From a plasmid: 64,000 nucleotides of DNA. Every line of letters starts with the position of its first letter. The first letter of the stretch is position 1. Shown here one piece after another: positions 1-64,000 of this stretch. The stretch lies in the sequence record NZ_CP027239.1; one strand, given 5' to 3'. A program made the translations under genes and the position numbers. The notes below the pieces were generated by a model, which did no database searches, was not told the DNA's origin, and worked only from the letters and a program-made list of their open reading frames with translations.

Positions 1-1248
1 CGCCCACGTTGGCGCGACACCATCGACGCGCTGGCGGCCACCAAACTGTGGCTGCCAGCGGACTACGGCGGGCCGCGCGTCCTCTCGGAGTACGTGATGG
101 CTCGGCTTGCTCTGCGCACCCTCGAGCAGTTCTGCCGCACCACTGACGAGGGGATCGGCCCGCACCACGTGCCGGAGCAGACGGGCGTGGAGGGGCCGGC
201 GCGGGAGCTCATGGTCGACCAGGTGCTTCCCCTGGCGCGGAGGGCATGGCGGTTGGCGCTGAACCCGCACCGATTCGAGGTGCAGTTCCAGCATGACCAC
301 TACCTCAAGCTGTGGGCCGATACCGGACCGAAGGTCGGGAGGGAAGACGACTACATCGTGGTCGACGAGGCTCAGGACCTGAACCCGATCCTGCGCGAGA
401 TCGTGCTGTCGCAAACCCACCTGCAGCGGGTCATGGTCGGAGATAGCGCCCAAGCGATCTACGGCTTCACCGGCGCCAAAGACGCCCTGCACGACGTGCC
501 TGATGCGGTCGAGCGGGCTCTGACCCAGTCCTGGAGGTTCGGCGACACCATCGCCGAGGCCGCGAACCTGTATCTCGAGCAGCTCGGAGTGGCGATGCGG
601 GTACGGGGCAACCCCGGCAAGCATTCACGGCTGACCGCTGGGGATCGGCCGGTCGACGCCGTGCTGTGCCGCACCAACGCTGACGCGATCGGCGAAGTGA
701 TCGCTGCGCAGAAGGCCGGCAAGGCCACTGCCCTCGAGGGGGACCGGGCGGCGGCGCTGCGGTTCTGCGACTCCGCGGAACAGCTGCAGGCCGGTATCTC
801 GCCGAGGGATCCGTCGCTGGCGGCGTTCTCGAGCTGGCTGGACCTGGTGGAGTACGTGGAGAACAGTCCCGGCGTTTCGGAGATCAAGACGCTGGTGGAG
901 CTGGTCGACGACCACGGCCTGGACGTGGTGCGCGATGCGATGGAGAACCTGGTCCCCAGATCACGTGCGGCGCTAATTTCAGGTACTGCACACAAGGCCA
1001 AGGGGCTGGAGTTCTCGCGGGTGCGCATCAACGGGAACTGGCAGATCGACGAGCCCAGGCCCGACGTCAGCGAAGAGGCACGCAACGCCGAGCTGATGCT
1101 CGCCTACGTCGCGCTGACCCGCGCCATGGACGAACTCGACCCCGGGCAACTGCTCACCGACATCGAGCGGTCCCGCATCCAGCCCGACCTTCCCGGCACG
1201 CCCACCGCCACCGACGGGGGCCTGTTCACGCTTCCCCTCACCGGCTGA
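1..1248 (+). CDS. UvrD/Rep-family DNA helicase, C-terminal part (5' end lies outside the window)
   Basis: Open frame runs from nt 1 with no stop. Motifs VVDEAQDLNP (III), GDSAQAIYGFTGA (IV) and LAYVALTRAMDEL (VI) of superfamily-1 UvrD helicases are present. Confidence 0.75.
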   Translation, partial: RPRWRDTIDALAATKLWLPADYGGPRVLSEYVMARLALRTLEQFCRTTDEGIGPHHVPEQTGVEGPARELMVDQVLPLARRAWRLALNPHRFEVQFQHDHYLKLWADTGPKVGREDDYIVVDEAQDLNPILREIVLSQTHLQRVMVGDSAQAIYGFTGAKDALHDVPDAVERALTQSWRFGDTIAEAANLYLEQLGVAMRVRGNPGKHSRLTAGDRPVDAVLCRTNADAIGEVIAAQKAGKATALEGDRAAALRFCDSAEQLQAGISPRDPSLAAFSSWLDLVEYVENSPGVSEIKTLVELVDDHGLDVVRDAMENLVPRSRAALISGTAHKAKGLEFSRVRINGNWQIDEPRPDVSEEARNAELMLAYVALTRAMDELDPGQLLTDIERSRIQPDLPGTPTATDGGLFTLPLTG

Positions 1249-1587
1249 GCAGACAGACTCACGCCGGCCAGTGGTAGGCGCGAAGCGTCCTGGGGGACGC
1301 AGTCTTGTCCGGCCATCGCCCGAGAACTGGTTGAGCCGGCCTGAGAGCCCCACAGCTTCGCCGTCAGGCGGTGAGGGGCCGGCGGCACGGGCCGCTGTTA
1401 GCGTGCGGAGCACGGGCGGCCGGATGTGCGCCCGTCGCTGATGCACTTTCTGGGCTCCCGCGCAGCCCACCGTGCGCCGGAGGCCAAGGTCCCTGAGGAT
1501 CACATCCGCACCCCGTCTGGACACGGCTGGCACTTGCCGTGGTGCGCGGGCCCACACGCCAGCCCATCGCCGACGAGGAGTCACCTC

Positions 1588-2682
1588 ATGGTCAAGAACA
1601 GCCGCCGTAAGAAGCGGATCCGAGCAGCAGCCGCCGAAGCGGGCAGCAACTACACCTCCGCCCTACGCAAGGATTTAACAGCTCAGCAGGCTCCCGAACT
1701 GCCGTCCGAATACTGGTTCCCCAATCACGGGACCCCGGAGTTCGACGAAGCGATCAAGCTCGCCCGCCAGGGCATCCTCCGGTTCGGGCCCCAGGAGGGT
1801 GGGGGGTGGCTGGATTGGAACCTCAACGAGACCCCCCACGGCCTGTTCGGTGGCAAAACCGGCTCCGGGAAGTCGGTGGCCCTGTTGATCGTGCTGTTCT
1901 ACGCGATGTACTTGCCTGAACAGGTGGAGGTGATCGTGTGCGACCCCAAGGGGACCGAGTTTTCCTGGGCCACCGAGTTCCCTTCGGTGATCCGCTACGC
2001 CCACTCCGATGAGGACATCTGTGACGCCCTTGAGCTCGCAGGCGAGCGACTCGACACGGTTACCAGGCTTCTCAATCGCACCGGGGTTCGCAAGCTGTCG
2101 TGGCTGCGTGAGGAGTACGCCCATAATCCGGAGTTGGAAGCCCAATTCGGTCCCGCCCCCAAGCGGCTCATCGTCGTCTTCGATGAGATCGCAGAGTTCT
2201 TGGTCCGCGCCGCGGACGATTCGCTCGAGGAGCGTAAGGGTGAGGCGCGGATGCGGCTGGAGCGCATCGGCCGACTCGGTCGAGCTCCCGAGGTCAATAT
2301 CGTGTGCACCGCGCAGAAACCGGACTCCGAAGTCATGTCTATTCAGTTGCTCAGCCAACTGCCGTTCCGTCTCGGTTTCGGCCCCCTGGGCGAGGACGAA
2401 TCGCGGGTAATCCTCTACTCCGGCCACGGCGCCCGCCTCCCAGCGGCCGACATCCCCGATGGTCGTGCGTGGGCCTATGAGCCGATGCACGGGCACCGGC
2501 AGGTGCAGGTGATGTTCCTGCCCGCCGGCCCGCTGCCCCGCCCCTGGGACCTGGACCGGGACGTGCCGGGCGCGCGCGAGCTGATCCGTGACCGACTGGC
2601 CCAGCTGGGTTACCGGCAGGTGACGGGGGCAAAAGGTAACGGCGGGGGACCTCGGTGGGTTCGGCCTACCTCAGCTGCTTGA
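1588..2682 (+). CDS. FtsK/SpoIIIE-family DNA translocase motor-domain protein with no membrane anchor; paralog of the TraB-like protein at 36980-39796
   Basis: Walker A GGKTGSGKSVAL and Walker B VVFDEIAEF. Long collinear similarity to the C-terminal 370 aa of the 950-aa FtsK-like protein on the minus strand. Start chosen at ATG 1588 after GAGGAG; upstream starts at 1426 or 1441 are possible. Confidence 0.7.
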   Translation: MVKNSRRKKRIRAAAAEAGSNYTSALRKDLTAQQAPELPSEYWFPNHGTPEFDEAIKLARQGILRFGPQEGGGWLDWNLNETPHGLFGGKTGSGKSVALLIVLFYAMYLPEQVEVIVCDPKGTEFSWATEFPSVIRYAHSDEDICDALELAGERLDTVTRLLNRTGVRKLSWLREEYAHNPELEAQFGPAPKRLIVVFDEIAEFLVRAADDSLEERKGEARMRLERIGRLGRAPEVNIVCTAQKPDSEVMSIQLLSQLPFRLGFGPLGEDESRVILYSGHGARLPAADIPDGRAWAYEPMHGHRQVQVMFLPAGPLPRPWDLDRDVPGARELIRDRLAQLGYRQVTGAKGNGGGPRWVRPTSAA

Positions 2683-2700
2683 CGGTCAGAAACGGCCGGC

Positions 2701-2727
2701 GGCCCCGGACCAACATGGTCCGGGGCC
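2701..2727. terminator. Hairpin between convergent genes (GGCCCCGGACC-aacatg-GGTCCGGGGCC)
   Basis: Perfect 11-bp inverted repeat immediately after the stop of the FtsK-like gene and before the 3' end of the glutaredoxin-like gene. Confidence 0.5.
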
Positions 2728-2761
2728 GCTCGGTGTTCCGCACGGCAGGGGTGGGTTCTGT

Positions 2762-3040
2762 TCAGGCCGCCGTCTGAGCGAGCTGGCTCTGCCAGTCCAG
2801 CAAGCGGGACTTGTCGTAGGAGCCGCAGTGGTCCAGGACAGTGGCGGTCGCGATGTCGTCGCCATCGAGGAGGACGAAGGCGGGTGCCTGCAGGCGGCCG
2901 AGCTGGTTGACCATCAGGTCGCGCATCGCCTCGTCTACGGTGACGTCGATGGCCTCGTAGGTGATGCCACGCTTGTCGAGCTGCTTCATCACGTGCGGGC
3001 AGACCGAGCAGGTGGCGGTGGTTGCCATGATGATTCGCAT
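2762..3040 (-). CDS. Glutaredoxin/NrdH-like small redoxin (thioredoxin fold, CxxC)
   Basis: The 92-aa protein has CSVCP near its N-terminus and a layout typical of NrdH/glutaredoxin-like proteins. Strong RBS AAGGAGAAG precedes ATG 3040. Confidence 0.65.
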   Translation of the reverse strand: MRIIMATTATCSVCPHVMKQLDKRGITYEAIDVTVDEAMRDLMVNQLGRLQAPAFVLLDGDDIATATVLDHCGSYDKSRLLDWQSQLAQTAA

Positions 3041-3064
3041 GGTGCTTCTCCTTGCCGTTCCGGG

Positions 3065-3082
3065 GCAGTGCCGATTCCGATA
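3065..3082 (-). promoter_or_regulatory. Motif-1 copy (TATCGGAATCGGCACTGC), 38 nt upstream of the glutaredoxin-like start
   Basis: Shares ATCGGAATC..CTGC with five other intergenic copies. Confidence 0.5.
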
Positions 3083-3170
3083 CGAGGGACGCTATCCCAC
3101 TATTTCCCCTGCGTATAGGGGGTTTTGCCGCTCAAGGGTTGGCTTTAACCCGTTGGGGTAACCCTTACGC

Positions 3171-3422
3171 TCAGGGGGTTTGGCGGGTGGTGTCGGCGCT
3201 GGTGGCGGCGCGGATTATCTGCTGTCGGTGCCGGTACCCGCGGTGCCACATTTCGGCGAGAAAGATTTCTCGCTCGCTGGTGCCGCGGTACGGGCACACC
3301 ACCGGCGGCAGGTTGTCGTTGACCGCTTGGGCTCCTTCGTTCTGGGCCGCCAGGATCTCCCGCAGGGTGGCCGGATAGTGGCGCGACTGGAAGGTGCGCC
3401 CTTCGGGCTTAGGCGACGACAT
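3171..3422 (-). CDS. Small hypothetical protein (83 aa), possibly translationally coupled to the upstream gene
   Basis: The C-terminal half of ORF 3171..3668 reads as protein-like sequence (..VVCPYRGTSEREIFLAEMWHRGY..). ATG at 3422 is preceded by AGGA and overlaps the 3' end of gene 3409..4449 by 14 nt. Confidence 0.35.
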   Translation of the reverse strand: MSSPKPEGRTFQSRHYPATLREILAAQNEGAQAVNDNLPPVVCPYRGTSEREIFLAEMWHRGYRHRQQIIRAATSADTTRQTP

Positions 3423-4449
3423 CTCGGTCCTGGAATCGCAGCTGGTTGCTGGGGGAGTCCGCGGACTGCTTGTGCTCGGACAGCCACCGCGAGTAGGACA
3501 TCGCGCCGCCCTGTCCGGCGAGGAAGGAGCGGAGTTCCTCGGAGGCGTAATTGCGCAGAAGGATGACGTTGCCGCGCAGGATGTCGTTGGGGTCCACGCC
3601 CCGCGCTTCGCCCTTGCGGTTGAGGAGTTTTCCGCGGCAGGCGTTCTCGGCTTGGACGTGCAGGTCATCCAGGAACTCGCTGTACTCCTGGCGGAGCTCG
3701 ACCTCGAGGTTGCTGACGGTCCCGCGGGCTTTGATCTCGTCGAGACTGGTGCGGTGGGCCGGGTTGGTGATCAGGCTTTCCTCCAATGCCGCGTACTTGC
3801 GCCACGAGAGGGTCTGCCAGCCCTCCGCCAGCCGTTGTTGGTCGGTGGCCGATAGCTCAGGCGCGTCGTCGGCGGCGGTGTCGTCTGCCTGTGCGGCGAA
3901 GGGGTCGGCGCCGGTCATGGCTGCCGGGTTGACGCCCTCGCGGCGCCACTGATCCTCGATGCGTGCACGCAGCTCCGGGTGGTTCTCGGTGCGCACCCAG
4001 GCGGTGTAGCGGTCGAAGTCGTCCATGTCGGCGATCGCCTCGACGCTGAGGGTGGCGTGGAGCTGCTGGTCCTCGTCGTCTCGGCGCAGCATCTCGGCCA
4101 CGACCCTGTCCGCCGCGACGGGATCGTCGTTGAGTCCGGCGAGCTCGACTCCAAGCTGGTCGGTGCTCATCTCGCGGAGTCGCTCCGCGGTGTACTCGTC
4201 CGCGCGCGTGGGTGGGATCGCGGCGCGGAGAGCGTCGGCGATGCGGCCTTCCCTTTCGCCGAGGGAATCTATGGCCGCCACGAACCGGCTTAGCGCCTTG
4301 TCGGCGGCCTCCTGGTCACCGGCTGCGAGCGCGGCCTGATGGCGCTTATCCCAGCGTGCGACGAGTTGGGACGCTACGGCGATCGCTTTGCGGGCGGGAT
4401 CTAGTTGGCTGGGGCATCGGCGCCCGCCGTCGTCGTGACATCGACACAT
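3409..4449 (-). CDS. Hypothetical protein (346 aa) with N-terminal Cys cluster CRCHDDGGRRCP
   Basis: Longest ORF in the region with balanced, protein-like composition. Overlapping plus-strand ORFs are Arg/Gly-rich shadows. Confidence 0.55.
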   Translation of the reverse strand: MCRCHDDGGRRCPSQLDPARKAIAVASQLVARWDKRHQAALAAGDQEAADKALSRFVAAIDSLGEREGRIADALRAAIPPTRADEYTAERLREMSTDQLGVELAGLNDDPVAADRVVAEMLRRDDEDQQLHATLSVEAIADMDDFDRYTAWVRTENHPELRARIEDQWRREGVNPAAMTGADPFAAQADDTAADDAPELSATDQQRLAEGWQTLSWRKYAALEESLITNPAHRTSLDEIKARGTVSNLEVELRQEYSEFLDDLHVQAENACRGKLLNRKGEARGVDPNDILRGNVILLRNYASEELRSFLAGQGGAMSYSRWLSEHKQSADSPSNQLRFQDRDVVA

Positions 4450-4596
4450 CGCGCTGTCCTCTCCTGCTTTTTGCTCCCGATAGCGGCCGAGGCTACCTGC
4501 AGCATTTGCCGGGGCCAGCCGTCGAGGATGTGCGGCTCGCTGCCGGCGGCTGCGCTGGTAGAGCGGTGTGCCGGACCGCTGCGGTCGGACACATCA

Positions 4597-4612
4597 CGGC
4601 GGCATGACCCGC
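4597..4612 (+). promoter_or_regulatory. Motif-2 copy (CGGCGGCATGACCCGC) upstream of mihF
   Basis: Core GGCATGACC recurs in eight intergenic regions. Confidence 0.45.
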
Positions 4613-4668
4613 TGCCACAATGGCGCCACTGCGGTGACCAGCACCGCCAGACTCGATGGAGGATCCCG

Positions 4669-5007
4669 ATGTCTCTTCCCACTCTCACTCCAGAGCAGCG
4701 CGCCCAGGCACTCGAGAAGGCGGCCCAGGCGCGTCAACTGCGCGCGAAGCTCAAGGAGGACATCGCTGCCGGCAAGGTCACCCTGCCCGCGCTGATGGAC
4801 GACGAGTTCGGCCCCTACGCCGACACCCCGGAGATCGTGAACAAGACGAAGGTGGTGCAGTTGCTGCAGGCAGTGAAGGGCATCGGAACGGTCAAGGCCG
4901 AAACGCTCATGGCCCAGTGCAACATCGCCGAGAACCGTCGCCTGGGTGGCCTGGGCCGGGACCAGCGGCGTCGCCTCACGCAGGCCCTGGCGGAAGTGAC
5001 CGGGTGA
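4669..5007 (+). CDS. mihF: Integration host factor-like protein (mIHF/sIHF family)
   Basis: 112-aa protein MSLPTLTPEQRAQALEKAAQARQLRAKLKE..GIGTVKAETLMAQCNIAENRRLGGLGRDQRRRL closely matches the actinobacterial mIHF pattern. GGAGGA lies 6 nt before ATG 4669. The longer ORF from 4405 is a spurious extension. Confidence 0.8.
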   Translation: MSLPTLTPEQRAQALEKAAQARQLRAKLKEDIAAGKVTLPALMDDEFGPYADTPEIVNKTKVVQLLQAVKGIGTVKAETLMAQCNIAENRRLGGLGRDQRRRLTQALAEVTG

Positions 5008-5040
5008 GCTCGACCTGCTGAGCCTTCCTCGCCAGAGCTC

Positions 5041-5076
5041 GTTCCCCGCAGTCAGGCCTTTCCCGGCTGCGGGGAA
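5041..5076. terminator. Hairpin after mihF (GTTCCCCGCAG ... CTGCGGGGAAC)
   Basis: 11-bp perfect inverted repeat with a 14-nt loop, 34 nt downstream of the stop codon. Confidence 0.5.
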
Positions 5077-5178
5077 CGTTCGTTCAGGGGCGGGGCCTGA
5101 GCGGGGTGCTGCTGCACCTGCAGGGAGGTGACGAATCGTCGGTGTTGCCCGCACGCCCACCCTGAGAGGACCCCCGCT

Positions 5179-5928
5179 ATGACTGCAGCTCCAGCACAGG
5201 ACACCGACCGCCGGATCACCGTGTACGTCGTGACGTTCCCCCCAGCCGATGACCAGGGCGGGTTCGGTGGGTTCTTCTGGGACCGAAGCCTGACCGCCAT
5301 GCAGGCCGTCTACGAGGAAGAGTTCCAGCGTTCGGCCGCCGACCCCAACCCGCGCCTCGTGCGGCTCGTGCCGGTGACCGTCACCGACGGTGACGCCAAC
5401 CAGATCACCGAGGAACTCGACGCCCGCGCCGATGAGCTCGAGTCGCAGGCCGCCGCCCTGCGCCAGTTCGTGCCGCGGAACACGATCCGCGCCCACGTGC
5501 CCACCGGGGGGCTGGTGCGCCGCGACCCACACCTGGCGGCGCGCACCGCGGCGATCGACTACGCGGTGATGGACGTGCAGGGCGGGGTGATCAAGCGTGG
5601 TTGGTACCCGAACCTGGCGGGCCTGCTCGAGAGCGTGCAGCAGGTCGGCAACTGGGCGTCACTGAACGGCCTGTTCGCCACGGTCGCCGAGCACCGGGCC
5701 CGTCTTCATGACGCTCCGGCAGAGCTGAGCGACTTCGAGGCTGCCTGCGCTGATTGCGACGACCTGCCCGGTCGACCGTTGACCGATGACCTGCTGGTGT
5801 GGTGGGACGTAGACAGCGACACGGTCGTCGGCGACCCCGCCGTCTTGGCGGCTGAGCTGGTGAACGCGCTGGAGCCGCAGTTCCACGGTCTCACCCTGAC
5901 CATCGCCGGCGTTAGCCACGTGTTCTAG
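5179..5928 (+). CDS. Hypothetical protein (249 aa)
   Basis: ATG 5179 is preceded by GAGAGGA. Protein-like composition. No recognised domain. Confidence 0.55.
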   Translation: MTAAPAQDTDRRITVYVVTFPPADDQGGFGGFFWDRSLTAMQAVYEEEFQRSAADPNPRLVRLVPVTVTDGDANQITEELDARADELESQAAALRQFVPRNTIRAHVPTGGLVRRDPHLAARTAAIDYAVMDVQGGVIKRGWYPNLAGLLESVQQVGNWASLNGLFATVAEHRARLHDAPAELSDFEAACADCDDLPGRPLTDDLLVWWDVDSDTVVGDPAVLAAELVNALEPQFHGLTLTIAGVSHVF

Positions 5929-5941
5929 CTGCCGCGACATT

Positions 5942-5980
5942 CGCCCCTCCCGCGCCCCGGCGGGAGGGGCGTTTCTCGTT
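5942..5980. terminator. Intrinsic terminator (CGCCCCTCCCGC-gccccg-GCGGGAGGGGCG followed by TTTCTCGTT)
   Basis: 12-bp perfect GC-rich stem followed by a T-rich tract, directly after the stop codon at 5928. Confidence 0.65.
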
Positions 5981-6140
5981 CTGGTGCCGCTCGACTGGCG
6001 CAACCCCCTTGCTTCGCCACTGGCCAGAGCGGGGACTGGACGCTACGTGTGCGGCAGGCCGCACACGTGCCGAGGTCATCGGGCCGCTAATGTGACGGCA
6101 GCGTGACGCACTCTTGGAGCCAGGGGAAGGGGGAGGCGCC

Positions 6141-6875
6141 ATGGCGACCATGCCTGCCTCAAACGCAGACACTCCCTGGAAGGAACCCCTCCACGATCCG
6201 GGACCCGTGGTCGTGTTCGACATAGACGGCGTCCTGGCCGACATGCGGCCATTCCAGTACCTGATCGAAGCAGAGACCAGCCGACAGAAGCAGTGGAAGG
6301 AGTTCCACCGCAAGTTCGAGAAGGCCGCCCCGATCAAGGCAGGCCTGATAACCGCCAAACGCATCTACAACGAGCTCGACATCGACCTGGCCTATTCGAC
6401 AACGCGCCCTGAGCAGCATGCGCGGCGAACACTGCGCTGGTTCGAGCACCACAATCTGCCCATGGGGCCAATCCAGTTCCGGCACTTCGTGCGGGATGGG
6501 CCGCGGCCGGCGATCGAAGTGAAGCTGCGGCACTGGTGGTACTGGCAGGACCGCTGGGCCGAGCAGAATCCGGTGCTGGCGTGGATCGAGGACGACCCGG
6601 CCTCCATGCACGGCCTGCGCGCACACGGCTGTCCGGCGTGGGGACCGAACGAACTAAAGGTCGCCAGCCGCAAGCACGGATCGCTGAAAGCTGCGCTGGA
6701 AGCGGGCCCTGTCGACTGGGCGGTGCTGGAGAAGGCGAAGAAGGACAGCTACAAGAAGTGGCGCGTCGCCGAAGACGAGTGGCAGGCCGTGCGCAAGCAG
6801 TGGTGGCAGGAAGAACGGCAACGGCAGAGGCAGCGGCGCTCTCGGGGCAACGCTCGCGGCCAGGGCGGGCGCTAG
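6141..6875 (+). CDS. HAD-superfamily phosphatase/hydrolase-like protein with basic, Trp-rich C-terminal tail
   Basis: VVVFDIDGVLAD matches HAD motif I (DxDG). GGGAAGGGGGAGG lies upstream of ATG 6141. Confidence 0.6.
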   Translation: MATMPASNADTPWKEPLHDPGPVVVFDIDGVLADMRPFQYLIEAETSRQKQWKEFHRKFEKAAPIKAGLITAKRIYNELDIDLAYSTTRPEQHARRTLRWFEHHNLPMGPIQFRHFVRDGPRPAIEVKLRHWWYWQDRWAEQNPVLAWIEDDPASMHGLRAHGCPAWGPNELKVASRKHGSLKAALEAGPVDWAVLEKAKKDSYKKWRVAEDEWQAVRKQWWQEERQRQRQRRSRGNARGQGGR

Positions 6876-6929
6876 GCTCCAGCCCGTACACACAAACCCA
6901 CCCCTGCCAGTTGGGAGCCCCCCTTTCCC

Positions 6930-8744
6930 GTGACTGACACCTTCACGGGGCGGCCACGCGCAGCACGTCTACCAGAGGCGTTCTTGGCCGCTCTTCGCGA
7001 GCGGATTGATCTGGCCGAGGTCGCCTCCGACTACGTCGACCTCAAGCCGGCTGGTGCAGCCCGGCTCAAAGGTCTGTGCCCGGTGCACGCCGAGAACACC
7101 CCGTCGTTCGTGGTGTCGACGGACTCTCACCGCTACCACTGCTTCGGTTGCGGCGCCGACGGTGACGCGATCGGCTTACTCACCGATGTCGGTGGCCTGA
7201 CCTTCCGAGAAGCGGTCGAAACGCTGGCGAGCAGGGTCGGATTGGCGATGCCCGAAGCCGGAGAACGGGCCGACGTCCCGGACTCAAAGACCGCGTTGCG
7301 GGACGTTCTCGCTCGCTGCCAGCCGCTACTGCACTCTTGGCTGCTGGACTCGCCGGGCGGCGCAGGTGCACGACGGTTCCTGACCGACCGTGGTTTCGGC
7401 GCCGAGCACGCCTCCCTGTGGGGGCTGGGTTTCAACCCAGGTGGCGGCATGCTTCACCAGGCGCTGGGGGAGGCTGACCAGCAGGCCCTGGCTGATGCCG
7501 GAATGTCCGCGCGCAGTGAACGGGGCCGGGTCTACGACGTGTTCCACGACCGTCTGGTGTGGCCCTTGCGCGATGCGCAGGGACGCATTGTCGGCTACGC
7601 CGGCCGGGACCTTGACGGCTCCTCGAGGGCGAAATACCTCAATACCCGCGATACGGCGCTCTACACCAAGCACGAGGTGCTTTTCGGGCTGCACTTGGCG
7701 CGACGACACATGCTGCAACGCAAGCAGGTGATCCTGGTGGAGGGCTACACCGACGTGATGGCGATGGTCGATGCGGGCCTGGAGAACACGTGTGCTCCGT
7801 GCGGCACCGCGGTGACCGAATCGCACGCAGATCTGATCGCGGCCCGCATCGGCGACGGTGGGGAAGTGGTGACCGGGTTCGACAACGACGACGCCGGGCG
7901 TGCCGCAGCCTGGCGCACCTTCTTGGCGGTGCAGCGGTTCACCAGTTCGGTCACGTGCCTGGATCTGAGCGCGCTACCTGGCAAGGCGGATCCGTGCGAC
8001 GTTCGCGCCGAAAGCGGGAACCAGGCGCTGGTACAGCTGGTGGAGGGCAGGCAGCCCCTCCTGCGGACGTTGCTGCGTAGCGACATTGCCCGCCACGACC
8101 TTGGCGAGCCTGAGCAGAAGGCCGCGGCCCGCGATGCGGTCGCCAAACGTCTGGCTGAGGTCACCGACCCGGTACTGGTGCGTGAATACACCAGGCTGGC
8201 AGCCCAATGGATCGGCATCGAGGTGTCCGATCTGCCTTCGCGTGGCGGTCACACCGTTGGGTCACGGCGCGCGGTGTCGGCTGCTCCCGCCGCACCGGTG
8301 GCCGGTCCCAGCGAGGCCGAGTTGGCGGTGGCGGCGTTCCTGATCGCTAACCCCGATCAGATCGACGACGCCTGTTGGTACGGCAATGGCTCACTCGCCG
8401 GACTGCTGGGGGCGCAGATGGCTGAACTCGTCGAGGCATCGGCAGCGATGTTCCCGGCCGGTCGTCCGGCTGCCGGCAGCGAGGCGGCGCCGGTGTGGAA
8501 CGACGCGTTGCGGGAGGTGCTGGACGATGCGGCGCACCCGTTGATCACTCCCGTGTGGCTGACTGACCCGCCTCCGCCTGCGGATATGTCGGCACTGCTG
8601 CGGCGCACCGCCAAGGCCCGTTGCTGGGCGCGGCTGCAAGCCGTGCAGGAACGTATCGACAACGCGGTCGGGCAGGACTGGAAGTCGTTGATGGACGAGT
8701 ACGAGGCCCTCCGTGCGCAGTGGCGGGAGCTGCAGGCGTTGTAA
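6930..8744 (+). CDS. dnaG: DNA primase DnaG-like (CHC2 zinc finger plus Toprim)
   Basis: CPVHAENTPSFVVSTDSHRYHCFGCGADGD is a CHC2 zinc finger. VILVEGYTDVMAM and GFDNDDAGRAA are Toprim motifs. GTG start at 6930. Confidence 0.85.
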   Translation: MTDTFTGRPRAARLPEAFLAALRERIDLAEVASDYVDLKPAGAARLKGLCPVHAENTPSFVVSTDSHRYHCFGCGADGDAIGLLTDVGGLTFREAVETLASRVGLAMPEAGERADVPDSKTALRDVLARCQPLLHSWLLDSPGGAGARRFLTDRGFGAEHASLWGLGFNPGGGMLHQALGEADQQALADAGMSARSERGRVYDVFHDRLVWPLRDAQGRIVGYAGRDLDGSSRAKYLNTRDTALYTKHEVLFGLHLARRHMLQRKQVILVEGYTDVMAMVDAGLENTCAPCGTAVTESHADLIAARIGDGGEVVTGFDNDDAGRAAAWRTFLAVQRFTSSVTCLDLSALPGKADPCDVRAESGNQALVQLVEGRQPLLRTLLRSDIARHDLGEPEQKAAARDAVAKRLAEVTDPVLVREYTRLAAQWIGIEVSDLPSRGGHTVGSRRAVSAAPAAPVAGPSEAELAVAAFLIANPDQIDDACWYGNGSLAGLLGAQMAELVEASAAMFPAGRPAAGSEAAPVWNDALREVLDDAAHPLITPVWLTDPPPPADMSALLRRTAKARCWARLQAVQERIDNAVGQDWKSLMDEYEALRAQWRELQAL

Positions 8745-8825
8745 GCGCTGCTCGCGCGGGACGCCACAGTGTCGGACCCGGCTCCTACGGTGAGTCCACA
8801 CTCGCCAGCTGTCTAGGAGGACCCC

Positions 8826-9605
8826 ATGGCCGAAAGCGTTTTTGCCCGCCAGCCCAAGCCGCGGATGCGGCAGCAGCGCAACAACTCGGTGGCGTCGGCC
8901 CTGGACGGGCCTGCCGGCGGCATCGACGAGGCGCAGTTGTCGATCGTGCCCGATGCCGATGAGCCGACCTTCGACGATGTCGTCGACACCGCTGGCCCGG
9001 CCGCCGCGCTCGAGCAGGATCCCGCCCCGCAGGGCGACCCCGCTCCGGACGTCGAGCCTGCCGACCACCCGGACGAGCCCGCAGATTCAGCCTTGAGCGA
9101 CGGTGCTGCCGAGGCGCCGACGACGAAGGATGCGGGGACGACGAAGTCAAGAGCCAAGACCACCGACGCCGAGGACAGCGCCGTAGCCCCCGCGAACGGC
9201 CCTGAGACGGCCGAGCCCACCCCAGATGACACCCGGGCCCCGGACGCCGATGATGAGCCCGCACAGCAGGCCCCAGAGCCCGACACCGATTCCGCACCGG
9301 CTCCTGCTTCGGCCACGAAGACCGGCAAGACCGCTGCGTCCAAGGCCCGCACCTCCCACCGCACTGCCGAACCCGCTCCACCGGTCGGCAGTGGCGCCGC
9401 ACTGGCCGTGATCAACCCCGACGGGTCTGTCACCGTCGACGCTGGCATCCACCTCATCGACTTGCGCGAGGTAGCGGCCCAGGACGATCCGCACGCCCTG
9501 GTCGACATGCTCGGCGCCCTGCGCGCCGTTACCGACGGTGACCTGCGTCAGCACGTCACCGCGGAGATCAGCGCAGCGATCACGGCGGCTGCACTTCGGG
9601 CCTGA
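8826..9605 (+). CDS. Acidic low-complexity hypothetical protein (Asp/Glu/Pro/Ala-rich)
   Basis: RBS GGAGGA before ATG 8826. 259-aa ORF with a structured C-terminal about 80 aa. Confidence 0.55.
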   Translation: MAESVFARQPKPRMRQQRNNSVASALDGPAGGIDEAQLSIVPDADEPTFDDVVDTAGPAAALEQDPAPQGDPAPDVEPADHPDEPADSALSDGAAEAPTTKDAGTTKSRAKTTDAEDSAVAPANGPETAEPTPDDTRAPDADDEPAQQAPEPDTDSAPAPASATKTGKTAASKARTSHRTAEPAPPVGSGAALAVINPDGSVTVDAGIHLIDLREVAAQDDPHALVDMLGALRAVTDGDLRQHVTAEISAAITAAALRA

Positions 9606-9622
9606 CCTCCGGTACGAAAGAG

Positions 9623-9667
9623 CAGCGGCGGGGCCTCGAGTTGAGGCCCCGCCGCTGTCGTGTTTCC
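9623..9667. terminator. Bidirectional terminator hairpin (15-bp stem CAGCGGCGGGGCCTC / GAGGCCCCGCCGCTG) plus T-tract
   Basis: Perfect 15-bp inverted repeat with a 5-nt loop between convergent genes, followed by TCGTGTTTCC. Confidence 0.6.
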
Positions 9668-9676
9668 GCTACCGGC

Positions 9677-12600
9677 TTAGGTGCGAGCTGCGAGCTCCTC
9701 GCCGAGAGTGGCCAGCCACCGCTGGTGCCACTGGATGGCGTTGGTGTCGCCGGCGACCTTGAGGGTGTCGAACGCATCGTGCTTCTCGCCCGAGGTGTAG
9801 TACATCGGGTTCGTCGCCAGCTCGATCAGACCGGTCTTGTCCTTGACCAGAGCTTGGACCAGGCCGGGCAGCATCGCCGGCAGGTTCGACAGGTCCGTCG
9901 GATTACCCAGGCCTGCAGTGTCGAAGGCTTCACCCACCCGGTCAGTGACCAGGCCGAGGTTCTCCGCGGCGCGCTCACCGGCCTTGGGCAGGCCCTCGAT
10001 GATCGCGGGAATGTCCTGCAGCTGCTCGATCACCTCGGGAATCGCGGTCGGCAGCTGCGTGATCGTCGTGGCGATCAGCGCCGTGCCGGCCGGCACATCA
10101 CCGACGTGGATCAGCCCCACTCCAGCAACCAGGTTGATGATCGCGATGATGGTCTCCGGGCTCAGCTTGAGGTCGGGAAGACCTGTCACCTGCAGCACCG
10201 TGTCTACTGCCTGCACCGCGAGCATGCCGCCCATACGGGTGGGCCCGTCTGCGTTGGCCAGGTCGTTGACGTTGAGCGCCACATTGCGGCCCAGCTGCAC
10301 CAGGGACCGGGCCAGCTGCGAGTCCTCGGGGAGCGAACAGACGATGTCGCCCGGCACGCACGGTGAGGCGACGCGGCCGGTCAGCTCACCGAAGTCGGCC
10401 TCACGGGGGCCGGACAGTCCACCGCCGGACACCGCCTGCATCGTGATTTCCTCGACATCGACCCGCTCGCCCTCACGCGACTTCGTGCTTGAGGGGGCAG
10501 AGGCTGTTGCGGTCGCTGCGGGAGCACTGGTGGAGGCTTCCGGCGCCGCGCCGGCCGCGCGACGCTGCGACGTTGTCGGTTCGGAGCCGGCTGCCCGGCG
10601 CTGCGAGGTCGTCGGCTCAGCACCGGCTTCACGCTGAGTGGTCGAACTGGCCTCGTTGTCCGCTGTGGTTGCCGCCGTGGGCCTGGGTTGGCCCTGTTCG
10701 TCGGCGGTTTCCGGGGCCTGGTCCTCAGTGGTGGTGCTGACGCTGTCCTGCCCCGAGTCGGTGGTGCCCTGGTCCGCGTAGCGATCGGTGGTGGTGGCCT
10801 GGCCTTCGCTCACCGTTGTCTGTGCGGCGGTCGTCGCGGGCCCCGCGGGTGCGGGAACCTCGGCCGCCACATCGGTGACGGGGGGAAGCGAGGGCACGCC
10901 TCGTGACGCGGCGCCGCTGGCGCAGTCCTCGAACGACTTGGTCAGGCACTCTTCGGCGAACGCGGCGGGGAGTTGGTCACGGCTGGGGGCGCCGTCCGTG
11001 GTCTCGGCTTCTGCTCGAGCGGTGGCGGCCACCAGGGAGGCGGTGGTGACGGCGGATTCGGCCTCCCCTGAACCATTGGCGTGGGCGCTGATGCAGTCCT
11101 GCAGCGTCATCGTGCCGCACCCGCCGATGGCGTACAGCGATTCCACGGCGCGGGGCCGTGACCGTTCGTCGCTGGCAGTTCGGCCTAGTTGCCAGCCCTG
11201 GGTCAGCAGGGTCCGCGCTTCGTCGGCGCCGGCAGCGTCGTCGGAACCTTCCTGCTGCACAACGACCATGCCCGCTTCTTCGTTGTCGGCCAGGGCCAGA
11301 GTCTTGGTCTCTGCAGTCGCCGGGTTGAGCAGGTAGGAGATCCCTGACGGCACCGACAGGTTGCCTCCGGTGAAGGCACGCTGCGCGGCTGCTACCTGGG
11401 CGGCCAGGCCACTGCCGTAGGCCTGCATCACCTTGAGCTCGGCGGCGTTGGCCGGGGTCTCCCAGTAGGAGCGCACGTCGTCCCGGGCGGGGACGGCGGC
11501 GACGGACTTGATCTCGGTGCGGGTGACGCCGTGGGTGCAATCGTCTGCGCGTGGGCTGCTCTCGCACCCGTCGGTGGCGTCGGTGGCGATGGTGACCAGG
11601 GCGGTCGCGTTCGCCGGGCGGTTCTCGCCGGTGGCCTCTTCCATGTCGGCCGGCGGATGCGAGCCGCCGCAGGCCTCTGCGGATCCGCGGCCCAGGCACA
11701 TCTCGGCGAGGGTCTGGAGGTCGGCGGGGTCTCCGTCGGCTGTCACCAGGTTCTCGGCGTGCGGGTTGGTGCCGGTCTCGGCGCCGTCGCCTGCGGTGGC
11801 GGGCTCGGCGCCCTCGGCCGCCGTCTCGTCGTCGGTGTCGAGGGAGTTGCCGTTGTCGACGTAGCTGGTCAGGCAGGAGATGAGGCTGGCGTTGCCGCAG
11901 TCGCCGTCACGGAACGCTGCGGCGAACTCTTCTGACTGCTCGTCCGTCAGGTCGGCGCCCACGCTGTCCAGGATCTGCTGGCCGCTGACCGGTGCCCCTT
12001 CCCCGGGGGACTCGTCGTTGGCGAGGACGATGGCGGGTCCGCCGCCGGCGGGGCGGCTGTAGTCGCCGTGGACGGTCGAGGGGCCGGATGCCCCGTAGGG
12101 CAGCATGTAGAGCCCGTTGTTGATGTTGAGCGTGCCGTCGGCTTCGTAGTTGGCGCCGCCGATCTCGGGTAGCCCGCCACCGGTCTGCGGCAGGCCGCCA
12201 CCGGTCTGGGGTAGGCCGCCCCCTGTGCGTGCTCCGCCGTTGATTTCGGGCAGCCCTGAGCCGGTGTCGGGCAGCCCGCCCCCTCCGGCATCGGCACCGC
12301 CGCTAGCCCCGCCGCCGCTGCCACCGCTGGTGCCGGCTCCACCGTTGCCTGCCTGCGGCTGCAGAAGCTCTGCCGCCGACGACGGGATGCTGGGCAGCAG
12401 ATCCTGGCCGCTGAAAATGCGGGACAGGTCGTTGATCGGGTCGACGGCACTGCGCAGCTGCGCGAGGCTCGGATCCTTGAGCGCCTCGTCGATAGCGCCG
12501 GTGATGATCTCGGGGAGCATCGGCTGCTGCTGGGCCGTACCCACGATCAGATTGGAGTTCTCTTCACGGCGAGGGTCGGAGAACAGCACCACGCCGCCGA

Positions 12601-13321
12601 TACGCCCGGGGTCGACCGCGGTGCGCTTTTGTCCGATCTCCATCGCGGCGTTGCCGGCGATCTCGGCGCCCTGGGAGAACCCGGCCAGAAAGATCTGCGA
12701 CCCTTCGCACCGCTCGGCCACATCGACCACTGTCGCCAACGTTTTCTTCTGGCCACTGTCGACCGAGCGCTGGTAGGCGGTGCCGTTGACGCCGGCGTCG
12801 CCGTCGTAGTTGATGAACGTCGCCGACAGCTGGCCACCGAGGGCCTGCTTCAACGGGGCCACGAAGTTGCCGAGGAGTCCGACCGGTTGATTCGGGTCGT
12901 CGTCGCGGTTGATCTCGAACGTTCCGGGCACACCGATGAACACGTTCGGTGCGCAGTCCGGCCGGGTCGATGACTCGATCCCACCTGCCGGGGCGGACGT
13001 CTGCTGCTCGCGGAAACCACCCTCGGGGACGAACGGGTCAGCTGCGGCCCTGATGCCGCCGGCGATGTCCATTTCGCCTCCGCCGGCCTGCCCGAGTCCC
13101 GGGATGTTCGGCAGGTCCGGGGATCCGGGGATGGACGGCAGCGCCGCCCCGGCGCCGGAGTTGAGGACGGCTTGCAGGTCCTCCAACTGGGGCATCCCAG
13201 CGTCCTGGGCCTGCGCGGGAGCTGCCAGTCCGGCGGTCAGGACGACGGCAGCGGAAACTGCACCCACGGATTGCAGGGCCACTTGCATCCGAGTCGGCCT
13301 GAATTTGGGTGGATGAACCAT
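9677..13321 (-). CDS. Large secreted multidomain protein (1,214 aa) with an N-terminal cutinase-like serine esterase domain, Gly-rich tandem repeats, Ser/Thr/Ala-rich linkers and an uncharacterised C-terminal domain
   Basis: Signal peptide ..AVSAAVVLTAGLAAPAQAQD. Cutinase-like FLAGFSQGAEIAGNAAM (GxSxG) preceded by a CAPNVF..GT.E segment. Repeats GGGLPQTGGGLPQTGGGLPEIGG. RBS AAAGGGGA lies 6 nt before ATG 13321. Confidence 0.75.
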   Translation of the reverse strand: MVHPPKFRPTRMQVALQSVGAVSAAVVLTAGLAAPAQAQDAGMPQLEDLQAVLNSGAGAALPSIPGSPDLPNIPGLGQAGGGEMDIAGGIRAAADPFVPEGGFREQQTSAPAGGIESSTRPDCAPNVFIGVPGTFEINRDDDPNQPVGLLGNFVAPLKQALGGQLSATFINYDGDAGVNGTAYQRSVDSGQKKTLATVVDVAERCEGSQIFLAGFSQGAEIAGNAAMEIGQKRTAVDPGRIGGVVLFSDPRREENSNLIVGTAQQQPMLPEIITGAIDEALKDPSLAQLRSAVDPINDLSRIFSGQDLLPSIPSSAAELLQPQAGNGGAGTSGGSGGGASGGADAGGGGLPDTGSGLPEINGGARTGGGLPQTGGGLPQTGGGLPEIGGANYEADGTLNINNGLYMLPYGASGPSTVHGDYSRPAGGGPAIVLANDESPGEGAPVSGQQILDSVGADLTDEQSEEFAAAFRDGDCGNASLISCLTSYVDNGNSLDTDDETAAEGAEPATAGDGAETGTNPHAENLVTADGDPADLQTLAEMCLGRGSAEACGGSHPPADMEEATGENRPANATALVTIATDATDGCESSPRADDCTHGVTRTEIKSVAAVPARDDVRSYWETPANAAELKVMQAYGSGLAAQVAAAQRAFTGGNLSVPSGISYLLNPATAETKTLALADNEEAGMVVVQQEGSDDAAGADEARTLLTQGWQLGRTASDERSRPRAVESLYAIGGCGTMTLQDCISAHANGSGEAESAVTTASLVAATARAEAETTDGAPSRDQLPAAFAEECLTKSFEDCASGAASRGVPSLPPVTDVAAEVPAPAGPATTAAQTTVSEGQATTTDRYADQGTTDSGQDSVSTTTEDQAPETADEQGQPRPTAATTADNEASSTTQREAGAEPTTSQRRAAGSEPTTSQRRAAGAAPEASTSAPAATATASAPSSTKSREGERVDVEEITMQAVSGGGLSGPREADFGELTGRVASPCVPGDIVCSLPEDSQLARSLVQLGRNVALNVNDLANADGPTRMGGMLAVQAVDTVLQVTGLPDLKLSPETIIAIINLVAGVGLIHVGDVPAGTALIATTITQLPTAIPEVIEQLQDIPAIIEGLPKAGERAAENLGLVTDRVGEAFDTAGLGNPTDLSNLPAMLPGLVQALVKDKTGLIELATNPMYYTSGEKHDAFDTLKVAGDTNAIQWHQRWLATLGEELAART
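12165..12290 (-). repeat. Tandem approximately 21-nt coding repeats (GGGLPxTG-type heptapeptide units) inside the secreted protein gene
   Basis: DNA repeats of the form ccaccggtctg(c/g)ggcaggccg(cc). At protein level GLPDTG, GLPEING, GLPQTG x2 and GLPEIG. Confidence 0.6.
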
Positions 13322-13340
13322 GACGGTCCCCTTTTAAGTT

Positions 13341-13359
13341 GAGCAGATTGATTCCGATG
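13341..13359 (-). promoter_or_regulatory. Motif-1 copy (CATCGGAATCAATCTGCTC) just upstream of the RBS of the 1,214-aa secreted protein gene
   Basis: Motif, then 7 nt, then AAAAGGGGA, then ATG. Confidence 0.55.
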
Positions 13360-13482
13360 TGCCGTCAACGGTAACAGAGAGGCATGCCGCAATCTTCGGC
13401 AAAAATGGCCCCGACGCTGCACTGATGCCGCGCAGACGGCGGCAGTGACACGCCCCGCGACGGCGGCTCTATCCTGGCCCGC

Positions 13483-14580
13483 ATGACCGATCCATCGGTG
13501 GCGGACATCGCCGCCACCATCGCCGCAGCCGAGACGCTGATCGGCGCCACCAGCAGCGCTGACGCCCACGCGGACCTGGCGGGCTACCTGCGCGAGTCGC
13601 AGATGGTGCTGCCGCTTCCTGAGCTCGACACCGAAGACGCCGCCATGGTGTGCGTCGATGGGGCGGTGGCCTGCGAGCAAACCGACACCCTGGCCTGGAT
13701 CGCCGCTGTCGCCACGGACAGCACCTCGCGGGTGATGCGGCGCAAGACCATGGTCGTTCCGGTGTCGTCGTCGATGGACCAGGTGCGGTCGGCGGTGATG
13801 GGCCTGTGCGAGATGTCAGCGGCGGTCGAGCTGTACGACTGCGGGATTGACGCGTGGATGGACGGGGGCCTGGTCACCCCGCTTCTGTCTGTGGCCACCG
13901 CCCTGCAGTCGGCGGACCCGCAAACGGCCACCGCCCTGTGTGACCTGCTGGATGAGGTCGACGCCGCCGCGATCATCGACGGCTACGTCGACCACGCCAC
14001 CCAGGGGTCCATGTCGGCGCTGCCCAAGCAGGACACGGCGAGCTCGTTCTGCATGGCGTGGTCGCAGGTCGACGCCCTGGACGAGCAAACCCGGCTCTGG
14101 CTGCCGCGCCGGCGGGACCGCACGGTCGCCGCGGCGGTGATCGGTGACGGACAGTTCTTGGCGCCGCGCCGGGGAGTGGAGGCGCTGCGGGTGGCGGCGA
14201 AACCTCCGAAGTCAGGGCACCGTCGAGCTACGGCGTGGGCCCGCGTGCTGGAGGACTTGATGGCGGACTGGCGGGAACTGGTCCATCCCTGGGTCACCTA
14301 CGCCGTCCCTGCCGGAGCGACGATTGGCAGGGCCGTGAAGGTCGAGCTGACCGCGCCGGCTACAGCCAGCTCCAGTGAGGTCGTCGAACTGGCAGGGCGC
14401 CGCGCGGGGCAGGCCTGCGCCGGGCTGACTGGTTCGCGGGTGATCGAGCCGTACCAGCAGTACGTCGTCGACCACCTCGCGAAAACCGAAGTCCGGGGGC
14501 TTCTTTCCCGCCTAGTCGGGCAGGCCCAGTCTGCTCTGATGCGCGATCATCCCGGCGCCGTGTCGCATTTTCGGAGCTGA
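13483..14580 (+). CDS. Hypothetical protein (365 aa)
   Basis: Long ORF divergent from the secreted-protein gene. No recognised domain. Confidence 0.55.
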   Translation: MTDPSVADIAATIAAAETLIGATSSADAHADLAGYLRESQMVLPLPELDTEDAAMVCVDGAVACEQTDTLAWIAAVATDSTSRVMRRKTMVVPVSSSMDQVRSAVMGLCEMSAAVELYDCGIDAWMDGGLVTPLLSVATALQSADPQTATALCDLLDEVDAAAIIDGYVDHATQGSMSALPKQDTASSFCMAWSQVDALDEQTRLWLPRRRDRTVAAAVIGDGQFLAPRRGVEALRVAAKPPKSGHRRATAWARVLEDLMADWRELVHPWVTYAVPAGATIGRAVKVELTAPATASSSEVVELAGRRAGQACAGLTGSRVIEPYQQYVVDHLAKTEVRGLLSRLVGQAQSALMRDHPGAVSHFRS

Positions 14581-14586
14581 GCAGGG

Positions 14587-15540
14587 CTACCCGTTGATGA
14601 TGCCGACGATGGAGTACGTGCCGTCTGTCTCTTCGACGTAGATCGTCTGCTCGTCTTCGGTGCGGACGAGCTCCTGGCCGTCACTGCGGAACACGATCAA
14701 GTCGACGAGGAACACGTCCTCCTCGCCCTCCTGTGGGCGCATCTTGAGGCAGTGAGCGGTCTCTTCCGGCAGTTCGTCGATCGCTTCCTGCAGCGACTCG
14801 GCGGTCGTCCCGGTGATCTCGTCCGACATGAACCCTCGCGCCGCGGTGCCGTTGCGGTCCACGTAGTAAGCGTGGTCGAACGCGAGGATCACGTCGGTGC
14901 CACTGTCGCGCGACCCTGGACCATTGCCGGCCACCGTGCCTCGAGGACTGTCCGAGCACTCTTCGTCTGCGGCGGCCTGGGCGCTCTGAACTGCGGGCGC
15001 CTGCGAGGTCGACGTCGCCGAAGACGTCGCGGTCGTCTGCTGTGGCTCGGGAATCCGCAACGGTTCCCCGTCGTCGTCACCGTCGCCCAGCAGCCCGGAC
15101 AGCGGGCCCATGGTGATCAACGCCCAGACCATGGCCGCCAGGATCGCCACGACCAGGACAATCACGATCGCGACACCGAGGCAGCCGGACCTGCGGCTGG
15201 GTTCTGGCTCACGCTCAGTCTCCGGGCTGGGCACCGGGTCGATCTCGGTGCCGCCACTTTGGGTGACCGCGCGGGCGCGGGTGCGGCGGCTGCGGGATCT
15301 CGCCACGGCCGGCTGGTTCGCGAACTCCTCGATCGGGGGAGGGGCGAGCATGCCGTCGTCGTCGTCGTGATCGGCGTCGGCGTCGTAGGACAGGATCGCC
15401 GGAGACGCGGCCGACATTGCAGCTGTGCGGTCGGGTTCGGCGGGGGACGGTCTCGCGTGAGGGGCGGTGTCAGCTACGTACGGTTCGACGTCCTGGTCGT
15501 CGTCCCAGTCGTCGTCCCAGTCATCGTCATGGTCAGCCAT
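14587..15540 (-). CDS. Membrane-anchored hypothetical protein with acidic N-terminus (DDDWDDDWDDD), one TM helix and an extracytoplasmic C-terminal domain
   Basis: Hydrophobic segment GCLGVAIVIVLVVAILAAMVWALITMG. Convergent with the upstream gene across a 6-nt gap. Confidence 0.55.
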   Translation of the reverse strand: MADHDDDWDDDWDDDQDVEPYVADTAPHARPSPAEPDRTAAMSAASPAILSYDADADHDDDDGMLAPPPIEEFANQPAVARSRSRRTRARAVTQSGGTEIDPVPSPETEREPEPSRRSGCLGVAIVIVLVVAILAAMVWALITMGPLSGLLGDGDDDGEPLRIPEPQQTTATSSATSTSQAPAVQSAQAAADEECSDSPRGTVAGNGPGSRDSGTDVILAFDHAYYVDRNGTAARGFMSDEITGTTAESLQEAIDELPEETAHCLKMRPQEGEEDVFLVDLIVFRSDGQELVRTEDEQTIYVEETDGTYSIVGIING

Positions 15541-15727
15541 AGTTGGTAGACGGGCCGATAGGCGGCGTCGTCGTTCCCCTTTCCTCGCGGATTACTCCTC
15601 GCTACCTGCCCAGGTGGAAGAGGCGCTCGCTGATGGTGGCTTCACCCTAAGGGCCGCTCATGCCGCCACTGCCCGCTGAAATGGCGACGGCCCCCGAGGC
15701 ATACTCGGGGGCCGCAAAGTGGCGAGG

Positions 15728-16954
15728 TCAGAACGTGAAAGCCATGTCCCCAATCGGGGTGCTGATCTCGATCGACCCCGATGCGTCGTGGATGCCGTAG
15801 TTCGCCAGGGTGGCCCCGCCTGTGACCGACACCGTGCTCGCCCCGTCAGGGGAGGACCACTGCCCGTCCACGCCAGCGGTGCCCACGTTCGGCGCGGTCT
15901 GCTCGTTAGTCGCCGAGAACCCGCCGGTGCCGGACACGCCGCCAGTGGTGGCCCAGGTTGCGTTGTAGTTGCCGTTGGAGGCATCCCAGGTCTGGGCGGC
16001 AGTGGCCTGCTCGCCGCCGCCGGTGGTCGTGTTGGAGACGTAGGAGGTCGTGTCGCTGACCTCGACGGCGGTGCCGGTGGCAACGCCGCCAGCGGCGATG
16101 CCCACCTCGGCGCCGTTGTCCCGCGGAGCGGAGTACGCCGAGACCTGCCCGACAGGCTCTGCGGGTGCGGCCGGGGTGAAGGTCCCGGAGGTCGGCGTCT
16201 GACTGGCCGCCTGAACGCGCTCGCTGTAGTCGCTGCCGGCCTCGGTGCCCGCTGCTTCCACGGTGGCGTCGGCGGCTGGTGCCGGGTCGGGGGCAGGTAG
16301 CTCGGTAGCCACACCGCCCTGCCCCCTGGACTCGCCTGCAGTATCGGCGCCGGAGACAGCGGAGACATCGGCGTAGGGCGCAGTCTCCTGCTGAGCGGTC
16401 TGGGGCGCCACGGCCTGCGGCGCCACGGCCTGCGGCGAGGTGGCCTGCGGCGAGGCGGCCTGCGCAGGTGTGACACGCGATGCCGGCTGCACCGTGGCCG
16501 TGGGGGCGGACTGCGTCACGGCCGCGGGAGTGGCGGTGGTTGCCGCGCGAGCGGAGGTATCGGCCTGCGCCCGGGCGGGGGCGCTCGCCTGCTGTGTCGG
16601 AGCGGTGGTCGCCGCAGGCTTGGCGTCCGTCTTGGCCTCAGCCTTGCGCTCGGCAGGAAGTTCGGTGGTGACGCCGCCCTGTCCGCCGCTGGAGGCGCGG
16701 GACTGCGACTTCTCGGCCTGCTTGATGGTCGGTGCCGGGGCAGAGGTCTGCTTCGGCGACGAGCTCTGCTTCTTGGTGGAGGTGGGCTTGGCTGTGTCGG
16801 ATTTCGCGCTCGGCGACTGCGTCGCAATGGTCGTGGTCCCGCTCGGCGCCTCGGTGGCGACGCCTCCCTGCGCGGCGTACGCAGTCCCTGTGGCTCCGGC
16901 GATGCCGCCGAGCGTCAACGCACCGACGGCGAAGACCTTCTTCTTGGCGCTCAT
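15728..16954 (-). CDS. Secreted Ala/Thr/Pro/Ser-rich repeat protein (408 aa) with recurring QGGV(A/T)TE(L/A)P motif
   Basis: Signal peptide MSAKKKVFAVGALTLGGIAGATGTAYA. RBS GGGAAGGGG lies 8 nt before ATG 16954. The overlapping Arg-rich ORF 15658..16476 is a shadow. Confidence 0.6.
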   Translation of the reverse strand: MSAKKKVFAVGALTLGGIAGATGTAYAAQGGVATEAPSGTTTIATQSPSAKSDTAKPTSTKKQSSSPKQTSAPAPTIKQAEKSQSRASSGGQGGVTTELPAERKAEAKTDAKPAATTAPTQQASAPARAQADTSARAATTATPAAVTQSAPTATVQPASRVTPAQAASPQATSPQAVAPQAVAPQTAQQETAPYADVSAVSGADTAGESRGQGGVATELPAPDPAPAADATVEAAGTEAGSDYSERVQAASQTPTSGTFTPAAPAEPVGQVSAYSAPRDNGAEVGIAAGGVATGTAVEVSDTTSYVSNTTTGGGEQATAAQTWDASNGNYNATWATTGGVSGTGGFSATNEQTAPNVGTAGVDGQWSSPDGASTVSVTGGATLANYGIHDASGSIEISTPIGDMAFTF

Positions 16955-17108
16955 CAGAGGCCCCTTCCCTTACCGCAATTTGTTCCGATCGACAAAATCG
17001 TATCGCACGGGCGTGTTATAGCCCTCCGAACTCGCGAGCTCCGCACGACACCACAGTTGTCAGTACGCGCCGATAGTGTCGCGCCGACGCTTAACGAATG
17101 GAGCCCCT

Positions 17109-19322
17109 GTGAGCCAATTCGGCGCTGATCGCATCGCCGTCGTCGGATCGCCGTCGGACTGCACCTCGGTGGTGCTGAATCTGCAGCGAGACGCCTACGG
17201 CAAACCTCTACTCGGGACGATGGTGATGCTGCGTAACCAGTACACCGACGGATCCTGCGAGCTCGGGCTGGGCACGGTCACCGGAATCCAGACGGTCAAC
17301 CCCCATCTTGCGCCGACCTCCCCGTTGGCTCCGCACGTGGCCTCGGGGCAGTCCCTGGAGTGCGCGGGCGACGACAACGACACCCGGTCGGTGACGGTCA
17401 AGATCGAGGCGGTCTTCCGCGACGACGGTGGCGGCAACTGGACCCGCTATGGCACCACCCTGTCGACCTCCCCGGCCACCGGGACTACGGTGCAGGTGTT
17501 GACGCAGGAGGCTGCGGACGAAATCATGGCCAGCGACCGGGCGCCGGCCTACATCGGGCCGCTCCGCGGATCGGATGTTCTGGTGCCGTTCACGCTGCCG
17601 GATTTCTCGGGCCCTTCCGGCTCGGTGCACGGCGCCACGCTGGGCGCGACAGGTAGCGGCAAGTCGAACTTACATTCGTACGTTCTGGCCAATGACCTGC
17701 GGTGGACCGGAAAAGGTCACGTTATTCTCGACCCGCAGGGCCAGTTCGTAAATGGGTTCGGATTGCCGTTCTCCCTCATCGGTTTAGCCGAGGCGTGCGG
17801 CAGGACCGTGCACGCCGCGAGGCTCTCCCAGTCTCTGCGCCTGCGCAAGGACGCGCCCCTGTTCCTGCTACTGCTCGCCGAAGCCGGATGGTTCCGCAGT
17901 CTGGCGTTCGGGTCCGGGGCCGACGAACAGGTCGCCGCTGCCCGGTCCGCGCTGGAATCGGCACTGCGCGACACCAAAGCCCTCGAATCGGCCTGCCAGA
18001 CCGGGGACTGGACGCTGGCCGCCCCGGATGCGCTGATGCGCTACCTGCTGAGCTACCTCGACGACATCCTGCCCGCCGGCACGATCTACGCCGGCCGTGA
18101 ACAGCAGGAGCGCGTCCGACGCACCATTCGGCTTCGCCGCACCAACGCAGAGGGCATCCCCGTCGGCCCCGATGGGGAACCCATCGACCCGACCCTGCTG
18201 GACAAGCTGCCCGCCGGGGCGCTCGACGAGGACGGCGACCGGACATTCGCGCGACTGCTGGCCCCCTTTGCGGCGCTGCACTCACTGTGGTCGCCCTACT
18301 CGCCCTCCGGCGCAGCGAAGATCGCCGCAGGCGCCAAGGACACCGACCTTGGGCCAGAGGATCGCCGACGTGACGCGTGGGGCCTGATGCGGGAGGTCAT
18401 GTCCCCCAAGCCCGGGGAACCAGCACCGTGGTTGATTCTCGATCTGAGCGCCGACCTGTCGAGGATGCACCTCAGCAGCGCCGGGGACGGAGACGACGAC
18501 GCCGTCGGCGACGCGATCCGCCTCCTGGACTCCGACGACGTCAAGGCCCGCATCATCCGCCAGCTGTTGACCACCCTCGAGCTTGTCGGACAGCAGGAGT
18601 TCTCCCGCGGCACCCCGCTGAACGTGCAGGTCGACATCGACGAGGCGCACCGCTGGGGCGGGCCGATCGACCCCCGCAACTCCTCGGAAGCGCGGATCGC
18701 ACTATCGAACCAGCTGGCGCGGATGCACCGGGAAGTGCGCAAGTACGGCATCGGATTCTGGTCGATCCTCCAGACCGCCACCGGCCTCCAAGACGAAATC
18801 TGGAAGCAGCTCACCCGCCTGTTCGTGGGGTACGGCCTGCTCGACGCGGCGGAACTGTCACGGTTGGGCAACCGGATCCCCGACGCCCACCTGCAGCTAT
18901 ACCGGTCGTCACCGCCGCCGGCCGCTACCGGCCGATACCCGTGGATGCTGGTCGGAGGCGGCGTCACCGGACTGTCACTGGGCTCGAACCCCGTGTCGAT
19001 TGAGGCGTTCAACGACCCCGACCAGTGGCTGCTGGCGAATCAAGAATGGATCACCGACCTGCGCCGACAGTTCTCGCACCGCCTCCCCGAAGGCGACACC
19101 GGTGGGAAACTGCGCGCTCTGCCGGGCAGGCCATCCCTGTCAGACGCGTCGATGGCGCAGCATGTCGAGCGGCAGCAACGAGCCGATGCCAGGGGCAATG
19201 CTGATGCGGTGCGCAGTGTGGCCGCTAAGCGCGGTCAACCGGCAGAGGTCCCTGGGGCGCCGAAATCTGCGTCAGCCTGGGCGTCGAAAGACTTCGAGCT
19301 CGACGACCCGCCACCGTTCTGA
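17109..19322 (+). CDS. HerA/FtsK-superfamily ATPase (HAS-barrel-like N-terminus plus DUF87-type P-loop domain)
   Basis: Walker A GATGSGKSN and Walker B VDIDEAHRW. N-terminal beta-rich segment resembles the HerA HAS barrel. GTG 17109 preceded by GGAG; the alternative GTG 17076 lacks an RBS. Confidence 0.7.
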   Translation: MSQFGADRIAVVGSPSDCTSVVLNLQRDAYGKPLLGTMVMLRNQYTDGSCELGLGTVTGIQTVNPHLAPTSPLAPHVASGQSLECAGDDNDTRSVTVKIEAVFRDDGGGNWTRYGTTLSTSPATGTTVQVLTQEAADEIMASDRAPAYIGPLRGSDVLVPFTLPDFSGPSGSVHGATLGATGSGKSNLHSYVLANDLRWTGKGHVILDPQGQFVNGFGLPFSLIGLAEACGRTVHAARLSQSLRLRKDAPLFLLLLAEAGWFRSLAFGSGADEQVAAARSALESALRDTKALESACQTGDWTLAAPDALMRYLLSYLDDILPAGTIYAGREQQERVRRTIRLRRTNAEGIPVGPDGEPIDPTLLDKLPAGALDEDGDRTFARLLAPFAALHSLWSPYSPSGAAKIAAGAKDTDLGPEDRRRDAWGLMREVMSPKPGEPAPWLILDLSADLSRMHLSSAGDGDDDAVGDAIRLLDSDDVKARIIRQLLTTLELVGQQEFSRGTPLNVQVDIDEAHRWGGPIDPRNSSEARIALSNQLARMHREVRKYGIGFWSILQTATGLQDEIWKQLTRLFVGYGLLDAAELSRLGNRIPDAHLQLYRSSPPPAATGRYPWMLVGGGVTGLSLGSNPVSIEAFNDPDQWLLANQEWITDLRRQFSHRLPEGDTGGKLRALPGRPSLSDASMAQHVERQQRADARGNADAVRSVAAKRGQPAEVPGAPKSASAWASKDFELDDPPPF

Positions 19323-19338
19323 CGAGGGGCTCGGTCGC

Positions 19339-19713
19339 TCAGTCGTCGGCCAAAGTGGCGGCGACAACGGCGCGGGCGAACTCGTCCGAGACGCGGTAAT
19401 GCACCGACCGGCCGATCATCTCGTACTCGACGATGCGCGCCCGGCGCAGTGACCCCAGGAGCGACGACACTCGATTCTGGGACAGGCCGATGTCCTCGGA
19501 GAGCTGGGTGACAGTGCTGTACGGGCTCAAATACATGGCGGTGACCAGTCGCAGTCGGGCGGGATTGCCCAACAGCGTCAGGACGGCTGCCCGCTTGCTG
19601 GCGGCGGACTCGCTCAGCGGGAACTCGGTCTCAGTTTCGGTCAGGATCGTCACGAGTTCGATGGTAGCCCGACTCCATGCTGCCGCCCGGTCACCGAGCG
19701 GGGCGGCGGGCAA
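19339..19713 (-). CDS. ArsR/SmtB-family transcriptional regulator
   Basis: Winged HTH STVTQLSEDIGLSQNRVSSLLGSLRRARIVEY typical of ArsR. 124 aa. Confidence 0.8.
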   Translation of the reverse strand: MPAAPLGDRAAAWSRATIELVTILTETETEFPLSESAASKRAAVLTLLGNPARLRLVTAMYLSPYSTVTQLSEDIGLSQNRVSSLLGSLRRARIVEYEMIGRSVHYRVSDEFARAVVAATLADD

Positions 19714-19746
19714 ATCCCGCCTGAACTGGCCGGAAGCTACTCAGCG

Positions 19747-19765
19747 GGCGGCGGCATGACCCGCC
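19747..19765 (+). promoter_or_regulatory. Motif-2 copy (GGCGGCGGCATGACCCGCC) in the divergent arsR / 19838-gene promoter region
   Basis: Outer arms GGGCGG/CCGCCC form an inverted repeat around CATGAC. Confidence 0.45.
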
Positions 19766-19837
19766 CTTATGGTGTGTGCACCAAACCTCGGACCGTCCCC
19801 ATTTGTGGCGGTCTACCAACCAGGGAGGACTCGACCC

Positions 19838-20197
19838 ATGCCCAAGTTCAACATCGTTCTGCAGCTCGACGAGCACGAGAAGGAGCAGATTCAGGGGGCC
19901 TGTGACGTGAAGACGTTCTCCGCCGCGATCAAGGCGCACGAAGCGCTGGCCAAGGAGGAGGTCAAGGGACTGTCCGCGCTGCTGCGCGACAAGGTGAGCA
20001 CGGACCAGCTCGAAGTCGCGCAGTCCGCCCTGCCCGCGCTTCGCGAGCTGATGGAGTCGCTCGCCGACTCCGAGGCGAAGCACCAGGCCCTCCAGGAGCT
20101 CTCGCAGGCGGCCGGGACGTTGGAGGCGCTCTCGGCCGCCCAGGAATCGTTGAAGGAGCTGCAGCAGGCCGCCGGTGGCCACGACTCCAACTCCTGA
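19838..20197 (+). CDS. Hypothetical helical protein (119 aa)
   Basis: GGGAGGA lies 9 nt before ATG 19838. Confidence 0.5.
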   Translation: MPKFNIVLQLDEHEKEQIQGACDVKTFSAAIKAHEALAKEEVKGLSALLRDKVSTDQLEVAQSALPALRELMESLADSEAKHQALQELSQAAGTLEALSAAQESLKELQQAAGGHDSNS

Positions 20198-20211
20198 TCG
20201 GCGTATGACTG

Positions 20212-20619
20212 ATGAGCGATGCTCCTCGAGAGCCGGGCCTGGACCGACAGAAGGCAGCGAAGTTGGCCGAGTTGGTCACGGCCGTCGGTTGCCTGGACGG
20301 TGGCCAGCTGGACGCGTTCCACGATGCGTGCGAGGCCACCCGGCCGGCCCGATCAGCCGCTGCAGCGGTGCTGTCGGACGCAATCGCGGCCACCGAGGGC
20401 TGGACGCTGCCCGAGGTGTCAGCGCGGTTCCCCAGGTCGATGCGGGCCCTGAATGCGGTCACCCGGGGGGATGCGGCTGCTCACCTGCAGACCGAACCGA
20501 AGGCGGCCTTGTCGGATGCGATGGTGGCGGTGATCTGGAGGGAGTGCGCCGATAGTCTCGGCGATCGTTTGGTGGCGACCCTCACTAGCCCGTTCCGCAA
20601 CCTCGGGCTGTCCGCGTAG
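20212..20619 (+). CDS. Hypothetical protein (135 aa)
   Basis: Protein-like composition. The alternative frame from 20175 is Gly/Arg-rich shadow. Confidence 0.45.
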   Translation: MSDAPREPGLDRQKAAKLAELVTAVGCLDGGQLDAFHDACEATRPARSAAAAVLSDAIAATEGWTLPEVSARFPRSMRALNAVTRGDAAAHLQTEPKAALSDAMVAVIWRECADSLGDRLVATLTSPFRNLGLSA

Positions 20620-20630
20620 CGGCGCAACGG

Positions 20631-20663
20631 AAAGCGGCCCCGCCCGATACGGGTGGGGCCGCT
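20631..20663. terminator. Hairpin between convergent genes (AAGCGGCCCC .. GGGGCCGCTT)
   Basis: 10-bp inverted repeat with a 13-nt loop, followed by CTCTTGT. Confidence 0.4.
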
Positions 20664-20676
20664 TCTCTTGTCGCGG

Positions 20677-21549
20677 TCAGGCTGCGGGGTCCGCGGCGTT
20701 CTCGGATTCCTTGTGGGTAGGAGTGATGTCGAGGAGGCCGCACATGCGGTCGACGCGATGCCAGGTGGTGCGCAGGTTGGCGGCGATTCTGTGGAGCGGC
20801 ATCCCGCGCTCGACACCGAGCCGCACTACCTCGAGCTCGTCGTGAGGTTCCAGGATTTCCCTGGTGCCCGGGTCGATCGGGCGTCGTGTCTGGTTGAGCC
20901 GGTGCCGAGTGACGGTGGCGTCCAGCGCCTCCGGTCCGAGGGCGAAGTAGACACCTCGCTTGTTGATGCGCGGCGGGCTCAAGTCGACGTCAGGCACCCA
21001 TTCGGCTTGGGGACCGTTGATCTGATGGATGGCCGCTGACAGGTCGTCGGCGAAGTCGAACATGCCTTGCCCTACGGCCGTCTCGGCGGATGCCGTCCTG
21101 GTCGACGGTCTCTTCGTGGAGGCGGGCTTGGACTCGGGTACGGCCCGGGTGCGCTTCGGCGCCGGGGCGGGGGCGTTCCCGTAGGGCTTGCTGTTCTCGT
21201 CGAACAGGATCCCTGCCTGGACGACGCCTACCGGCGGGACACCTCGACTGGCGCTCCCGTCGAGCACCGCGGCGGTCTCCGCACGGCACTGCATCAGCAG
21301 GGGGCACGAGTGGCAGGCGGCGATGGCGGTGCGGGCACGCCGCACCTCTTCGTCGCATAGGACCGCCCCTCGGAAGTTGAACGGGTCGAACAGGTCGATG
21401 TTGACCTGGCAGGAGCGCCGAGGGGCGGCGGGTCGTTGCTGCCGATGCGGGGAGCGAGGGGACTGGACGGCGATTGTCGCACTCATCGCGTAGACCTTCC
21501 TGGGGCTGCCCTCCGCCGCCGTCAACCGCCTGTACGTGGAGGCCGACAC
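20677..21549 (-). CDS. WhiB-like (Wbl) Fe-S transcription factor domain with a roughly 200-aa C-terminal extension
   Basis: Four-Cys Wbl pattern: C-x22-C-x2-C-x5-C (CDEEV..AACHSCPLLMQC). Length is 290 aa versus about 80-120 aa for typical Wbl proteins. GTG start at 21549 follows motif-1. Confidence 0.7.
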   Translation of the reverse strand: MSASTYRRLTAAEGSPRKVYAMSATIAVQSPRSPHRQQRPAAPRRSCQVNIDLFDPFNFRGAVLCDEEVRRARTAIAACHSCPLLMQCRAETAAVLDGSASRGVPPVGVVQAGILFDENSKPYGNAPAPAPKRTRAVPESKPASTKRPSTRTASAETAVGQGMFDFADDLSAAIHQINGPQAEWVPDVDLSPPRINKRGVYFALGPEALDATVTRHRLNQTRRPIDPGTREILEPHDELEVVRLGVERGMPLHRIAANLRTTWHRVDRMCGLLDITPTHKESENAADPAA

Positions 21550-21564
21550 CAGCAGAAAGCGAGT

Positions 21565-21583
21565 GGCAGTTTGATTCCGATGG
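21565..21583 (-). promoter_or_regulatory. Motif-1 copy (CCATCGGAATCAAACTGCC), 22 nt upstream of the WhiB-like GTG
   Basis: Forms a 12-bp inverted repeat with the divergent copy at 21710-21721. Confidence 0.55.
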
Positions 21584-21710
21584 TGATGACCCTAACAGCC
21601 CAGTGCGCGTTATTGCATCTTCAACGCGAACATTCGACGAATAAACGCACTGCCTGAGGCCGATGCCTGTCGGGTGCCACAGATGTCGCACCCGCCTGAG
21701 ACGATGCGGC

Positions 21711-21727
21711 CATCGGAATCAGACAGC
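21711..21727 (+). promoter_or_regulatory. Motif-1 copy (CATCGGAATCAGACAGC), 30 nt upstream of the sbcD-like GTG
   Basis: Divergent partner of the copy at 21565-21583. Confidence 0.55.
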
Positions 21728-21756
21728 GGGACCGGCGTCGCGCCGGAAAGGAGCCA

Positions 21757-23093
21757 TCGTGGCCTACAAGATCGGCGTTCTGGGATGCCAGCACCTCGGC
21801 TACCGCATGCGCGCCATGCGGATGCACCCCTCGGGACTGAACCTGCGAGAAGTGGACGGGTACGTCGCTCACCGCCTGACCTACGAGTCCATGCTCGCTG
21901 CCGGCGTGAACGGCATCGTCGACGGTGGCGACTTGTTCCACGTGGCAGAGCCCAGCCCCGAGTCCGTCAACGCGGCCCTGCGAGTCGACGACCTGCGGGT
22001 GGACGCCTCTCCCGACGATCGGTTCATCTGGCGCGTCGGCAACGGCGGCAACCACGACAACGGATCAGGCCGGCATCGGGCCGCAGTGTCGGCGCTGCAC
22101 CGCCCGCACCTGGCCAGCCACGCGGTGTTCCCCGATCCCACACGGCCCGAGAGGGAGGCCGTCACCCCGTACCCCGGCTACTACGAGATCCACCAGCCCG
22201 ATCCGGACGTGCCGCTGTACCTGCACGTGATCTCGCACAACGGCTTGGACCCGGCACTGGCAGACCGGGGGATCAACATCGACCCACAGCCGCTGCCTGG
22301 CGGGGTGAACCTGCTGTTCGCCCACGGCATTTTCGCGGCAGATGGGCGGCTGTTCGGCGCCGACGAAAGGCACGGGGCTGAGCGGGTGATCCCCGCCGAG
22401 TGGGCCGACCGCGGGTTCGATCATTACCTGCTGTCGGACTATCACACGCTGGGCCCGATCCCCGGTTTCGGACCCGACGACGGCTACGAGCGCGGCCAGG
22501 TCTGGATGACTGGCAGCCTTCTGACCAGGGGTTTTAGTGATGAGATCGCCGGTCGTGGCTGGCTCGAAGTGGAGCTGCGCGACGACGGCACGGTCACGGT
22601 GACCCCACGCTACATCTGGCAGCGCCCGCAGGTCGATTTCCCAGTTCTGGACGCCTCCCAACTGTCGGTCGAGCAGATCGACCAGCAGGTCCGGGCACGC
22701 TTGCACGCCCAAGCCATGACCGACGAGGAGTCGGCCGAACTGACCGGCGATGGGGGAGCGTTGCTGAGGCAACGCATCAGCGGGGCGTCACCGTCGCAGA
22801 AGCCGGCGCTGCGGGCCGCGGCGATCGAGTGGGCGCACCTGGCGGCCGAGGCCGCGTTCTTCGGGGTCAGCTTCATCAACTCCACGAGCCTGACCGCCAA
22901 GCCCGGTGAGCGTGGCGAGACCGGCGAAGCCGGACCCGCGCGGGTGACCGATTACGTCGGCGAGTTCACCTCTCGCGCCGACGGCGACGGCGCTGTTGCT
23001 CGCGCCCTCAATGCCCTGCCCGGCGAGGTTCGCGCCCGCGTCGCCGACCGCACCCGACGAGTCCTGGCCGACGTGGCCGTCGACGCCGACTAA
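21757..23093 (+). CDS. SbcD/Mre11-family calcineurin-like phosphoesterase (nuclease subunit)
   Basis: Motif II DGGDLFH (Mre11-type), motif III GNGGNHDN, motif I region LGCQHLGY with Cys in place of the canonical Asp. AAAGGAG lies 7 nt before GTG 21757. Confidence 0.75.
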
Positions 23094-23112
23094 CAGACCT
23101 GGAGGAGACATC

Positions 23113-25476
23113 ATGCGCATCACCCACCTGCACGGGACGAACTTCCGATCCCTGGACGACGTCGCGCTCGATCTGACCGACGACGGCATGATCGCCCTGA
23201 TCGGCGCCCCCGGCAGCGGGAAGTCGTCGCTGCTGTCACTGGTGCCGTTCGTGCTCTACGGCGACACCGGACAAAACGGCACCCTGACCGATCTGCGCCG
23301 CCGGGGCAGCGACGAGAACGAGCGGTGTGGCGGCACCATCACCCTCACCCACAACGGGGATCGGATTGAAGCCAGCCGCTGGCTGACCCGCACCCGCCCC
23401 AAGGGCAGGATCAAGGAGACCGGACACGCCTCCCTGGCCATCAACGGTGAGTTCGTCGACGGCATCACCCCGACCCGACTCACCAGCGAAATCACGCGCA
23501 TCTTGGGCCAGCCCAAGGACGCGTTCCGGGGCGCGAACTTCATCGGGCAGGGCGAGGTCGACGTGCTGGCCACCGCCACCCCGACCGAAGTGCAGGCCCT
23601 GGTGGAGCATCACACCGGCCTTGCTCCACTGACGAAGGCCCGCCAGCGGGCCAGGGAGGCGGCCCGCGAGGCCGCGACCAAGGCCAAGGCGTTGCCCGGC
23701 GACGAGGCCGACCTCCGAGTGGCCGAGAGCAACCTCGCCGAGGCTGAGGATGAGACCGCCGAAGCCCGCGAGGCCGCCCGCACCGCGGGTGCGCAGCGCG
23801 ACCGGTCCCGCGAGAACCTGGACGCCGCCACTGCCGAGGCTGACCGACTGCGCGAGGCCACCGATGCCGCCCGCTCCAGCAAGGACCGTCTCGTCGGAGC
23901 TCGCGCCATCGCGGCATCCGCCCGGGACCAGCTCGCCCAGACCATCCGAGAGGCAGAGCCCGCCATCGGCGGGATCGACCTCGACACGATCCCCGCCCAG
24001 ATGGCCGACGTGGACGCCAAGCTGCAGGAACTGACCGACGCCGGAGTCGCCTACAAGCACTTCCGGACGGCTGCGGCCCGCGCAGAGTCCTACGCCGCCG
24101 AAACCCACCGGACTGCCCAGGGAATCGACCGGGAGGCGCTGGGCCGCGAGGTGGACGAGGCCAAGGCCAAGATCGTGGCGGCCGACTCCGACGGCAGGGC
24201 CGCGGCCGAGCTCGGCGCGGCAGCCGAGGCCGAAGCGCGGCGCATCGAGCGCGCACTTGACCAGCTCAACCATGCCGAGTCAGGCAAGGCCTGCTGCCCG
24301 ACATGCCGTCAGCGGGTCGCCGACCTGGACGGGTTGCGGGCGCAGTTCCAGCAGGAGCTCGCCGACTGCCAGGACCGGCTGGCCAAGGCCCACGCTGCCC
24401 GGCGCACCGCAGGCGCCGCGCACGAGCAGGCCAGTGATGCACTGGCACGGGCCACGGCCACCCTTCGCGACGCGGACACGGCGGCGAGGGACGCCGCGCG
24501 GGCCGATCAGGACCGCCTCGCTGCGGTCTCCACTGCAGACGAGCGGGCGCAGGTGCTGCGTGCGGCGATCACGGCCCTCGACGGTCAGGTCGATCCGCAC
24601 TGCCAGGGCCAGGAGCTGCTGGACGCCGGGCTGACAGCCCACGCCCACGCCAAGCAGGCCCTGGCCGGGATGCAGGCCGCCCAGCAGGCCGGGCAGGCGA
24701 TCAGTCGAGCGCACGCCGCGGTCGCGAACGCCGACCAGGCCGTCGCCGCTGCGCAGGAGGGGCTGCGCGATGAACCGGACCCGGAGGCCCTGCGGGCGGC
24801 CGTGGAGACGGTCAGGCAGCTGCAGGCCGACCACGACGAGAAGGTCGCCGCAGCTTCCCGCGCCGAGCGGCTGCTCAGCGCCTGCGAAGTGGGGGCGGGG
24901 GAGATGCGCGTGCGGGTGGAGGCCGAACGCGCCAAGTGGGACGCCAAGAGCAAGGCCCTGACCGACGCAGAAGTCGCCGCCGGCACCGCCGACGCGATCA
25001 CCGCGCTGCGGTCGGAGTTGCTGGCCGAGTACACCGGCCAGATCTCGACGTCAGCCACGGAACTGCTGGCGCGGTTCGGTGGCGAGCACGTGGCGTTCCA
25101 CCTGGACTCGGACTTCGTGCCGCGGGTGGAACTGCTGGACGGCACCCTGGTCGACACCCGCACCCTGTCAGGCGGGGAGAAGGCCCGGGCCGGGCTGGCG
25201 TTCCGTCTCGGGATCACCCTGCAGATCACCCAGGGCGGGGTGCCCGACCAGGTGTTGGGCGACGAGGTGACCAACTACCTCGACGAGGACGGGCGCCGCG
25301 CAGTGATCGCCGCACTGCAGCAGCTGTTCCCGTCGGTGGTGCTGATCTCCCACACCAGCGAGGCGTTGGACTTCGCTTCACGCACGATCAGCCTGGATCG
25401 GGACCCCCTCGGGGCCACCACCGTGCATGGTCAGCCGCAGCCCGAGCCGGAGTCGGCTCTGGCCGAAGCGGTCTGA
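23113..25476 (+). CDS. SbcC/Rad50-family ATPase with coiled coil and CxxC zinc hook
   Basis: Walker A GAPGSGKSS. Long Ala/Glu/Arg-rich coiled coil. Hook CCPTCRQ. Signature LSGGEKARAGLAF. Walker B VLGDEV, D-loop and H-loop LISHTSE. GGAGGAG before ATG 23113. Confidence 0.8.
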   Translation: MRITHLHGTNFRSLDDVALDLTDDGMIALIGAPGSGKSSLLSLVPFVLYGDTGQNGTLTDLRRRGSDENERCGGTITLTHNGDRIEASRWLTRTRPKGRIKETGHASLAINGEFVDGITPTRLTSEITRILGQPKDAFRGANFIGQGEVDVLATATPTEVQALVEHHTGLAPLTKARQRAREAAREAATKAKALPGDEADLRVAESNLAEAEDETAEAREAARTAGAQRDRSRENLDAATAEADRLREATDAARSSKDRLVGARAIAASARDQLAQTIREAEPAIGGIDLDTIPAQMADVDAKLQELTDAGVAYKHFRTAAARAESYAAETHRTAQGIDREALGREVDEAKAKIVAADSDGRAAAELGAAAEAEARRIERALDQLNHAESGKACCPTCRQRVADLDGLRAQFQQELADCQDRLAKAHAARRTAGAAHEQASDALARATATLRDADTAARDAARADQDRLAAVSTADERAQVLRAAITALDGQVDPHCQGQELLDAGLTAHAHAKQALAGMQAAQQAGQAISRAHAAVANADQAVAAAQEGLRDEPDPEALRAAVETVRQLQADHDEKVAAASRAERLLSACEVGAGEMRVRVEAERAKWDAKSKALTDAEVAAGTADAITALRSELLAEYTGQISTSATELLARFGGEHVAFHLDSDFVPRVELLDGTLVDTRTLSGGEKARAGLAFRLGITLQITQGGVPDQVLGDEVTNYLDEDGRRAVIAALQQLFPSVVLISHTSEALDFASRTISLDRDPLGATTVHGQPQPEPESALAEAV

Positions 25477-25480
25477 GACT

Positions 25481-25512
25481 GCCGCGGGCCCCGCGGGGGC
25501 GCCCCCGCGGGG
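25481..25512. terminator. GC-rich hairpin between convergent sbcC-like and moxR-like genes
   Basis: GCCGCGGGCCCCGCGGGGGCGCCCCCGCGGGGCCG contains nested inverted repeats. Confidence 0.4.
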
Positions 25513-25515
25513 CCG

Positions 25516-26748
25516 TCACCAGGTGCTGGGCACCGACTGGTGAGTAGCGCCGGATACCAGCGCCCCTCCGGCGGCGAAACGGTCGCCGAACCGCCGACGG
25601 AACAGCGCCAGCGTTTCCTCCCGGTCCGCCAGGGTCGGCGCCTTGGACACCAGCGCTTCCGCGGCGAACTCGACGTCGACCGCGGTAGCCAGGTCCCGCA
25701 CGGCCAACAGCTCACGCAGCGACGGAACCCACCTGTCGAGACCGTCGGCCCGGTCCGCGTCCGCCCGCCGCTTCAACGCTTCCGCCACGTCGATCACCAC
25801 GGTCGGTACCTCCAACTGGTGGGCGGTGGCGAAGTCGGTGGGCACCTCGATCACCAGGGCCATGCGGTTGCGTACCGGCTCGGATAAGCCCGGGCCGTTG
25901 CCCGGGTTGAACGTCAGGATGAGCGTGAACCCGTCGGCGGCCTGCAGATGCTGGGTGCCGGGCCGGTCGATCACGTCGATACTGCGGCGCGTGTCCAGCG
26001 CCGGATGCAGCGCCGTCTGCACCCCCTGGTGCAGGGCGCCGGCATCGTCGAGCAGGAGAGGGCGTCCCTGTTCCATGGCCCGCCACAGGGGCCCGTCGAT
26101 CCACTTGAACGGGCCTTCGTCGCCCGGTACCGGCTGGTGCAGTCCCACCAGGTCCGGCCATGTTGTCGCTGTCGAGCAGGGCACGATGATCAGCTCGTCA
26201 CCGAGCGCTTCGCGCACCAGGGTCGTCTTGCCCGAACCCGGCGGGCCACCGAGGGCGATCGGCTGTCCGGTCTCGGCGATCGTGCGGATGATGTGGACGT
26301 CGGAGCGGCCGGCCAGGGTGCGGGGAATGTAGGTGTCCCGCATCTGGCGGGCCAGGTCCGGTGACAGTTGGACGATCATCTCCAGGAACGTGTCTGGGTC
26401 GGCCCGCATCGTCCTCTCCGCGTTCACGGCGAGCGCGAACTCGCGGGCGATCACCTCCGCTGGCCTCTGCGTTGTCGCCAGGTCGTCGTCGATGTTGATC
26501 ACTCCGGGCCGCACGTGGTGGGGCACTTCTCCGGGAGCGCACTGTTGCTCGATCTCGCGGGCCGCCGCCCTCAGCGCCTCGACTCGAGCCTTCGGCGAGG
26601 GAGGGAGAGGGTCATGTCGGGACAGGGGATCGGTGGCGCTGCCCCACACCCGAATCCCGGTGTCGGTGACGAGGTTGACGTAAGTCGAGTCGACCTCATC
26701 GTCGAACTGGTCCTCGTCGGGGACGAACCCAAACCCGAACGCCAGCAT
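25516..26748 (-). CDS. MoxR/AAA_5-family AAA+ ATPase with a roughly 170-aa N-terminal extension
   Basis: Walker A GGPPGSGKTTL and Walker B LLLDDAG. RBS GAAGGGA before ATG 26748. Confidence 0.75.
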   Translation of the reverse strand: MLAFGFGFVPDEDQFDDEVDSTYVNLVTDTGIRVWGSATDPLSRHDPLPPSPKARVEALRAAAREIEQQCAPGEVPHHVRPGVINIDDDLATTQRPAEVIAREFALAVNAERTMRADPDTFLEMIVQLSPDLARQMRDTYIPRTLAGRSDVHIIRTIAETGQPIALGGPPGSGKTTLVREALGDELIIVPCSTATTWPDLVGLHQPVPGDEGPFKWIDGPLWRAMEQGRPLLLDDAGALHQGVQTALHPALDTRRSIDVIDRPGTQHLQAADGFTLILTFNPGNGPGLSEPVRNRMALVIEVPTDFATAHQLEVPTVVIDVAEALKRRADADRADGLDRWVPSLRELLAVRDLATAVDVEFAAEALVSKAPTLADREETLALFRRRFGDRFAAGGALVSGATHQSVPSTW

Positions 26749-26851
26749 CTGTCGTGAACGTCCCTTCGTGTGCCACCCCTGCGGCCGGGGTCGTTGCCGC
26801 GATCGTATCGGCCCACCATGCCGCCGCTAGGCGGGCTACGCGACCGCCGGT

Positions 26852-26867
26852 CGGCGGCATGCCCGGC
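26852..26867 (+). promoter_or_regulatory. Motif-2 variant (CGGCGGCATGCCCGGC) in the divergent moxR/VWA promoter region
   Basis: Lacks the A of ATGACC. Confidence 0.35.
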
Positions 26868-26919
26868 TGATACAACAGGTGCCTGCATCCGTTGCCGGCA
26901 GCGAGGAGTGGCCGCACCC

Positions 26920-28548
26920 ATGGCGCTATGGTCCGTCACCGAGGAGTCGGTGCTGCTCATGCTGCAGGGCTGGGGAGCGGCGGTGGAGCAGGTCCGCATC
27001 GTGCCCACTGGCTCGTCCGGGGCGCCGGCGCCGGTGTACCTCGATGGCGACACCGCGGTGATCGAAGCCGAACGGGCCGGCCTTCCCCGTTCCGCGCAGG
27101 GTGTGAAGGTCGACTCGCTGACCCATCAGCTCAACGATCCCCGTGCAGCCGCCCGATTGGCGGCGGTGTGCGCCCCCTTAGTCACCTCGACCTGGCGGCA
27201 CGCCGGCCTTCCGTCGGACCCGCGGCTCGCCGGGTTGATGCTCGAGCTCGACCAACTGCGCGCCGAGGCCCAACTGCGGCGCCGCCAGCCCTCCCTGCGG
27301 CTCCTGCTGCCCACGATCAGCACGTGGCTGGCCCGCACGCCGATCTCCGGCAGTGACGATGCCGCCGCCTACCAACTGCTGACCGCCGTGTGCCCGAGAG
27401 CGGACGCCCTGGTGTTTCCCACCTCGACCACAGAGCACGTGAAGCCCGCACTCGTGGACTACCTCGGACCCGCCGTGATGCGCGAGTACGTCACCACATG
27501 GCGGCGCATCCTGGCGGCCCCGGACCAGCGCTCCGCAGTGATGTCGCTGGCCGACACCTGGCTCCAACTGGCCGATGCCCGGCTTCCCCGCCACCACGAC
27601 CGCACGTCCAATCCCGAACTGCTGTCCAGGGTCAGTCGCCGCGCCACCTCCGACCTCGAGCAGGCCGAGGCGACTGCACTGGAGGCGGTCGCCTCGCTGC
27701 GCGCCGACCTGGACGCCACCGCCACGTCAGAGCGCCGCACCACAGAACTGGACCCCGACCATGGGATCGCAGGCGCCGGAACAGGCCTGCCCGCGCACCG
27801 GTCCCTACGACACCGGCCCGCCACGGAAGAAGATCACCTTCTGCGAACGCAGCTGCGCGCGGCACTGTCGGTAGCCAAACGGCGCCAGCTATCCACCGTG
27901 GACCACCCCACCCAAGCACCCACCGGCAGGACCGACACTCGCGAACTGGTCCGCATGAGCGCACAGCAGCACGCCGGCACCCCGGTCACCGCCACCCCCT
28001 GGACCCGGCACATCCCCGAGATGGACGACCAGCCCGACATCCGGGTCGCCGCCGTGCTGGATACATCCGCGTCCATGGCACCGTGGCTGGAGTCGGCGAC
28101 TGCGTTGATGTGGGCAGTGGCCTGCGCAGCCCGCGACCTCGGCGGATCCGCCACCGTATGGGGGTTCGGCGGCGACGCCTTCGAGATCGTCCGCATCGGC
28201 TCGGCGCCCCACCTCGTCCCGCAGATCCGCGACACCGGCGCCGGCTCCGACGGATACGCCGAGGCCGTGAGCCGGGCCTGCGACTCCGCGGATCTGATCG
28301 GCAGTCGAGGCGCCCGCCTGCTGGTGGTGCTGACCGATGGCCGACTGAAAGACCCGGAGGAGGCCCGCCGACTGCAGCAGACCCTGGCCGACGCCGTTGC
28401 CAGCGGCGTCACCGTCCTATGGGCCCTGACCGGAGGCACCACCAACGCTCTGGTCCCGGACCAAGCAATCGTCGCTCAGGGGGTGACCCCGCGCCGCTTC
28501 GCCGAAGCCGTGAACCGCGTCCTGATCAACACCGTCAGCGCCACCTGA
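26920..28548 (+). CDS. von Willebrand factor A (VWA) domain protein, partner of the MoxR-like ATPase
   Basis: MIDAS motif DTSASM plus downstream LLVVLTDG. GAGGAG before ATG 26920. Upstream in-frame starts at 26770 and 26818 are possible but lack an RBS. Confidence 0.7.
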   Translation: MALWSVTEESVLLMLQGWGAAVEQVRIVPTGSSGAPAPVYLDGDTAVIEAERAGLPRSAQGVKVDSLTHQLNDPRAAARLAAVCAPLVTSTWRHAGLPSDPRLAGLMLELDQLRAEAQLRRRQPSLRLLLPTISTWLARTPISGSDDAAAYQLLTAVCPRADALVFPTSTTEHVKPALVDYLGPAVMREYVTTWRRILAAPDQRSAVMSLADTWLQLADARLPRHHDRTSNPELLSRVSRRATSDLEQAEATALEAVASLRADLDATATSERRTTELDPDHGIAGAGTGLPAHRSLRHRPATEEDHLLRTQLRAALSVAKRRQLSTVDHPTQAPTGRTDTRELVRMSAQQHAGTPVTATPWTRHIPEMDDQPDIRVAAVLDTSASMAPWLESATALMWAVACAARDLGGSATVWGFGGDAFEIVRIGSAPHLVPQIRDTGAGSDGYAEAVSRACDSADLIGSRGARLLVVLTDGRLKDPEEARRLQQTLADAVASGVTVLWALTGGTTNALVPDQAIVAQGVTPRRFAEAVNRVLINTVSAT

Positions 28549-28627
28549 GCAGGGCGCCGCACCTACACCACAACTACGACAGCCCGCCGCTACCGTGACC
28601 CCACCGCAGCCAGAAAGGACCCACCCC

Positions 28628-29671
28628 ATGACCGCCCCAGCGCACAACAGTGACGTCACCCCGATCACCGCCATCACCGCGGACCAGCTAGACACCCTCG
28701 ACCCGAACCTGCTCACCCCGCCCCTGGTGACCAGCGACGGACACCACGACGAGATCGGCGCCGCCCACGGCCGAGTACTGCCGATGATCGGCCGGTGGCG
28801 GCCGTACGTGGTGGACGTCAACGCCACCAAGCTCGCAGGCAAGGGCACCCGCATCTACGCCGACACCGCCGACGACGCCGTGGCGATGCTCGTCGGCGGC
28901 GACGCGCCCGCGGCGATCGCCGAGCTGCGCGCAGCCAGAGACGACCTCGGCGTGGACCCCGCTCCCGAACCGCCACCGACCAGGGACGAGTTGCTCCTGA
29001 TCGGCGCGGACGATGCCGACGACGAGGCCCTCGCGTTCGTCGAAGAGCTCGACCCTCAAACCCAGCAGGCCTACGACGAGTACCGGGCTCGGCGTGACCG
29101 GCTGGAGGCGGCGCAGATGCGGGTCGCTGCGCTGCTGACCGACCATGCGACCGGGGTGCGGATACGGCTGCAGCAGCAGCTCAACGCCGCCGCTGTCGAT
29201 GACGGCCGCTGGGAACGCCTGGACGAGGACGAACGCGACGAGCTGACTGCCTGCGCGGCCACGGGCGAGCAGGGGCGGCGCCCGTTCGGGATTCCGGAAA
29301 TGGTGCCGTTCTTCGACGAGGACGGCGAGGAGGCCGGCGAGGTCGCGCGGGGCGAGTGGCGGGCCGATGTGCCGCTGGTGTGTCTGCGCACTGACTACCT
29401 GCCGTTCACGGGCACGGCGTCGCCTCTGTCGGTGGTGACAGGGACCGCCCCCACAGGGGCGGAGTTCTGGGTGCCGGGCGATCCGAATCTGGTGTGGCTC
29501 AACCCCGCCGATCCCGCTGACTACCTGCAGTCACTTGCCGATGCCGGGCTGGTGGAGCTCACGGAGCGGCCGGTCGACCACGCCGTCGAGCTGATGCGTC
29601 CGTGGCTGAGGGAGAAGCGGCAGCGCGACCTTGAGCGGGCGCAGGCGGCAGCCGCCAGTCAGGGCGACTAA
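28628..29671 (+). CDS. Hypothetical acidic protein (347 aa)
   Basis: GAAAGGAC lies 8 nt before ATG 28628. Confidence 0.5.
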   Translation: MTAPAHNSDVTPITAITADQLDTLDPNLLTPPLVTSDGHHDEIGAAHGRVLPMIGRWRPYVVDVNATKLAGKGTRIYADTADDAVAMLVGGDAPAAIAELRAARDDLGVDPAPEPPPTRDELLLIGADDADDEALAFVEELDPQTQQAYDEYRARRDRLEAAQMRVAALLTDHATGVRIRLQQQLNAAAVDDGRWERLDEDERDELTACAATGEQGRRPFGIPEMVPFFDEDGEEAGEVARGEWRADVPLVCLRTDYLPFTGTASPLSVVTGTAPTGAEFWVPGDPNLVWLNPADPADYLQSLADAGLVELTERPVDHAVELMRPWLREKRQRDLERAQAAAASQGD

Positions 29672-29697
29672 GCCAGGGAGTCCAATGGGCGCGATCA

Positions 29698-29743
29698 GGG
29701 GCGGGCACTGCTTCGGCAGCGCCCGCCCCGTTGTCGTTTCGTC
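29698..29743. terminator. Intrinsic terminator (GGGGCGGGC .. GCCCGCCCC plus GTTGTCGTTTCGTC)
   Basis: 9-bp GC stem with inner CTGC/GCAG pairing, followed by a T-rich tract 25 nt after the stop. Confidence 0.55.
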
Positions 29744-29859
29744 ACGGCTTATTGCCTGCCGATCCGACCCCCGTCGTGGCCAGCGGCGACGGGTGTGGCC
29801 TGCATGAATGGCCGGACAGATTCGTTGACAGTGGGCCTTGCGTGCGGCATCGTCACAAG

Positions 29860-29879
29860 CATCGGAATCAAAACTGCAC
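29860..29879 (+). promoter_or_regulatory. Motif-1 copy (CATCGGAATCAAAACTGCAC), 15 nt upstream of the zinc-knuckle protein ATG
   Basis: Same motif-RBS-ATG layout as the copy at 13341. Confidence 0.55.
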
Positions 29880-29894
29880 GAAGGGAAAGTCCCC

Positions 29895-32540
29895 ATGGTG
29901 TGTCGGGAAAATAAGGGCCGTTCGGCGATGATCGGTCTGGCCAAGTCGTTCCAGCGGATGATGGGCCACCCAGTCGATCACGACGCGAATCTGCAGTCCA
30001 TGCAGCACCAGCTGCGCCACGAAGTCGAGGCCGCGGACTCCAAGTACTCCAGCTTCGACAGCTGGCCCCAGGAGGAGCAGGTCAAGGCGTGGAAGGAGCT
30101 GCGCGCACGGGTCGAGGAGCTGCCCGAGGGGACGATGAGTGCCGCCCGTCGGTACGGCGAGTCCAAGACCAATCCGGGCATCATCACCCGCATCGACCAG
30201 GAGATCGCGCGGCTGGGCTCGGGCAAGCACGAGAACGGTGCCCCACTCAAGGGGGTGCAGCGCAACACCGGCGCCGACATGGTCGCCTCGATGAAGATCG
30301 TCTCCGTCATGGAACGGCTCGTGCCGGCCCGCCGCAGCTTCCTGGAGAACCAGGCCCGCCGCCGCGGCGTGCCATACGCCGAAGTCGAGTCCGAGTGGCT
30401 GGAGAAGATCAACGAGAAGGGCAACTTCTCCAACATCAGCCTCACCGACGAGTACCGCGATTCCCTCGCGGTGTCCGGCGTCAACGCCCAGGATCAGGCC
30501 GACCTCGGCCAGTCCGGACGGGCCCGCGCCGCGATGGCCGCGATGGAGAAGAAGACCCAGGAATCACTGGCCGAGCACCGCAAGAAGTACGCGCCCCGGC
30601 CGGCGATCACCGACAAGCACGTCCTGGGCACCTACACCAAGCCGGGCGGCGAGGGCTCCGTGCGGTGTGCGGGCTGCGGCCAGTTCGGGCATGAGGAGAA
30701 GGCCTGCCCGAACACCGATCTGACCGAGACGCTGGACGCAGTGTCCGCGCAGTCCCAGATTCTCGACCGGCATCAGAGCGTGCTGGACCGCAAGGAGATG
30801 CTGGCCACCCGCAGCGAAGAAGAGATCCAGGCGGTGTTCGACGCTAAGGCGCCGGGCATGACCGTGGCCAAGTTCAAGGAGGCCGTCGCCCGGGACGAGA
30901 AAGAGCTGGGGGAGCCGCTGAAAAGTGCGGCAACGGTGCAGAAGATGCGCCGCAAGTTCGAGAAGGAAGGTGCAGCTGCCCTCGAGGAGCTCAAGTCCCG
31001 CGAGCCGAAGGTGTCCAACTGGGTGCAGTCGGTGGCCTACAACCCGAACAACGGCCTGCTGCAGGTGACGATGCACCCGAGCAAGTCGGGCAAGCAGTAC
31101 CCGCCCCGCTACTTCCGGGCCCGGCCCGAAGAGGTCGACGCCCTGATGGACCACCCGTCCATCGGCAAGGCCCTGCACGCCGGATTCTTGAGCAAGAACC
31201 AGGTCGCCGAGGGGCACGAGTTCGAGAACGCCGCCGACTTGGCTGAGGCCATGGAGGAGACCCGCTGCCCCACCTGTGGCCGGTGGGCGTCGCTGAACTC
31301 GAGCCACCAGTGCCCGGTCATCGGCGGCCCGTCGGAGGAGGTCGATCACCTCCGGGCCCGCAACGTCATGGCCTACCAGGCGATGGCCCGCACCGCCCGC
31401 GAGAACGGCGAGGTGATTCCCGCCAAGCCCCCGACGCTGGTGCAGTCGCTCAAGGGCGCCACCGATCACAGTGGCCTCCAGCATCCGAAGACCAAGGAAA
31501 CGATCGCTGGAGCACTGCGTTCTGGGTCGAAGCAGGAGGCATTGGCCGTCACCGAGGACGGCAACCGCATGTGGGACTCGGCCGTCTCGTTCAACGGCTC
31601 CGACGACGACTGGCACGTGTCGGGGCACGTGACGGTGTGGAAGGACCCGGAGACCGGAAACCGAGTGCTCGGCATCGACGGCCAGTCCGGCAACCCGGGA
31701 CTGCGGTGCCAGTGCGCGGAGTACCAGAAGACGCGCCGCTGCCCCCACGTTCGTGCCGTCGGGTATCGCCTGGCGAACAAGTACGAGGCCGTCCCAGCCG
31801 CGCGCTCTGCCCGCGCGGGCGAACCCCTGCGACTGCAGCAGCAGGGGCTCGCCAACGACGCAGCGTCACTCCCGCCGGAGCGGTTGAGCTACGAGACGAT
31901 GTCGGCCATGCGGGTCGACGCGATGCGGCAAACTCTCGAGGCCGCAGACACCCACGGTGTTGCCCGCCTGCCGGAGACCCTGTGGCCGAGCAAGGCCACC
32001 GACCTCGAGACGGGCGAGACCATCGACACGCCTGAGGCGTGGGACCGCCATCCCGATTTCAAGACCGCCAAGGCCAAGCCCGTCGACCTCGCCAACACCG
32101 GCCAGGTCGTCAGCCGGATCCGTCGACTGTCCCAATCCAAGACACAGCTCATCCCCGTCACTGAGCCGGTCCCCGGCGGGGGGACCCGCACCGTCCTCAA
32201 GAAGGAACGGGTGCAGTACTCGGTGCGGTCCGAGCCCGACGGCTCGATCGTGGTCAACGTGCCGCCTCAGGTGCTCAAGGACACCGGCAACACGGCGCAG
32301 GCCCGCGCCATGGAGCAGCACCTGATCAAGGTCATGGGACTGCCGGAGGGTCGCAGGATCATGCCCCACGGACTGCGCATCTCCCCGGACAAGTCGGCCA
32401 GGTACGCGGCGCTAGACGCCATCGCCGGCGACCCGCCCCGCATCTCCCCGGCCCGCATGTACGCCCCGCAGGACGGCTCGTTCGACGCCGCTCTGCACCG
32501 CGGACGGTCTGGCAACGACGCCCAGTTCGCTCCGGCCTGA
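29895..32540 (+). CDS. Large hypothetical protein (881 aa) with a CCHC zinc knuckle, a second CxxC..HxC motif and a SWIM-like CxC..CxH motif
   Basis: CAGCGQFGHEEKAC is a C-x2-C-x4-H-x4-C knuckle. CPTCGRWASLNSSHQCP and CQCAEYQKTRRCPHV are also present. Motif-1 ends 15 nt before ATG 29895. Confidence 0.6.
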   Translation: MVCRENKGRSAMIGLAKSFQRMMGHPVDHDANLQSMQHQLRHEVEAADSKYSSFDSWPQEEQVKAWKELRARVEELPEGTMSAARRYGESKTNPGIITRIDQEIARLGSGKHENGAPLKGVQRNTGADMVASMKIVSVMERLVPARRSFLENQARRRGVPYAEVESEWLEKINEKGNFSNISLTDEYRDSLAVSGVNAQDQADLGQSGRARAAMAAMEKKTQESLAEHRKKYAPRPAITDKHVLGTYTKPGGEGSVRCAGCGQFGHEEKACPNTDLTETLDAVSAQSQILDRHQSVLDRKEMLATRSEEEIQAVFDAKAPGMTVAKFKEAVARDEKELGEPLKSAATVQKMRRKFEKEGAAALEELKSREPKVSNWVQSVAYNPNNGLLQVTMHPSKSGKQYPPRYFRARPEEVDALMDHPSIGKALHAGFLSKNQVAEGHEFENAADLAEAMEETRCPTCGRWASLNSSHQCPVIGGPSEEVDHLRARNVMAYQAMARTARENGEVIPAKPPTLVQSLKGATDHSGLQHPKTKETIAGALRSGSKQEALAVTEDGNRMWDSAVSFNGSDDDWHVSGHVTVWKDPETGNRVLGIDGQSGNPGLRCQCAEYQKTRRCPHVRAVGYRLANKYEAVPAARSARAGEPLRLQQQGLANDAASLPPERLSYETMSAMRVDAMRQTLEAADTHGVARLPETLWPSKATDLETGETIDTPEAWDRHPDFKTAKAKPVDLANTGQVVSRIRRLSQSKTQLIPVTEPVPGGGTRTVLKKERVQYSVRSEPDGSIVVNVPPQVLKDTGNTAQARAMEQHLIKVMGLPEGRRIMPHGLRISPDKSARYAALDAIAGDPPRISPARMYAPQDGSFDAALHRGRSGNDAQFAPA

Positions 32541-32582
32541 CCGGCCACGCCCACGCCCGCCCCGTCCCGGTTTTCGGGGCGG

Positions 32583-32600
32583 GGCGGCGGCATGAGCAGC
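32583..32600 (+). promoter_or_regulatory. Motif-2 variant (GGCGGCGGCATGAGCAGC) upstream of gene 32644
   Basis: Follows a terminator-like hairpin with a TTTT loop at about 32555-32590. Confidence 0.4.
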
Positions 32601-32643
32601 ACCTACCATCAGCGACACCAATCGGACCCTCAGGGAGGCCCTC

Positions 32644-33714
32644 ATGCCCGCAGACAGCGCCGTCGACGACGCGATGAACGCCGTGCTCGGCACCTCGACA
32701 GCGACCGCCGCTCGACGCCCGGCCGCTGAGGTTGCTGAACCCGGCCAGGGGCCCTGCAGCAAGCCAGAGGCCGAAGAACTGGTGGAGCGGGCCATAGCCG
32801 CGGCGGAGACGTTCTACGACACTGTCGTCGAGATCATCCGCCGGCAGGCCTGGGTGCCGCTCGGCTACGCCAACCCGCGGGATCTGATGCTGCGCAGCTT
32901 GGGTGGCACTGCCGTCAACCCGTCGACCGGCAAGCCGTACAGCCGTTCCCACGTCCACCGCATGGCCCGCGTGTCGTGGATGCTGTGGGCCATCTCCGAG
33001 CGCACCGGTGTCGATCCGGGCGACCTGGAGATCCCGGAGCGCACCCTGCGTGAGCTCGGCGGCGGCATGAGCGCGGACCTCGAGCTCGTCGACACCATCA
33101 GCGACCGGGTGGCGGCGTCGATCGCCGACAAGAACGCCAGCCCCGATGATGTGCAGGACGTACTCAACTCGACCCTGTCCGAGGCTGCCGCGGAACGTGG
33201 CGGGGGAGAGAGCCGCAACGGCAGCGCCGCCACCAGCGGCGACGACGACGAGGACTTCGGCAGCCCGTCCCCTGAATCCAGGCCGGCAGGCGGTGCCGGC
33301 CTCGGCGATGCCGACGACGACTTCGACGACTCAGATCCCGACGAGGCAGACTCGGGCACCGCGGGCCCGTCCTCGCCGGCGCTCGATGCGTTCGGTTCGT
33401 TCGACGACGGCGACGACTTCGGCGACGAGGGCAGTGCACCGGTGATCAATGCCTCGGATGCGTTGTCGCAGATGCGCGCCAACGCCAACTACGTGCAGCA
33501 CCTGCAGGACATTCGGGAGATCGGCGGTCATCTGCCGGACGTGATCGCGGTGCAGAAGGAACTGCCGCAGTTCCTGGACATCGTCGACGACGACGAGCTC
33601 GACGAGCTCAAGCAGCTCCTACAGCAGACCCGCAACATCGTCGACCGTGCACAGAAGGCTAAGGAGGCCATCGACGCGGTGATCGCCACCGCCGACGAGC
33701 GGCTCGACTTCTAG
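32644..33714 (+). CDS. Hypothetical protein with an acidic low-complexity middle region (356 aa)
   Basis: GGGAGG before ATG 32644. A terminator-like hairpin and a motif-2 copy lie upstream. Confidence 0.55.
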   Translation: MPADSAVDDAMNAVLGTSTATAARRPAAEVAEPGQGPCSKPEAEELVERAIAAAETFYDTVVEIIRRQAWVPLGYANPRDLMLRSLGGTAVNPSTGKPYSRSHVHRMARVSWMLWAISERTGVDPGDLEIPERTLRELGGGMSADLELVDTISDRVAASIADKNASPDDVQDVLNSTLSEAAAERGGGESRNGSAATSGDDDEDFGSPSPESRPAGGAGLGDADDDFDDSDPDEADSGTAGPSSPALDAFGSFDDGDDFGDEGSAPVINASDALSQMRANANYVQHLQDIREIGGHLPDVIAVQKELPQFLDIVDDDELDELKQLLQQTRNIVDRAQKAKEAIDAVIATADERLDF

Positions 33715-34517
33715 GGCAGAGCGACGGCCGCTGCCCCGAAGTCGCCGCCAAGCACTGACGGGTCGGCGAGCGCGTAGTAGCTGAGCAGGAGCACCGCCCC
33801 AGTGCAGGCCGACAGCAGGATCCGGTCGGCCATCCCGTTCGCCCGGATCCGTAGGGGCGCGGGCGGGCCGAAGTCCCACCACCGTTTGCCGCCGATCGAC
33901 ACCACGCCACCGAGCAGCGGGACGCCCCGCTTGGTGATCATGTCGCCCAGCAGGTGGGTTAGGCAGCCGACGGCGACGGCGGCGCCGAGGGCTGCGCTGC
34001 CAGCGGAGGCAGGCAAGATCGCCCAGACCGCCAGCGCCAGCGCCAGCGATAATCCGGTGACGTACAACCAGTCCTGTTTCTTGGTCCACGTGGGTGCCAG
34101 TCCGCGGATGGCCAGGCCGAGCATGAAGAACAGCACGCCCACAGCTGCGGTTTTCCCGAAGCTGCCGACCAGGGCGGAGACGGCGCCACCTGCCAGCATG
34201 GCGAACCAGATGGTGTGTGTCGCCGTGCGGTGCCCGTTGTTGATCGGGTCGTCTTTGCGGGTCTTGGTCACGTTGTAGATCGCCTGGGAGGTGTTCTCCA
34301 CGACGTGTGCCGCGGTGGTGGAGACCAGGCCGAAAGATCGAGCGAGGGTGCCCTGCGGGGTGTCGAGGTCAGGCAGTAGTGCCGCGCCGGCGGTGACGCC
34401 GGCGAAGACGAACAGTTCGGCCGCGGATTCTGCTCCGCCCCAGTGGGCGGGCAGGAACGCGCCTAAGGCCAGTCCGGCGGCAGCTCCGCTCATTGCATGT
34501 GTCGGGCCCATGACCAT
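33711..34517 (-). CDS. Polytopic membrane protein resembling membrane-bound metal-dependent hydrolases (DUF457/YdjM-like, H-R-x-x-T-H)
   Basis: Motif GHRTATHTI. Five to six predicted TM helices. AAGGAG lies 7 nt before ATG 34517. Third gene of a three-gene minus-strand cluster. Confidence 0.55.
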   Translation of the reverse strand: MVMGPTHAMSGAAAGLALGAFLPAHWGGAESAAELFVFAGVTAGAALLPDLDTPQGTLARSFGLVSTTAAHVVENTSQAIYNVTKTRKDDPINNGHRTATHTIWFAMLAGGAVSALVGSFGKTAAVGVLFFMLGLAIRGLAPTWTKKQDWLYVTGLSLALALAVWAILPASAGSAALGAAVAVGCLTHLLGDMITKRGVPLLGGVVSIGGKRWWDFGPPAPLRIRANGMADRILLSACTGAVLLLSYYALADPSVLGGDFGAAAVALP

Positions 34518-34528
34518 TGGGGGGCTCC

Positions 34529-34765
34529 TTACTCGCCGATGGTGGGCGGGTTGTAGCTGCCGTTGTCAGGAATCTTGTCGACCAGGCTGGTCAGAGCGTC
34601 GATGGCCTTGGGCAGCAGCAGGATCGTGGTGTCGGCGGCGCCGCCGATGATCTTCTTGGCGGCGTCCACGATGGTGTCTTGCCCTTGGCTGAGATCGACC
34701 TCTGTGGCGCCCTGCAGTACTCCCCACAGGACGAGCGCCCCGATGATGCCGAAGATCCACTTCAT
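34529..34765 (-). CDS. Small membrane/exported protein (78 aa)
   Basis: N-terminal hydrophobic helix MKWIFGIIGALVLWGV. GAAAGG RBS. Confidence 0.45.
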   Translation of the reverse strand: MKWIFGIIGALVLWGVLQGATEVDLSQGQDTIVDAAKKIIGGAADTTILLLPKAIDALTSLVDKIPDNGSYNPPTIGE

Positions 34766-34783
34766 GTCGCTGGCCTTTCTGGG

Positions 34784-35116
34784 TCAGGGCGCCGGGATCG
34801 CGGGCTGCCCGGCGCCGGCCCCGGAGTCGAGCGGGTTGGGACGGTCTGGGGCGCCGGGGATGGGAACGAAGTCCTGATCGGTGGAGTCCAGGTCCGGGAT
34901 GTCGCCACCCAGGTCCGGCATGGGCAGGTTTGCCGGGTCGGGCAGCTTGTCTTCGACGGTGTCGCCACCGAAATCGACGGCAGATTCGACGTTGGCGTAG
35001 AACGTCGGCCACCACCCTTCGGAGAAGGGCTGCTTGCCGTCGGCCGCCCAGGTCAGAAATCCCCATCCGACGCCGGTGAGGACCAGGGCGAGGATCACTG
35101 TCGAGACGAGTCGCAC
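34784..35116 (-). CDS. Small membrane protein (110 aa) with a Pro/Asp-rich tail
   Basis: TM helix LVSTVILALVLTGVGWGFLTW. GGGAAAGGGG lies 8 nt before GTG 35116. Two motif-2 copies lie upstream. Confidence 0.45.
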   Translation of the reverse strand: MRLVSTVILALVLTGVGWGFLTWAADGKQPFSEGWWPTFYANVESAVDFGGDTVEDKLPDPANLPMPDLGGDIPDLDSTDQDFVPIPGAPDRPNPLDSGAGAGQPAIPAP

Positions 35117-35186
35117 CGGGGTGCCCCTTTCCCTACGCCCGTGGGCGTATCCGCTGTCTGTATCCGATGCCCTGATCCTCCCTCAT

Positions 35187-35251
35187 GGTCATGCCGGTGG
35201 CGCCTCGGCGCGTGACTCGCCTCCGGCATAGGCGTGTTGGTCATGCCGGTG
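35187..35251 (-). promoter_or_regulatory. Two motif-2 copies (CACCGGCATGACC on the minus strand) upstream of the three-gene membrane-protein cluster
   Basis: Reverse complements at 35187-35199 and 35239-35251. Confidence 0.4.
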
Positions 35252-35519
35252 TATCGCTGGCCTGCGGATCGCGGTCAGGGGGCTGGTGAGAGAATGGCCG
35301 CCTAGTACGAAGTCACCTGGAGGCCAGCGATCGTGGGGAAGACCAGGCGTAACGAGGCCTGCAGTCGGCGCCTAGCTGATCGGCTTTGGACGCCGGTGGG
35401 CTTGATCTGCGCCTTGGTTCTCGTGAGCGGCTGCGGGGCGGCTACCGAAGAGGTAGTCGTAACGAGCACAGTGACGTCCACCCAAACCGGGCTCCGCCTT
35501 GCCGCAGCAGCAGACTGTT

Positions 35520-35690
35520 TCCGGGCGTCCTGGCCCACGGGTGAAGAAGATCGTGCACTTGCGGATCCGCAAGCGCCTCGGCCCGGTCCAGCTCGCGGGC
35601 TGGTTGGAAATGGCGCCGTCAACCGTTCATGCGGCGCTCAAGCGCTGCCGGCGCATCACGCCCAAGCGCACACCCACCCGACAGCCGGAT
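35520..35690 (+). pseudogene. Remnant of an IS481-family transposase N-terminal HTH
   Basis: KIVHLRIRKRLGPVQLAGWLEMAPSTVHAALKRCR parallels RVIGLRVSRRWGPARIAYHLGMQPSTVHKILSRYG of the intact IS481 transposase at 58459. No DDE domain follows. Confidence 0.35.
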
Positions 35691-35765
35691 CTCAAACACG
35701 CTGGCTGGGCAGTGCACCTTACCCGGTGACCGTGCTGCGTTACGCCCCGCAGGCGCCGGGCATGC

Positions 35766-36312
35766 TCAGCGCCGCCGCGATACCTCGGCGGCCAGGGCCT
35801 CGTTCATCCGGTCGAACATAGGGAGAGTCGTCTCGCGGATCGAGCCGATCATCGGTGGCACCGCGATTCCGGAGAACCGTTCCTCCTGGTGCAGGACCAC
35901 CCGGCCGTCGCCGGCGGGCTCGATGGTGAACCAGTGCTCGCCGTCGAAGATCCCCGGCAGCATCACCGAACCCTTCCACCGCAGCTCCCGGCCGGGCTCC
36001 ACGGTGAGGACCGTCGGCGTGAAGGTCATGCTCCCGCCGTTGGTGTCGATCAGTTCGTTGGTCAACGTCCCGCCCTCGACCAGGTCGCCGGCGGAGGAGA
36101 CGATGAAGGGATTCCACCGCGGGTACGATTCGCGGTCGGCCAGTACGGCCCACACCTCGTCAGCAGTGGCCTCGATCTCCAGGGCCGAGCTCATCTCGTA
36201 GTCGCGGGACACCGCCCAGATCGAGTACGCGACGGCCGGAAGCAGCACCGCCGTGGCGGCGATGGCGGTGTAGCGCAGGATCGGGCGTCGGCGTCTGGCG
36301 GCCTTGGCCATG
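35766..36312 (-). CDS. SRPBCC-superfamily protein (polyketide cyclase/dehydrase-like, YPRWNPF motif)
   Basis: ADRESYPRWNPFIVS is typical of the SRPBCC ligand-binding fold. GGGAGA before ATG 36312. Confidence 0.65.
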
Positions 36313-36425
36313 GTCGTATCTCCCTCGGGTGTCGGTGCCGCCGGGCGGCGACGCGCCCCACGGTAACCGTGCGGACTCACCGCCGTCTTGCCGCCCACTT
36401 TCGGAAGGGCCCCCAAACCACGACG

Positions 36426-36947
36426 GTGACACCGGCCAACTGGCCTGATCACGATTGCCTAGCGCCAATCGTCGAGCACTTTGAGATCGACTGGGAAAGG
36501 AAGTTCGGTCCCGGGATTCCGCCAGTGCCGGAACCTGGCGAGTCGGCCGGCCATGCCTATTTTGCCAGCTACGCACCTACGAAGGCGACGGTTCGACTGT
36601 TGAATGTTTCCCCGAACAATATCTACGTTCGAGGCGTGTTCTTTCAGGTCTTCTGGAAGGATCCTGACAATGTTGTTCGCTCAAATATCTACCAAAGCAG
36701 CGTCCCTTTCGAGTCTCTCCCTTACGTAGACTTTGGCTTCATTCCGAAGCAGGTCTATGGAATGGGAAAGAGGCGTTCCCCGGAAATGCTCTACGGCCGA
36801 GACTCGATCGAGTTCTCCGTCGAATACCCGGGCGCCGGCGACGTGCGTGTCGCAGGCGCCAGCGAACCGTCTAGCTGGATCGACCCCGATGGCATCGACT
36901 GGTGGTTTGCCGACCCGGACGTTCGCCAACGATGCGGTCAGAGCTAG
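36426..36947 (+). CDS. Hypothetical protein encoded in a locally low-GC segment
   Basis: Protein-like translation with Y/F/N/K-rich composition unlike its neighbours. GTG 36426 is the first in-frame start after the SRPBCC gene. Weak RBS. Confidence 0.4.
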   Translation: MTPANWPDHDCLAPIVEHFEIDWERKFGPGIPPVPEPGESAGHAYFASYAPTKATVRLLNVSPNNIYVRGVFFQVFWKDPDNVVRSNIYQSSVPFESLPYVDFGFIPKQVYGMGKRRSPEMLYGRDSIEFSVEYPGAGDVRVAGASEPSSWIDPDGIDWWFADPDVRQRCGQS

Positions 36948-36979
36948 ACGCGCCCTGGGTCCAGCGGCGGACAGGGGAT

Positions 36980-39796
36980 TTAGCTCCAGATCGAAGGTTC
37001 TTCGTCGAACTCGTCGGCCGCATTCACCGGGCGCTCGGGTTCCACGTTCACAGGGTGAGAGCGTCCCGCCGGCGTAGACGCACGGCGTCCGCCGCGGGCC
37101 TTAGCTGTGGGCCCCGACGGTTCGTCCAGTGCGGGCGTGGTATCGGGACCAGGCAGAGTCGGTTGATCCTCGAGCTCGTCGTCCTGCGAGTCGAGCTCAG
37201 GAGCTTCGTCTGGGTGATCGGAGCCGGGGGCGTCGTCGCTGTCCGTGACCAGATACAGCTGGGCAGGTTCGGCGGAGGTAGCGGGCGCCGCAGCCTCGCT
37301 GCTGCCCTCGTCGAGGATCACCCATCGGGGTTCCTGGCCGCCGTCGGCGTTGGTGACGGTGATCTGCTGGTAGCCGAGGTTGCGTAGTCGTTCGCGGGTC
37401 ATGTCTTTGGTGCCTCGCAGCGTTTGCGCGGGGTCCCAGGGGCACGGCATCGGGTCGTCGGGCAGGAACATGACCTGCACCTGCCGGTACCCGTTCTTGG
37501 GGTCGTAGCCCCACGCTCGGCCCTTGGGGGTGCCGGCCTCCGGGAAGCGGGTGCCGTGGTTGGAGTTGAGGATCTGCTCGGACTCGTACTGGTCCAGGGG
37601 GCCGACGCCGAGTCGGAATCCGAGCTGGGAGCGCAGCTGGGTGGAGATGATCTTGGCGTCCGGCTTCTGGGCGGCGCACACGATGTTGGTTTCCAGGGCT
37701 CGGCCGAGCCGGGCGATTTTCTCGAGGCTGGCTCGGGCTTCGTCCTTGAGTTCCTCCGTCTCGCTGTCCGCGCCGCGGGCCAGGAAGTCGGCGATCTCGT
37801 CGAAGAACAGGATGACCCGCTTGGGCACCGGTCCGTATTGCGCTTCCAGTTCCGGTTGCTGGGCGTACTTGGCGCGCAGCAGGCCCAGGTTGCGGGCCTG
37901 GGTGCGGTTGAGCAGGGTTTGAGCGGCGTCCATGCTCGCTCGTGCCGCGCCGACAGCGGCGCAGATTTCTTCGTCGGTGGCGGCGAATCGGATCACCGAG
38001 GGGAACTCTGGGGTCCAGGTGAAGTCGGTGCGTTTGGGGTCGCACACGATCACCGACAGGACGTCGGGCAGGTACATCGCGTAGAACAGCACGATCGACA
38101 GGGCTACCGACTTCCCGGATCCCGTCTTGCCGCCGATCAGGCCGTGCGGAGTCTCTCCGAGATCCCAGTCCAGCCAGCCTCCGCCCTTCTGTGGGCCGAA
38201 CCGGAAAATCCCCTTGTGGGCGAGCGTGACCGCCTCGTCGAACTCGGGTGTGCCGGGCTCGGGGAAGGCCAATTCTGTCGGCAGTGGAGGCACCGCGGTG
38301 ATGGTGACCTTCCCCTTGGGGGCGTCCCACGAGTAGTGCCAGTCGTTGTCGGTGCTCAGGCTGTCCCAGTGGTCTTGGAACCCGTCGCGGGTGTCGCGGG
38401 CGTTGACGTCCATGGACCCGAACTTCACCTCGGCGACCTGCACCATCGCCGAGCCGTCGGCGCTGAGTTCGGGTTGCCACTCGAGGATGTCGCAGTCGAC
38501 GAAGTTCTTGCTGGAGCCGAACTTGGACTCGATCACGTTGCGCAGGTTGCGTTCGGTGACCTTGCGGCGGGCCTGCATGCTGCGGGACGGGTACGCGGTC
38601 GCCTCGAGCCGGGTGGTTCCGCCAGGCGTCCAGTCGTACAGCCAGGTCAGGCCCTGGTAGCTGGCCTCCATGGCGGTGTCGAAGTCGGACTCGAACTTGT
38701 TGCGGACGCGGCGATCGCCGAGGTTGAGGGTGTCGAAGTCGATGGACACCGCCACCGGGTAGTGCTCGGGGAACTTCTTGCCCTCGGGCATCCATCGGGT
38801 GACTTCGCAGTCGATGCTGGTGGTCTTGGTGGTGCGGATCATCGAGTAGACGTCGGCGATGATCTTGCGGGCGACGATTTTGCGGCGGGCCCGCAGGTCG
38901 TCGTCCGGGACGAGCTCGATCTGCAGCTCCCCGTCGGTGGACCAGTCGTAGACCCACACGCCGGGGCCGCGGACCTTGCGATCGAACTCGGCGGTGACAC
39001 GCTCACGAAACTGGGGGTCGGTGGCATCGAACCCGCCGTATGACCAGGTCACCTTCGTGGGGAACTGGTAGGTCGTGCCGTTGCGTTCGCTCTCGGTGCG
39101 CTCTTCCACGGTCAGGGCGAAGTCGTAGTCGCCGGCGTTGCGGGCAGCGTCGAACAGGGCCCGGTCGCCGAGCGATCGGGCCATCTTGCGGTCGTGGCTG
39201 CGCTGCCAGACGCGGGGGTCCTCAGCGGGCACGGCGGTGGCCGTCACGTGTGAGGCGTCAGCCCACTCGAAGATCCATTCCTGTCCGTCCGCGGGCGGAG
39301 GCGTGGCTTTCTGGATCGCCTGCTCGAGCGGCATCCGCAGATAGGGGGCGGTGGTGGCGGGGGAGTCGGGACCGACGGTGAGCGTGAAGGTGCTCGGCTT
39401 GGCCTTGGCGCCCCACTTGGCGACTGTGACGTAGGAGTCGGGGCTGACCGGAGTGGTGGCCGTGGACCTGGGTAGGGCCGCAGGGCGTTGCATCGCCGCG
39501 TAGATCGCGGCGGTGGCTTTGCGCCGTCTGGGCATCACCGCCCCGGCCCGGGACAGCGTGTAGAGCAGGAACACGGCCAGGGCGATGCCGGCCCACATGC
39601 GCGGCACGACGGCAAAGTACAGCGCCGCGATCAGTGCGGCCAGCATTGCCCAGTTCACCGCCACCAGCGGGACGGGGCCGAGCTTGGTGCCGTCCTTCAC
39701 CCAGGTCAGTGCAGCCCAGTCGCTGAGCAGCTGCTGCCCCTGCTTCTGCGCCTGCTGCTGGATCCTCGATGGGGGGCGTTTCCGGCCGCGAGCCAT
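36980..39796 (-). CDS. traB: TraB-like conjugative DNA translocase (FtsK/SpoIIIE family) with N-terminal TM anchor
   Basis: TM helices VPLVAVNWAMLAALIAALYFAVV and AGIALAVFLLYTL. Walker A GGKTGSGKSVAL and Walker B ILFFDEIADF. C-terminal wHTH-like tail. GGAAGGA lies 11 nt before ATG 39796 (alternative ATG 39832). Confidence 0.8.
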   Translation of the reverse strand: MARGRKRPPSRIQQQAQKQGQQLLSDWAALTWVKDGTKLGPVPLVAVNWAMLAALIAALYFAVVPRMWAGIALAVFLLYTLSRAGAVMPRRRKATAAIYAAMQRPAALPRSTATTPVSPDSYVTVAKWGAKAKPSTFTLTVGPDSPATTAPYLRMPLEQAIQKATPPPADGQEWIFEWADASHVTATAVPAEDPRVWQRSHDRKMARSLGDRALFDAARNAGDYDFALTVEERTESERNGTTYQFPTKVTWSYGGFDATDPQFRERVTAEFDRKVRGPGVWVYDWSTDGELQIELVPDDDLRARRKIVARKIIADVYSMIRTTKTTSIDCEVTRWMPEGKKFPEHYPVAVSIDFDTLNLGDRRVRNKFESDFDTAMEASYQGLTWLYDWTPGGTTRLEATAYPSRSMQARRKVTERNLRNVIESKFGSSKNFVDCDILEWQPELSADGSAMVQVAEVKFGSMDVNARDTRDGFQDHWDSLSTDNDWHYSWDAPKGKVTITAVPPLPTELAFPEPGTPEFDEAVTLAHKGIFRFGPQKGGGWLDWDLGETPHGLIGGKTGSGKSVALSIVLFYAMYLPDVLSVIVCDPKRTDFTWTPEFPSVIRFAATDEEICAAVGAARASMDAAQTLLNRTQARNLGLLRAKYAQQPELEAQYGPVPKRVILFFDEIADFLARGADSETEELKDEARASLEKIARLGRALETNIVCAAQKPDAKIISTQLRSQLGFRLGVGPLDQYESEQILNSNHGTRFPEAGTPKGRAWGYDPKNGYRQVQVMFLPDDPMPCPWDPAQTLRGTKDMTRERLRNLGYQQITVTNADGGQEPRWVILDEGSSEAAAPATSAEPAQLYLVTDSDDAPGSDHPDEAPELDSQDDELEDQPTLPGPDTTPALDEPSGPTAKARGGRRASTPAGRSHPVNVEPERPVNAADEFDEEPSIWS

Positions 39797-39936
39797 AGAT
39801 TCGCTGTCCTTCCGGTGGTGGGTCGGCCACATCGTCCCACCTGCTCATGCCGGGGCCTGGCGCCGTTTTCGCGGGGTATGGGCAAGGGCCCGGCCCCGTG
39901 AGTCAGGGTCGGGCCCTTCGGCCGGCTCTGGCGGGT

Positions 39937-40896
39937 CTAGGCGGGCTGCAGAAGCTGGAACGCGCGCTGCCGGAAGGCAGCGTTGGTGTCGTTGAACTGC
40001 GACAGGGCGCGGGCGGATTCTCCGCCGCGGGTGTTCTTGTGCCAGTCCAGGAACTCGCCGACGCTGTTGAGCGCCGCCCATCGGGTGTGGCGGCCCTCCT
40101 CCTGGGTGAAGGCGGTGCCCCACAGGTCCATCAGGGTGTTGCGCCGGTTCTCCCAGCGAGTGACGGAGGTCTTGCGGCCCTCGTCGGGGCGGGGGTCGAG
40201 CTCGGCCAGGAACCGGTCGAACTCGTTGGTGGTCATGGGGCTGGCGATGAGCGCTTCGGCGTGGGCGGTGAATGCCTTGGCGTACTGCATAGCGCCCTGC
40301 ATGGCGGTGCGGGCCTCGATGAGCCGCTGATCGGCGGACGCGGAGTGCCGGATCGACCAGGTACGGGGCGTTGAGCCGTTGTTGACGCCGATTGTCAGGC
40401 CATTGGTGCAGACCAGCCGCCGGGCGGTCACGGACTGCACCGCAGCCCCCTCTCCAGCGTGGGAGGTCGACATCACGACCTTGAACTCCACGGGATCGTT
40501 ACCGCCGATCGCGGTGGTCGCCTCGGGAATCGACATCGACATATACGTGGTGCGGCCGTGGTCGACCTCGCCAGCGGCGTCGAACTGGGCGCCGAGCATG
40601 TGGGCGTGGTCGGCGACCTCGAAGGCTGCCGCGTTGTCGATGGTGGTGTAGCGGGAGCCGACGGCGGCCAGGATGGTGTTGTCGTCGTCGCGGACGATGA
40701 ACCGTCGGCCGGGCATGCTGCCGATGGTGATGCCGTCAGCGGCCATGAGGGTGACGGAGTCGCCGGGGATGTCGCGCAGGCCCCAGTTCAGGCCGGCGAT
40801 GGTCAGCGCTTCGTCGACGGTGCGGGCGGCGCTGATGTCGGTCCCGAGCTGGTGCTCGAACGGGACTCGGTTGGTGACCTTGAGCGGAGTGCTCAT
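39937..40896 (-). CDS. DUF932-like protein of the kind commonly linked to actinobacterial conjugative elements
   Basis: Strong RBS GGAGGAGGA before ATG 40896. Size (319 aa), position next to traB and overall character fit DUF932. The family assignment is from memory and unverified. Confidence 0.5.
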   Translation of the reverse strand: MSTPLKVTNRVPFEHQLGTDISAARTVDEALTIAGLNWGLRDIPGDSVTLMAADGITIGSMPGRRFIVRDDDNTILAAVGSRYTTIDNAAAFEVADHAHMLGAQFDAAGEVDHGRTTYMSMSIPEATTAIGGNDPVEFKVVMSTSHAGEGAAVQSVTARRLVCTNGLTIGVNNGSTPRTWSIRHSASADQRLIEARTAMQGAMQYAKAFTAHAEALIASPMTTNEFDRFLAELDPRPDEGRKTSVTRWENRRNTLMDLWGTAFTQEEGRHTRWAALNSVGEFLDWHKNTRGGESARALSQFNDTNAAFRQRAFQLLQPA

Positions 40897-41074
40897 CGTT
40901 CCTCCTCCAGGGGTGGGGTTTGCGATGACTCAACTAAACCTCGACCGTTTTCAACTGCAGCAGGTCGCCATTCATCGACGTCAGCCCGCATTTTCTCGGC
41001 TCGCGGCGGGGGAGAGGCGGCCCGGAGAGGCTCCGCTGCTGGCGCCGACTACGGCTGCCTGCACACTGGAGCCC

Positions 41075-41776
41075 ATGACAATCGCGGTACTGCTCGTGCA
41101 TGGGTTTGGTGGCGACACCGACACCTGGGACACCATCGCCCCGCAGCTGGGCGACGCCGGCCTGATCGTGGAGCGACTGTCGCTGTCCGGGCACGGCTCC
41201 GACGCGGCAGCGCTGGCGACTACGCCGTGGACCGCGTGGGTCGAGGACATGCGTTCCGCGGTCGCGCAGCTCCGCGACCGCGCCGACCGGGTGGTGCTGG
41301 TCGGCTATTCGCTGGGCGCCACCACTGGCCTGTTCGCGCTCGCCGAGCACCTGGTCGACGCCGCGGTGTTGATCTCCCCGAGCGTGGACGTCTCACCGGT
41401 GCAGCGGGCTGCGGTCGGTGTCCTGTCGACTCTGCGGGTGCCGACGATCCCGCGAAGCCTCGTGGGCACCCGCGACGATGACACCGAGGACGAGGGCGAA
41501 CCGTTGCCGGTGGCGGCGTTGGCGCAGAATCTCGCGTTCAAGGCCGCAGCCCGCGACCTGGAGCTGACTGCGCCGGCTCCGACGCTGCTGGTCGCCGGCG
41601 GGGCCGACGAGGTGGTCGGCCCCGATGCTGCCGGGCGTGTACTGGCGAAGTTCCCGCAGGGCACCCGGCTCATCACGCTCGCTGGGGGAGAGCACGACCT
41701 GCCCGGCGGGCCGCTAGCTAGTCAGGTCGCCGATCTGGTTGGCGAGTTCGTGAGCTCGACTGGCCGGGCGGACTAG
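41075..41776 (+). CDS. Alpha/beta-hydrolase fold esterase/lipase
   Basis: LLVHGFGGD oxyanion-hole region and nucleophile elbow GYSLGA (GxSxG). Confidence 0.65.
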   Translation: MTIAVLLVHGFGGDTDTWDTIAPQLGDAGLIVERLSLSGHGSDAAALATTPWTAWVEDMRSAVAQLRDRADRVVLVGYSLGATTGLFALAEHLVDAAVLISPSVDVSPVQRAAVGVLSTLRVPTIPRSLVGTRDDDTEDEGEPLPVAALAQNLAFKAAARDLELTAPAPTLLVAGGADEVVGPDAAGRVLAKFPQGTRLITLAGGEHDLPGGPLASQVADLVGEFVSSTGRAD

Positions 41777-41993
41777 CTTCATCCGTCGGCTGCGGCGTGT
41801 ACTTGCGGGCCAGCCCCTCCGGGGTTCCCCAGAACTGCCGGCCGGTCCGGAGGTTTCGCAGGCGTAGTGAGCGATTGCCTGCCCCTGATTCGGCACTGGA
41901 GTCCTCTACGACCAGCACTTCGGCATTGTCCGATTTCCGTTCCCATACCTGGCCTTGAAGGCTCGGCCGAGCGGGCCCTGCGCTCTTGGTCAT
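41718..41993 (-). CDS. Small hypothetical protein (91 aa), third gene of an ATGA-coupled chain
   Basis: AAAGGTGA before ATG 41993. Start overlaps the stop of the upstream gene as ATGA. The 3' end overlaps the convergent hydrolase gene by 59 nt, which lowers confidence. Confidence 0.35.
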   Translation of the reverse strand: MTKSAGPARPSLQGQVWERKSDNAEVLVVEDSSAESGAGNRSLRLRNLRTGRQFWGTPEGLARKYTPQPTDEASPPGQSSSRTRQPDRRPD

Positions 41994-42271
41994 GACTCAC
42001 CTTTTCTCGTCGATTGTGCGCCTGGTCGAGGTCCGGCGCCGGTGGAGTACTGCTGTCCGGCTCGACGGGCGCGGTAGCCGGCCGCGTAGCCGTCTGCCCA
42101 TGCCGCCGACACCTCGAGCGGGGCGACCGCGATCAGGCCTTTCTCTTGCAGGTCGCGGGCGGCTTTCTGGGCCATTCGCTCGAGCGGCACGGAGTACGGG
42201 TCTGTATCGCGGTGCAGGGCCCGGTAGATGGCGTCCGCAACCTGCTCGGTTGCGCGGTCCGGGCTCATCAT
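41990..42271 (-). CDS. Small hypothetical protein (93 aa)
   Basis: Protein-like C-terminal third of ORF 41990..42625. ATG 42271 forms an ATGA overlap with the stop of the upstream gene. Confidence 0.4.
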   Translation of the reverse strand: MMSPDRATEQVADAIYRALHRDTDPYSVPLERMAQKAARDLQEKGLIAVAPLEVSAAWADGYAAGYRARRAGQQYSTGAGPRPGAQSTRKGES

Positions 42272-42741
42272 TGGTCGGCCTCTCGATACGGGTTGTCTGC
42301 CATCGCTTGACGCCGCGTCGCGCTGCCGATGGTCGGCTCGAGGTGGTAGACGGCCTCTACCCATCCTTCGGCTCGCCCCTCGCGCTTGGTCTCGGCGTGC
42401 AGCCGGTCGGCTGTCTCCAGCCGGGTCCACGAGCCGTCGCGGGTCAGGCGCCACTCGCTGCCGTCGGCTTCGTTGACGAGCCGGTAGTGCTCGGGGTGTC
42501 GGGTGGTGACTGCTGCTGACACCAGCTCGCCGGCCGGTTCGGCCCTGTTGGCGACGTCGGGGCCGTCTGTCCGATTCGTTCGCTGCTCGTGCGACTCGGG
42601 CTTCGGCTGGTGCTCGTCGAGCCATGTCGCGACCGCGTCGAGGACTGCGCCCATCGCGCCCACGCCGTCTGTGTCCATCGCCTCGAAGTACACGTCGAAC
42701 ATTAACCCCGCGTCGGGCAGGTCTTCTCTGGTCCAGCTCAT
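42268..42741 (-). CDS. Hypothetical acidic protein (157 aa)
   Basis: Start MSWTREDLPD. at ATG 42741 with GGGAGAA upstream. The longer ORF from 42885 adds a Pro/Gly-rich non-protein-like lead. Confidence 0.5.
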   Translation of the reverse strand: MSWTREDLPDAGLMFDVYFEAMDTDGVGAMGAVLDAVATWLDEHQPKPESHEQRTNRTDGPDVANRAEPAGELVSAAVTTRHPEHYRLVNEADGSEWRLTRDGSWTRLETADRLHAETKREGRAEGWVEAVYHLEPTIGSATRRQAMADNPYREADQ

Positions 42742-42894
42742 GCGCTCATTCTCCCGTTCCAATTCGCTCTCCTCGGGCGGAATGACCGCCCGAGGAGAGC
42801 GCGGCCCCGGAGGGACCTCATCCGGTACGCGTCCGATCAGCCCAACGCGGTCCCCTCCGGCGTTACCCGGCTGCCCCGGCCACACTCGCTTACA

Positions 42895-43497
42895 TCAGAA
42901 CGGGGGTTCGTCGTCCTGGCCGCCGAAGCCTCCGCCCGCGTTGGCACTGGCGGCAGCGCCCCACGGGTCGTCGATCTGGTCAGATCCCTGACCACCTCCG
43001 AAGCCGCCACTCTGCTGGCCGCCGCCGAAGCCTCCCTCGGGCTGACCACCACCGAAGCCGCCCTGGCCACCTCCCTGGGGCTGGCCGCCGCCGAAGCCGC
43101 CACCCTGCTGGCCGCCGCCCTGGTTGCCGCGGCTGGTGCGGGTGACCTTGGCGGTGGCGTACTTGAGGGACGGGCCGACCTCGTCGACCTCGACCTCGTA
43201 GACGGTGCGCTTCTCGCCCTCGCGGGTCTCGTAGGAGCGCTGCCGCAGCCGGCCGTTGACGATGACGCGCATGCCCTTCTGCAGCGACTCGGCGACATTC
43301 TCCGCCGCCTGCCGCCAGACGTTGCAGGTGAGGAACAGGCCGTCGCCGTCTTCCCACTGGTTCGTCTGGGAGTTGAAGCGGCGCGGGGTGGAGGCGATGC
43401 GGAAGTTGGCGACCGCGGCGCCCGACGGGGTGAACCGCAGTTCCGGGTCGGCGACGATGTTGCCGATGACGGTGATGGGGGTGTCGCCCTGACTCAT
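42895..43497 (-). CDS. ssb: Single-stranded DNA-binding protein
   Basis: OB-fold start [29 protein letters not shown]. Gly-rich tail ending DDEPPF. AGGAGA RBS. Confidence 0.9.
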
Positions 43498-43651
43498 GGT
43501 GTCTCCTAGGTCGTGGGTTCAGGCGGTGAGCCGGTGTGCCGGTCTCGGGCAGGAGCATCGCACGACGATTTGCCGGTGTGGCGTCTCCGCGACCTGCACG
43601 TTGACGGGAATCGCCGGCAGAGTCTCGCTGGTCAAAGGCAAGGGAAGGGGA

Positions 43652-43863
43652 GGACCATCGCCGCTCGCGTGGGGAGCACGCGGCGCCGGCCTGGAGGATG
43701 CGCCGTTGCATGGGACCATCACCGCTCGCGTGGGGAGGACCCCCGTACAGTGCGTCGGGCTGGAGCTGGCCCCAGGACCATCCCCGCTCGCGTGGAGAGC
43801 ACTTGCCTCACCTGATGCAGACACCAGCTATCTCCGGACCGTCCACGCTCGCGTGGAGAGCAC
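43652..43863 (-). CRISPR. Orphan CRISPR-like mini-array: four 28-nt type I-E-like repeats at 61-62 nt periodicity with three unique 33-34 nt spacers
   Basis: Repeats at 43652, 43713, 43775 and 43836 share consensus GGACCATCNCCGCTCGCGTGGRGAGSAC. The reverse complement, GTSCTCYCCACGCGAGCGGNGATGGTCC, resembles the I-E repeat class such as E. coli GAGTTCCCCGCGCCAGCGGGGATAAACCG. Spacers show no similarity to each other. No cas genes in the window. Confidence 0.55.
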
Positions 43864-44018
43864 ACTCGCTACGCTGCGGGTTTTCTCCGTGTACGCGTGG
43901 TTGGGGATGGGTTCGGGATTGCTCCCGAACGGTGACCACCGCGGTGGCCTTCACGCTTCGCCGGTCCCGCGCCGTTCCCGCCTGATAGCGGTTCGGGCAC
44001 GGGGCCTCCACGTGCATT

Positions 44019-44059
44019 AACGTCCCCACCCTCCGTGGGGACGGCCGCCCTCTCCGGCG
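44019..44059. terminator. Tandem hairpins downstream of the 546-aa gene (GTCCCCAC-cctcc-GTGGGGAC, then GCCGCC-ctctcc-GGCGGC)
   Basis: Perfect 8-bp and 6-bp inverted repeats about 60-100 nt past the stop codon at 44121 on the minus strand. Confidence 0.45.
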
Positions 44060-44120
44060 GCTACGGCGCGGCCCGGGCCCCGACTATGCGGGCGGATGTG
44101 ACCACATAGTCGGGTGCCTG

Positions 44121-45761
44121 TCAGGCGGGAATCTGCTCGGGGTACTCCTTGTAGGCGTCGTGCGCTGCCTTGGTGAACGCCTTGGGGTCGGCCAGACCCG
44201 CGCGCACCATGCGCTCGAACCGGTCGGCCGGGATCCTGCTCGACAGGTGGGTACCGAAGTTCTTCCGCAGGATCGGGTTCAGCTGATCAAGGTGCTGGGC
44301 CATGCCGATGGTCTCGATCAGCTCGTCCCACAGGCCCTGCAGGTCGTGGCGGTCGGCCAAGGTCTGCCCCTCCGGCACCGCCAGCGCAGAGTTCTCCACG
44401 GCGGGAGCAGGGGCCGGTGCCTGCTCCTGCGCGGGCTCCTGCGGTGCCGACTGCTCGGGCGGCGCCTGCTGTGCCGACTCCTGCTCGGGGACGTTGTGGC
44501 CGCCACCGTCGGGGCCGCCGCTGGAGGGCGCGCCGACGATGTCGGATGCCACTTCCAGGGCCAGCGCGTACAGGTCGCCGGCCGCCGCGGCGACCCGCTT
44601 GATCCATTCGGAGCTCTCGTGTCGATCCTCGACGTACTCGAGGACGAAGGGCTGCTCCGCCAGGGCGACCTGGGCCACCCACTTGGCGGCCTCGCGCCAC
44701 GACGGCTCGGTCTGGCGCTGGTAGCCCAGTGCGGTCTGCTGGACCCGGCTCGCGGCCCACATGAGCGGCTTGATCAGCTCGGTCGCCGCGCGGCTCAGGC
44801 GCTCATCGCCCAGCTGTGCCGCCTTCTCCGGGTCGGCGTAGGCGGCGCTCTGCACCAGGTCGAGGGCGTCCTTACGGGCCCAGCGGACGGACTGCACGAT
44901 GTACGAGGCCGGGTTGAGTCGACCGTCGAGGTTGACCAGCTCCCACGGCTTGCTTTCGACTGACCGCAGGCGCTGTACGGGCCGGTCAGTGTCGTCGCCC
45001 CGCATGATGCTGACGACCTGCTCGGCGATCTGGCGGGCATCGACTGCGCCGCCGGTCGGTGCGCCGGGCGCGGCTGCGGGGGAGGCGTTGTCGGAGCGGA
45101 CGATCGCGCCGCCGGTCTCGCCTGCCTCGGTGAAGATGCGGACCCAACCCTCGGGCGGTGTGGAGCCGTCGCGGTTGTGCCGGAACAGGTCCCACTCTTC
45201 GGGGTTGGTGGAGGCTTCCGCACTGATGACGTTGCGGGAAGGGTCGCCGGCGGGACCCACGACGGCGATCACGTTGGCGCAGTTCTCGCCCGTGATGTTC
45301 GAGTTGGCGCCGCTGCCGTCTGGCGCTGAGCCGCGCAGCACGCACATCGGCACGGTGTACGGGATGACCTCGCCGGACTTGTTCTTGTAGCGGCGGCGGG
45401 TCTCGATGGCCACGTAGACCGGTTCGCCATGCTCATGAGCCCAATGCAGCGCTCGGTGCACCTCCGAGCTCTCAACGGTGGAACCGGAGAAGTCGTGCCT
45501 GAGCTTCTTGTCGCTGCCGGTCTCCGAGGATGCGGCATCGAACGTCACCGACACCGAGCGCACCCCGCCGCGGCCCTCCCTGTCGGAGACCTTGATCTCC
45601 TTGACCAGAACGGACGTGAACTCGCGGACGTACACCTCGGGACGCACGGGCCGCTGCGTGACGTCGCCGTCAGCGGTGAGCTTGACCGCGACGGGCTTGG
45701 TCGGTGCGCTGGCGTAACCGATCCAGCTGGTCGGGTGGGTCTGGCGGGTGAAGGTCGTCAT
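44121..45761 (-). CDS. Hypothetical protein (546 aa) with a Gln/Pro/Glu-rich linker; candidate replication/recombination function from context only
   Basis: GAAGGAAC before ATG 45761. Flanked by ssb and the CRISPR-like array on one side and the rusA-like and dnaB genes on the other. Confidence 0.6.
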   Translation of the reverse strand: MTTFTRQTHPTSWIGYASAPTKPVAVKLTADGDVTQRPVRPEVYVREFTSVLVKEIKVSDREGRGGVRSVSVTFDAASSETGSDKKLRHDFSGSTVESSEVHRALHWAHEHGEPVYVAIETRRRYKNKSGEVIPYTVPMCVLRGSAPDGSGANSNITGENCANVIAVVGPAGDPSRNVISAEASTNPEEWDLFRHNRDGSTPPEGWVRIFTEAGETGGAIVRSDNASPAAAPGAPTGGAVDARQIAEQVVSIMRGDDTDRPVQRLRSVESKPWELVNLDGRLNPASYIVQSVRWARKDALDLVQSAAYADPEKAAQLGDERLSRAATELIKPLMWAASRVQQTALGYQRQTEPSWREAAKWVAQVALAEQPFVLEYVEDRHESSEWIKRVAAAAGDLYALALEVASDIVGAPSSGGPDGGGHNVPEQESAQQAPPEQSAPQEPAQEQAPAPAPAVENSALAVPEGQTLADRHDLQGLWDELIETIGMAQHLDQLNPILRKNFGTHLSSRIPADRFERMVRAGLADPKAFTKAAHDAYKEYPEQIPA

Positions 45762-45908
45762 TACTGTTCCTTCGGCGTTCGGGGTGGGTCCGTGTTGCCC
45801 ACATCAAATCACGCCGCACTGACACTGCAGCACGACGAAATCGTGGCTGATCAGCGCGGCGGGCGCCTCGCCATTTCTCCGCACCGCGCGGTCGGTGTTC
45901 GGGGCCGT

Positions 45909-45927
45909 GGCGGCGGCATGACCCGCC
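45909..45927 (+). promoter_or_regulatory. Motif-2 copy (GGCGGCGGCATGACCCGCC), 14 nt upstream of the rusA-like ATG
   Basis: Followed by TAGGGT 6 nt before the ATG, consistent with a leaderless-transcript promoter. Confidence 0.45.
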
Positions 45928-45941
45928 GATAGGGTCCGGCC

Positions 45942-46805
45942 ATGACCAGCATCGACCTGGGCCAACTGTTGGAGTCCGGCACCCACAAACAGTGCCCCGA
46001 CTGCCAGTTCCGCATCATCCCGATCTCGGCACGCTCCTGCTCGCAATGCGCTGCCGGCCTCGCGGCGCCCTTGAGCGCACCCCCGAGTCGTCGGCGCACT
46101 ATGGCGCGCGGCGGGGGCCGGAAAGTCGCCGCCACTGTCCGGCACCTGGGAGATGGGTCCCGCACCGGCGCCGGCACCGTTGCCCCCGATTTCCGAGGGG
46201 GACTGGACGCAGCGACCGGCGGAGTGTTCTGGCTGGTCGCACACGGTGTCCCCGTCACCCAGGGGTCCATGGTGGCCGTGGCCGCCGGGAAGATCCGCCG
46301 CGACAACGGCCCCGAGCTGGTGGCCTGGCGCGACGAGATCACCCGCCGGGCACGGCTGCAGGCCGGAAGTGGCTGGACGCCGATCAACGGGCCTGTGCAG
46401 GTCGCCGCATGCCTGACCGTGCCGTGGCCGGCCCGCATGCCGTTCAGCGGTTTCTGCGAGGCCATCGACGCGGTCGGCGACACCCCGGCCAGGCTCGCCC
46501 CCATGGGCACCCCAGATGGCGACAAACTGCTGAGGGCGGTCCAAGACGCACTGTCGCCGCGCGGGGCCAACAGGTTCCACCTCCTCGAAGACGATGCCCG
46601 GGTCATCGACTCGCAGGTCAGCAAGACTTTCCCCGCCCCGGAGCACACTCACCCGTGGGCGCTGGACACTCCGGGCCTGGTGCTGCGGGTGTCGATTCTG
46701 GGGGCGGATGTCGCGCCGATGCCCGGTTCATCTCTGTCCGACCCCGGCGGGCTGCCGGACCCTGCACTGCGGCTGCACCGGTCCTTGGCCCGGCAAATCC
46801 GCTAG
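45942..46805 (+). CDS. RusA-like Holliday-junction resolvase with N-terminal CxxC..CxxC zinc ribbon
   Basis: CPDCQFRIIPISARSCSQCAAG ribbon. GTPDGDKLLRAVQDAL resembles the RusA catalytic D-x-D..K-x-x-x-D-A-L segment. Confidence 0.5.
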   Translation: MTSIDLGQLLESGTHKQCPDCQFRIIPISARSCSQCAAGLAAPLSAPPSRRRTMARGGGRKVAATVRHLGDGSRTGAGTVAPDFRGGLDAATGGVFWLVAHGVPVTQGSMVAVAAGKIRRDNGPELVAWRDEITRRARLQAGSGWTPINGPVQVAACLTVPWPARMPFSGFCEAIDAVGDTPARLAPMGTPDGDKLLRAVQDALSPRGANRFHLLEDDARVIDSQVSKTFPAPEHTHPWALDTPGLVLRVSILGADVAPMPGSSLSDPGGLPDPALRLHRSLARQIR

Positions 46806-46844
46806 TCCGCACACCTTCTCTCCCCGTCGTTAGGCTGCGCCACC

Positions 46845-48272
46845 ATGACCGAAACCCACCCCGGGCACGTCCAGCCCGCCAACAGTGCGGGCGGGGACGC
46901 CTCCAGCCTGTCTGAGCGGGTTGTGCTCGGCACCCTGCTCGACGGCGACAGTGAGTTTCTGCGCTCGGCGATGCCGGCACTGTCTACCGAGTCGTTCACC
47001 AGACCCGACTTCAAGGCGATCTTTCACGCGGTGGCGACGCTGGACCGGGTCGGCGATGCCATCGACGTCCCCAGCGTCATGCAAGCCCTGGACGAGGTAG
47101 GGCAACTCGCCGGCGTCGGCGGCCCGGCGGCGGTGACCCGCCTGGTCACTGACTCACTGGCCGCGGCCGTCCCGAGGGTGCATCTGCAGCGGGTGATTGA
47201 GGCGACCCAGCTGCGGCAGGTTCACGAGACGATGTCGCGGCTGTTGGCCGCGCGGGCGACACCGGACAGGGTGTTCGACGAGCTCGATGCGATCCGGGAC
47301 GTGGGCGCCGATGTGTCGGTCACGCTGCCCGACCTCGCGGACCAGCTCGACGCCTACCAGCGGGAGCTGCAGCGTCGCCGGTCGATGGACACTCCGCTGG
47401 TGGGTGTGCCGACCGGGTGGCGAGAACTGGACGGCATCTACTCGCCGGATCCGGACAAACGACGAATCGGGCGCCTGCCTGGCGGGTTCGAGCGCAAGCA
47501 CCTGGTGATGGTGGCGGCCCGCCCCGGCGTCGGCAAGACGTCGGTGATCATCGACTTCCTGCGGTCGGCCTGCAAATCCGGCAAGGGGGTGGTGTTCTTC
47601 TCCAACGAGATGCCGGCGCAGGAAATCATCGAGCTCATCGTGTGCGCGGAGGTGGCGCTCTACAAGCGGGACCGCTACAAGTTCCCCGAGGACATCCCGC
47701 CCAGCGGGTGGGACCGGATCGCCGAGGTGCAGGCCGACATCACCCAGAACTGGCACCTGATCATCGACGACCAGGCATCCACGCTGGCCGACCAGCGGCG
47801 CGTCCTGGCCGCCGCGCGCATGAAGTTCCGGGCCGAGGGCGTGGACCTGGACATCGCGTTCCAGGACTTCATTCAGCGGATGAGCACCCCGGGAGGCCGG
47901 GGCAGTAAGGCGCAGCACGAGGAGTTGGGCGACTTCTCCAAGGGCTGGAAAGACATGGCCAAGGAACTCGACATCGCCGCGGTGGTGGCGGCTCAGCTCA
48001 ACCGGTCCAGCGTGGAGGTCGATCGGCTGCCGCGCGCCGACGATCTGCGCGGGTCAGGGTCCCTCGAGCAGGACTCTGACGTCATCATCGGGCTTCACCG
48101 GCCCTACGCCACGGGCGGTCAGGAGTCCGGCCACACCGCTGATGAACTGCAGGTCGTGATGATCAAGGTGCGCCACGGCGCTGCCGGGCACGTCTTCGAG
48201 CGGGCGTTCGTCGGCGAGCTGGCGCAGACGATGGAACCGGCCCGACGGGCCATGCCGGAGCCCCCGCCGTAG
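46845..48272 (+). CDS. dnaB: DnaB-family replicative DNA helicase
   Basis: Walker A AARPGVGKTS, SNEMP, and the DnaB H4 region AAQLNRSSVEVDRLPRADDLRGSGSLEQDSDVIIGLHRP. Confidence 0.8.
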   Translation: MTETHPGHVQPANSAGGDASSLSERVVLGTLLDGDSEFLRSAMPALSTESFTRPDFKAIFHAVATLDRVGDAIDVPSVMQALDEVGQLAGVGGPAAVTRLVTDSLAAAVPRVHLQRVIEATQLRQVHETMSRLLAARATPDRVFDELDAIRDVGADVSVTLPDLADQLDAYQRELQRRRSMDTPLVGVPTGWRELDGIYSPDPDKRRIGRLPGGFERKHLVMVAARPGVGKTSVIIDFLRSACKSGKGVVFFSNEMPAQEIIELIVCAEVALYKRDRYKFPEDIPPSGWDRIAEVQADITQNWHLIIDDQASTLADQRRVLAAARMKFRAEGVDLDIAFQDFIQRMSTPGGRGSKAQHEELGDFSKGWKDMAKELDIAAVVAAQLNRSSVEVDRLPRADDLRGSGSLEQDSDVIIGLHRPYATGGQESGHTADELQVVMIKVRHGAAGHVFERAFVGELAQTMEPARRAMPEPPP

Positions 48273-48289
48273 GGGCGCCCCACCGCCGG

Positions 48290-49216
48290 CTAGGCGTCGC
48301 GCATGTCTTTGGCCTTCATCATCTGCCGCTCCCACAGCAGGTTCAGAGTCGAGATCGCGTTGTCGGTGACCGACCCCCGGATCGTCAACGCGCCCTCCAT
48401 CGTCAGGTCCCGGTAGCGGGACACCGCGTACAGGGTGCTGGTGGTGCCCAGGTTCCGGCCGTCCTGCAGCCGGGTCAGCGTGACCACGTAGACGCGGTTG
48501 TCGTCCATGCCCCAGTAGTCCTTCTCCACGGGCAGGACCTGCACCTTCTGCACGTGGTGGACACCGTCCTTGTCGAAAGTGGTGCGGGGGCACACGGCTG
48601 TCCACTCGTCGATCGTCGACAACGGGCGGAGCTCGGGGTTGGCGATGTCGATGGTCATCTGCGCGTTGTAGGCCACCAACGTCAGCGTCTCCCCGGACCA
48701 GCTCGACGACCAGTCCCGCGAGACTTCCTGCGCCTTCTGGTGCAGCTCCCCACCGGGCACGCACTCGGCAGGGGAGGCCGCCGTGATCGTCTCGTCCGGC
48801 TCAGCGATGCCAGTCGGGGCCTCGCGCAGTTCACCCACCCAGCCGGTGAACGTCGGTGCGGGCAGATCCTGGCCGCCGGTATCGACCAGGTAGTCCTGGT
48901 AGGCGGTGGTGTCGGTTTTCGGCTCTCGCCCCCACATGAACATCGTCGTGGTGAGCAGCAGGCCGATGATGACCACCATCGCCCCGGCGCCCATCGCGGT
49001 CTTGGTGCTGCTGGACTGGCCCGCGAACCAGTCGCGGACACCGCCGGCCGACTTCCGCACTGCCGTCATCGCCTTGTTGCTCTTCACACCCACGGGGCCC
49101 TTCTCGCGCAGTCCATATCCGGAATCGGCGCCATCGTCCCACCGGCTCATGCCGCCGCGATCGGCTCGCACGGGCGGCGGCACGCCCATGGCCCATGCTG
49201 GTAGCCGCACCGCCAA
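48290..49216 (-). CDS. Membrane-anchored hypothetical protein (single TM helix, extracytoplasmic domain)
   Basis: TM helix GAGAMVVIIGLLLTTTMFMW. The true start may be the internal MSRWDD.. at 49150. Confidence 0.5.
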   Translation of the reverse strand: MAVRLPAWAMGVPPPVRADRGGMSRWDDGADSGYGLREKGPVGVKSNKAMTAVRKSAGGVRDWFAGQSSSTKTAMGAGAMVVIIGLLLTTTMFMWGREPKTDTTAYQDYLVDTGGQDLPAPTFTGWVGELREAPTGIAEPDETITAASPAECVPGGELHQKAQEVSRDWSSSWSGETLTLVAYNAQMTIDIANPELRPLSTIDEWTAVCPRTTFDKDGVHHVQKVQVLPVEKDYWGMDDNRVYVVTLTRLQDGRNLGTTSTLYAVSRYRDLTMEGALTIRGSVTDNAISTLNLLWERQMMKAKDMRDA

Positions 49217-49234
49217 CGAAAGGTCAGTACACCG

Positions 49235-50359
49235 ATGCCCCCTGTGATGGCCGTCGACCTCGGGTCGGCCACGATCAGTGCTGCAGCAGCGCAGCCGTCA
49301 ACGGAACCGGACCCGGCAGTGCTGACCGTTGACGGCCGATCCACCTACTCGCCGGCGACTTGCGTCGACATCGAGGGGGTGCCGCACCCGTCGACGTGGT
49401 CGGGGTCAGCAGTCGACCACACACCGCGCCCCGACCTGCTCCTGGACCTGCCGCCGCAGATCATCGGCGACGTCCCCCTCTCGGGAGCGACCCTGGTCGG
49501 TGTCGCCATCGGACCAGCGCTGGCGGCTGCCGCAGACCACTTCGGGACCGAACCGACTGTGCTGATCGGGGTGCATCCGCACTGGTGGCCGGCGGGCAAG
49601 ATCGCCGACTACGAACGGGCACTAGCCCGCCTGACTCCCCACACCGCTCTCATCCCCTGGCCAGAGGCTATCGCCGCGCAGACCGTGCCACCCGCGACGG
49701 CCTCCCACGTGACCGTCATGGACTTCGGGGCATCAACTGCCACCATCACGGTGGTCTCCTTCTCCCGCCGAGGAGTGCCGCGGGTGCGGTTCACCCACAC
49801 CGACCGGGCTGGCGGGTCACGCGGTGTGGACCGGGTGATCGTCGCCGACGCAGCAGCCGAGGCCGGCATCGACCTGTCCGGGCAGGACCAGCACTGGTGG
49901 GAGGAGGCCGCTTCTCAGGTCGCGGCCAGTCGGCGCCGTCTGTGCACCGAGACCGGCTCCTGGCCGGCCGCCATCGACATCGAGTTCCCCGCACCGCTGG
50001 GCGCCCGTCAACTCCGCGGCCCCCGACTGCGGCAGCTCACCACCACGCACATGCAGAAGGTGGTGGCCGGGCTGATCGCCCATGAGGACGTTCAGTCCGC
50101 CTGGTCCGACGACCGCACCTCCACCACCACGCAGCCGCTGGTGGAGGTCACGGGCGGGTTCGGGCAGGACCCGTCGGTGCTGTCGGCGGTCAAAGCCGAG
50201 GCTGGCAGGGCCGACCTGGTGCCCGAGCCGGCCTCAGCTGCCGCATTTGGGGCGGTCCTGGCCCACGCCCCGGCGTGGGTTCCCGCCGATCAGAAGCCGT
50301 CCAGGTTCCGGTTCGGGCGCTCCCGCTCGGCCGTCCCCGCCCAGCGGGCACGGTCGTGA
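49235..50359 (+). CDS. Actin-like ATPase (ParM/Alp-type plasmid segregation protein candidate)
   Basis: Phosphate-1 motif MAVDLGSATIS and phosphate-2 motif TVMDFGASTATITVV of the actin/Hsp70 fold. Confidence 0.65.
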   Translation: MPPVMAVDLGSATISAAAAQPSTEPDPAVLTVDGRSTYSPATCVDIEGVPHPSTWSGSAVDHTPRPDLLLDLPPQIIGDVPLSGATLVGVAIGPALAAAADHFGTEPTVLIGVHPHWWPAGKIADYERALARLTPHTALIPWPEAIAAQTVPPATASHVTVMDFGASTATITVVSFSRRGVPRVRFTHTDRAGGSRGVDRVIVADAAAEAGIDLSGQDQHWWEEAASQVAASRRRLCTETGSWPAAIDIEFPAPLGARQLRGPRLRQLTTTHMQKVVAGLIAHEDVQSAWSDDRTSTTTQPLVEVTGGFGQDPSVLSAVKAEAGRADLVPEPASAAAFGAVLAHAPAWVPADQKPSRFRFGRSRSAVPAQRARS

Positions 50360-50796
50360 CCACCAAGGGGCGCCGATACCGGCGAGAGACGCTGATCGCG
50401 CTAGTCGAACAGATCGACATCACCGTTCCCGCGCTGTCGACCACCACGCTGATCCGGCGGTCGATCGCCCACTACAACCGACGGAACCCGACCTCGCGGC
50501 CCGCGAGCCTCGATTCCGAGACGGACTTCTTGTGCCGTCTGATGGTCAACTTCCTCAGGCACCAGTGTTCGGAGTACGACTCCCTGCGCACGTTCCTGCG
50601 CCAGCACGCCCACGGGGACGACCACGAGTTCGTCGGCGCCATCGTCAAGGGCAGAGTGCTGCGTTTGATCGCAGCGCAGTACCCGATGCTGCGTTCCGAA
50701 GCCCGGTCCCAGGCACTGCGGGAAGACCAGGTCGTCAACGGGGCGCCACGCGCCCGCGCCCGCGGCCACGCCACAACGGGACGACCGCGGCGATAA
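50356..50796 (+). CDS. Hypothetical protein (146 aa) translationally coupled to the actin-like ATPase gene; ParR-like adaptor candidate
   Basis: GTG 50356 overlaps the upstream TGA as GTGA. Basic N-terminus. No detectable homology. Confidence 0.4.
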   Translation: MTTKGRRYRRETLIALVEQIDITVPALSTTTLIRRSIAHYNRRNPTSRPASLDSETDFLCRLMVNFLRHQCSEYDSLRTFLRQHAHGDDHEFVGAIVKGRVLRLIAAQYPMLRSEARSQALREDQVVNGAPRARARGHATTGRPRR

Positions 50797-50832
50797 TCTC
50801 GCCTTCGAGCAGCGCACGAGCCAAGGAGCCCC

Positions 50833-51690
50833 ATGGACAACGGGATCACCCTGACCACCAACGGTCGGTCGTGGGTGTCGGTGGCCAACCCACTGCGCCA
50901 CGACACGATCGCCGGGCTGGCCCAGGCGCAAGCCAAGTACGACACCTCCCAGGTGTCGGCTCGATCCGGCGCTGTGGGCGTCATCGTCGGCGTCGCGGTC
51001 GGGCTGCTCGCCGTCCTGGTTGGCCTGCCGGCATTGCTGGCGGTCGTGTGCGGACTGGTGGCATTGCCGGTGGCCTGGCTGCTGACGTTCCGGCGACTGC
51101 GCTCTCGGGCGGCAGCGTTCGAGTCCACGCTGGCTGCCAACGCCGAAGGCCTGGGGCCACGACGGATCGTGCGGGGCGAGTTCCTTCCCGGGGCGTGTGC
51201 CGACGCCGCCGACCAGCTCGTCATCGGGACGGTGCAGATCCTGCAGTCCACCGCTTACCGGTGCGGGGCGCTGGGAGAGACCAGCTTTGTCTACGACGAG
51301 ATTCTCGACGCCACCTGGTCGCTGCTGCACAAGCTGCGCACCTACGAGCGGGAAGTGCGCGACATGGCGCGCATGGAGGAGCGGGCGTGCGATGAGCGCA
51401 CGCGCCGCGATCTCGCCACACTGGCAGACCGCATGAATCATGTGTGGTCCGAACAGCTACTGCCCTTGGTGGATGCCCACCGGGATCTGGTCCGGTCGGT
51501 CGCAGACCTCGACCGGTTCCTCGACACCCCGCATGCCAGGGACCACGGCAAGCAGTTGGCTGCAGCTGACGACTCTCCCCGCACGGCCGCAGACGACCTG
51601 GATGCGCTGACCGGGCGGGTCGCCGCAGCTCGTGACCGCGCGTTGGCCTACCGGTCCGGCTATCCCGACGCCGACACGACCAGCCCTTAG
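50833..51690 (+). CDS. Membrane protein (two adjacent TM helices) with a helical C-terminal domain
   Basis: GGAG lies 6 nt before ATG 50833. TM segments VGVIVGVAVGLLAVLVGLPALLAVVCGLVALPVAWLL. Confidence 0.5.
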   Translation: MDNGITLTTNGRSWVSVANPLRHDTIAGLAQAQAKYDTSQVSARSGAVGVIVGVAVGLLAVLVGLPALLAVVCGLVALPVAWLLTFRRLRSRAAAFESTLAANAEGLGPRRIVRGEFLPGACADAADQLVIGTVQILQSTAYRCGALGETSFVYDEILDATWSLLHKLRTYEREVRDMARMEERACDERTRRDLATLADRMNHVWSEQLLPLVDAHRDLVRSVADLDRFLDTPHARDHGKQLAAADDSPRTAADDLDALTGRVAAARDRALAYRSGYPDADTTSP

Positions 51691-51732
51691 GCTCAGTGCA
51701 GCCTGTCGACGGCACTACGAAAGGGGGACCGG

Positions 51733-52377
51733 ATGGATCGCGAAAAGCTCATGACGAGGCGCGCTGAACTGATGGCCCAACTCGCTGCCAACACCGTCGA
51801 GCTGGAACGCGCCGAGGAGCACCTCGAGCAGAGCCAGGCCATCTACCGGTCGACCACCGACGGGTTGGCGATGTCCTGGAGGGCCATCGAGCGTGCCTCC
51901 ATCAATCCGAACACCCCGCCCAAGGAGCTCAAGCAGCTCCTGCGTCTGCACGCCCGCGCGGAGACCGCCGCGGCCAAGGAGTACTCCGAACGCACGAAAC
52001 GGTGGGGGCACCGCAGCGGGGACGGGCACCTGTTCGCCTGTCCGCTCGGGGACGTACCGCGGTTGAACCGACTGATGGTCTCCGCCGACGTACTGGGCAC
52101 ATACCGAGTTCCTCCCGAAGACCTCGAGAAGCCGTCGTTCTTCACAGTGGCGTTGTCACGGCCTGTACCTACGGGCGATGTCAACGCAGACGGCGAAATG
52201 CAGATGGTGAGGCTGCGGTCCCGGCTTCGTGTCCCGGTGGAACTGCGGCAAGGCAACGATCTGACGCTGCGCGATGTCCTGGCCTGCCGCCTGGACGACG
52301 CCAAGGGCACCGAGCAGCTCGCCCGCTTCTTCGGCGCCGACCTGCTGGCCTCGGTTCGCGCCTCCCTGGCCAAGTAG
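51733..52377 (+). CDS. Hypothetical protein (214 aa)
   Basis: GGGGGA before ATG 51733. Confidence 0.5.
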   Translation: MDREKLMTRRAELMAQLAANTVELERAEEHLEQSQAIYRSTTDGLAMSWRAIERASINPNTPPKELKQLLRLHARAETAAAKEYSERTKRWGHRSGDGHLFACPLGDVPRLNRLMVSADVLGTYRVPPEDLEKPSFFTVALSRPVPTGDVNADGEMQMVRLRSRLRVPVELRQGNDLTLRDVLACRLDDAKGTEQLARFFGADLLASVRASLAK

Positions 52378-52462
52378 CAACAGTCACCGGAAGCGGTCCA
52401 CGACGAGCGATTTCGAGCCCCATCCGAGGTTCCCCGGCACGTTCACCCCTTAGGGTTCTGCA

Positions 52463-52481
52463 CATCGGAATCTGACTGCAC
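52463..52481 (+). promoter_or_regulatory. Motif-1 copy (CATCGGAATCTGACTGCAC), 20 nt upstream of the exonuclease-fusion ATG
   Basis: Sixth copy. All six are intergenic and face the downstream gene. Confidence 0.55.
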
Positions 52482-52501
52482 GCGACCAATCGAGGCACCC
52501 C

Positions 52502-54520
52502 ATGTGTCGATCCCAGCACGAACCCGGCGGGCCACGCTCCTGCCCGAAAGAGCCCGGCGACACCGTCGTCATGGCAACCCAGCGCGTCCAACAGCTCATC
52601 GACCGCAAACTCGAGCTCGAAGCCGAACTCGCACTGATCAACAGTGGCCTCCTCGACGGCGACCACACCCAGGCCACCCAGAAGCTGGCCGCGACGATCG
52701 AAGACGTCACCGCCGCTGACATCGCCCTGCGCGAGGCACACGCTGCCGCTGACGCCGTCGCCGCCCACAACGCCGCCCCTGGCAGCGCACTGGCGCACCT
52801 GAGCGACGACGAGCTACGCCAACACATCGACGACCGCGTCAGCGCTGACGAGTACACCGAACTCCTCGCCGTCCGCGATGCCGCCCGTGAGCATCGGGAT
52901 GCCACCGCGAAGGCCTACGCGGACGCCATGTCCGCCGCCGGCGACGACGACCCCGACGCCCTGCACAAGCTGGCGCAGGCCCGAACCGACGCCTACGACG
53001 CGCACTGCGCCTACCTGGAAGCCAACGCCCCGGTCGAGGAGTACAAGGACGTCACCGCCCAGGCGGCAGCCGAGCTCGGTCGCCGCAACCCGGTCCCCGA
53101 ATGGGAAGGCGAGCAGCTGGGGAACTGCTACAAGCAAGGCCACTACGAACCCGGAACGCGGGAGTGGCTCGAGGCTCGTCAGTCAGGGATCGGCGGATCA
53201 GATGTCGGGCCGATCCTGGGCATCGACCACCACGGGCGCAGCACCACCGACATCAAGAACTCCAAGCTGACCGAGATCAGCGACGCCGAACTCGAGGCGC
53301 AGGCGATCTCGCTGCAGTCCGCCAGTGGCCCGCTGGGCCGCGGGCACGCCTGGGAACCGGTCATCGTTCGGCAATTCGCCGACGACCACCCGGACCTGAC
53401 GGTGATGAGCGCCAAGGCCACCTGGCGCAACGACGACGTGCCGTACTCCGTCGTCAACGTCGACGCGGTGCTGTCCAGCGACGGCGGTGACACCGTCGAC
53501 GGGATCTTCGAGAGCAAGACCGGCTCCGACGCCGCCCAGTGGGCAGACGGGCCGCCCCCCGGATACCGGGCCCAGCTGGCTCAGTACCTGCACACCACCG
53601 GCCTCAAGTACGGGGTGATCGCTGCGCGCATCGACGACCGCGAGACCCGCTACTACCGGATCAGCGTGGACGAACCGATCGTCGAGGGCGGCAAGCCAAT
53701 CGCCGAGCACCAGGAGAAGCTGGCCTCCACCTGGAAGCGGTGGGAAGCCGAACGCCAGGACCCGCCCGGGCCGCGCCCCAACAAGGGCACCTTCTCCTGG
53801 GTGAAGAACCCCGGCACCGCCTCGTCTATGGAAAAGAACGCGACCACCGCACGCGACCTGGCCGCCTACCGCGGCATCAGCCAGGAGAAGGCCGCATCCC
53901 TGATCCAGGACGCCGTCTACGCGGGCAAGAACCCCGATCATGCGGTGCGGGACCTGTACGCGAGCTACGACCCGGCCACCGATCCCGACCGCCGCTACGT
54001 CACCGTCGACTTCGAAACCAACTCGCGCTCCGCCAGCAAGGGGCAGATCATCCAGACTGGTGTGGTCGTCACCGACGGCCGCGGCAAAGTCGTCGAGCGG
54101 ATCGACTCCCTGCACGGCATCGACCCCCGCATCCGAGACAGCCAGGGCACCGGCGCCACCAGCGTCCACGGCATCACCCCGGCCATGGTCGATGGCCACA
54201 CCCCGTTCGACCAGTCCGTGCAGCGCAAGCGGCTCGCGACACTGCTGGCCGACCCCAAGACCACGCTGGTGGCGCACAACGCGAGCTTCGAGAAGTCGTG
54301 GATCCGCTCCCACGGCATCCCCACCCCTCGCATCATCGACACGATGCGCCTGCGGCAGCGGTTCGACCACGGCACCGTCGGCTCCACCAACGCTGACTTC
54401 TGCCAAGCCAACGGCGTCGACTACGTCAACGGCCACAACGCGGCTGCTGACGCCGACATGACCAGCCGGGCCCTGCACGGGTTCATGCGCCGGCTGTTCC
54501 ACACGCCCCCCGGCTTCTGA
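52502..54520 (+). CDS. Fusion of a YqaJ/lambda-Exo-like PD-(D/E)xK 5'-3' exonuclease domain and a DEDDh (DnaQ-like) 3'-5' exonuclease domain
   Basis: YqaJ-like REWLEARQSGIGGSDVGPILG and IFESKTG (E-x-K). DnaQ Exo I YVTVDFETNS, Exo II LVAHNASFEKSWI, Exo III GHNAAADADMT. Motif-1 ends 20 nt before ATG 52502. Confidence 0.7.
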   Translation: MCRSQHEPGGPRSCPKEPGDTVVMATQRVQQLIDRKLELEAELALINSGLLDGDHTQATQKLAATIEDVTAADIALREAHAAADAVAAHNAAPGSALAHLSDDELRQHIDDRVSADEYTELLAVRDAAREHRDATAKAYADAMSAAGDDDPDALHKLAQARTDAYDAHCAYLEANAPVEEYKDVTAQAAAELGRRNPVPEWEGEQLGNCYKQGHYEPGTREWLEARQSGIGGSDVGPILGIDHHGRSTTDIKNSKLTEISDAELEAQAISLQSASGPLGRGHAWEPVIVRQFADDHPDLTVMSAKATWRNDDVPYSVVNVDAVLSSDGGDTVDGIFESKTGSDAAQWADGPPPGYRAQLAQYLHTTGLKYGVIAARIDDRETRYYRISVDEPIVEGGKPIAEHQEKLASTWKRWEAERQDPPGPRPNKGTFSWVKNPGTASSMEKNATTARDLAAYRGISQEKAASLIQDAVYAGKNPDHAVRDLYASYDPATDPDRRYVTVDFETNSRSASKGQIIQTGVVVTDGRGKVVERIDSLHGIDPRIRDSQGTGATSVHGITPAMVDGHTPFDQSVQRKRLATLLADPKTTLVAHNASFEKSWIRSHGIPTPRIIDTMRLRQRFDHGTVGSTNADFCQANGVDYVNGHNAAADADMTSRALHGFMRRLFHTPPGF

Positions 54521-54526
54521 CCGAAG

Positions 54527-54546
54527 CCGCCCGGCATGACCCGCTG
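54527..54546 (+). promoter_or_regulatory. Motif-2 copy (CCGCCCGGCATGACCCGCTG), 13 nt upstream of the HA-domain gene ATG
   Basis: Followed by GATAAG. Confidence 0.45.
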
Positions 54547-54559
54547 AGACGATAAGCGC

Positions 54560-55102
54560 ATGAGCGACGACGAGCAGCCCCCGCTCGAGCACGCGTACGC
54601 GGTACTGCAGTACGCGAGCTGGCGGGCGGCCAACCCCGGCCGCGGTGTGCCCGCGGGGTTCGTCACCGACAGCGGGTTCGCACTGGGGACCTGGGTCCGC
54701 AGGATGCGCGCCGCCCGCCGGGCCGGAACACTAACCGCCGGCAGGGTGCACGAGCTCGACGAGCTCGGCTTCACCTGGAGCGGCGACGAGGACCGCAGAC
54801 TCGGACGAAACCTACGCTCGGCGCACCGCTGGTCCGAGATGCTGGGAGAGCTGGACGCGTACCTCGCCGAACACGGCGATGTCATCGTCCCCGCCAAGTA
54901 CGTCACCCCGTCTGGAAACCGTCTCGGCGCGTGGCTGTCCACCCAGCAGCGCGCGTGGCGCCGCGGCGCCCTGGCTGAGGAACGACGCGCTGACCTACAC
55001 CGCAGGGGAGTGCGCCCTACCCGCGACGAGACCCTGCAGGCCGCCCTAGACCGCAGTCCGGTTCTGGCCGTGCATGATCCAGTCCGACGCCACCTGCCGT
55101 GA
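54560..55102 (+). CDS. Helicase-associated (HA) domain repeat protein
   Basis: Two tandem copies of the LGxWVxxQRxxxRxGxLxxxRxxxLDELGFxW pattern. A motif-2 copy ends 13 nt before the ATG. Confidence 0.55.
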   Translation: MSDDEQPPLEHAYAVLQYASWRAANPGRGVPAGFVTDSGFALGTWVRRMRAARRAGTLTAGRVHELDELGFTWSGDEDRRLGRNLRSAHRWSEMLGELDAYLAEHGDVIVPAKYVTPSGNRLGAWLSTQQRAWRRGALAEERRADLHRRGVRPTRDETLQAALDRSPVLAVHDPVRRHLP

Positions 55103-55123
55103 CCACCACGACCTGGGAGAGAA

Positions 55124-55783
55124 ATGCCTACTGCCTCCGCTGACCAGCCGTCGCTGCTGACCAGCCGCAAAGCCGCGGCCGAGTGGTGGCTCGACACCGC
55201 TGGCCGTGCCGCGCTGACCATCGCCGACGCCCGGCGCCCCGCCGCTGTGCTGATCGCACCCGACGGTGATGTCGTGGTCGACGGTTCACCGCGGACGGAA
55301 AAGCGCCGGCCCCGCAATCTCAAGGTCCCCCAGAAGTACGTCAAGAGCCTCGCCGGCACCGACGAAGGCACCTGGCGGGCCGCCCACGCTGTGGCCGCGT
55401 CCCGCTGGTCCACCCGCCGCGACTCCATCCCCACCTTCACCATCCTGCTGACCGTGATGGCCCTGAGCATCGCGACCACCACCAGCGCTGGAAGCATCCC
55501 CACGATCGCCGGGTGGATCGCCGCAGCAGCGTGCGCCGCGATCGCAGTGGCCATCGCTGTGCACTCCCGGCGCAGCGCCGTGACCATCGTCCAGACCAGC
55601 GACCAGCAGGCCACCCGCATTGCCGGCATCGACGCCGCCCGCGCGGTGTTGGGAGACAACGAGGACCAGGAGCTCTACAAGACTGCGTTGCACCAATGGC
55701 GAGCAGAGCGTGATCCGATGCGGCCACGCAATCGTCTCACCAGGCTCGAGGAGTCGCTCGCCGGCGCCAGCGCGGAGGAGTGA
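55124..55783 (+). CDS. Membrane protein (219 aa, two TM helices)
   Basis: GGGAGAGAA before ATG 55124. Hydrophobic stretch IPTFTILLTVMALSIATT..IAGWIAAAACAAIAVAIAV. Confidence 0.5.
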   Translation: MPTASADQPSLLTSRKAAAEWWLDTAGRAALTIADARRPAAVLIAPDGDVVVDGSPRTEKRRPRNLKVPQKYVKSLAGTDEGTWRAAHAVAASRWSTRRDSIPTFTILLTVMALSIATTTSAGSIPTIAGWIAAAACAAIAVAIAVHSRRSAVTIVQTSDQQATRIAGIDAARAVLGDNEDQELYKTALHQWRAERDPMRPRNRLTRLEESLAGASAEE

Positions 55784-56331
55784 TGAGCGCCGGCCGGAAT
55801 GCTGGGTCGTCCCTGCTGGACCGAGTGACCACGGTCAATGAGGACGGTCAGCGGCAGCTGGCACCGTTTGTGATGCCTCTGTTCGTGATCGTCGTGCTCA
55901 GTTTCATTCTGCTGTTCACCCTGGGCCGGTGCGCTGTCGACACCGTTCACTCCATCACTGAGGAGCCCGAGCAGCGCCCGATGGTGACCCCGTCGTTTGA
56001 GCTCCCCGCGCCCCGCGGCTGCGGCGAAGTCAGTGACACCGTGATGGCCGCTATCGAGCAGGAGCTGCGGGATCCACGCATGCGGGTGGCGCGCGCGTAC
56101 TCGCACGAGCGTGACGATGGGGTGCAGGCGATCGGGGTGACGATTCAGCGGGACGATCGCGCGATCCAGGCGGTCGCAGCGATCTTCGCAGCCGACCACA
56201 CCGGCAAGCTGTTCTCCCTGTCATCGGATGCGCGGCAGATGTCGCGGTTGCCAGACGGTCGAGAGACGCTGCGGATGACCCCGGTCGACGATGAGGCGCA
56301 GATAGTGAACTCGTGCCTGCGGGACCAGTGA
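55780..56331 (+). CDS. Membrane protein (183 aa, one TM helix)
   Basis: ATGA start/stop overlap with the preceding gene. TM helix LAPFVMPLFVIVVLSFILLFTL. Confidence 0.5.
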   Translation: MMSAGRNAGSSLLDRVTTVNEDGQRQLAPFVMPLFVIVVLSFILLFTLGRCAVDTVHSITEEPEQRPMVTPSFELPAPRGCGEVSDTVMAAIEQELRDPRMRVARAYSHERDDGVQAIGVTIQRDDRAIQAVAAIFAADHTGKLFSLSSDARQMSRLPDGRETLRMTPVDDEAQIVNSCLRDQ

Positions 56332-56436
56332 CACACGCGGGCAGCACGCCCGTTCCGTCACCGTGACGTTAGGGCAGGTCAGCGTGGGGACTGGACGTGC
56401 TGCCGCTTCTGCTGGGGGCTCGTCGCCGCTCTCGCA

Positions 56437-57033
56437 CTACTCCAGTTCGGAGGCCGGCACGTCGCTCATCAGCGTGTCGACCGGTTCAACAACCCCGTCA
56501 GAGACAGGGTCGGAGTCGGCAGTGGGGGCTTCGATCTCGCCGCGTCGAGTCAGTACTCGCCAGGCCCGCTGGGCACGGGGCTTAGCTTCTTCTTCTGCCC
56601 AGCGGCGCACGCGCGGCCTGGTCGCAACGGCGGCTCCACCGACGAGGACTAGCGCCGTCACCCCGAGCGCGACCGGGGCCCAGGAGCGGGAGTGCGGCGG
56701 CATCTCCGCCTGACCCTCGAACTCACCCTCGACGTCGATCAGCTCGACAGGTTCGCCACTTGAACCGGCATCGGAGGCGGAAGCTGCGATGTCGGCGTTG
56801 AGGGCCTCGGCGATGCTCTCGTCCCACGTTCGGACGGTCCAGGCGCGGTTGTAAGACTGGTAGCCGCCGGTTCCACGCTCGTAGTAGGTCTCTGAACCGA
56901 ACTGCTTGCCCTTGTCGGTCAAGCCGTAGTCGCCGGGCCCTCCGTCCAGGTATCCGTGCTCGAAAAGAAGCGCATTCATCTCGCGCGCCGTCTTTCCCAT
57001 GCCTCTACCGATGTCCTGAGCGGATCTTCCCAT
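56437..57033 (-). CDS. Hypothetical protein (198 aa) with a C-terminal TM segment
   Basis: Single long ORF. The N-terminal coding region is locally AT-richer. Confidence 0.45.
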   Translation of the reverse strand: MGRSAQDIGRGMGKTAREMNALLFEHGYLDGGPGDYGLTDKGKQFGSETYYERGTGGYQSYNRAWTVRTWDESIAEALNADIAASASDAGSSGEPVELIDVEGEFEGQAEMPPHSRSWAPVALGVTALVLVGGAAVATRPRVRRWAEEEAKPRAQRAWRVLTRRGEIEAPTADSDPVSDGVVEPVDTLMSDVPASELE

Positions 57034-57139
57034 AAAGAAATAGTACTCGTACGCGATGGGGAGCCCAGCGGTTCACCTCGCGCGAGCGCCCGGCGCGAGT
57101 CGGCGGCAGCCACCGACACCGCCAGCTACGCTGGAAGCC

Positions 57140-57380
57140 TGCCAGAATGACGGCACGGCACTGACACCGGACGGGCACGCTGACAATCTTGTCGGCAGCC
57201 AGGATGGCACACCGAAGCGACGTTGCCGCTGCTAGTCCTGCCCCTTTGATGGATAATGTTTATTATCCATCACGCTGCTGACCCTTCCCGAGATGCCGTC
57301 GGGCCGCCACCGTGTCGGTTGCCAAACAGTTTGTCAGTTTGCCAAACCGGTGTCAGCAGCGTGCCACGAGTTTGTCAGTG
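57140..57380. promoter_or_regulatory. Low-GC non-coding region with a perfect palindrome TGATGGATAAT-gttt-ATTATCCATCA flanked by two forward and three reverse CTGACA(A/C)(A/C) repeats; origin-, centromere- or att-like
   Basis: Palindrome at 57248..57272. CTGACAcc at 57152 and CTGACAat at 57171 are forward. GTTTGTCAG at 57328 and 57369 and GGTGTCAG at 57349 are reverse. TTGCCAAAC occurs twice. Confidence 0.4.
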
Positions 57381-58399
57381 GTGGCTGCAAGTCTGGCAAG
57401 CAATACGGCGCGGATGTAGCGTCCCCGATCGAGCTAGCGACCTGTTGAGTTCGACGCAAGAGTCGGATCTGTCTTCCCCTGACCGCGCGATGCCCTCAAT
57501 CTTCTTGACGAGCCGCCAATCCATTCCCTTTTCAGGATCGGTAGACGGATACGCGCCGCGCCTACGGAGAAAGGGCACGGCGGCCCTGGCTATTTCTTGA
57601 CGCCGCTGAGGTTCTTCTTGATGAGAATCTGGGCTACAAGGTGTCCAGACCCGCCGTTGAGTCCGGCGCCGGGGTGCGTGGAGGCACCGACGTGCCAGAC
57701 TCGGGGCACGTGCGTCTGGTGCGAGGCGTGCGGCAGTGGTCGCCATAGGAGGTTCTGGTCCAGCTCCGACGAACCGCTGTACGGGTCGCCCTTGACGGCA
57801 TTGGGGTTAGCTGCGGCCAGCTCCGGTGGAGTGATGGTGTCGATTTTGAGGATGGTAGAGGTCAAGCCTGGCGCGTGCTCCTCGAGCCTGTTCAGGACGC
57901 GGTCAACATAGGCTGCGGTCGTTTCTTGTGACCAGGTGCCGTCGACATCGATGGTTCCTCCGGCGTCGCCACGCGGTTGCCAGGGTGCTTCCTGCAGTTG
58001 AAGCCAGAGGGCACCTTTGCCTTCGGGCACACGGTCCGGATCCAGGATCTGCTGGCGGCCGACAACGATTGTCGGTTCGGTGGGAAGGAGGCCGGCGTCA
58101 GCTTGCGCGCATGCGATTCCGGTGCTCGCCGAGCCATCGCTGACGTGAACGAGTGGAACGTCGGAAAGTCGTTCGTCCGCGAACTTCAGGGGCCGGTCCA
58201 GGGCGACATGAATTTGGATGGCCGCCCGACCGTACCGGTACTGCTGTGCTTCTCGCTGGATTCTCGGTGGGACGTCACTGAGCAGCGTCCCGTACAGTGC
58301 TTGCGGTGTGACGCTGGCGAGTACAGCGTGACGTGCGCTCACTAGCTGTACTGACCACGGACGTTGTGTCACTGGTCGGCATGGCGGGCTGACATAAGG

Positions 58400-59450
58400 A
58401 AGACCTCCGTGTGAGGTGTGAAAGCGACAAAGCAACCACACTCACAACGGAGGTCTTCATGTCCCACGGTAACGCCCCGCTGACTCCGACGGGCAGGCTG
58501 CGTCTGGCCCGGTGTGTCGTCGAGGACGGCTGGACCCGTGTCCGTGCTGCCGAGCGGTTCAACGTCTCGGTGGGCACCGTGCGCAAGTGGGTCAACCGGT
58601 ATCGCGAGTACGGCAAGGACGGCATGGTCGATCGCTCCAGCCGGCCCCACCACAGCCCGGGCCGGACACCGCGGCGGCGGGAGCGGCGGGTGATCGGCCT
58701 GCGCGTGTCCCGCCGGTGGGGGCCGGCCCGGATTGCCTACCACCTGGGCATGCAGCCCTCGACCGTGCACAAGATCCTGTCCCGCTACGGCTGTCTGCGC
58801 CTGTCGTTCACCGACCCGGCCACCGGCGCCCCGGTGCGTGCCGGCAAGCGGCAGGTGCGCCGCTACGAGCACGAGGCACCGGGCGATCTGGTGCACGTGG
58901 ACATCAAGAAGCTCGGCCGCATCCCCGATGGCGGTGGTCACAAGGTCCTCGGCAGAGCCAAGGGAAAGCGCAACAGCAAGCGTCGAATGGGCTACTGGTA
59001 CATCCACAACGCTGTCGATGACCACTCGAGGCTGGCTTATAGCGAGCTGCTGGAAGATGAGCGCAAGGAGACCGCGGCCGAGTTCTGGAAGCGGGCCGAG
59101 GCCTTCTTCGCCGATGCCGGTATCACCGTGCGCCGGGTCCTGACCGACAACGGCAGCTGCTACCGCTCCCATGCCTTCGCCGACGCCCTCGGAACCGAGG
59201 TCACGCACAAGCGCACTCGCCCGTACCGGCCGCAGACCAACGGCAAAGTCGAGCGCTACAACCGCACGATGCTCGAGGAATGGGCCTACGCCGAACCCTA
59301 TTCCTGCGAAGCCGACCGCGCGGCACGTCTACCGGCCTTCCTGCACCACTACAATTTCCACCGCGGCCACACCGCGCTAAGAGGCGCCTCACCCGCAGAC
59401 CGCGTACACAACCTGCGTGGACAGTACAACTAGCCCTTTGTCGGTAACGA
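58400..59450 (+). mobile_element. IS481-family insertion sequence (about 1.0 kb)
   Basis: Single DDE transposase ORF flanked by short inverted CGACAAAG(C/G) cores at 58425 and 59444. Interrupts the oxidoreductase gene. Exact ends and target-site duplication are not resolved. Confidence 0.7.
58459..59433 (+). CDS. IS481-family DDE transposase
   Basis: Start MSHGNAPLTPTGRLRL, two N-terminal HTHs, and catalytic DIKKLG .. LTDNGSCY .. QTNGKVERYNRTM. Confidence 0.85.
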   Translation: MSHGNAPLTPTGRLRLARCVVEDGWTRVRAAERFNVSVGTVRKWVNRYREYGKDGMVDRSSRPHHSPGRTPRRRERRVIGLRVSRRWGPARIAYHLGMQPSTVHKILSRYGCLRLSFTDPATGAPVRAGKRQVRRYEHEAPGDLVHVDIKKLGRIPDGGGHKVLGRAKGKRNSKRRMGYWYIHNAVDDHSRLAYSELLEDERKETAAEFWKRAEAFFADAGITVRRVLTDNGSCYRSHAFADALGTEVTHKRTRPYRPQTNGKVERYNRTMLEEWAYAEPYSCEADRAARLPAFLHHYNFHRGHTALRGASPADRVHNLRGQYN

Positions 59451-60802
59451 CTCCGGTAGCCTGCTGGTCGGCCACGGTGATGGATTCAGCAGTTCTGCCG
59501 GTCATCACCGTTACTCCGAGCTCGGCGAACAGGCTCTCGAAGGCGGCCACGAAGTTTCCTGCGCCGCCAGCCACGATGGGCAGACCAAATCCGTGCATCG
59601 TGGCGGCGAGGACCGGGATCATCATCCCGCCGGAAGCGTTGTCGGGCGACATCCCGGCGTGCAGTAGCCATGGCGCCCAGATTTGGTCCGCTTCGGTACC
59701 GTTGAACCGTGCCCTTGTGAATGACCGCCCGCTGGTCAGTGCGTCGCGGGCGAGCATTTCAACACCGTCGAGTTTCTGCTTGCGCAGTGCATCGAAACCC
59801 AGCTTCGCAAGGGTCTTCTTCGATCGCAGGTCTGACCCGAGGGCCCCGAACACTGTGCCTGAGCGTGCCCCCATCTCATCCAGCATCGCCACGTACGCAT
59901 CTTGGTCGTGGGCTTCGGCGAACCCTTCGGCCGTGCGCTGGGGGTCTCGATAAGCGACCGAGGTAAGGTCGCGGGCGACGCTCCCAGTGAGGGCAGCGTC
60001 GGTGTTTCGATACTCGAGTCCGTGCGCATGGAGTTTGTCGCCGATTGCGGCGTAGGCGCCGCCGGAGACGAAAAGCGGATGCCAAGAAGAATAGATGTCA
60101 TGTTCATATCCGGGCAGCGTTCGTTCGCCTGAGGCAATGAATCCACCTAGATTCTCATTGCGTTCAATGATCGCTACACGCCAGCCAGCCAAACCGAGCT
60201 CGGCGGCCGCGACGAGGCCATTTACGCCAGATCCGATCACAACTGCGTCAAAAGGTTCCATGATCTGTGCTCTCGCTTCCACTCGTTCCGCTGGCTCCAG
60301 GCTGCGTGTTGCAACCTCGGGCTGACTCTCCTTGGCGACGTCGGAGCGCCTGTTGAATCAGGCGGGCTGAGCACTCGACATGTGATGGGTACCGTTCAAC
60401 CGCTCGTGCCCGACGCGTGTTCGATTGCTGATCGTCAAGTGCAGGAGTTCTGTGTTCAATGATCGGGCACCGGCGGCGTTCCCGCGGTCGATTTCGTGCA
60501 TCGGGTCGGTCTTCGGCGGAAAGTGGCCGGAGCGCCGCGGAATTTGGCTGTGACGCGCATCTCCAGGGATCCTAACGTGAGATGCAGCGCACTGGCCTGC
60601 GGGTTTAAGAGGAGCCGAGTTCGGTCAGAAGAAGCTATTCCTGATTATGCAGACGGTGAAACACCGCATAGGAGGAATTGGCCATGGCAAAAGTGCCTAC
60701 CGCACGCAGTGATCATCGCTCTCTGGCACCGAGGAACGGCAGTCGCTCGCGGCGTCGCGGTCGCGGACCACTTGGTGGACCGTCCGCTGTGTGCCTGGGT
60801 GC

Positions 60803-61120
60803 TCAGTAAGCGGCGCCGAGCTCAATTAGGAGTACGCCGCCGACAATGAGGATGACGCCGAGCCCCATCAACCAGGTAAGGGGCTCCCTGAACAGGAAAC
60901 GGCTGATGATCGCCGTCAACGCCACCCCAGAGGCGGCCCAAATTCCGTAGGCGACACCGAGAGCCATGCCGGCGGCCAACGCCAACGACAGCATCGTGAA
61001 CGCCAGTAAGTACCCGACGGCCACGCCCGCGTACCAGAGCTTTTTGTCCACAGCGATGCGCAGTGAGATAGTGCCGAACACCTCAAATGCGATGGCGGCG
61101 ATGAGAAAGAGCCAGGTCAT
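60803..61120 (-). CDS. SMR-family small multidrug efflux protein (subunit 2 of a paired SMR)
   Basis: Four-TM 105-aa protein MTWLFLIAAIAFEVFGT with the conserved Glu in TM1. Overlaps the upstream SMR gene by 4 nt. Confidence 0.8.
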   Translation of the reverse strand: MTWLFLIAAIAFEVFGTISLRIAVDKKLWYAGVAVGYLLAFTMLSLALAAGMALGVAYGIWAASGVALTAIISRFLFREPLTWLMGLGVILIVGGVLLIELGAAY

Positions 61121-61482
61121 CGGGCCACCTCGCCCTTCTTGTTCTTGTGTCCCATCTGGGCGCCGAGTTCCACACACAGCACTCCACCGATTACGACGAC
61201 GGTGCCGATACTCATCAGCGTGGTCAGCGGCTCATTGAAAAACACCATCGACAACAATGCCGTCAACGCGACCCCGGATGCGCCCCAAATACCGTAGGCG
61301 ACACCAAGGGCCATTCCTGTGCGCAGTACCAGAGCCAGGAACACGAACGCCCCCACATAGCCGATCACGACGACCGCATAGAGAGCAGGCGCATTAAGCG
61401 CGGCCTTCAGTGACAGCGATCCCGCGACCTCCAATAGGATCGCGCCGACCAGCAACAGCCACCCCTTCGCTTGTCGGCTCAC
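61117..61482 (-). CDS. SMR-family small multidrug efflux protein (subunit 1 of a paired SMR)
   Basis: LLLVGAILLEVAGSLSLKAA is EmrE-like, with a basic C-terminal tail. 4-nt overlap with the tetR-like gene. Confidence 0.8.
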   Translation of the reverse strand: MSRQAKGWLLLVGAILLEVAGSLSLKAALNAPALYAVVVIGYVGAFVFLALVLRTGMALGVAYGIWGASGVALTALLSMVFFNEPLTTLMSIGTVVVIGGVLCVELGAQMGHKNKKGEVAR

Positions 61483-62006
61483 TTTGCCCCACCTTCGTCC
61501 AGCAATCTCATCGCAGCCGAATACACTGCGTCTTCCTCATCCCCGCGAACCGCCTGAATGCCAAGTCCTTTGTTGAACCACGCCCCGTCAGCCAGGAGCC
61601 TGGCGGCCCGCAGCGCACCACGCTGCCGGGGTGTCCCTGTGATCTCGGTCCCGAACCACGGGTCCATGCGTTGCGTCCACTGGGCTGCCAGCATTTCCCT
61701 CAGTCGGACGTCGACCAGCAGCGCAAGGTCGCTCTGGTCGAACTCTCCCGTCACCGCGTGCTCCACGTAGGCTCGCAATCTTTCGGCTGGGCTGCTGTCC
61801 TCTCCTGCCTGCTTGCGCAGCACTGTCAACCACCGATCTGCGATCCGGTCCACCACCGCCAGCACCAATGCCTCCTTAGTTTCAAAGTGGTGCACTACCC
61901 CTGGCTTCGTCAGGCCAGCCTCGCGCGCAACAGCATCGATCGCGAACGGCTCACCACGGCGCAGCACTTCGATCGCATCATCAAGAATCTCCGGTTTCGT
62001 GGCCAT
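61479..62006 (-). CDS. TetR-family transcriptional regulator
   Basis: HTH signature AVAREAGLTKPGVVHHFETKEAL. Operon-like arrangement with the SMR pair. Confidence 0.85.
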   Translation of the reverse strand: MATKPEILDDAIEVLRRGEPFAIDAVAREAGLTKPGVVHHFETKEALVLAVVDRIADRWLTVLRKQAGEDSSPAERLRAYVEHAVTGEFDQSDLALLVDVRLREMLAAQWTQRMDPWFGTEITGTPRQRGALRAARLLADGAWFNKGLGIQAVRGDEEDAVYSAAMRLLDEGGAK

Positions 62007-62154
62007 GCCACCACCCTACCGACCATATGGTAGGTCAGAGAGCTTCGACCGTCGTGGGCTCCAGATAGCCGGGTCGGAGTCGCTGTTGAGGATCGTCCAA
62101 CGCGACAGCGATCCTCTGCTCGTGGACAGAAACGCGATCCGACAATGAGCCGAC

Positions 62155-63171
62155 TCAGGTGCCGTTGTGAGTCTCCCCGGCGCGGAGGTTCTCGTGTGGG
62201 GTGGCGCCGAACTGGCGGCGGTAGTCCGCAGAGAATCTCCCGTAGTTGTAGAACCCCCAGCGAGCGGCGACGGCCGTAGCGGTTGTGTCATGTGGGGAGG
62301 ACTGGATGAGTTCGTGGCGGGCTCGCTCCAGGCGGACCCGGTGTCGGTATCGCATTGGCGTTGTGCCGACATGGCGGGTGAACCCGTCTTGGAGTGCACG
62401 GACGCTCAACGCCACTTCGCGGGCGAGATCGGAGACGGATGCGTACTCGAGCGGATTCTCCTCCAGTGCCTCGACGGCCGCGCGGATCGGTCGGGGGCCG
62501 GTGAAGCCAGATGGCGCAGCGAGCGCTTCTGTGTAGTTGCTCGGGATGGAATGGATCAGACTGCTGACGGCCATTCGACTGAGGTGGTGTGCAGTTCGCG
62601 CGCGCTCCAGGACGCTGGCCTGTCCAAGTTCCATGCGGAGCAGGGTCATTATCGATTCCAACGCGCGAAAGGTGCCGACTGGGGGGTGGGGGTCGAACCG
62701 AATCGGTTTGAGCACTGTCCGCCCGAGGGTTTGTGCGATCTCGTCATGGACCAGCTGTGGGGCAAACCGCAGGGACGTCGCACTAGTGTCACTGAAGTAG
62801 TCGACGGCCGCGTCTTCCCCCGCAGAGACGACCACGCACTGGTGGCCCTCGGTGGCGATCTCCCGGCCGCCGAGTCGCGAGACAACCTGGCCGGTCGTGG
62901 AGATTAAGACGCTGTAGAAGGGGTTCTCTGGCAGGAGCATGGACGCGGTCGAGATGGAGAAGTTAGCGAACCACAGTCCAGGAAGCTGATGCTCTTGGAA
63001 CCGGACATCAACGACCCTGTTCAGCGGCGGTGAGTCGACCCGCGCGTCTGGGTAGACCTGGCTGAGCCGGGTGGACAACTCCGCAGGATCGCTTGTGGTG
63101 ACTGTCACTTCGGTCGGTGTGGGGGTGTTGTCGGCCGTCGAGGTCAGATGGGCATTCATGGTGCGCGTCAC
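62155..63171 (-). CDS. AraC/XylS-family transcriptional regulator
   Basis: C-terminal double HTH ..LSVRALQDGFTRHVGTTPMRYRHRVRLERARHEL..AVAARWGFYNYGRFSADYRRQFGATP. Confidence 0.8.
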   Translation of the reverse strand: MTRTMNAHLTSTADNTPTPTEVTVTTSDPAELSTRLSQVYPDARVDSPPLNRVVDVRFQEHQLPGLWFANFSISTASMLLPENPFYSVLISTTGQVVSRLGGREIATEGHQCVVVSAGEDAAVDYFSDTSATSLRFAPQLVHDEIAQTLGRTVLKPIRFDPHPPVGTFRALESIMTLLRMELGQASVLERARTAHHLSRMAVSSLIHSIPSNYTEALAAPSGFTGPRPIRAAVEALEENPLEYASVSDLAREVALSVRALQDGFTRHVGTTPMRYRHRVRLERARHELIQSSPHDTTATAVAARWGFYNYGRFSADYRRQFGATPHENLRAGETHNGT

Positions 63172-63281
63172 CCTTGATTGGAGTGATGAGTATCACGCAT
63201 CAGTGTAGTCGCGGGTGTCGCCGCCATCAGGTGACTGGCCTCCCTTTGTTAAACGGGCAGGCCGCGGGACTGCCCGGGGTG

Positions 63282-64000
63282 TCACCGCGGCAGCCGTTTC
63301 CGGCGGGGGAGGGTAGTGCCTCGGACTAGTTGTTCCGCCGAGCGCTGGCCAGATACCGCGTTGACCCCTGCACCTGGCCACGTCGATGCGCCGGCGAGGT
63401 AGAGCCCGTCTATTGGCGTGCGGTAGCGCGACAGTGACATCGAGGGCCGCATGCCGATGAACTGGTCGAGGTGATGGCTGCCCGAGACCGAGTCCCCGCC
63501 GTGGAGGTTGGCGTTGCCGGATTGCAGGTCGCTAGGGCTCTCCGCCGCATGTCCGATGACTGACTCAGTGACTCCGGGAGCGTAACGTTCGAGTTTCTCC
63601 AGGATTCGCTGGACGAACGGCTCGGTCGCTTCGTCCCACGACCGGCCGGTGAGGTCGCCACCGGCGCCGTGCGGATTCGCGTCACCGGTGATCTCAGCGG
63701 GGACCATCCGGACTTGAATCCACACCGCGTGAAGCCGATCGTCCTCGCTGGTGTTGCGGCTCGGGTCGACGGTACTTGTTTGTCCGACCACTAACAGCGG
63801 TTCGTCAGGAAGAACCCCGGCGAGGGCCTGTTGGTAGGTGCGGGCCATGTCGTCGACGTAGGGCCCAAGATGCACGTAGGCCGAGTCCGCGAGACGACTG
63901 TCTTGCCATGGAATCGGACCCGAGAGTGCAAGGTGAAGCATGAAGGTCCCGGGCCCAAAGCGGAAGTTGTCGGCGGCGAGAGCCATCGAGGAAGGCACCG
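63282..64000 (-). CDS. FAD-dependent oxidoreductase (CrtI-like), C-terminal part; the gene continues beyond the window end
   Basis: C-terminal LYLAGASTWPGAGVNAVSGQ motif. Paralogous to the IS-disrupted gene at 57590..60282. Frame is open to nt 64000. Confidence 0.65.
   Translation of the reverse strand, partial: VPSSMALAADNFRFGPGTFMLHLALSGPIPWQDSRLADSAYVHLGPYVDDMARTYQQALAGVLPDEPLLVVGQTSTVDPSRNTSEDDRLHAVWIQVRMVPAEITGDANPHGAGGDLTGRSWDEATEPFVQRILEKLERYAPGVTESVIGHAAESPSDLQSGNANLHGGDSVSGSHHLDQFIGMRPSMSLSRYRTPIDGLYLAGASTWPGAGVNAVSGQRSAEQLVRGTTLPRRKRLPR

Follow-up and report, generated by a model that had tools for sequence, protein, structure and literature searches.

A short, oriented sequence word at the promoters of backbone genes on a Dietzia-type actinobacterial plasmid

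A short asymmetric DNA word, (C)ATCGGA(A/G), recurs at 8-10 promoters in a window of a large actinobacterial (Dietzia-type) plasmid, the window being the whole stretch of 64,000 nucleotides that we analysed. To judge from its features, it is a control site, not described before, that may serve a set of plasmid "backbone" genes. Our leading, if tentative, reading of the sequence is that it would be an orientation-dependent operator overlapping the start site (~+1 to +17), probably for a repressor of the backbone regulon; the evidence set comprises the position of the motif after the -10, its strict orientation, its cross-genus conservation at orthologous promoters and its element-specific dialects.

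Occurrence and orientation of the motif

The 10-mer CATCGGAATC is present as five exact copies in the window, and the sixth of the main copies reads TATCGGAATC. When up to one mismatch to CATCGGAATC was allowed, the window contained 11 matches against 3.9 expected, a number reached in 0 of 100 shuffles, and in a context permutation with 180 six-mers of equal base composition ATCGGA was the sole outlier (7, against a mean of 0.15 and a maximum of 2). The claim of the first-pass annotation that the motif recurs beyond chance is thus borne out. Its six copies were all confirmed in place, and every one of them is intergenic and points at the downstream gene; its count was an understatement, as it had missed two further clear copies, ahead of the 408-aa and 110-aa genes, as well as two weaker ones (356-aa and DUF932 genes), the overall density being ~10 copies per 64 kb. 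Non-coding sequence makes up 12.4% of the window and holds 5/5 of the exact copies (binomial p 3e-5). The window copies are as follows.

3065..3082, (-) strand: TATCGGAATCGGCACTGC, before the NrdH/glutaredoxin-like gene 2762..3040 (Pfam Glutaredoxin match); -10-like TAGCGT at 3089-3094, spacer of 7 to the A of ATCGGA; A to ATG, 41 nt
13343..13359, (-) strand: CATCGGAATCAATCTGC, before the 1,214-aa cutinase-domain gene 9677..13321; TACCGT at 13368-13373, spacer of 9, with GGCATGCC ahead of it; A to ATG, 37 nt
16975..16990, (-) strand: GATCGGAACAAATTGC, before the 408-aa gene 15728..16954; TACGAT at 16997-17002, spacer of 7; A to ATG, 35 nt; ribosome-binding site (RBS) GGGAAGGGG
21566..21582, (-) strand: CATCGGAATCAAACTGC, before the WhiB-like/HTH gene 20677..21486; promoter TGCAAT-N17-TAGGGT-N7-ATCGGA with the -10 at 21589-21594, conserved in relatives; orthologous copies in L003, L004, L024 and L025
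21711..21727, (+) strand: CATCGGAATCAGACAGC, before the SbcD-like gene (GTG 21759), which is followed by an SbcC/SMC gene; GACGAT at 21700-21705, spacer of 6; divergent from the WhiB-like copy; orthologous copies in L003, L004, L024 and L025
29860..29877, (+) strand: CATCGGAATCAAAACTGC, before the 881-aa zinc-knuckle/SWIM gene (ATG 29895); promoter TTGACA-N17-CATCGT (29848-29853)-N7-ATCGGA, conserved in relatives; orthologous copies in Dietzia, Rhodococcus, Prescottella and Nocardia loci; in Gordonia, an ATCGAAG variant at L012 and ATTCGAAG instead at a second locus, L023
32620..32626, (+) strand: AATCGGA, a weaker copy, before the 356-aa gene 32644..33714; promoter GGCATGAG-N7-TACCAT-N11-ATCGGA; kept only in the closest relatives (L024, L027) and missing in L003, L025 and L026
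35153..35169, (-) strand: CATCGGATACAGACAGC, before the 110-aa gene 34784..35116, which forms an operon with 78-aa and YdjM genes; promoter GGCATGAC-N7-GAGGAT (35175-35180)-N6-ATCGGA; orthologous copies in L003, L004, L005, L024 and L027
40918..40927, (-) strand: CATCGCAAAC, a degenerate copy, before the DUF932 gene 39937..40896; promoter TTTAGT-N6-ATCGCAA; the L003, L004 and L005 orthologues have the full ATCGGA(G/A) at the equivalent position
52463..52479, (+) strand: CATCGGAATCTGACTGC, before the YqaJ/RNase_T exonuclease fusion gene 52502..54520; TAGGGT at 52451-52456, spacer of 7; orthologous copies in L028, L029 and L030 and in the Rhodococcus NJ-530 plasmid

Every copy in the window, and every orthologous copy, faces its downstream gene. 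Inspection of the copies revealed no dyad symmetry in CATCGGAATCAAACTGC and no partner half-site common to them. The distance from motif to start codon varies between 23 and 95 nt, with a separate RBS after the motif. The range of 15-40 nt given earlier does not hold for the WhiB-like gene, whose start is most likely ATG 21486 as judged from its AGGAAGG ribosome-binding site and its alignment with orthologue N-termini; this start would give a leader of ~95 nt.

Promoter context, conservation and dialects

In 8/10 window copies ATCGGA is preceded at 6-7 nt by an nAnnnT hexamer (A at position 2, T at position 6), and in the other two the -10-like hexamer lies 9 nt (cutinase) or 11 nt (356-aa) away. 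The same relationship was found in a set of 45 sites, i.e. non-coding ATCGGA[GA] across loci, gathered without selecting on a -10: the hexamer stood at a spacing of 6 or 7 at 28/45 motif sites as against 30/170 control sites (Fisher p = 1.5e-8), and the profile of the 45 sites showed enrichment of A at -12/-11, of T at -8/-7 and of a pyrimidine at -1. The first-pass annotation was therefore wrong in seeing no classical -10 at consistent spacing, and we infer SigA-type promoters in which the motif begins near +1. Searches of the literature yielded no mapped 5' ends. A promoter scanner built on the E. coli consensus made no call at two of the motif promoters; this is expected for an actinobacterial -10 of the TAnnnT type, but it still counts as a negative result. 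A -35 was recognisable in some promoters, e.g. TTGACA-N17 (881-aa) and TGCAAT-N17 (WhiB-like), and others had different upstream architectures, either the GGCATGAC box (cutinase, 110-aa, 356-aa) or a TGTCG box (SbcD). The motif is joined to several upstream promoter types and so acts like an added module rather than a sigma recognition element. The earlier suggestion of a co-regulated gene set with its own promoter thus stands as regards a cis element marking functionally diverse plasmid genes and falls as regards the promoter, because the motif sits downstream of an ordinary SigA-type -10 with differing upstream architectures. A PafBC-type hybrid promoter was also rejected: there the specific element lies at ~-23 to -28, upstream of a canonical -10 (PMC8635444), whereas ATCGGA lies downstream of the -10 and not at -26. 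The GGCATGAC box, which is distinct from the ATCGGA motif, has -26 geometry.

Conservation at orthologous promoters of related replicons was found across genera. The ATCG(G/A)A core occupies the same position in Dietzia, Rhodococcus, Prescottella, Nocardia and Gordonia elements, and this position is kept among plasmids whose 881-aa proteins share between 87% and ~30% identity. The motif is absent from Corynebacterium and Streptomyces relatives, though the same genes are present. In the Rhodococcus NJ-530 plasmid (200 kb of 216 kb) ~20 motif sites were counted by eye, and a stricter permutation filter retained 10 sites against a mean of 0.29 and a maximum of 3. The accessory/IS region of the Rhodococcus plasmid (~34-50 kb) contained no convincing composite site; the single match flagged there, at 37097(-), resembles a ribosome-binding site beside an ATG.

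The form of the motif depends on the element. The window, L024 and L027 have ATCGGAATCA; Dietzia 179-F has ATCGGAGAAaCC (10 sites); L025 has ATCGAAGAAAC (3/3), i.e. a concerted G-to-A change at all three sites; L005 has ATCGGAGCACaCGCC; Nocardia has ATCGGATTCAC (2/2); and Gordonia (L012) has ATCGAAGCC (2/2). Motif similarity was greater within elements than between them (permutation p <= 0.0002), which points to a co-evolving reader that would be encoded by the element itself. The closest named relatives of the window are Dietzia, and its dialect differs from that of the Dietzia 179-F plasmid; if the host of the window is also a Dietzia, the host polymerase cannot explain the dialects.

Neither of the regulators proposed earlier as the recognising factor fits such a reader. 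Variation in the motif is not mirrored in the WhiB-like protein, whose predicted recognition helix is the same in three plasmids with differing dialects and which has a homologue on pCRULAC1, a replicon without the motif. The ArsR gene has no upstream motif, and nothing ties ArsR to the sites. PHROG, Pfam and NCBIfam scans of the proteins of the window, which is part of the plasmid, found no L5-type repressor.

Candidate functions of the motif

Under the operator reading, a plasmid-encoded factor co-evolving with the site would bind it in an orientation-dependent manner and would control a regulon made up of NrdH, the cutinase-like protein, the WhiB-like protein, SbcCD, the 881-aa zinc-knuckle protein, the 110-aa/YdjM operon, the exonuclease and DUF932. 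As the site lies over the start point, this factor would most likely be a repressor, although the direction of control (repression versus activation) is drawn purely from position. In an established host such a repressor would keep expression of the replication, repair and transfer genes down, and the genes would fire when it is absent, e.g. just after transfer. It counts against this reading that a non-palindromic site is unusual for operators, and that a 5'-terminal RNA element would equally be expected to face the gene without exception and to keep a nearly constant distance to the -10. The first-pass annotation had offered an operator or a shared 5'-leader element, and both survive, the latter without an Rfam match or a common fold.

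The RNA element is the main rival to the operator and is possible, if unlikely. With transcription from the first base of the motif, each regulon mRNA would begin 5'-AUCGGA(A/G). Post-transcriptional reading of this single-stranded start, by the ribosome or by an RNA-binding factor that the plasmid encodes, would then control how the mRNA is translated or how stable it is. Strict orientation and nearly fixed -10 spacing would place the motif at the very 5' end of the transcript, except that it would begin at ~+3 for the cutinase gene and ~+5 for the 356-aa gene. The motif is predicted to be mostly unpaired in the SbcD, 881-aa and 356-aa leaders but partly paired in others, and the nine leaders share no common structure and had no Rfam matches at gathering thresholds. 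A possible reader is the universally linked 881-aa protein, which has a canonical CCHC zinc knuckle, a second knuckle and a SWIM finger, and whose own gene is preceded by the motif; the CCHC knuckles of Lin28 and retroviral NC bind GGAG-type single strands. However, the likeness to GGAG is gone in the window (GGAA) and in the GAAG and GGAT dialects, and although dialects as such would fit a co-evolving reader, the knuckle residues stay the same across the dialects. The window encodes no anti-motif RNA. We think it quite improbable that these Mycobacteriales plasmids use a two-part private promoter code in which the conserved WhiB-like/HTH fusion protein would read an upstream -26-type box (GGCATGAC in Dietzia plasmids, other words in Rhodococcus and Corynebacterium) through sigma-factor adaptation, and the conserved 881-aa CCHC zinc-knuckle/SWIM protein would read ATCGGA(A/G) as non-template single-stranded DNA or as the mRNA 5' end. 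If true, this code would parallel, in bacteria, the way in which Lin28 or retroviral NC recognises GGAG.

The motif could be an intrinsic initiator or initial-transcribed sequence that aids start and escape with the host RNA polymerase and has no dedicated reader. The C(-1)A(+1) pair fits the pyrimidine-purine preference that is general at start sites, the spacing to the -10 is tight, and the leaders are A/C-rich and unstructured; yet dialects differ even between two Dietzia-type plasmids, the L025 change is concerted at 3/3 sites, the motif is missing from Corynebacterium and Streptomyces relatives despite the same genes, and the ~34-50 kb Rhodococcus accessory/IS region lacks a convincing composite site, so that we consider this decidedly unlikely. 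It is very unlikely that the motif is an ops-like non-template-strand loading or pause signal, through which a processivity (antitermination) factor would ride RNA polymerase along long plasmid operons. Such signals are likewise asymmetric, orientation-locked and located in leaders of horizontally transferred operons, but they lie at varying distances within leaders rather than at +1, where the polymerase still carries sigma. Several of the units that bear the motif consist of one gene, and no NusG/RfaH-like (NGN-KOW) protein turned up in the window. Least probable of all is that GGAAT is the -35 of an ECF-type (SigH/SigR-like) promoter, or that the motif is the promoter of a dedicated polymerase, which the sequence already contradicts. 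The window copies do contain a GGAAT core and some targets are redox-related (NrdH, WhiB-like), but there is no GTT-type -10 at 16-19 nt downstream, relatives have GGAGA, GAAGA or GGATC in place of GGAAT, a SigA-type -10 lies upstream at fixed spacing (with a -35 in two cases), and in some copies only 23-38 nt separate the first base of the motif from the start codon.

Comparison with known systems

As in Kor-type backbone regulons of conjugative plasmids, one plasmid regulator would act through a repeated operator, at a fixed promoter position, on many promoters for replication, transfer and establishment. The palindromic IncP-1 KorA/KorB operators bind dimers and are found over the -10 or -35 or upstream; the motif is asymmetric, would start at +1 as judged from sequence, and occurs in Actinomycetota. 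A palindromic KorA/KorB-like operator was rejected, since the copies have no dyad symmetry. RfaH/ops on conjugative plasmids shares with the motif an asymmetric, strand-specific leader signal on horizontally acquired operons, but is a pause site at variable leader distance that needs a NusG paralogue, and none was found in the window.

Likenesses are also seen in mycobacteriophages. The start-associated sequence (SAS) of Cluster K phages is a 13-bp GGGATAGGAGCCC-like word lying 3-7 bp from the start codon, where it stands in for the RBS with a Shine-Dalgarno core inside it, and like the motif it is an asymmetric conserved word placed in one orientation ahead of many functionally unrelated genes (PMC3203893). 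The motif has a different sequence, holds its distance to the -10, lies 23-95 nt from the start codon and is followed by a separate RBS, and we therefore rejected identity with SAS. The operator/stoperators of Cluster A phages (L5 gp71-type) are, like the motif, short, asymmetric and multicopy sites of an actinobacterial mobile element whose orientation follows transcription. Monomeric repressors bind these asymmetric 13-bp sites, whose orientation to transcription is essential, and repression is lost when a stoperator is reversed (PMC9283540), which gives the operator reading a precedent. Stoperators stop elongation and are found for the most part in short gaps between genes, away from promoters, whereas every copy of the motif lies 6-11 nt after a -10 hexamer; the motif is also unrelated in sequence and has fewer copies, and no gp71-like two-domain monomeric repressor was found among the window proteins. 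In Cluster A phages the stoperator sequence reportedly varies from phage to phage together with the repressor, a variation analogous to the dialects of the motif.

Copies of the motif and their place in the promoter

The six copies of a leader motif described in the first-pass annotation were all recovered, each of them intergenic and pointing at the next gene (6/6 in both respects), and comprise five exact copies of CATCGGAATC and one of TATCGGAATC. With up to one mismatch allowed, CATCGGAATC had 11 matches in the window against 3.9 expected, a number reached in 0 of 100 shuffles, and seven of the nine occurrences of ATCGGAA in the window were intergenic (12.4% expected, p = 1.3e-5). However, a count of six proved too low, as a scan with the core ATCGGA added two clear copies as well as weaker ones:

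16975-16990, minus strand: clear copy before the 408-aa gene
35153-35169, minus strand: clear copy before the 110-aa gene
before the 356-aa gene: weaker copy
before the DUF932 gene: weaker, degenerate copy (ATCGCAA)

Further ATCGGA/ATCGCAG matches at 41929(-) and 50668(+) were rejected, as neither has a convincing -10 or downstream gene. Judged from sequence, the finding is real, larger than first described and phylogenetically conserved. The distance of 15-40 nt from motif to start codon originally given for every gene does not hold for the WhiB-like gene, which has a leader of about 95 nt; its most likely start is ATG 21486, because of an AGGAAGG ribosome-binding site and alignment with the N-termini of orthologues.

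Alignment of the six regions revealed two invariant upstream columns, A and T, four bases apart, which form positions 2 and 6 of a hexamer (TAGCGT, TACCGT, TAGGGT, GACGAT, CATCGT and TAGGGT). The hexamer ends 6-7 nt before the A of ATCGGA in 8 of 10 copies, and 9 and 11 nt before it in the other two, so the earlier statement that no -10 is consistently spaced from the motif was wrong. The hexamer and its spacing match the actinobacterial SigA -10 (TAnnnT) at its usual distance from the start point, i.e. the motif is predicted to begin at about +1 of otherwise ordinary promoters. In two promoters there is also a conserved -35 at 17 nt: TTGACA (881-aa zinc-knuckle protein gene) and TGCAAT (WhiB-like gene).

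To avoid circularity, we gathered all ATCGGA[GA] sequences lying in non-coding 5' regions of the window and 17 related loci, with no -10 required. In these 45 sites A was enriched at -12 and -11 and T at -8 and -7, with a pyrimidine favoured at -1. At a spacing of 6 or 7 the hexamer accompanied 28 of the 45; among the 170 other occurrences, most of them in coding sequence, it accompanied 30 (Fisher p = 1.5e-8). When all 180 six-mers of the same composition were scored for the composite context, ATCGGA was the lone outlier in the window (score 7; mean 0.15, maximum 2), and on a Rhodococcus plasmid it scored 10 (mean 0.29, maximum 3). It remains a caveat that an E. coli-consensus promoter scanner made no call at two motif promoters, which we attribute to its requirement for at least 4/6 matches to TATAAT, making it uninformative for TAnnnT promoters.

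The copies are not MITE or repeat remnants, since beyond the -10 their flanks have nothing in common; nor do they behave as FtsK/TraB-type polar signals (KOPS/TRS-like), as they track gene direction, not replicon-wide polarity, and are always anchored to promoters. Between motif and ribosome-binding site, several promoters of the window and of the Dietzia sp. 179-F plasmid carry a C-rich segment, ACCCACCCC (window 40905-40917(-) and 45765-45800(-); also leaders of loci L003, from 179-F, and L028), which may be a second leader element or simply unstructured A/C-rich leader.

The plasmid family and its motif dialects

The window has a G+C content of 68% and encodes replication, repair and transfer functions: a UvrD-like helicase, two FtsK/SpoIIIE ATPases, DnaG, actinobacterial-type IHF, a 1,214-aa cutinase-domain protein, DUF87/HerA, an ArsR regulator, the WhiB-like protein, SbcD/SbcC, an AAA_5 ATPase, the 881-aa protein, YdjM, DUF932, SSB, RusA, DnaB and a YqaJ/RNase_T exonuclease fusion. 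No near-identical DNA was found in phage or plasmid collections, and the element is known only via distant protein homologues. Because full-length homologues of the 881-aa protein occur on 16 large plasmids of Rhodococcus, Corynebacterium and Streptomyces (29-36% identity, gene order kept) and its nearest relatives (75-99%) are on Dietzia or Dietzia-like metagenome contigs, we assign the window to a large Dietzia-type plasmid, of a family spread over the Mycobacteriales.

Several features of these plasmids were observed in passing. The 881-aa protein (29895-32540(+)), whose conservation extends from Dietzia to Streptomyces, has MVCRENKGRS as its invariant N-terminus. It contains two zinc knuckles, one of the retroviral CCHC type (CxxCGQFGHxxxxC) and one with the pattern CPTCGxWASLNSSHxC, as well as a SWIM-like finger (CxCx(n)CxH); it matched no Pfam or NCBIfam family, and its match to PDB Gag was not significant (E = 0.16). 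The IHF gene (4405-5007(+)) is of actinobacterial type (NCBIfam actino_IHF, E = 5e-32) with an N-terminal extension of about 90 aa, and mihF is also present on the Rhodococcus sp. NJ-530 plasmid. The FtsK/SpoIIIE transfer ATPase of Dietzia sp. 179-F (L003, 15524-20032(-)) is 1,502 aa long, and its LAGLIDADG/Hom_end matches indicate an inserted intein; the window copy, of 950 aa, has none. In one plasmid relative (loci L005, 1474-5688(+), and L006) a Wadjet/JetABC-like module (DUF3375, JetB, MukB-like ATPase) lies between the SbcC and AAA_5 genes, i.e. an anti-plasmid defence system on a plasmid backbone. The otherwise densely packed window also contains gaps of up to 1.37 kb without a convincing high-GC3 ORF (40897-42267, 35117-35765, 43498-44120 and 36453-36979), in which no tRNA and no Rfam match was found.

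We compared the neighbourhoods of 881-aa and exonuclease gene homologues taken from public assemblies, GTDB genomes and PLSDB. The related replicons, in which a search for the motif had been proposed, carry the same core in the same place after a -10-like hexamer at orthologous promoters of the WhiB-like, SbcD, 881-aa, 110-aa, DUF932, DUF7241 and exonuclease genes. It was present in Dietzia sp. 179-F, D. maris, several metagenomic relatives, three lineages of Rhodococcus, Prescottella and Nocardia; in Gordonia its place is taken by ATCGAAG (L012) or ATTCGAAG (L023). On the Rhodococcus sp. NJ-530 plasmid (200 kb of 216 kb) about 20 composite sites, counted by eye, precede backbone genes, among them those for the 881-aa homologue, DUF932, two exonucleases, FtsK, YdjM and cutinase. 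The IS/catabolic segment at ~34-50 kb had no convincing site, a flagged match at 37097(-) looking like a ribosome-binding site adjoining an ATG. Corynebacterium pCRULAC1 and five Streptomyces loci have the genes, but the corresponding promoters there lack the motif. A literature search found no relevant description of the motif or of Dietzia/Rhodococcus plasmid promoter motifs.

The bases that follow ATCG(G/A)A form dialects, i.e. they are element-specific and common to non-orthologous promoters of one element.

Dialects of the motif by element
window and its closest relatives, L024 and L027: ATCGGAATCA..CTGC
Dietzia 179-F: ATCGGAGAAaCC (10 sites)
L025: ATCGAAGAAAC (3/3 promoters), with a concerted G-to-A change in the core
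L005: ATCGGAGCACaCGCCACA
Rhodococcus NJ-530: ATCGGAGAT
Nocardia: ATCGGATTCAC (2/2)
Gordonia (L012): ATCGAAGCC (2/2)

Identity was higher within than between elements at positions 5-10, 7-12 and 7-18 (permutation p <= 0.0002), in a test that is conservative because orthologous pairs were counted as "between". Dialects differ even between the window (AATCAAACTGC) and Dietzia 179-F (GAAACCACCCC), Dietzia being the window's closest named relatives.

Upstream architectures and a second box

At least four kinds of upstream architecture accompany the motif: a canonical -35; a GGCATGAC box, separated from the -10 by 7 nt; a TGTCG box, in front of SbcD; and no recognisable upstream element. Because of this it appears to be an independent module, rather than the promoter of its own that had been proposed, i.e. 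not a sigma-factor recognition element.

A second, commoner promoter motif consists of (c)GGCGGCATGA(C/G)C, then 7 nt, then a TAnnnT-type hexamer, with 11 copies against a mean of 1.3 and a maximum of 7 for permuted cores:

4601(+), 13388(-), 15664(-), 19753(+), 26822(-), 32589(+): second-motif copies
35195(-), 39851(-), 45915(+), 49153(-), 54533(+): second-motif copies
1384(+), 49179(+), 52436(+): GGCACG variants

The box and the ATCGGA motif occur together at the cutinase, 110-aa, 356-aa and (variant box) exonuclease promoters. Elsewhere the box takes the form ATGACCGGAA or GTGCCGCAC in Rhodococcus and TCGGGCACCCACAaACACCC in pCRULAC1. Lying at about -27 to -20, it has a geometry like that of the PafBC "-26 element", which belongs to sigma-adaptation promoters (PMC8635444), but a different sequence.

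At the GGCATGAC-box promoters 45915-45944(+) and 54533-54562(+) exactly 6 nt separate the -10 (TAGGGT and GACGAT) from the start codon of the RusA-like gene (ATG 45942) and of a 180-aa gene (ATG 54560), respectively; the two mRNAs are probably leaderless. The SbcD promoter (21670-21705(+), with equivalents in L003, L024 and L025) has a conserved GGGTGCCACA block together with aTGTCGcac-N8-GACGAT. The latter is similar to TGTCGGTG-N8-TAnnnT, the word found in RecA-independent (PafBC) DNA-damage promoters of mycobacteria; this resemblance suggests that the plasmid SbcCD may also answer host DNA damage signalling.

Nature of the site and its possible readers

On the sequence evidence, we take the motif to be a cis element of a plasmid backbone regulon, asymmetric and anchored at the start site. 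Our tentative preference is for an orientation-dependent operator overlapping +1 and read by a plasmid-encoded regulator, most likely a repressor. Orientation dependence is no argument against an operator, because the repressors of Cluster A mycobacteriophages, monomers with two DNA-binding domains, bind asymmetric 13-bp sites, inversion of which abolishes repression (PMC9283540). In the window, the copies seem to have two parts, ATCGGAAT and, about one helical turn further on, C(T/A)GC, a layout that would suit a two-domain reader. The absolute orientation and near-fixed spacing would fit a 5'-terminal mRNA tag equally well, yet we consider such a tag rather unlikely: nine leaders folded from the predicted +1 had no common structure, with the motif unpaired in some and paired in others, no Rfam family was matched in the window (the fold and Rfam results together also led us to reject a structured 5'-UTR RNA), and at two promoters the motif would start a few bases into the transcript. 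An sRNA carrying the anti-motif was rejected, as strong matches on either strand were all promoter copies and there was no second-strand anti-motif. Pairing with 16S rRNA, of which the h31 segment UUCGAUG is complementary to CAUCG(G/A)A, was dropped since a 7-mer match in 1.5 kb has a probability of ~0.2 by chance. The fold, Rfam, anti-motif and position results thus lean towards a DNA site.

The dialects are the pattern that co-evolution with an element-encoded reader would produce, although gene conversion among promoters could also account for them. As the 179-F plasmid and the window have differing dialects, host RNA polymerase is unlikely to be the reader; that the motif is an intrinsic initiator we regard as improbable, and an ops-like loading site as very improbable. 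Least credible is an ECF or private promoter: GGAAT is not followed by a GTT-type -10 and is not kept in relatives.

We rejected both regulators proposed as the recognising factor. The WhiB-like protein (20677-21486(-)) has the four invariant Wbl cysteines and weak matches to Pfam Whib (best E = 0.05-0.1, missed at standard Pfam thresholds) and PDB WhiB3. Its Cys4 domain is fused to an extension of ~200 aa, at the end of which lies a three-helix HTH-like segment. In the AlphaFold model, which is poor overall (pLDDT 44; only residues 212-260 reach ~63-78), no other part attains even moderate confidence. The protein has been kept throughout the plasmid family, pCRULAC1 included. However, the window, 179-F and L025 share one and the same putative recognition helix, RTTWHRVDR, despite their differing dialects, and a homologue (27% identity, E = 7e-16) persists on pCRULAC1, where the motif is absent; both argue against this protein as the reader. 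Wbl proteins dock on SigA region 4 near -35, and a site at +1 is therefore an unlikely target; the upstream GGCATGAC box would be a better one, if the WhiB-like protein reads anything. The promoter of the ArsR gene itself has no copy of the motif, and nothing connects ArsR with the sites. Scans of the window proteins, which represent part of the plasmid, against PHROG, Pfam and NCBIfam identified no phage-type repressor. More speculatively, the 881-aa protein, with its zinc knuckles and SWIM finger, is a candidate single-strand reader.

In Dietzia, Rhodococcus, Nocardia and Gordonia, catabolic and resistance traits are borne on large conjugative plasmids. A word of 7-17 bp at the predicted start site of ~10-20 promoters per plasmid, kept across genera yet with dialects particular to each plasmid, gives a direct experimental handle for finding the regulator and a way to delimit the establishment/transfer regulon. 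It is also a possible basis of regulatory incompatibility between co-resident plasmids, and could serve as a compact, portable control element for genetic tools in industrially used actinobacteria. In its logic the motif is like stoperators, SAS elements and plasmid global operators, but it differs from each of them in the features by which they are defined.

Follow-up and report, generated by a model that had tools for sequence, protein, structure and literature searches.

The locus described here raises the question of which system, if any, owns a short array of regularly spaced repeats that lies next to ssb on a plasmid-like replicon of Dietzia. It is contained in a stretch of 64,000 nucleotides, to which we refer throughout as the window. 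An earlier, sequence-only reading of the window had proposed a stand-alone array of type I-E in the ssb promoter region of a mobile element. We find that the array and the scaffold next to it very likely constitute the remnant of a type V-N (Cas12n) locus on a Dietzia plasmid, the nuclease gene of which has been deleted. The window holds no adjacent effector, and the assignment to type V-N would follow from the synteny with related loci and from the homology of the scaffold. A tool that considers only the geometry of the repeats would label the array an orphan I-E array, but the scaffold and the synteny place it in a type V-N locus.

The array and its plasmid context

The replicon that bears the array has a size of roughly 228 kb. 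Three of the proteins encoded in the window are identical to NCBI proteins assigned to 'MULTISPECIES [Dietzia]' and to Dietzia cinnamea (among them AVM66217.1 / WP_106386848.1 and, for D. cinnamea, MCT1885260.1), and the longest contig with these proteins has 227,619 bp. The Pfam domains recovered from 40 open reading frames of the window point to plasmid-type functions (an FtsK/TraB-like protein, DUF932, SSB, DnaB, a YqaJ-exonuclease, a HerA-like ATPase, a large protein with a cutinase domain and an IS481 transposase); a weak RusA-like match was also seen. The elements that surround the array, all of them on the minus strand, are the following.

42895-43497, minus strand: ssb, the downstream neighbour of the array (Pfam SSB, 3e-30)
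43498-43602, minus strand: conserved ssb upstream region, 90% identical to that of relative L008, which is without the array
43651-43863, minus strand: CRISPR array; strand taken from the orientation of cas12n and scaffold in the relatives and from the PAM side
43651-43679, minus strand: repeat R1'
43680-43711, minus strand: spacer Sc, 32 nt, no target
43712-43740, minus strand: repeat R2'
43741-43773, minus strand: spacer Sb, 33 nt, no target
43774-43802, minus strand: repeat R3'
43803-43834, minus strand: spacer Sa, 32 nt, GAGATAGCTGGTGTCTGCATCAGGTGAGGCAA, adjoining the scaffold
43835-43863, minus strand: repeat R4', the scaffold-proximal copy, GTGCTCTCCACGCGAGCGTGGACGGTCCG
43864-44046, minus strand: putative tracrRNA-type structured scaffold, 183 nt, ending at the first repeat; in the relatives the homologous region lies over the 3' end of cas12n
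43902-44042, minus strand: remnant of the cas12n tail, residues 444-490 (47 codons); tblastn, 85% amino acid identity, E 5e-18
44047-44120, minus strand: junction DNA between the stop codon of the 546-aa gene and the scaffold, 74 nt, with a hairpin of 14-bp stem at 44079-44114; no counterpart in the relatives
44121-45761, minus strand: gene of a 546-aa protein, the upstream neighbour and a marker for the plasmid family

A repeat search recovered four repeats and three spacers, the copies being 61, 62 and 61 nt apart. The repeat unit measures 29 nt (28 nt plus one variable base), and the copies are 83-100% identical to the first one. The repeat core CTCYCCACGCGAGCGNNGR was found at these four positions of the window and at no other, even when two mismatches are allowed; by chance 0.30 occurrences are expected, and none of 100 shuffled sequences reached four. 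The three spacers are mutually unrelated. None of them has a second copy in the window, on the basis of which self-targeting was rejected.

Most of what the sequence-only reading had said about the array itself was borne out. Its four regularly spaced 28-nt repeats with unrelated spacers (43652-43863) are the same array without the variable 29th base; the copies, which it called partly degenerate, differ from one another at two to four positions; and the array does sit on a mobile element, given the plasmid-like replicon and the exact protein matches to Dietzia. The orphan status and the claim that the 64 kb contain no cas gene hold as well. Cas domains were absent from the Pfam scans of the 40 open reading frames, tblastn with the eight I-E proteins of a Streptomyces anulatus plasmid returned nothing better than E 0.2 in the 64 kb, and a Dietzia Cas12n query returned, besides the 47-codon tail of cas12n, nothing better than E 2.

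Rfam, run on the whole window at the gathering threshold and on 43400-44200 with E-values up to 10, gave neither a CRISPR direct-repeat family nor another relevant family. A BLAST search of plasmids with a single repeat found no near-identical repeat, and a scan of genome contigs with a loose pattern, the 19-nt degenerate repeat core, gave some 120 single chance matches and no array. When the region 42800-45800 was compared with plasmids and phages by megablast, ssb was the sole match.

The array is preceded by a putative Cas12n scaffold

The 183 nt upstream of the array are homologous to a structured region that in the relatives overlaps the 3' end of cas12n. The segment 43834-44049, which covers the scaffold and the first repeat, is 95% identical to metagenome locus L138, and scaffold plus array region are 78% identical to the locus of Dietzia sp. 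L012. Within the scaffold the end of the cas12n reading frame can still be recognized; it corresponds to the disordered C-terminal tail of the protein. The consensus fold of five homologous scaffolds has a predicted energy of -78 kcal/mol, with conserved helices and four compensatory pairs. The tracrRNA of Cas12n has been described as an RNA of about 170 nt that overlaps the open reading frame, acting together with a crRNA of 40 nt and a 5'-AAN PAM (PMC12216341, PMC11641405), and the size and layout of the scaffold agree with those published for the RdCas12n tracrRNA (PMC12216341).

Two sites on the scaffold are predicted to pair with the repeat: the 5' GGCC together with the first hairpin, and the segment CCCATCCCC about 45 nt before the array. 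In the sgRNA of RdCas12n, the counterparts of these sites are the pseudoknot next to stem 1 and stem 5. The predicted energies of the duplex between repeat and scaffold range from -39 to -44 kcal/mol, values reached by at most 1% of shuffled sequences in three of the five loci but not in L147 and L149, and GC-rich sequences such as these pair easily. By inspection, segments complementary to the repeat can also be found in the systems of Streptomyces (L145) and Mycobacterium avium (L146). Transcription and processing of the cassette in the window, as well as its pairing as a tracrRNA, are predictions. A scan of 43400-44300 for promoters and terminators yielded nothing.

Related loci form a series at one plasmid site

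The 546-aa protein belongs to a small family of homologs. The loci of L012 and L149 occupy the same site as the array in the window, between a gene of the 546-aa family and ssb. In L012 (isolate Dietzia sp. 179-F) the gene of a 525-aa homolog is followed by a 500-aa gene annotated as TnpB family, the scaffold, four repeats (GCGCTCCCCACGCGAGCGGGGATGGTCCS) with spacers of 32 nt, and ssb; the stretch between the 500-aa gene and the repeats is GC-rich and structured. L149 has a 539-aa gene, cas12n, the scaffold and two repeats, and then ssb. In D. cercidiphylli (L147) cas12n, the scaffold and five repeats (GTGCGCCCCGCGCACGCACGGATGGTCCN) are found in a different genomic context. When metagenome contigs were scanned with the degenerate repeat at full length, a further locus was recovered, L138, which shares its sample with L003 and L008. 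Its cas12n lacks the 5' part, and immediately upstream is what appears to be the end of an IS transposase. The array of L138 comprises six cleaner repeats and five spacers, and the block upstream of it directly continues the 3' end of the broken cas12n. The spacers of L012, L138, L147 and L149 all differ from those in the window.

A closer relative, represented by L008-L010 with a homolog of the 546-aa protein that is 86% identical, has decayed further. Only 146 bp separate that gene from ssb, the whole segment equivalent to 43603-44120 is missing, and a single degenerate repeat stub, TTGCTCCGCACGCGAGCGGTGA, abuts the conserved region upstream of ssb.

The loci at this one plasmid site make up a natural series in which the cas12n locus is intact, interrupted, deprived of its effector, or reduced to a single repeat stub. 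The ancestral layout at the site would have been the 546-aa gene, cas12n, a scaffold overlapping the 3' end of cas12n, the array and ssb, all on the minus strand. A deletion ending where the scaffold begins would have taken cas12n, and would have left the complete scaffold (43864-44046) and the array (43651-43863) in place.

More distant homologs, about 50-55% identical, are accompanied by arrays on a Streptomyces plasmid (L145), on a Mycobacterium avium plasmid (L146) and in Arthrobacter woluwensis (L153), each with a 61-nt period and repeat sequences of its own. Homologs in Kitasatospora (L144) and Jiangella (L154) have no array downstream. Arrays with a 61-nt period and lineage-specific repeats were hence present in seven of the nine loci of the Cas12n family for which the downstream DNA could be read.

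The effector encoded by the relatives

The best match of the L012 protein among solved structures is 9J09/9UDI (E 3e-88, residues 6-438), the match to the TnpB of ISDra2 being 3e-32. Structure 9J09 is the Cas12n of Rothia dentocariosa (RdCas12n). The L012 protein is furthermore 56% identical to a protein of Actinomadura craniellae, the organism from which the other characterised Cas12n, AcCas12n, originates (PMC12216341, PMC11641405). The RuvC D/E/D motifs (GVDLG, VEDL and DRDVNAARN) and the cysteines of the zinc finger can be read in the protein. Published descriptions give Cas12n (type V-N, formerly V-U4 or C2c9) a length of 400-700 aa and a C-terminal tail that is disordered (PMC12216341, PMC11641405). 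Judged by its sequence, the effector of the relatives is a Cas12n.

The agreement with the V-N systems of RdCas12n and AcCas12n extends beyond the homology to RdCas12n and the disordered C-terminal tail. The 3' end of the open reading frame is overlapped by some 180 nt of structured RNA scaffold, the array comes next in the same orientation, adaptation genes are lacking nearby, and the protospacers have an A-rich 5' flank (AAG, AAC). The locus in the window departs from these systems in that its effector gene is gone and its repeats are degenerate.

NCBIfam scores the protein of the relatives as a member of the TnpB family. The loci share with the omega-RNA of TnpB (IS607/IS605) a guide-RNA scaffold that overlaps the 3' end of the nuclease reading frame. 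In contrast to TnpB, they have several repeat-spacer units instead of a single guide at the end of a transposon, the gene has a fixed plasmid site in several relatives, and the protein resembles Cas12n far more than it does the TnpB of ISDra2. A mobile TnpB that came to lie beside an I-E array by chance was considered and is unlikely, since the junction of gene, scaffold and array is kept at about 50% identity with different repeats and the protein is Cas12n-like.

A spacer against a conjugative plasmid of Dietzia

Spacer Sa would be the newest of the three, because it adjoins the scaffold. Its nucleotides 1-28, at the repeat-proximal end, are 100% identical to plasmids of Dietzia kunjamensis, pDK313-83 (NZ_CP099715.1) and CP155441.1 (E 1e-4 against 7.3 Gb). 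The target in these plasmids consists of the ribosome-binding site and the start of a conjugation gene of the SCO6880 family. No close homolog of the conjugation genes of the target plasmid was found in the window, and the target of Sa is therefore taken to be a foreign plasmid. Going by this match, Sa was taken from a rival conjugative plasmid of Dietzia. The protospacer, with its A-rich PAM, provides direct evidence that such miniature systems are used by one plasmid against another.

Sb and Sc gave no convincing match in any search, those against plasmids and phages included. A BLAST search of phages with the array returned matches at chance level only, and a scan of viral contigs with the 22 repeat-proximal nucleotides of Sa, Sb and Sc returned nothing. 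The outcome that the earlier reading had named as speaking against itself, spacers without any match, was not obtained, since Sa has a PAM-flanked match in a Dietzia plasmid.

The 5' flank of the Sa protospacer is AAG, which fits the PAM of Cas12n (AAN) and that of type I-E alike. The first spacer of L012 duplicates, over 32 nt, the leader-repeat junction of the same locus, and the copy in the leader has AAC in front of it. AAN is thus present on the repeat-proximal side in two cases, Sa (AAG) and the self-derived spacer of L012 (AAC), of which AAG is equally an I-E PAM. For the distant array of the M. avium type a weaker protospacer match has the flank AGC, which is not AAN. In all three cases (Sa, L012 and the weaker match of the M. 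avium type) the nucleotide immediately in front of the protospacer is the same as the variable 29th base of the repeat that precedes the spacer.

Repeats of the I-E class in a probable type V-N locus

The length, spacing and repeat class on which the sequence-only reading had based its comparison with type I-E were confirmed: the consensus repeat of the family is identical at 24 of 29 positions to the repeat beside the complete I-E operon (cas3-casABCDE-cas1e-cas2e) of the Streptomyces anulatus plasmid NZ_CP109348.1, which has the same period. The array of the window can be aligned in register with some 96 plasmids of Streptomyces. The likeness to the actinomycete I-E system comprises the 29-nt repeat, the 32-nt spacers, the 61-nt period and the AAG flank. 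It does not extend to the last base of the repeat, which is constant in S. anulatus and G, T or C in the window. With repeats this near to genuine I-E repeats and a flank, AAG, that is the canonical I-E PAM, the sequence taken alone would also be compatible with use by Cascade.

A 29th repeat base that tracks the last base of the PAM is a known feature of I-E adaptation. The unit of 28 nt plus a variable base, the spacers of 32-33 nt and the identity of the 29th base with the base before the protospacer therefore fit an I-E-type Cas1-Cas2 acting in trans, by which the spacers may have been installed. The I-E-class repeat and its PAM-tracking last base can be regarded as signs, within the arrays themselves, that Cas12n arrays are filled by adaptation machinery of the I-E type. 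On our reading, the V-N arrays of the actinobacteria considered here belong to the I-E class and would receive their spacers from I-E adaptation proteins in trans.

The literature on Cas12n is in line with this. Adaptation genes for Cas12n are not mentioned in the two descriptions of the system (PMC12216341, PMC11641405), and the PAMPHLET preprint describes C2c9 as lacking a cas1/cas2/cas4 adaptation module. The PAM of C2c9 is common to the type I systems that co-occur with it, and from such shared PAMs it has been suggested that adaptation of the I-E type fills the arrays of Cas12n (preprint 10.1101/2024.04.09.587696).

A further step would be to regard the V-N arrays of actinobacteria as in effect I-E arrays, which are serviced by I-E Cas1-Cas2 in trans, as would account for the 28 + 33 geometry and a 29th base derived from the PAM, and can be read by Cascade as well as by Cas12n, the cassette in the window being kept as a guide module or decoy in trans against rival plasmids. 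For a genuine I-E repeat, the predicted pairing with the scaffold of Cas12n is equally good (-43.9 kcal/mol). We consider this extended proposal rather unlikely.

A relic or a cassette used in trans

An intact system of this type would, according to the literature, produce a crRNA consisting of the 3' part of the repeat and about 20 nt of spacer, which pairs with the tracrRNA and guides Cas12n to DNA flanked by 5'-AAN. Most probably, the cassette of the window is a frozen relic without activity, because the nuclease is absent and three of the four repeats are mutated in the segment predicted to pair with the scaffold. R4', R2' and R1' carry changes within GGGGATGG, and their predicted pairing with the scaffold amounts to -31 to -35 kcal/mol as compared to about -42 kcal/mol for the consensus; R3' is consensus-like and is predicted to have kept the consensus pairing. 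The repeats of the window vary more among themselves than do those of L012 and L147. The decay that had been suspected from the differences among the repeats is thus seen in their heterogeneity, in the weakened predicted pairing and in the reduction of a close relative to a stub.

An identical 546-aa gene was found in six contigs from several samples (NCBI, ENA, JGI and Logan), in which the intergenic region and the array are 100% identical and the flanking genes differ. All copies of this version of the array carry the same three spacers, no variation in spacers being seen among them. The complete identity across the six contigs is compatible with recent spread as well as with maintenance and is uninformative on constraint.

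The alternative to a relic is that the cassette has been kept, without an effector of its own, for use in trans: it would arm, against rival plasmids, a Cas12n or a Cascade whose genes lie elsewhere in the cell, as they may in the rest of the replicon or in the host chromosome, or would serve as an RNA decoy for the Cas12n of a rival. It is consistent with such a role that the deletion halts at the start of the scaffold, so that an equivalent of the full-length tracrRNA survives, that R3' retains its predicted pairing and that the cassette is preserved without change in contigs with differing flanking genes, but the last of these may reflect recent spread only. Sa continues to match extant plasmids of Dietzia over the 20 nt that Cas12n uses as a guide, and relatives that bear cas12n occur in the same metagenome (3300018405). 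On the other hand, the segment predicted to pair is altered in three of the four repeats, no promoter was found in 43400-44300, the invariant spacer content gives no sign of ongoing acquisition, and a close relative has lost nearly everything. With these points taken together, a function in trans appears unlikely; were the cassette active in this manner, it would represent an unusual weapon that consists of the guide only.

Short arrays of this kind on other mobile elements offer a parallel. Orphan mini-arrays of plasmids and viruses are reportedly used in conflicts between mobile elements (Pinilla-Redondo et al. 2022; Medvedeva et al. 2019). The array in the window is similarly short, has no cas gene nearby and holds a spacer against the conjugation gene of a competing plasmid. 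It differs from them in possessing a tracrRNA-type scaffold and in that its origin as a deletion derivative is visible in the relatives.

Stand-alone I-E array or regulatory repeats

The sequence-only reading held the array to be a stand-alone I-E array, and in its stronger form this implies that Cas6e and Cascade of the host process the orphan array and use it against competitors. That the array is a genuine CRISPR array stands; that it is alone or owned by an I-E system does not, the array being continuous with a tracrRNA-type scaffold of Cas12n. The 29 + 32 geometry, the I-E class of the repeat with its 24 of 29 identities to the repeat of an I-E operon, the AAG PAM with a seed-side match of the protospacer, and the 29th base that tracks the last base of the PAM all agree with ownership by an I-E system, as does R4', which is predicted to fold into a perfect 6-bp hairpin (-11.1 kcal/mol; the I-E repeat of S. 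anulatus, -14.3 kcal/mol). The other three repeats of the window, however, fold weakly (-5.4 to -7.3 kcal/mol), and in the family consensus the I-E stem contains an A-C mismatch. Moreover, the 183 nt upstream of the array are not an I-E leader but the Cas12n scaffold common to the cas12n-bearing relatives, whereas ordinary I-E arrays, such as the I-E-like array of L139, have an AT-richer leader. An I-E cas gene is lacking in the 64 kb, in contrast to the S. anulatus plasmid, and no I-E system of Dietzia was found in the literature. An array owned and used by a type I-E system of the host is highly unlikely in the light of these differences.

The possibility that the repeats are iterons or operators, serving as binding sites of a plasmid protein in the control of ssb or replication, is suggested by their position between a cluster of replication genes (DnaB, weak RusA-like match) and ssb and by the short palindrome within each repeat, but it is hardly credible and was rejected, as the segment is absent from L008-L010 with the ssb upstream region otherwise 90% conserved, the copy number and the inter-repeat sequences differ completely among the homologous loci, one of the inter-repeat sequences is copied from a gene of a foreign plasmid, and the same type of repeat follows cas12n in unrelated contexts, for example in L147. 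The same comparison contradicts both the iteron alternative and the ssb promoter location given by the sequence-only reading. The conserved upstream region of ssb (43498-43602) lies downstream of the array, and because L008-L010 keep only the stub beside that region, the array would be dispensable for ssb.

Spacers and repeats in other replicons

At 14112-14200 of the relative L012 (Dietzia sp. 179-F, contig JBIQES010000006.1), the leader-repeat junction of a Cas12n array, ACGCAGCGTAGGGAGTGCGCTCCCCACGCGAG, is duplicated as the first 'spacer' of that same array. The copy is of exact length (32 nt), and where the same sequence stands in the leader it is preceded by AAC. This first spacer looks like a self-derived acquisition.

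A four-repeat array was also found 3' of the Cas12n-family gene on the clinical Mycobacterium avium plasmid pP4-4a (L146, 3986-4220; also in L150). One spacer of this M. avium-type array matches parA of another Mycobacterium plasmid, p20KCMC460_03, at 30 of 33 nt (E 0.05), and the flank of the protospacer reads AGC. Repeats resembling the type I-E class, e.g. ATGCTCCCCGCCTGTGCGGGGATGGTCCTT, recur with a 50-nt period on two soil metagenome contigs, L140 (6341-6560) and L136 (956-1087), leaving gaps of only about 21 nt. Neither a cas12n nor an I-E cas homolog was found on these two contigs; their repeats form either another type of mini-array or several repeat units that stand alone.

Sequences flanking the degenerate array

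On the ssb side of the probable remnant of a type V-N (Cas12n) locus, a motif consisting of ACACCGGCAAATCG followed by TGCGATGCTCC is present 5' of ssb in all relatives, including L008, which retains a single repeat stub at the site. In L012 it has a second context, upstream of cas12n, and it may represent a common plasmid promoter or operator.

Window 43566-43581: ACACCGGCAAATCG/TGCGATGCTCC motif
L012 12480-12495 and approximately 14395-14430: same motif
L008 approximately 7700-7730: same motif

The called product of ssb itself (window 42895-43497; compared contigs L001-L004) measures 200, 192 or 152 aa across otherwise identical contigs, and tandem GC-rich repeats lie at window 42988-43130, in the part of the gene that encodes the C-terminal tail. 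On the other side of the locus, directly past the 546-aa gene's stop codon, a hairpin is located at window 44079-44114 (CCCGACTATGTGG...CCGCATAGTCGGG), with a 14-bp stem that includes one non-standard pair. The relatives have no equivalent of this hairpin, which may be either a terminator or the scar of a deletion or insertion event.

Other modules in the window and in a relative

The FtsK/TraB-like gene of Dietzia sp. 179-F (L012, 19522-21578) shows weak Pfam matches to the homing-endonuclease domains Hom_end and LAGLIDADG_3, which suggests the presence of an intein that is absent from the window copy (36980-39832). Within the window, the gene cluster at 21663-29671 encodes an SMC/AAA_23-type protein of 826 aa and a MoxR-like AAA_5 ATPase, besides several large proteins without a Pfam match, and may constitute a plasmid defence or partition system. 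At 56000-64000 the GC content falls to 61-65%, from about 69%; this region, which includes the following gene, may mark the border of another module or of DNA acquired recently.

Window 58411-59433: IS481-family transposase gene
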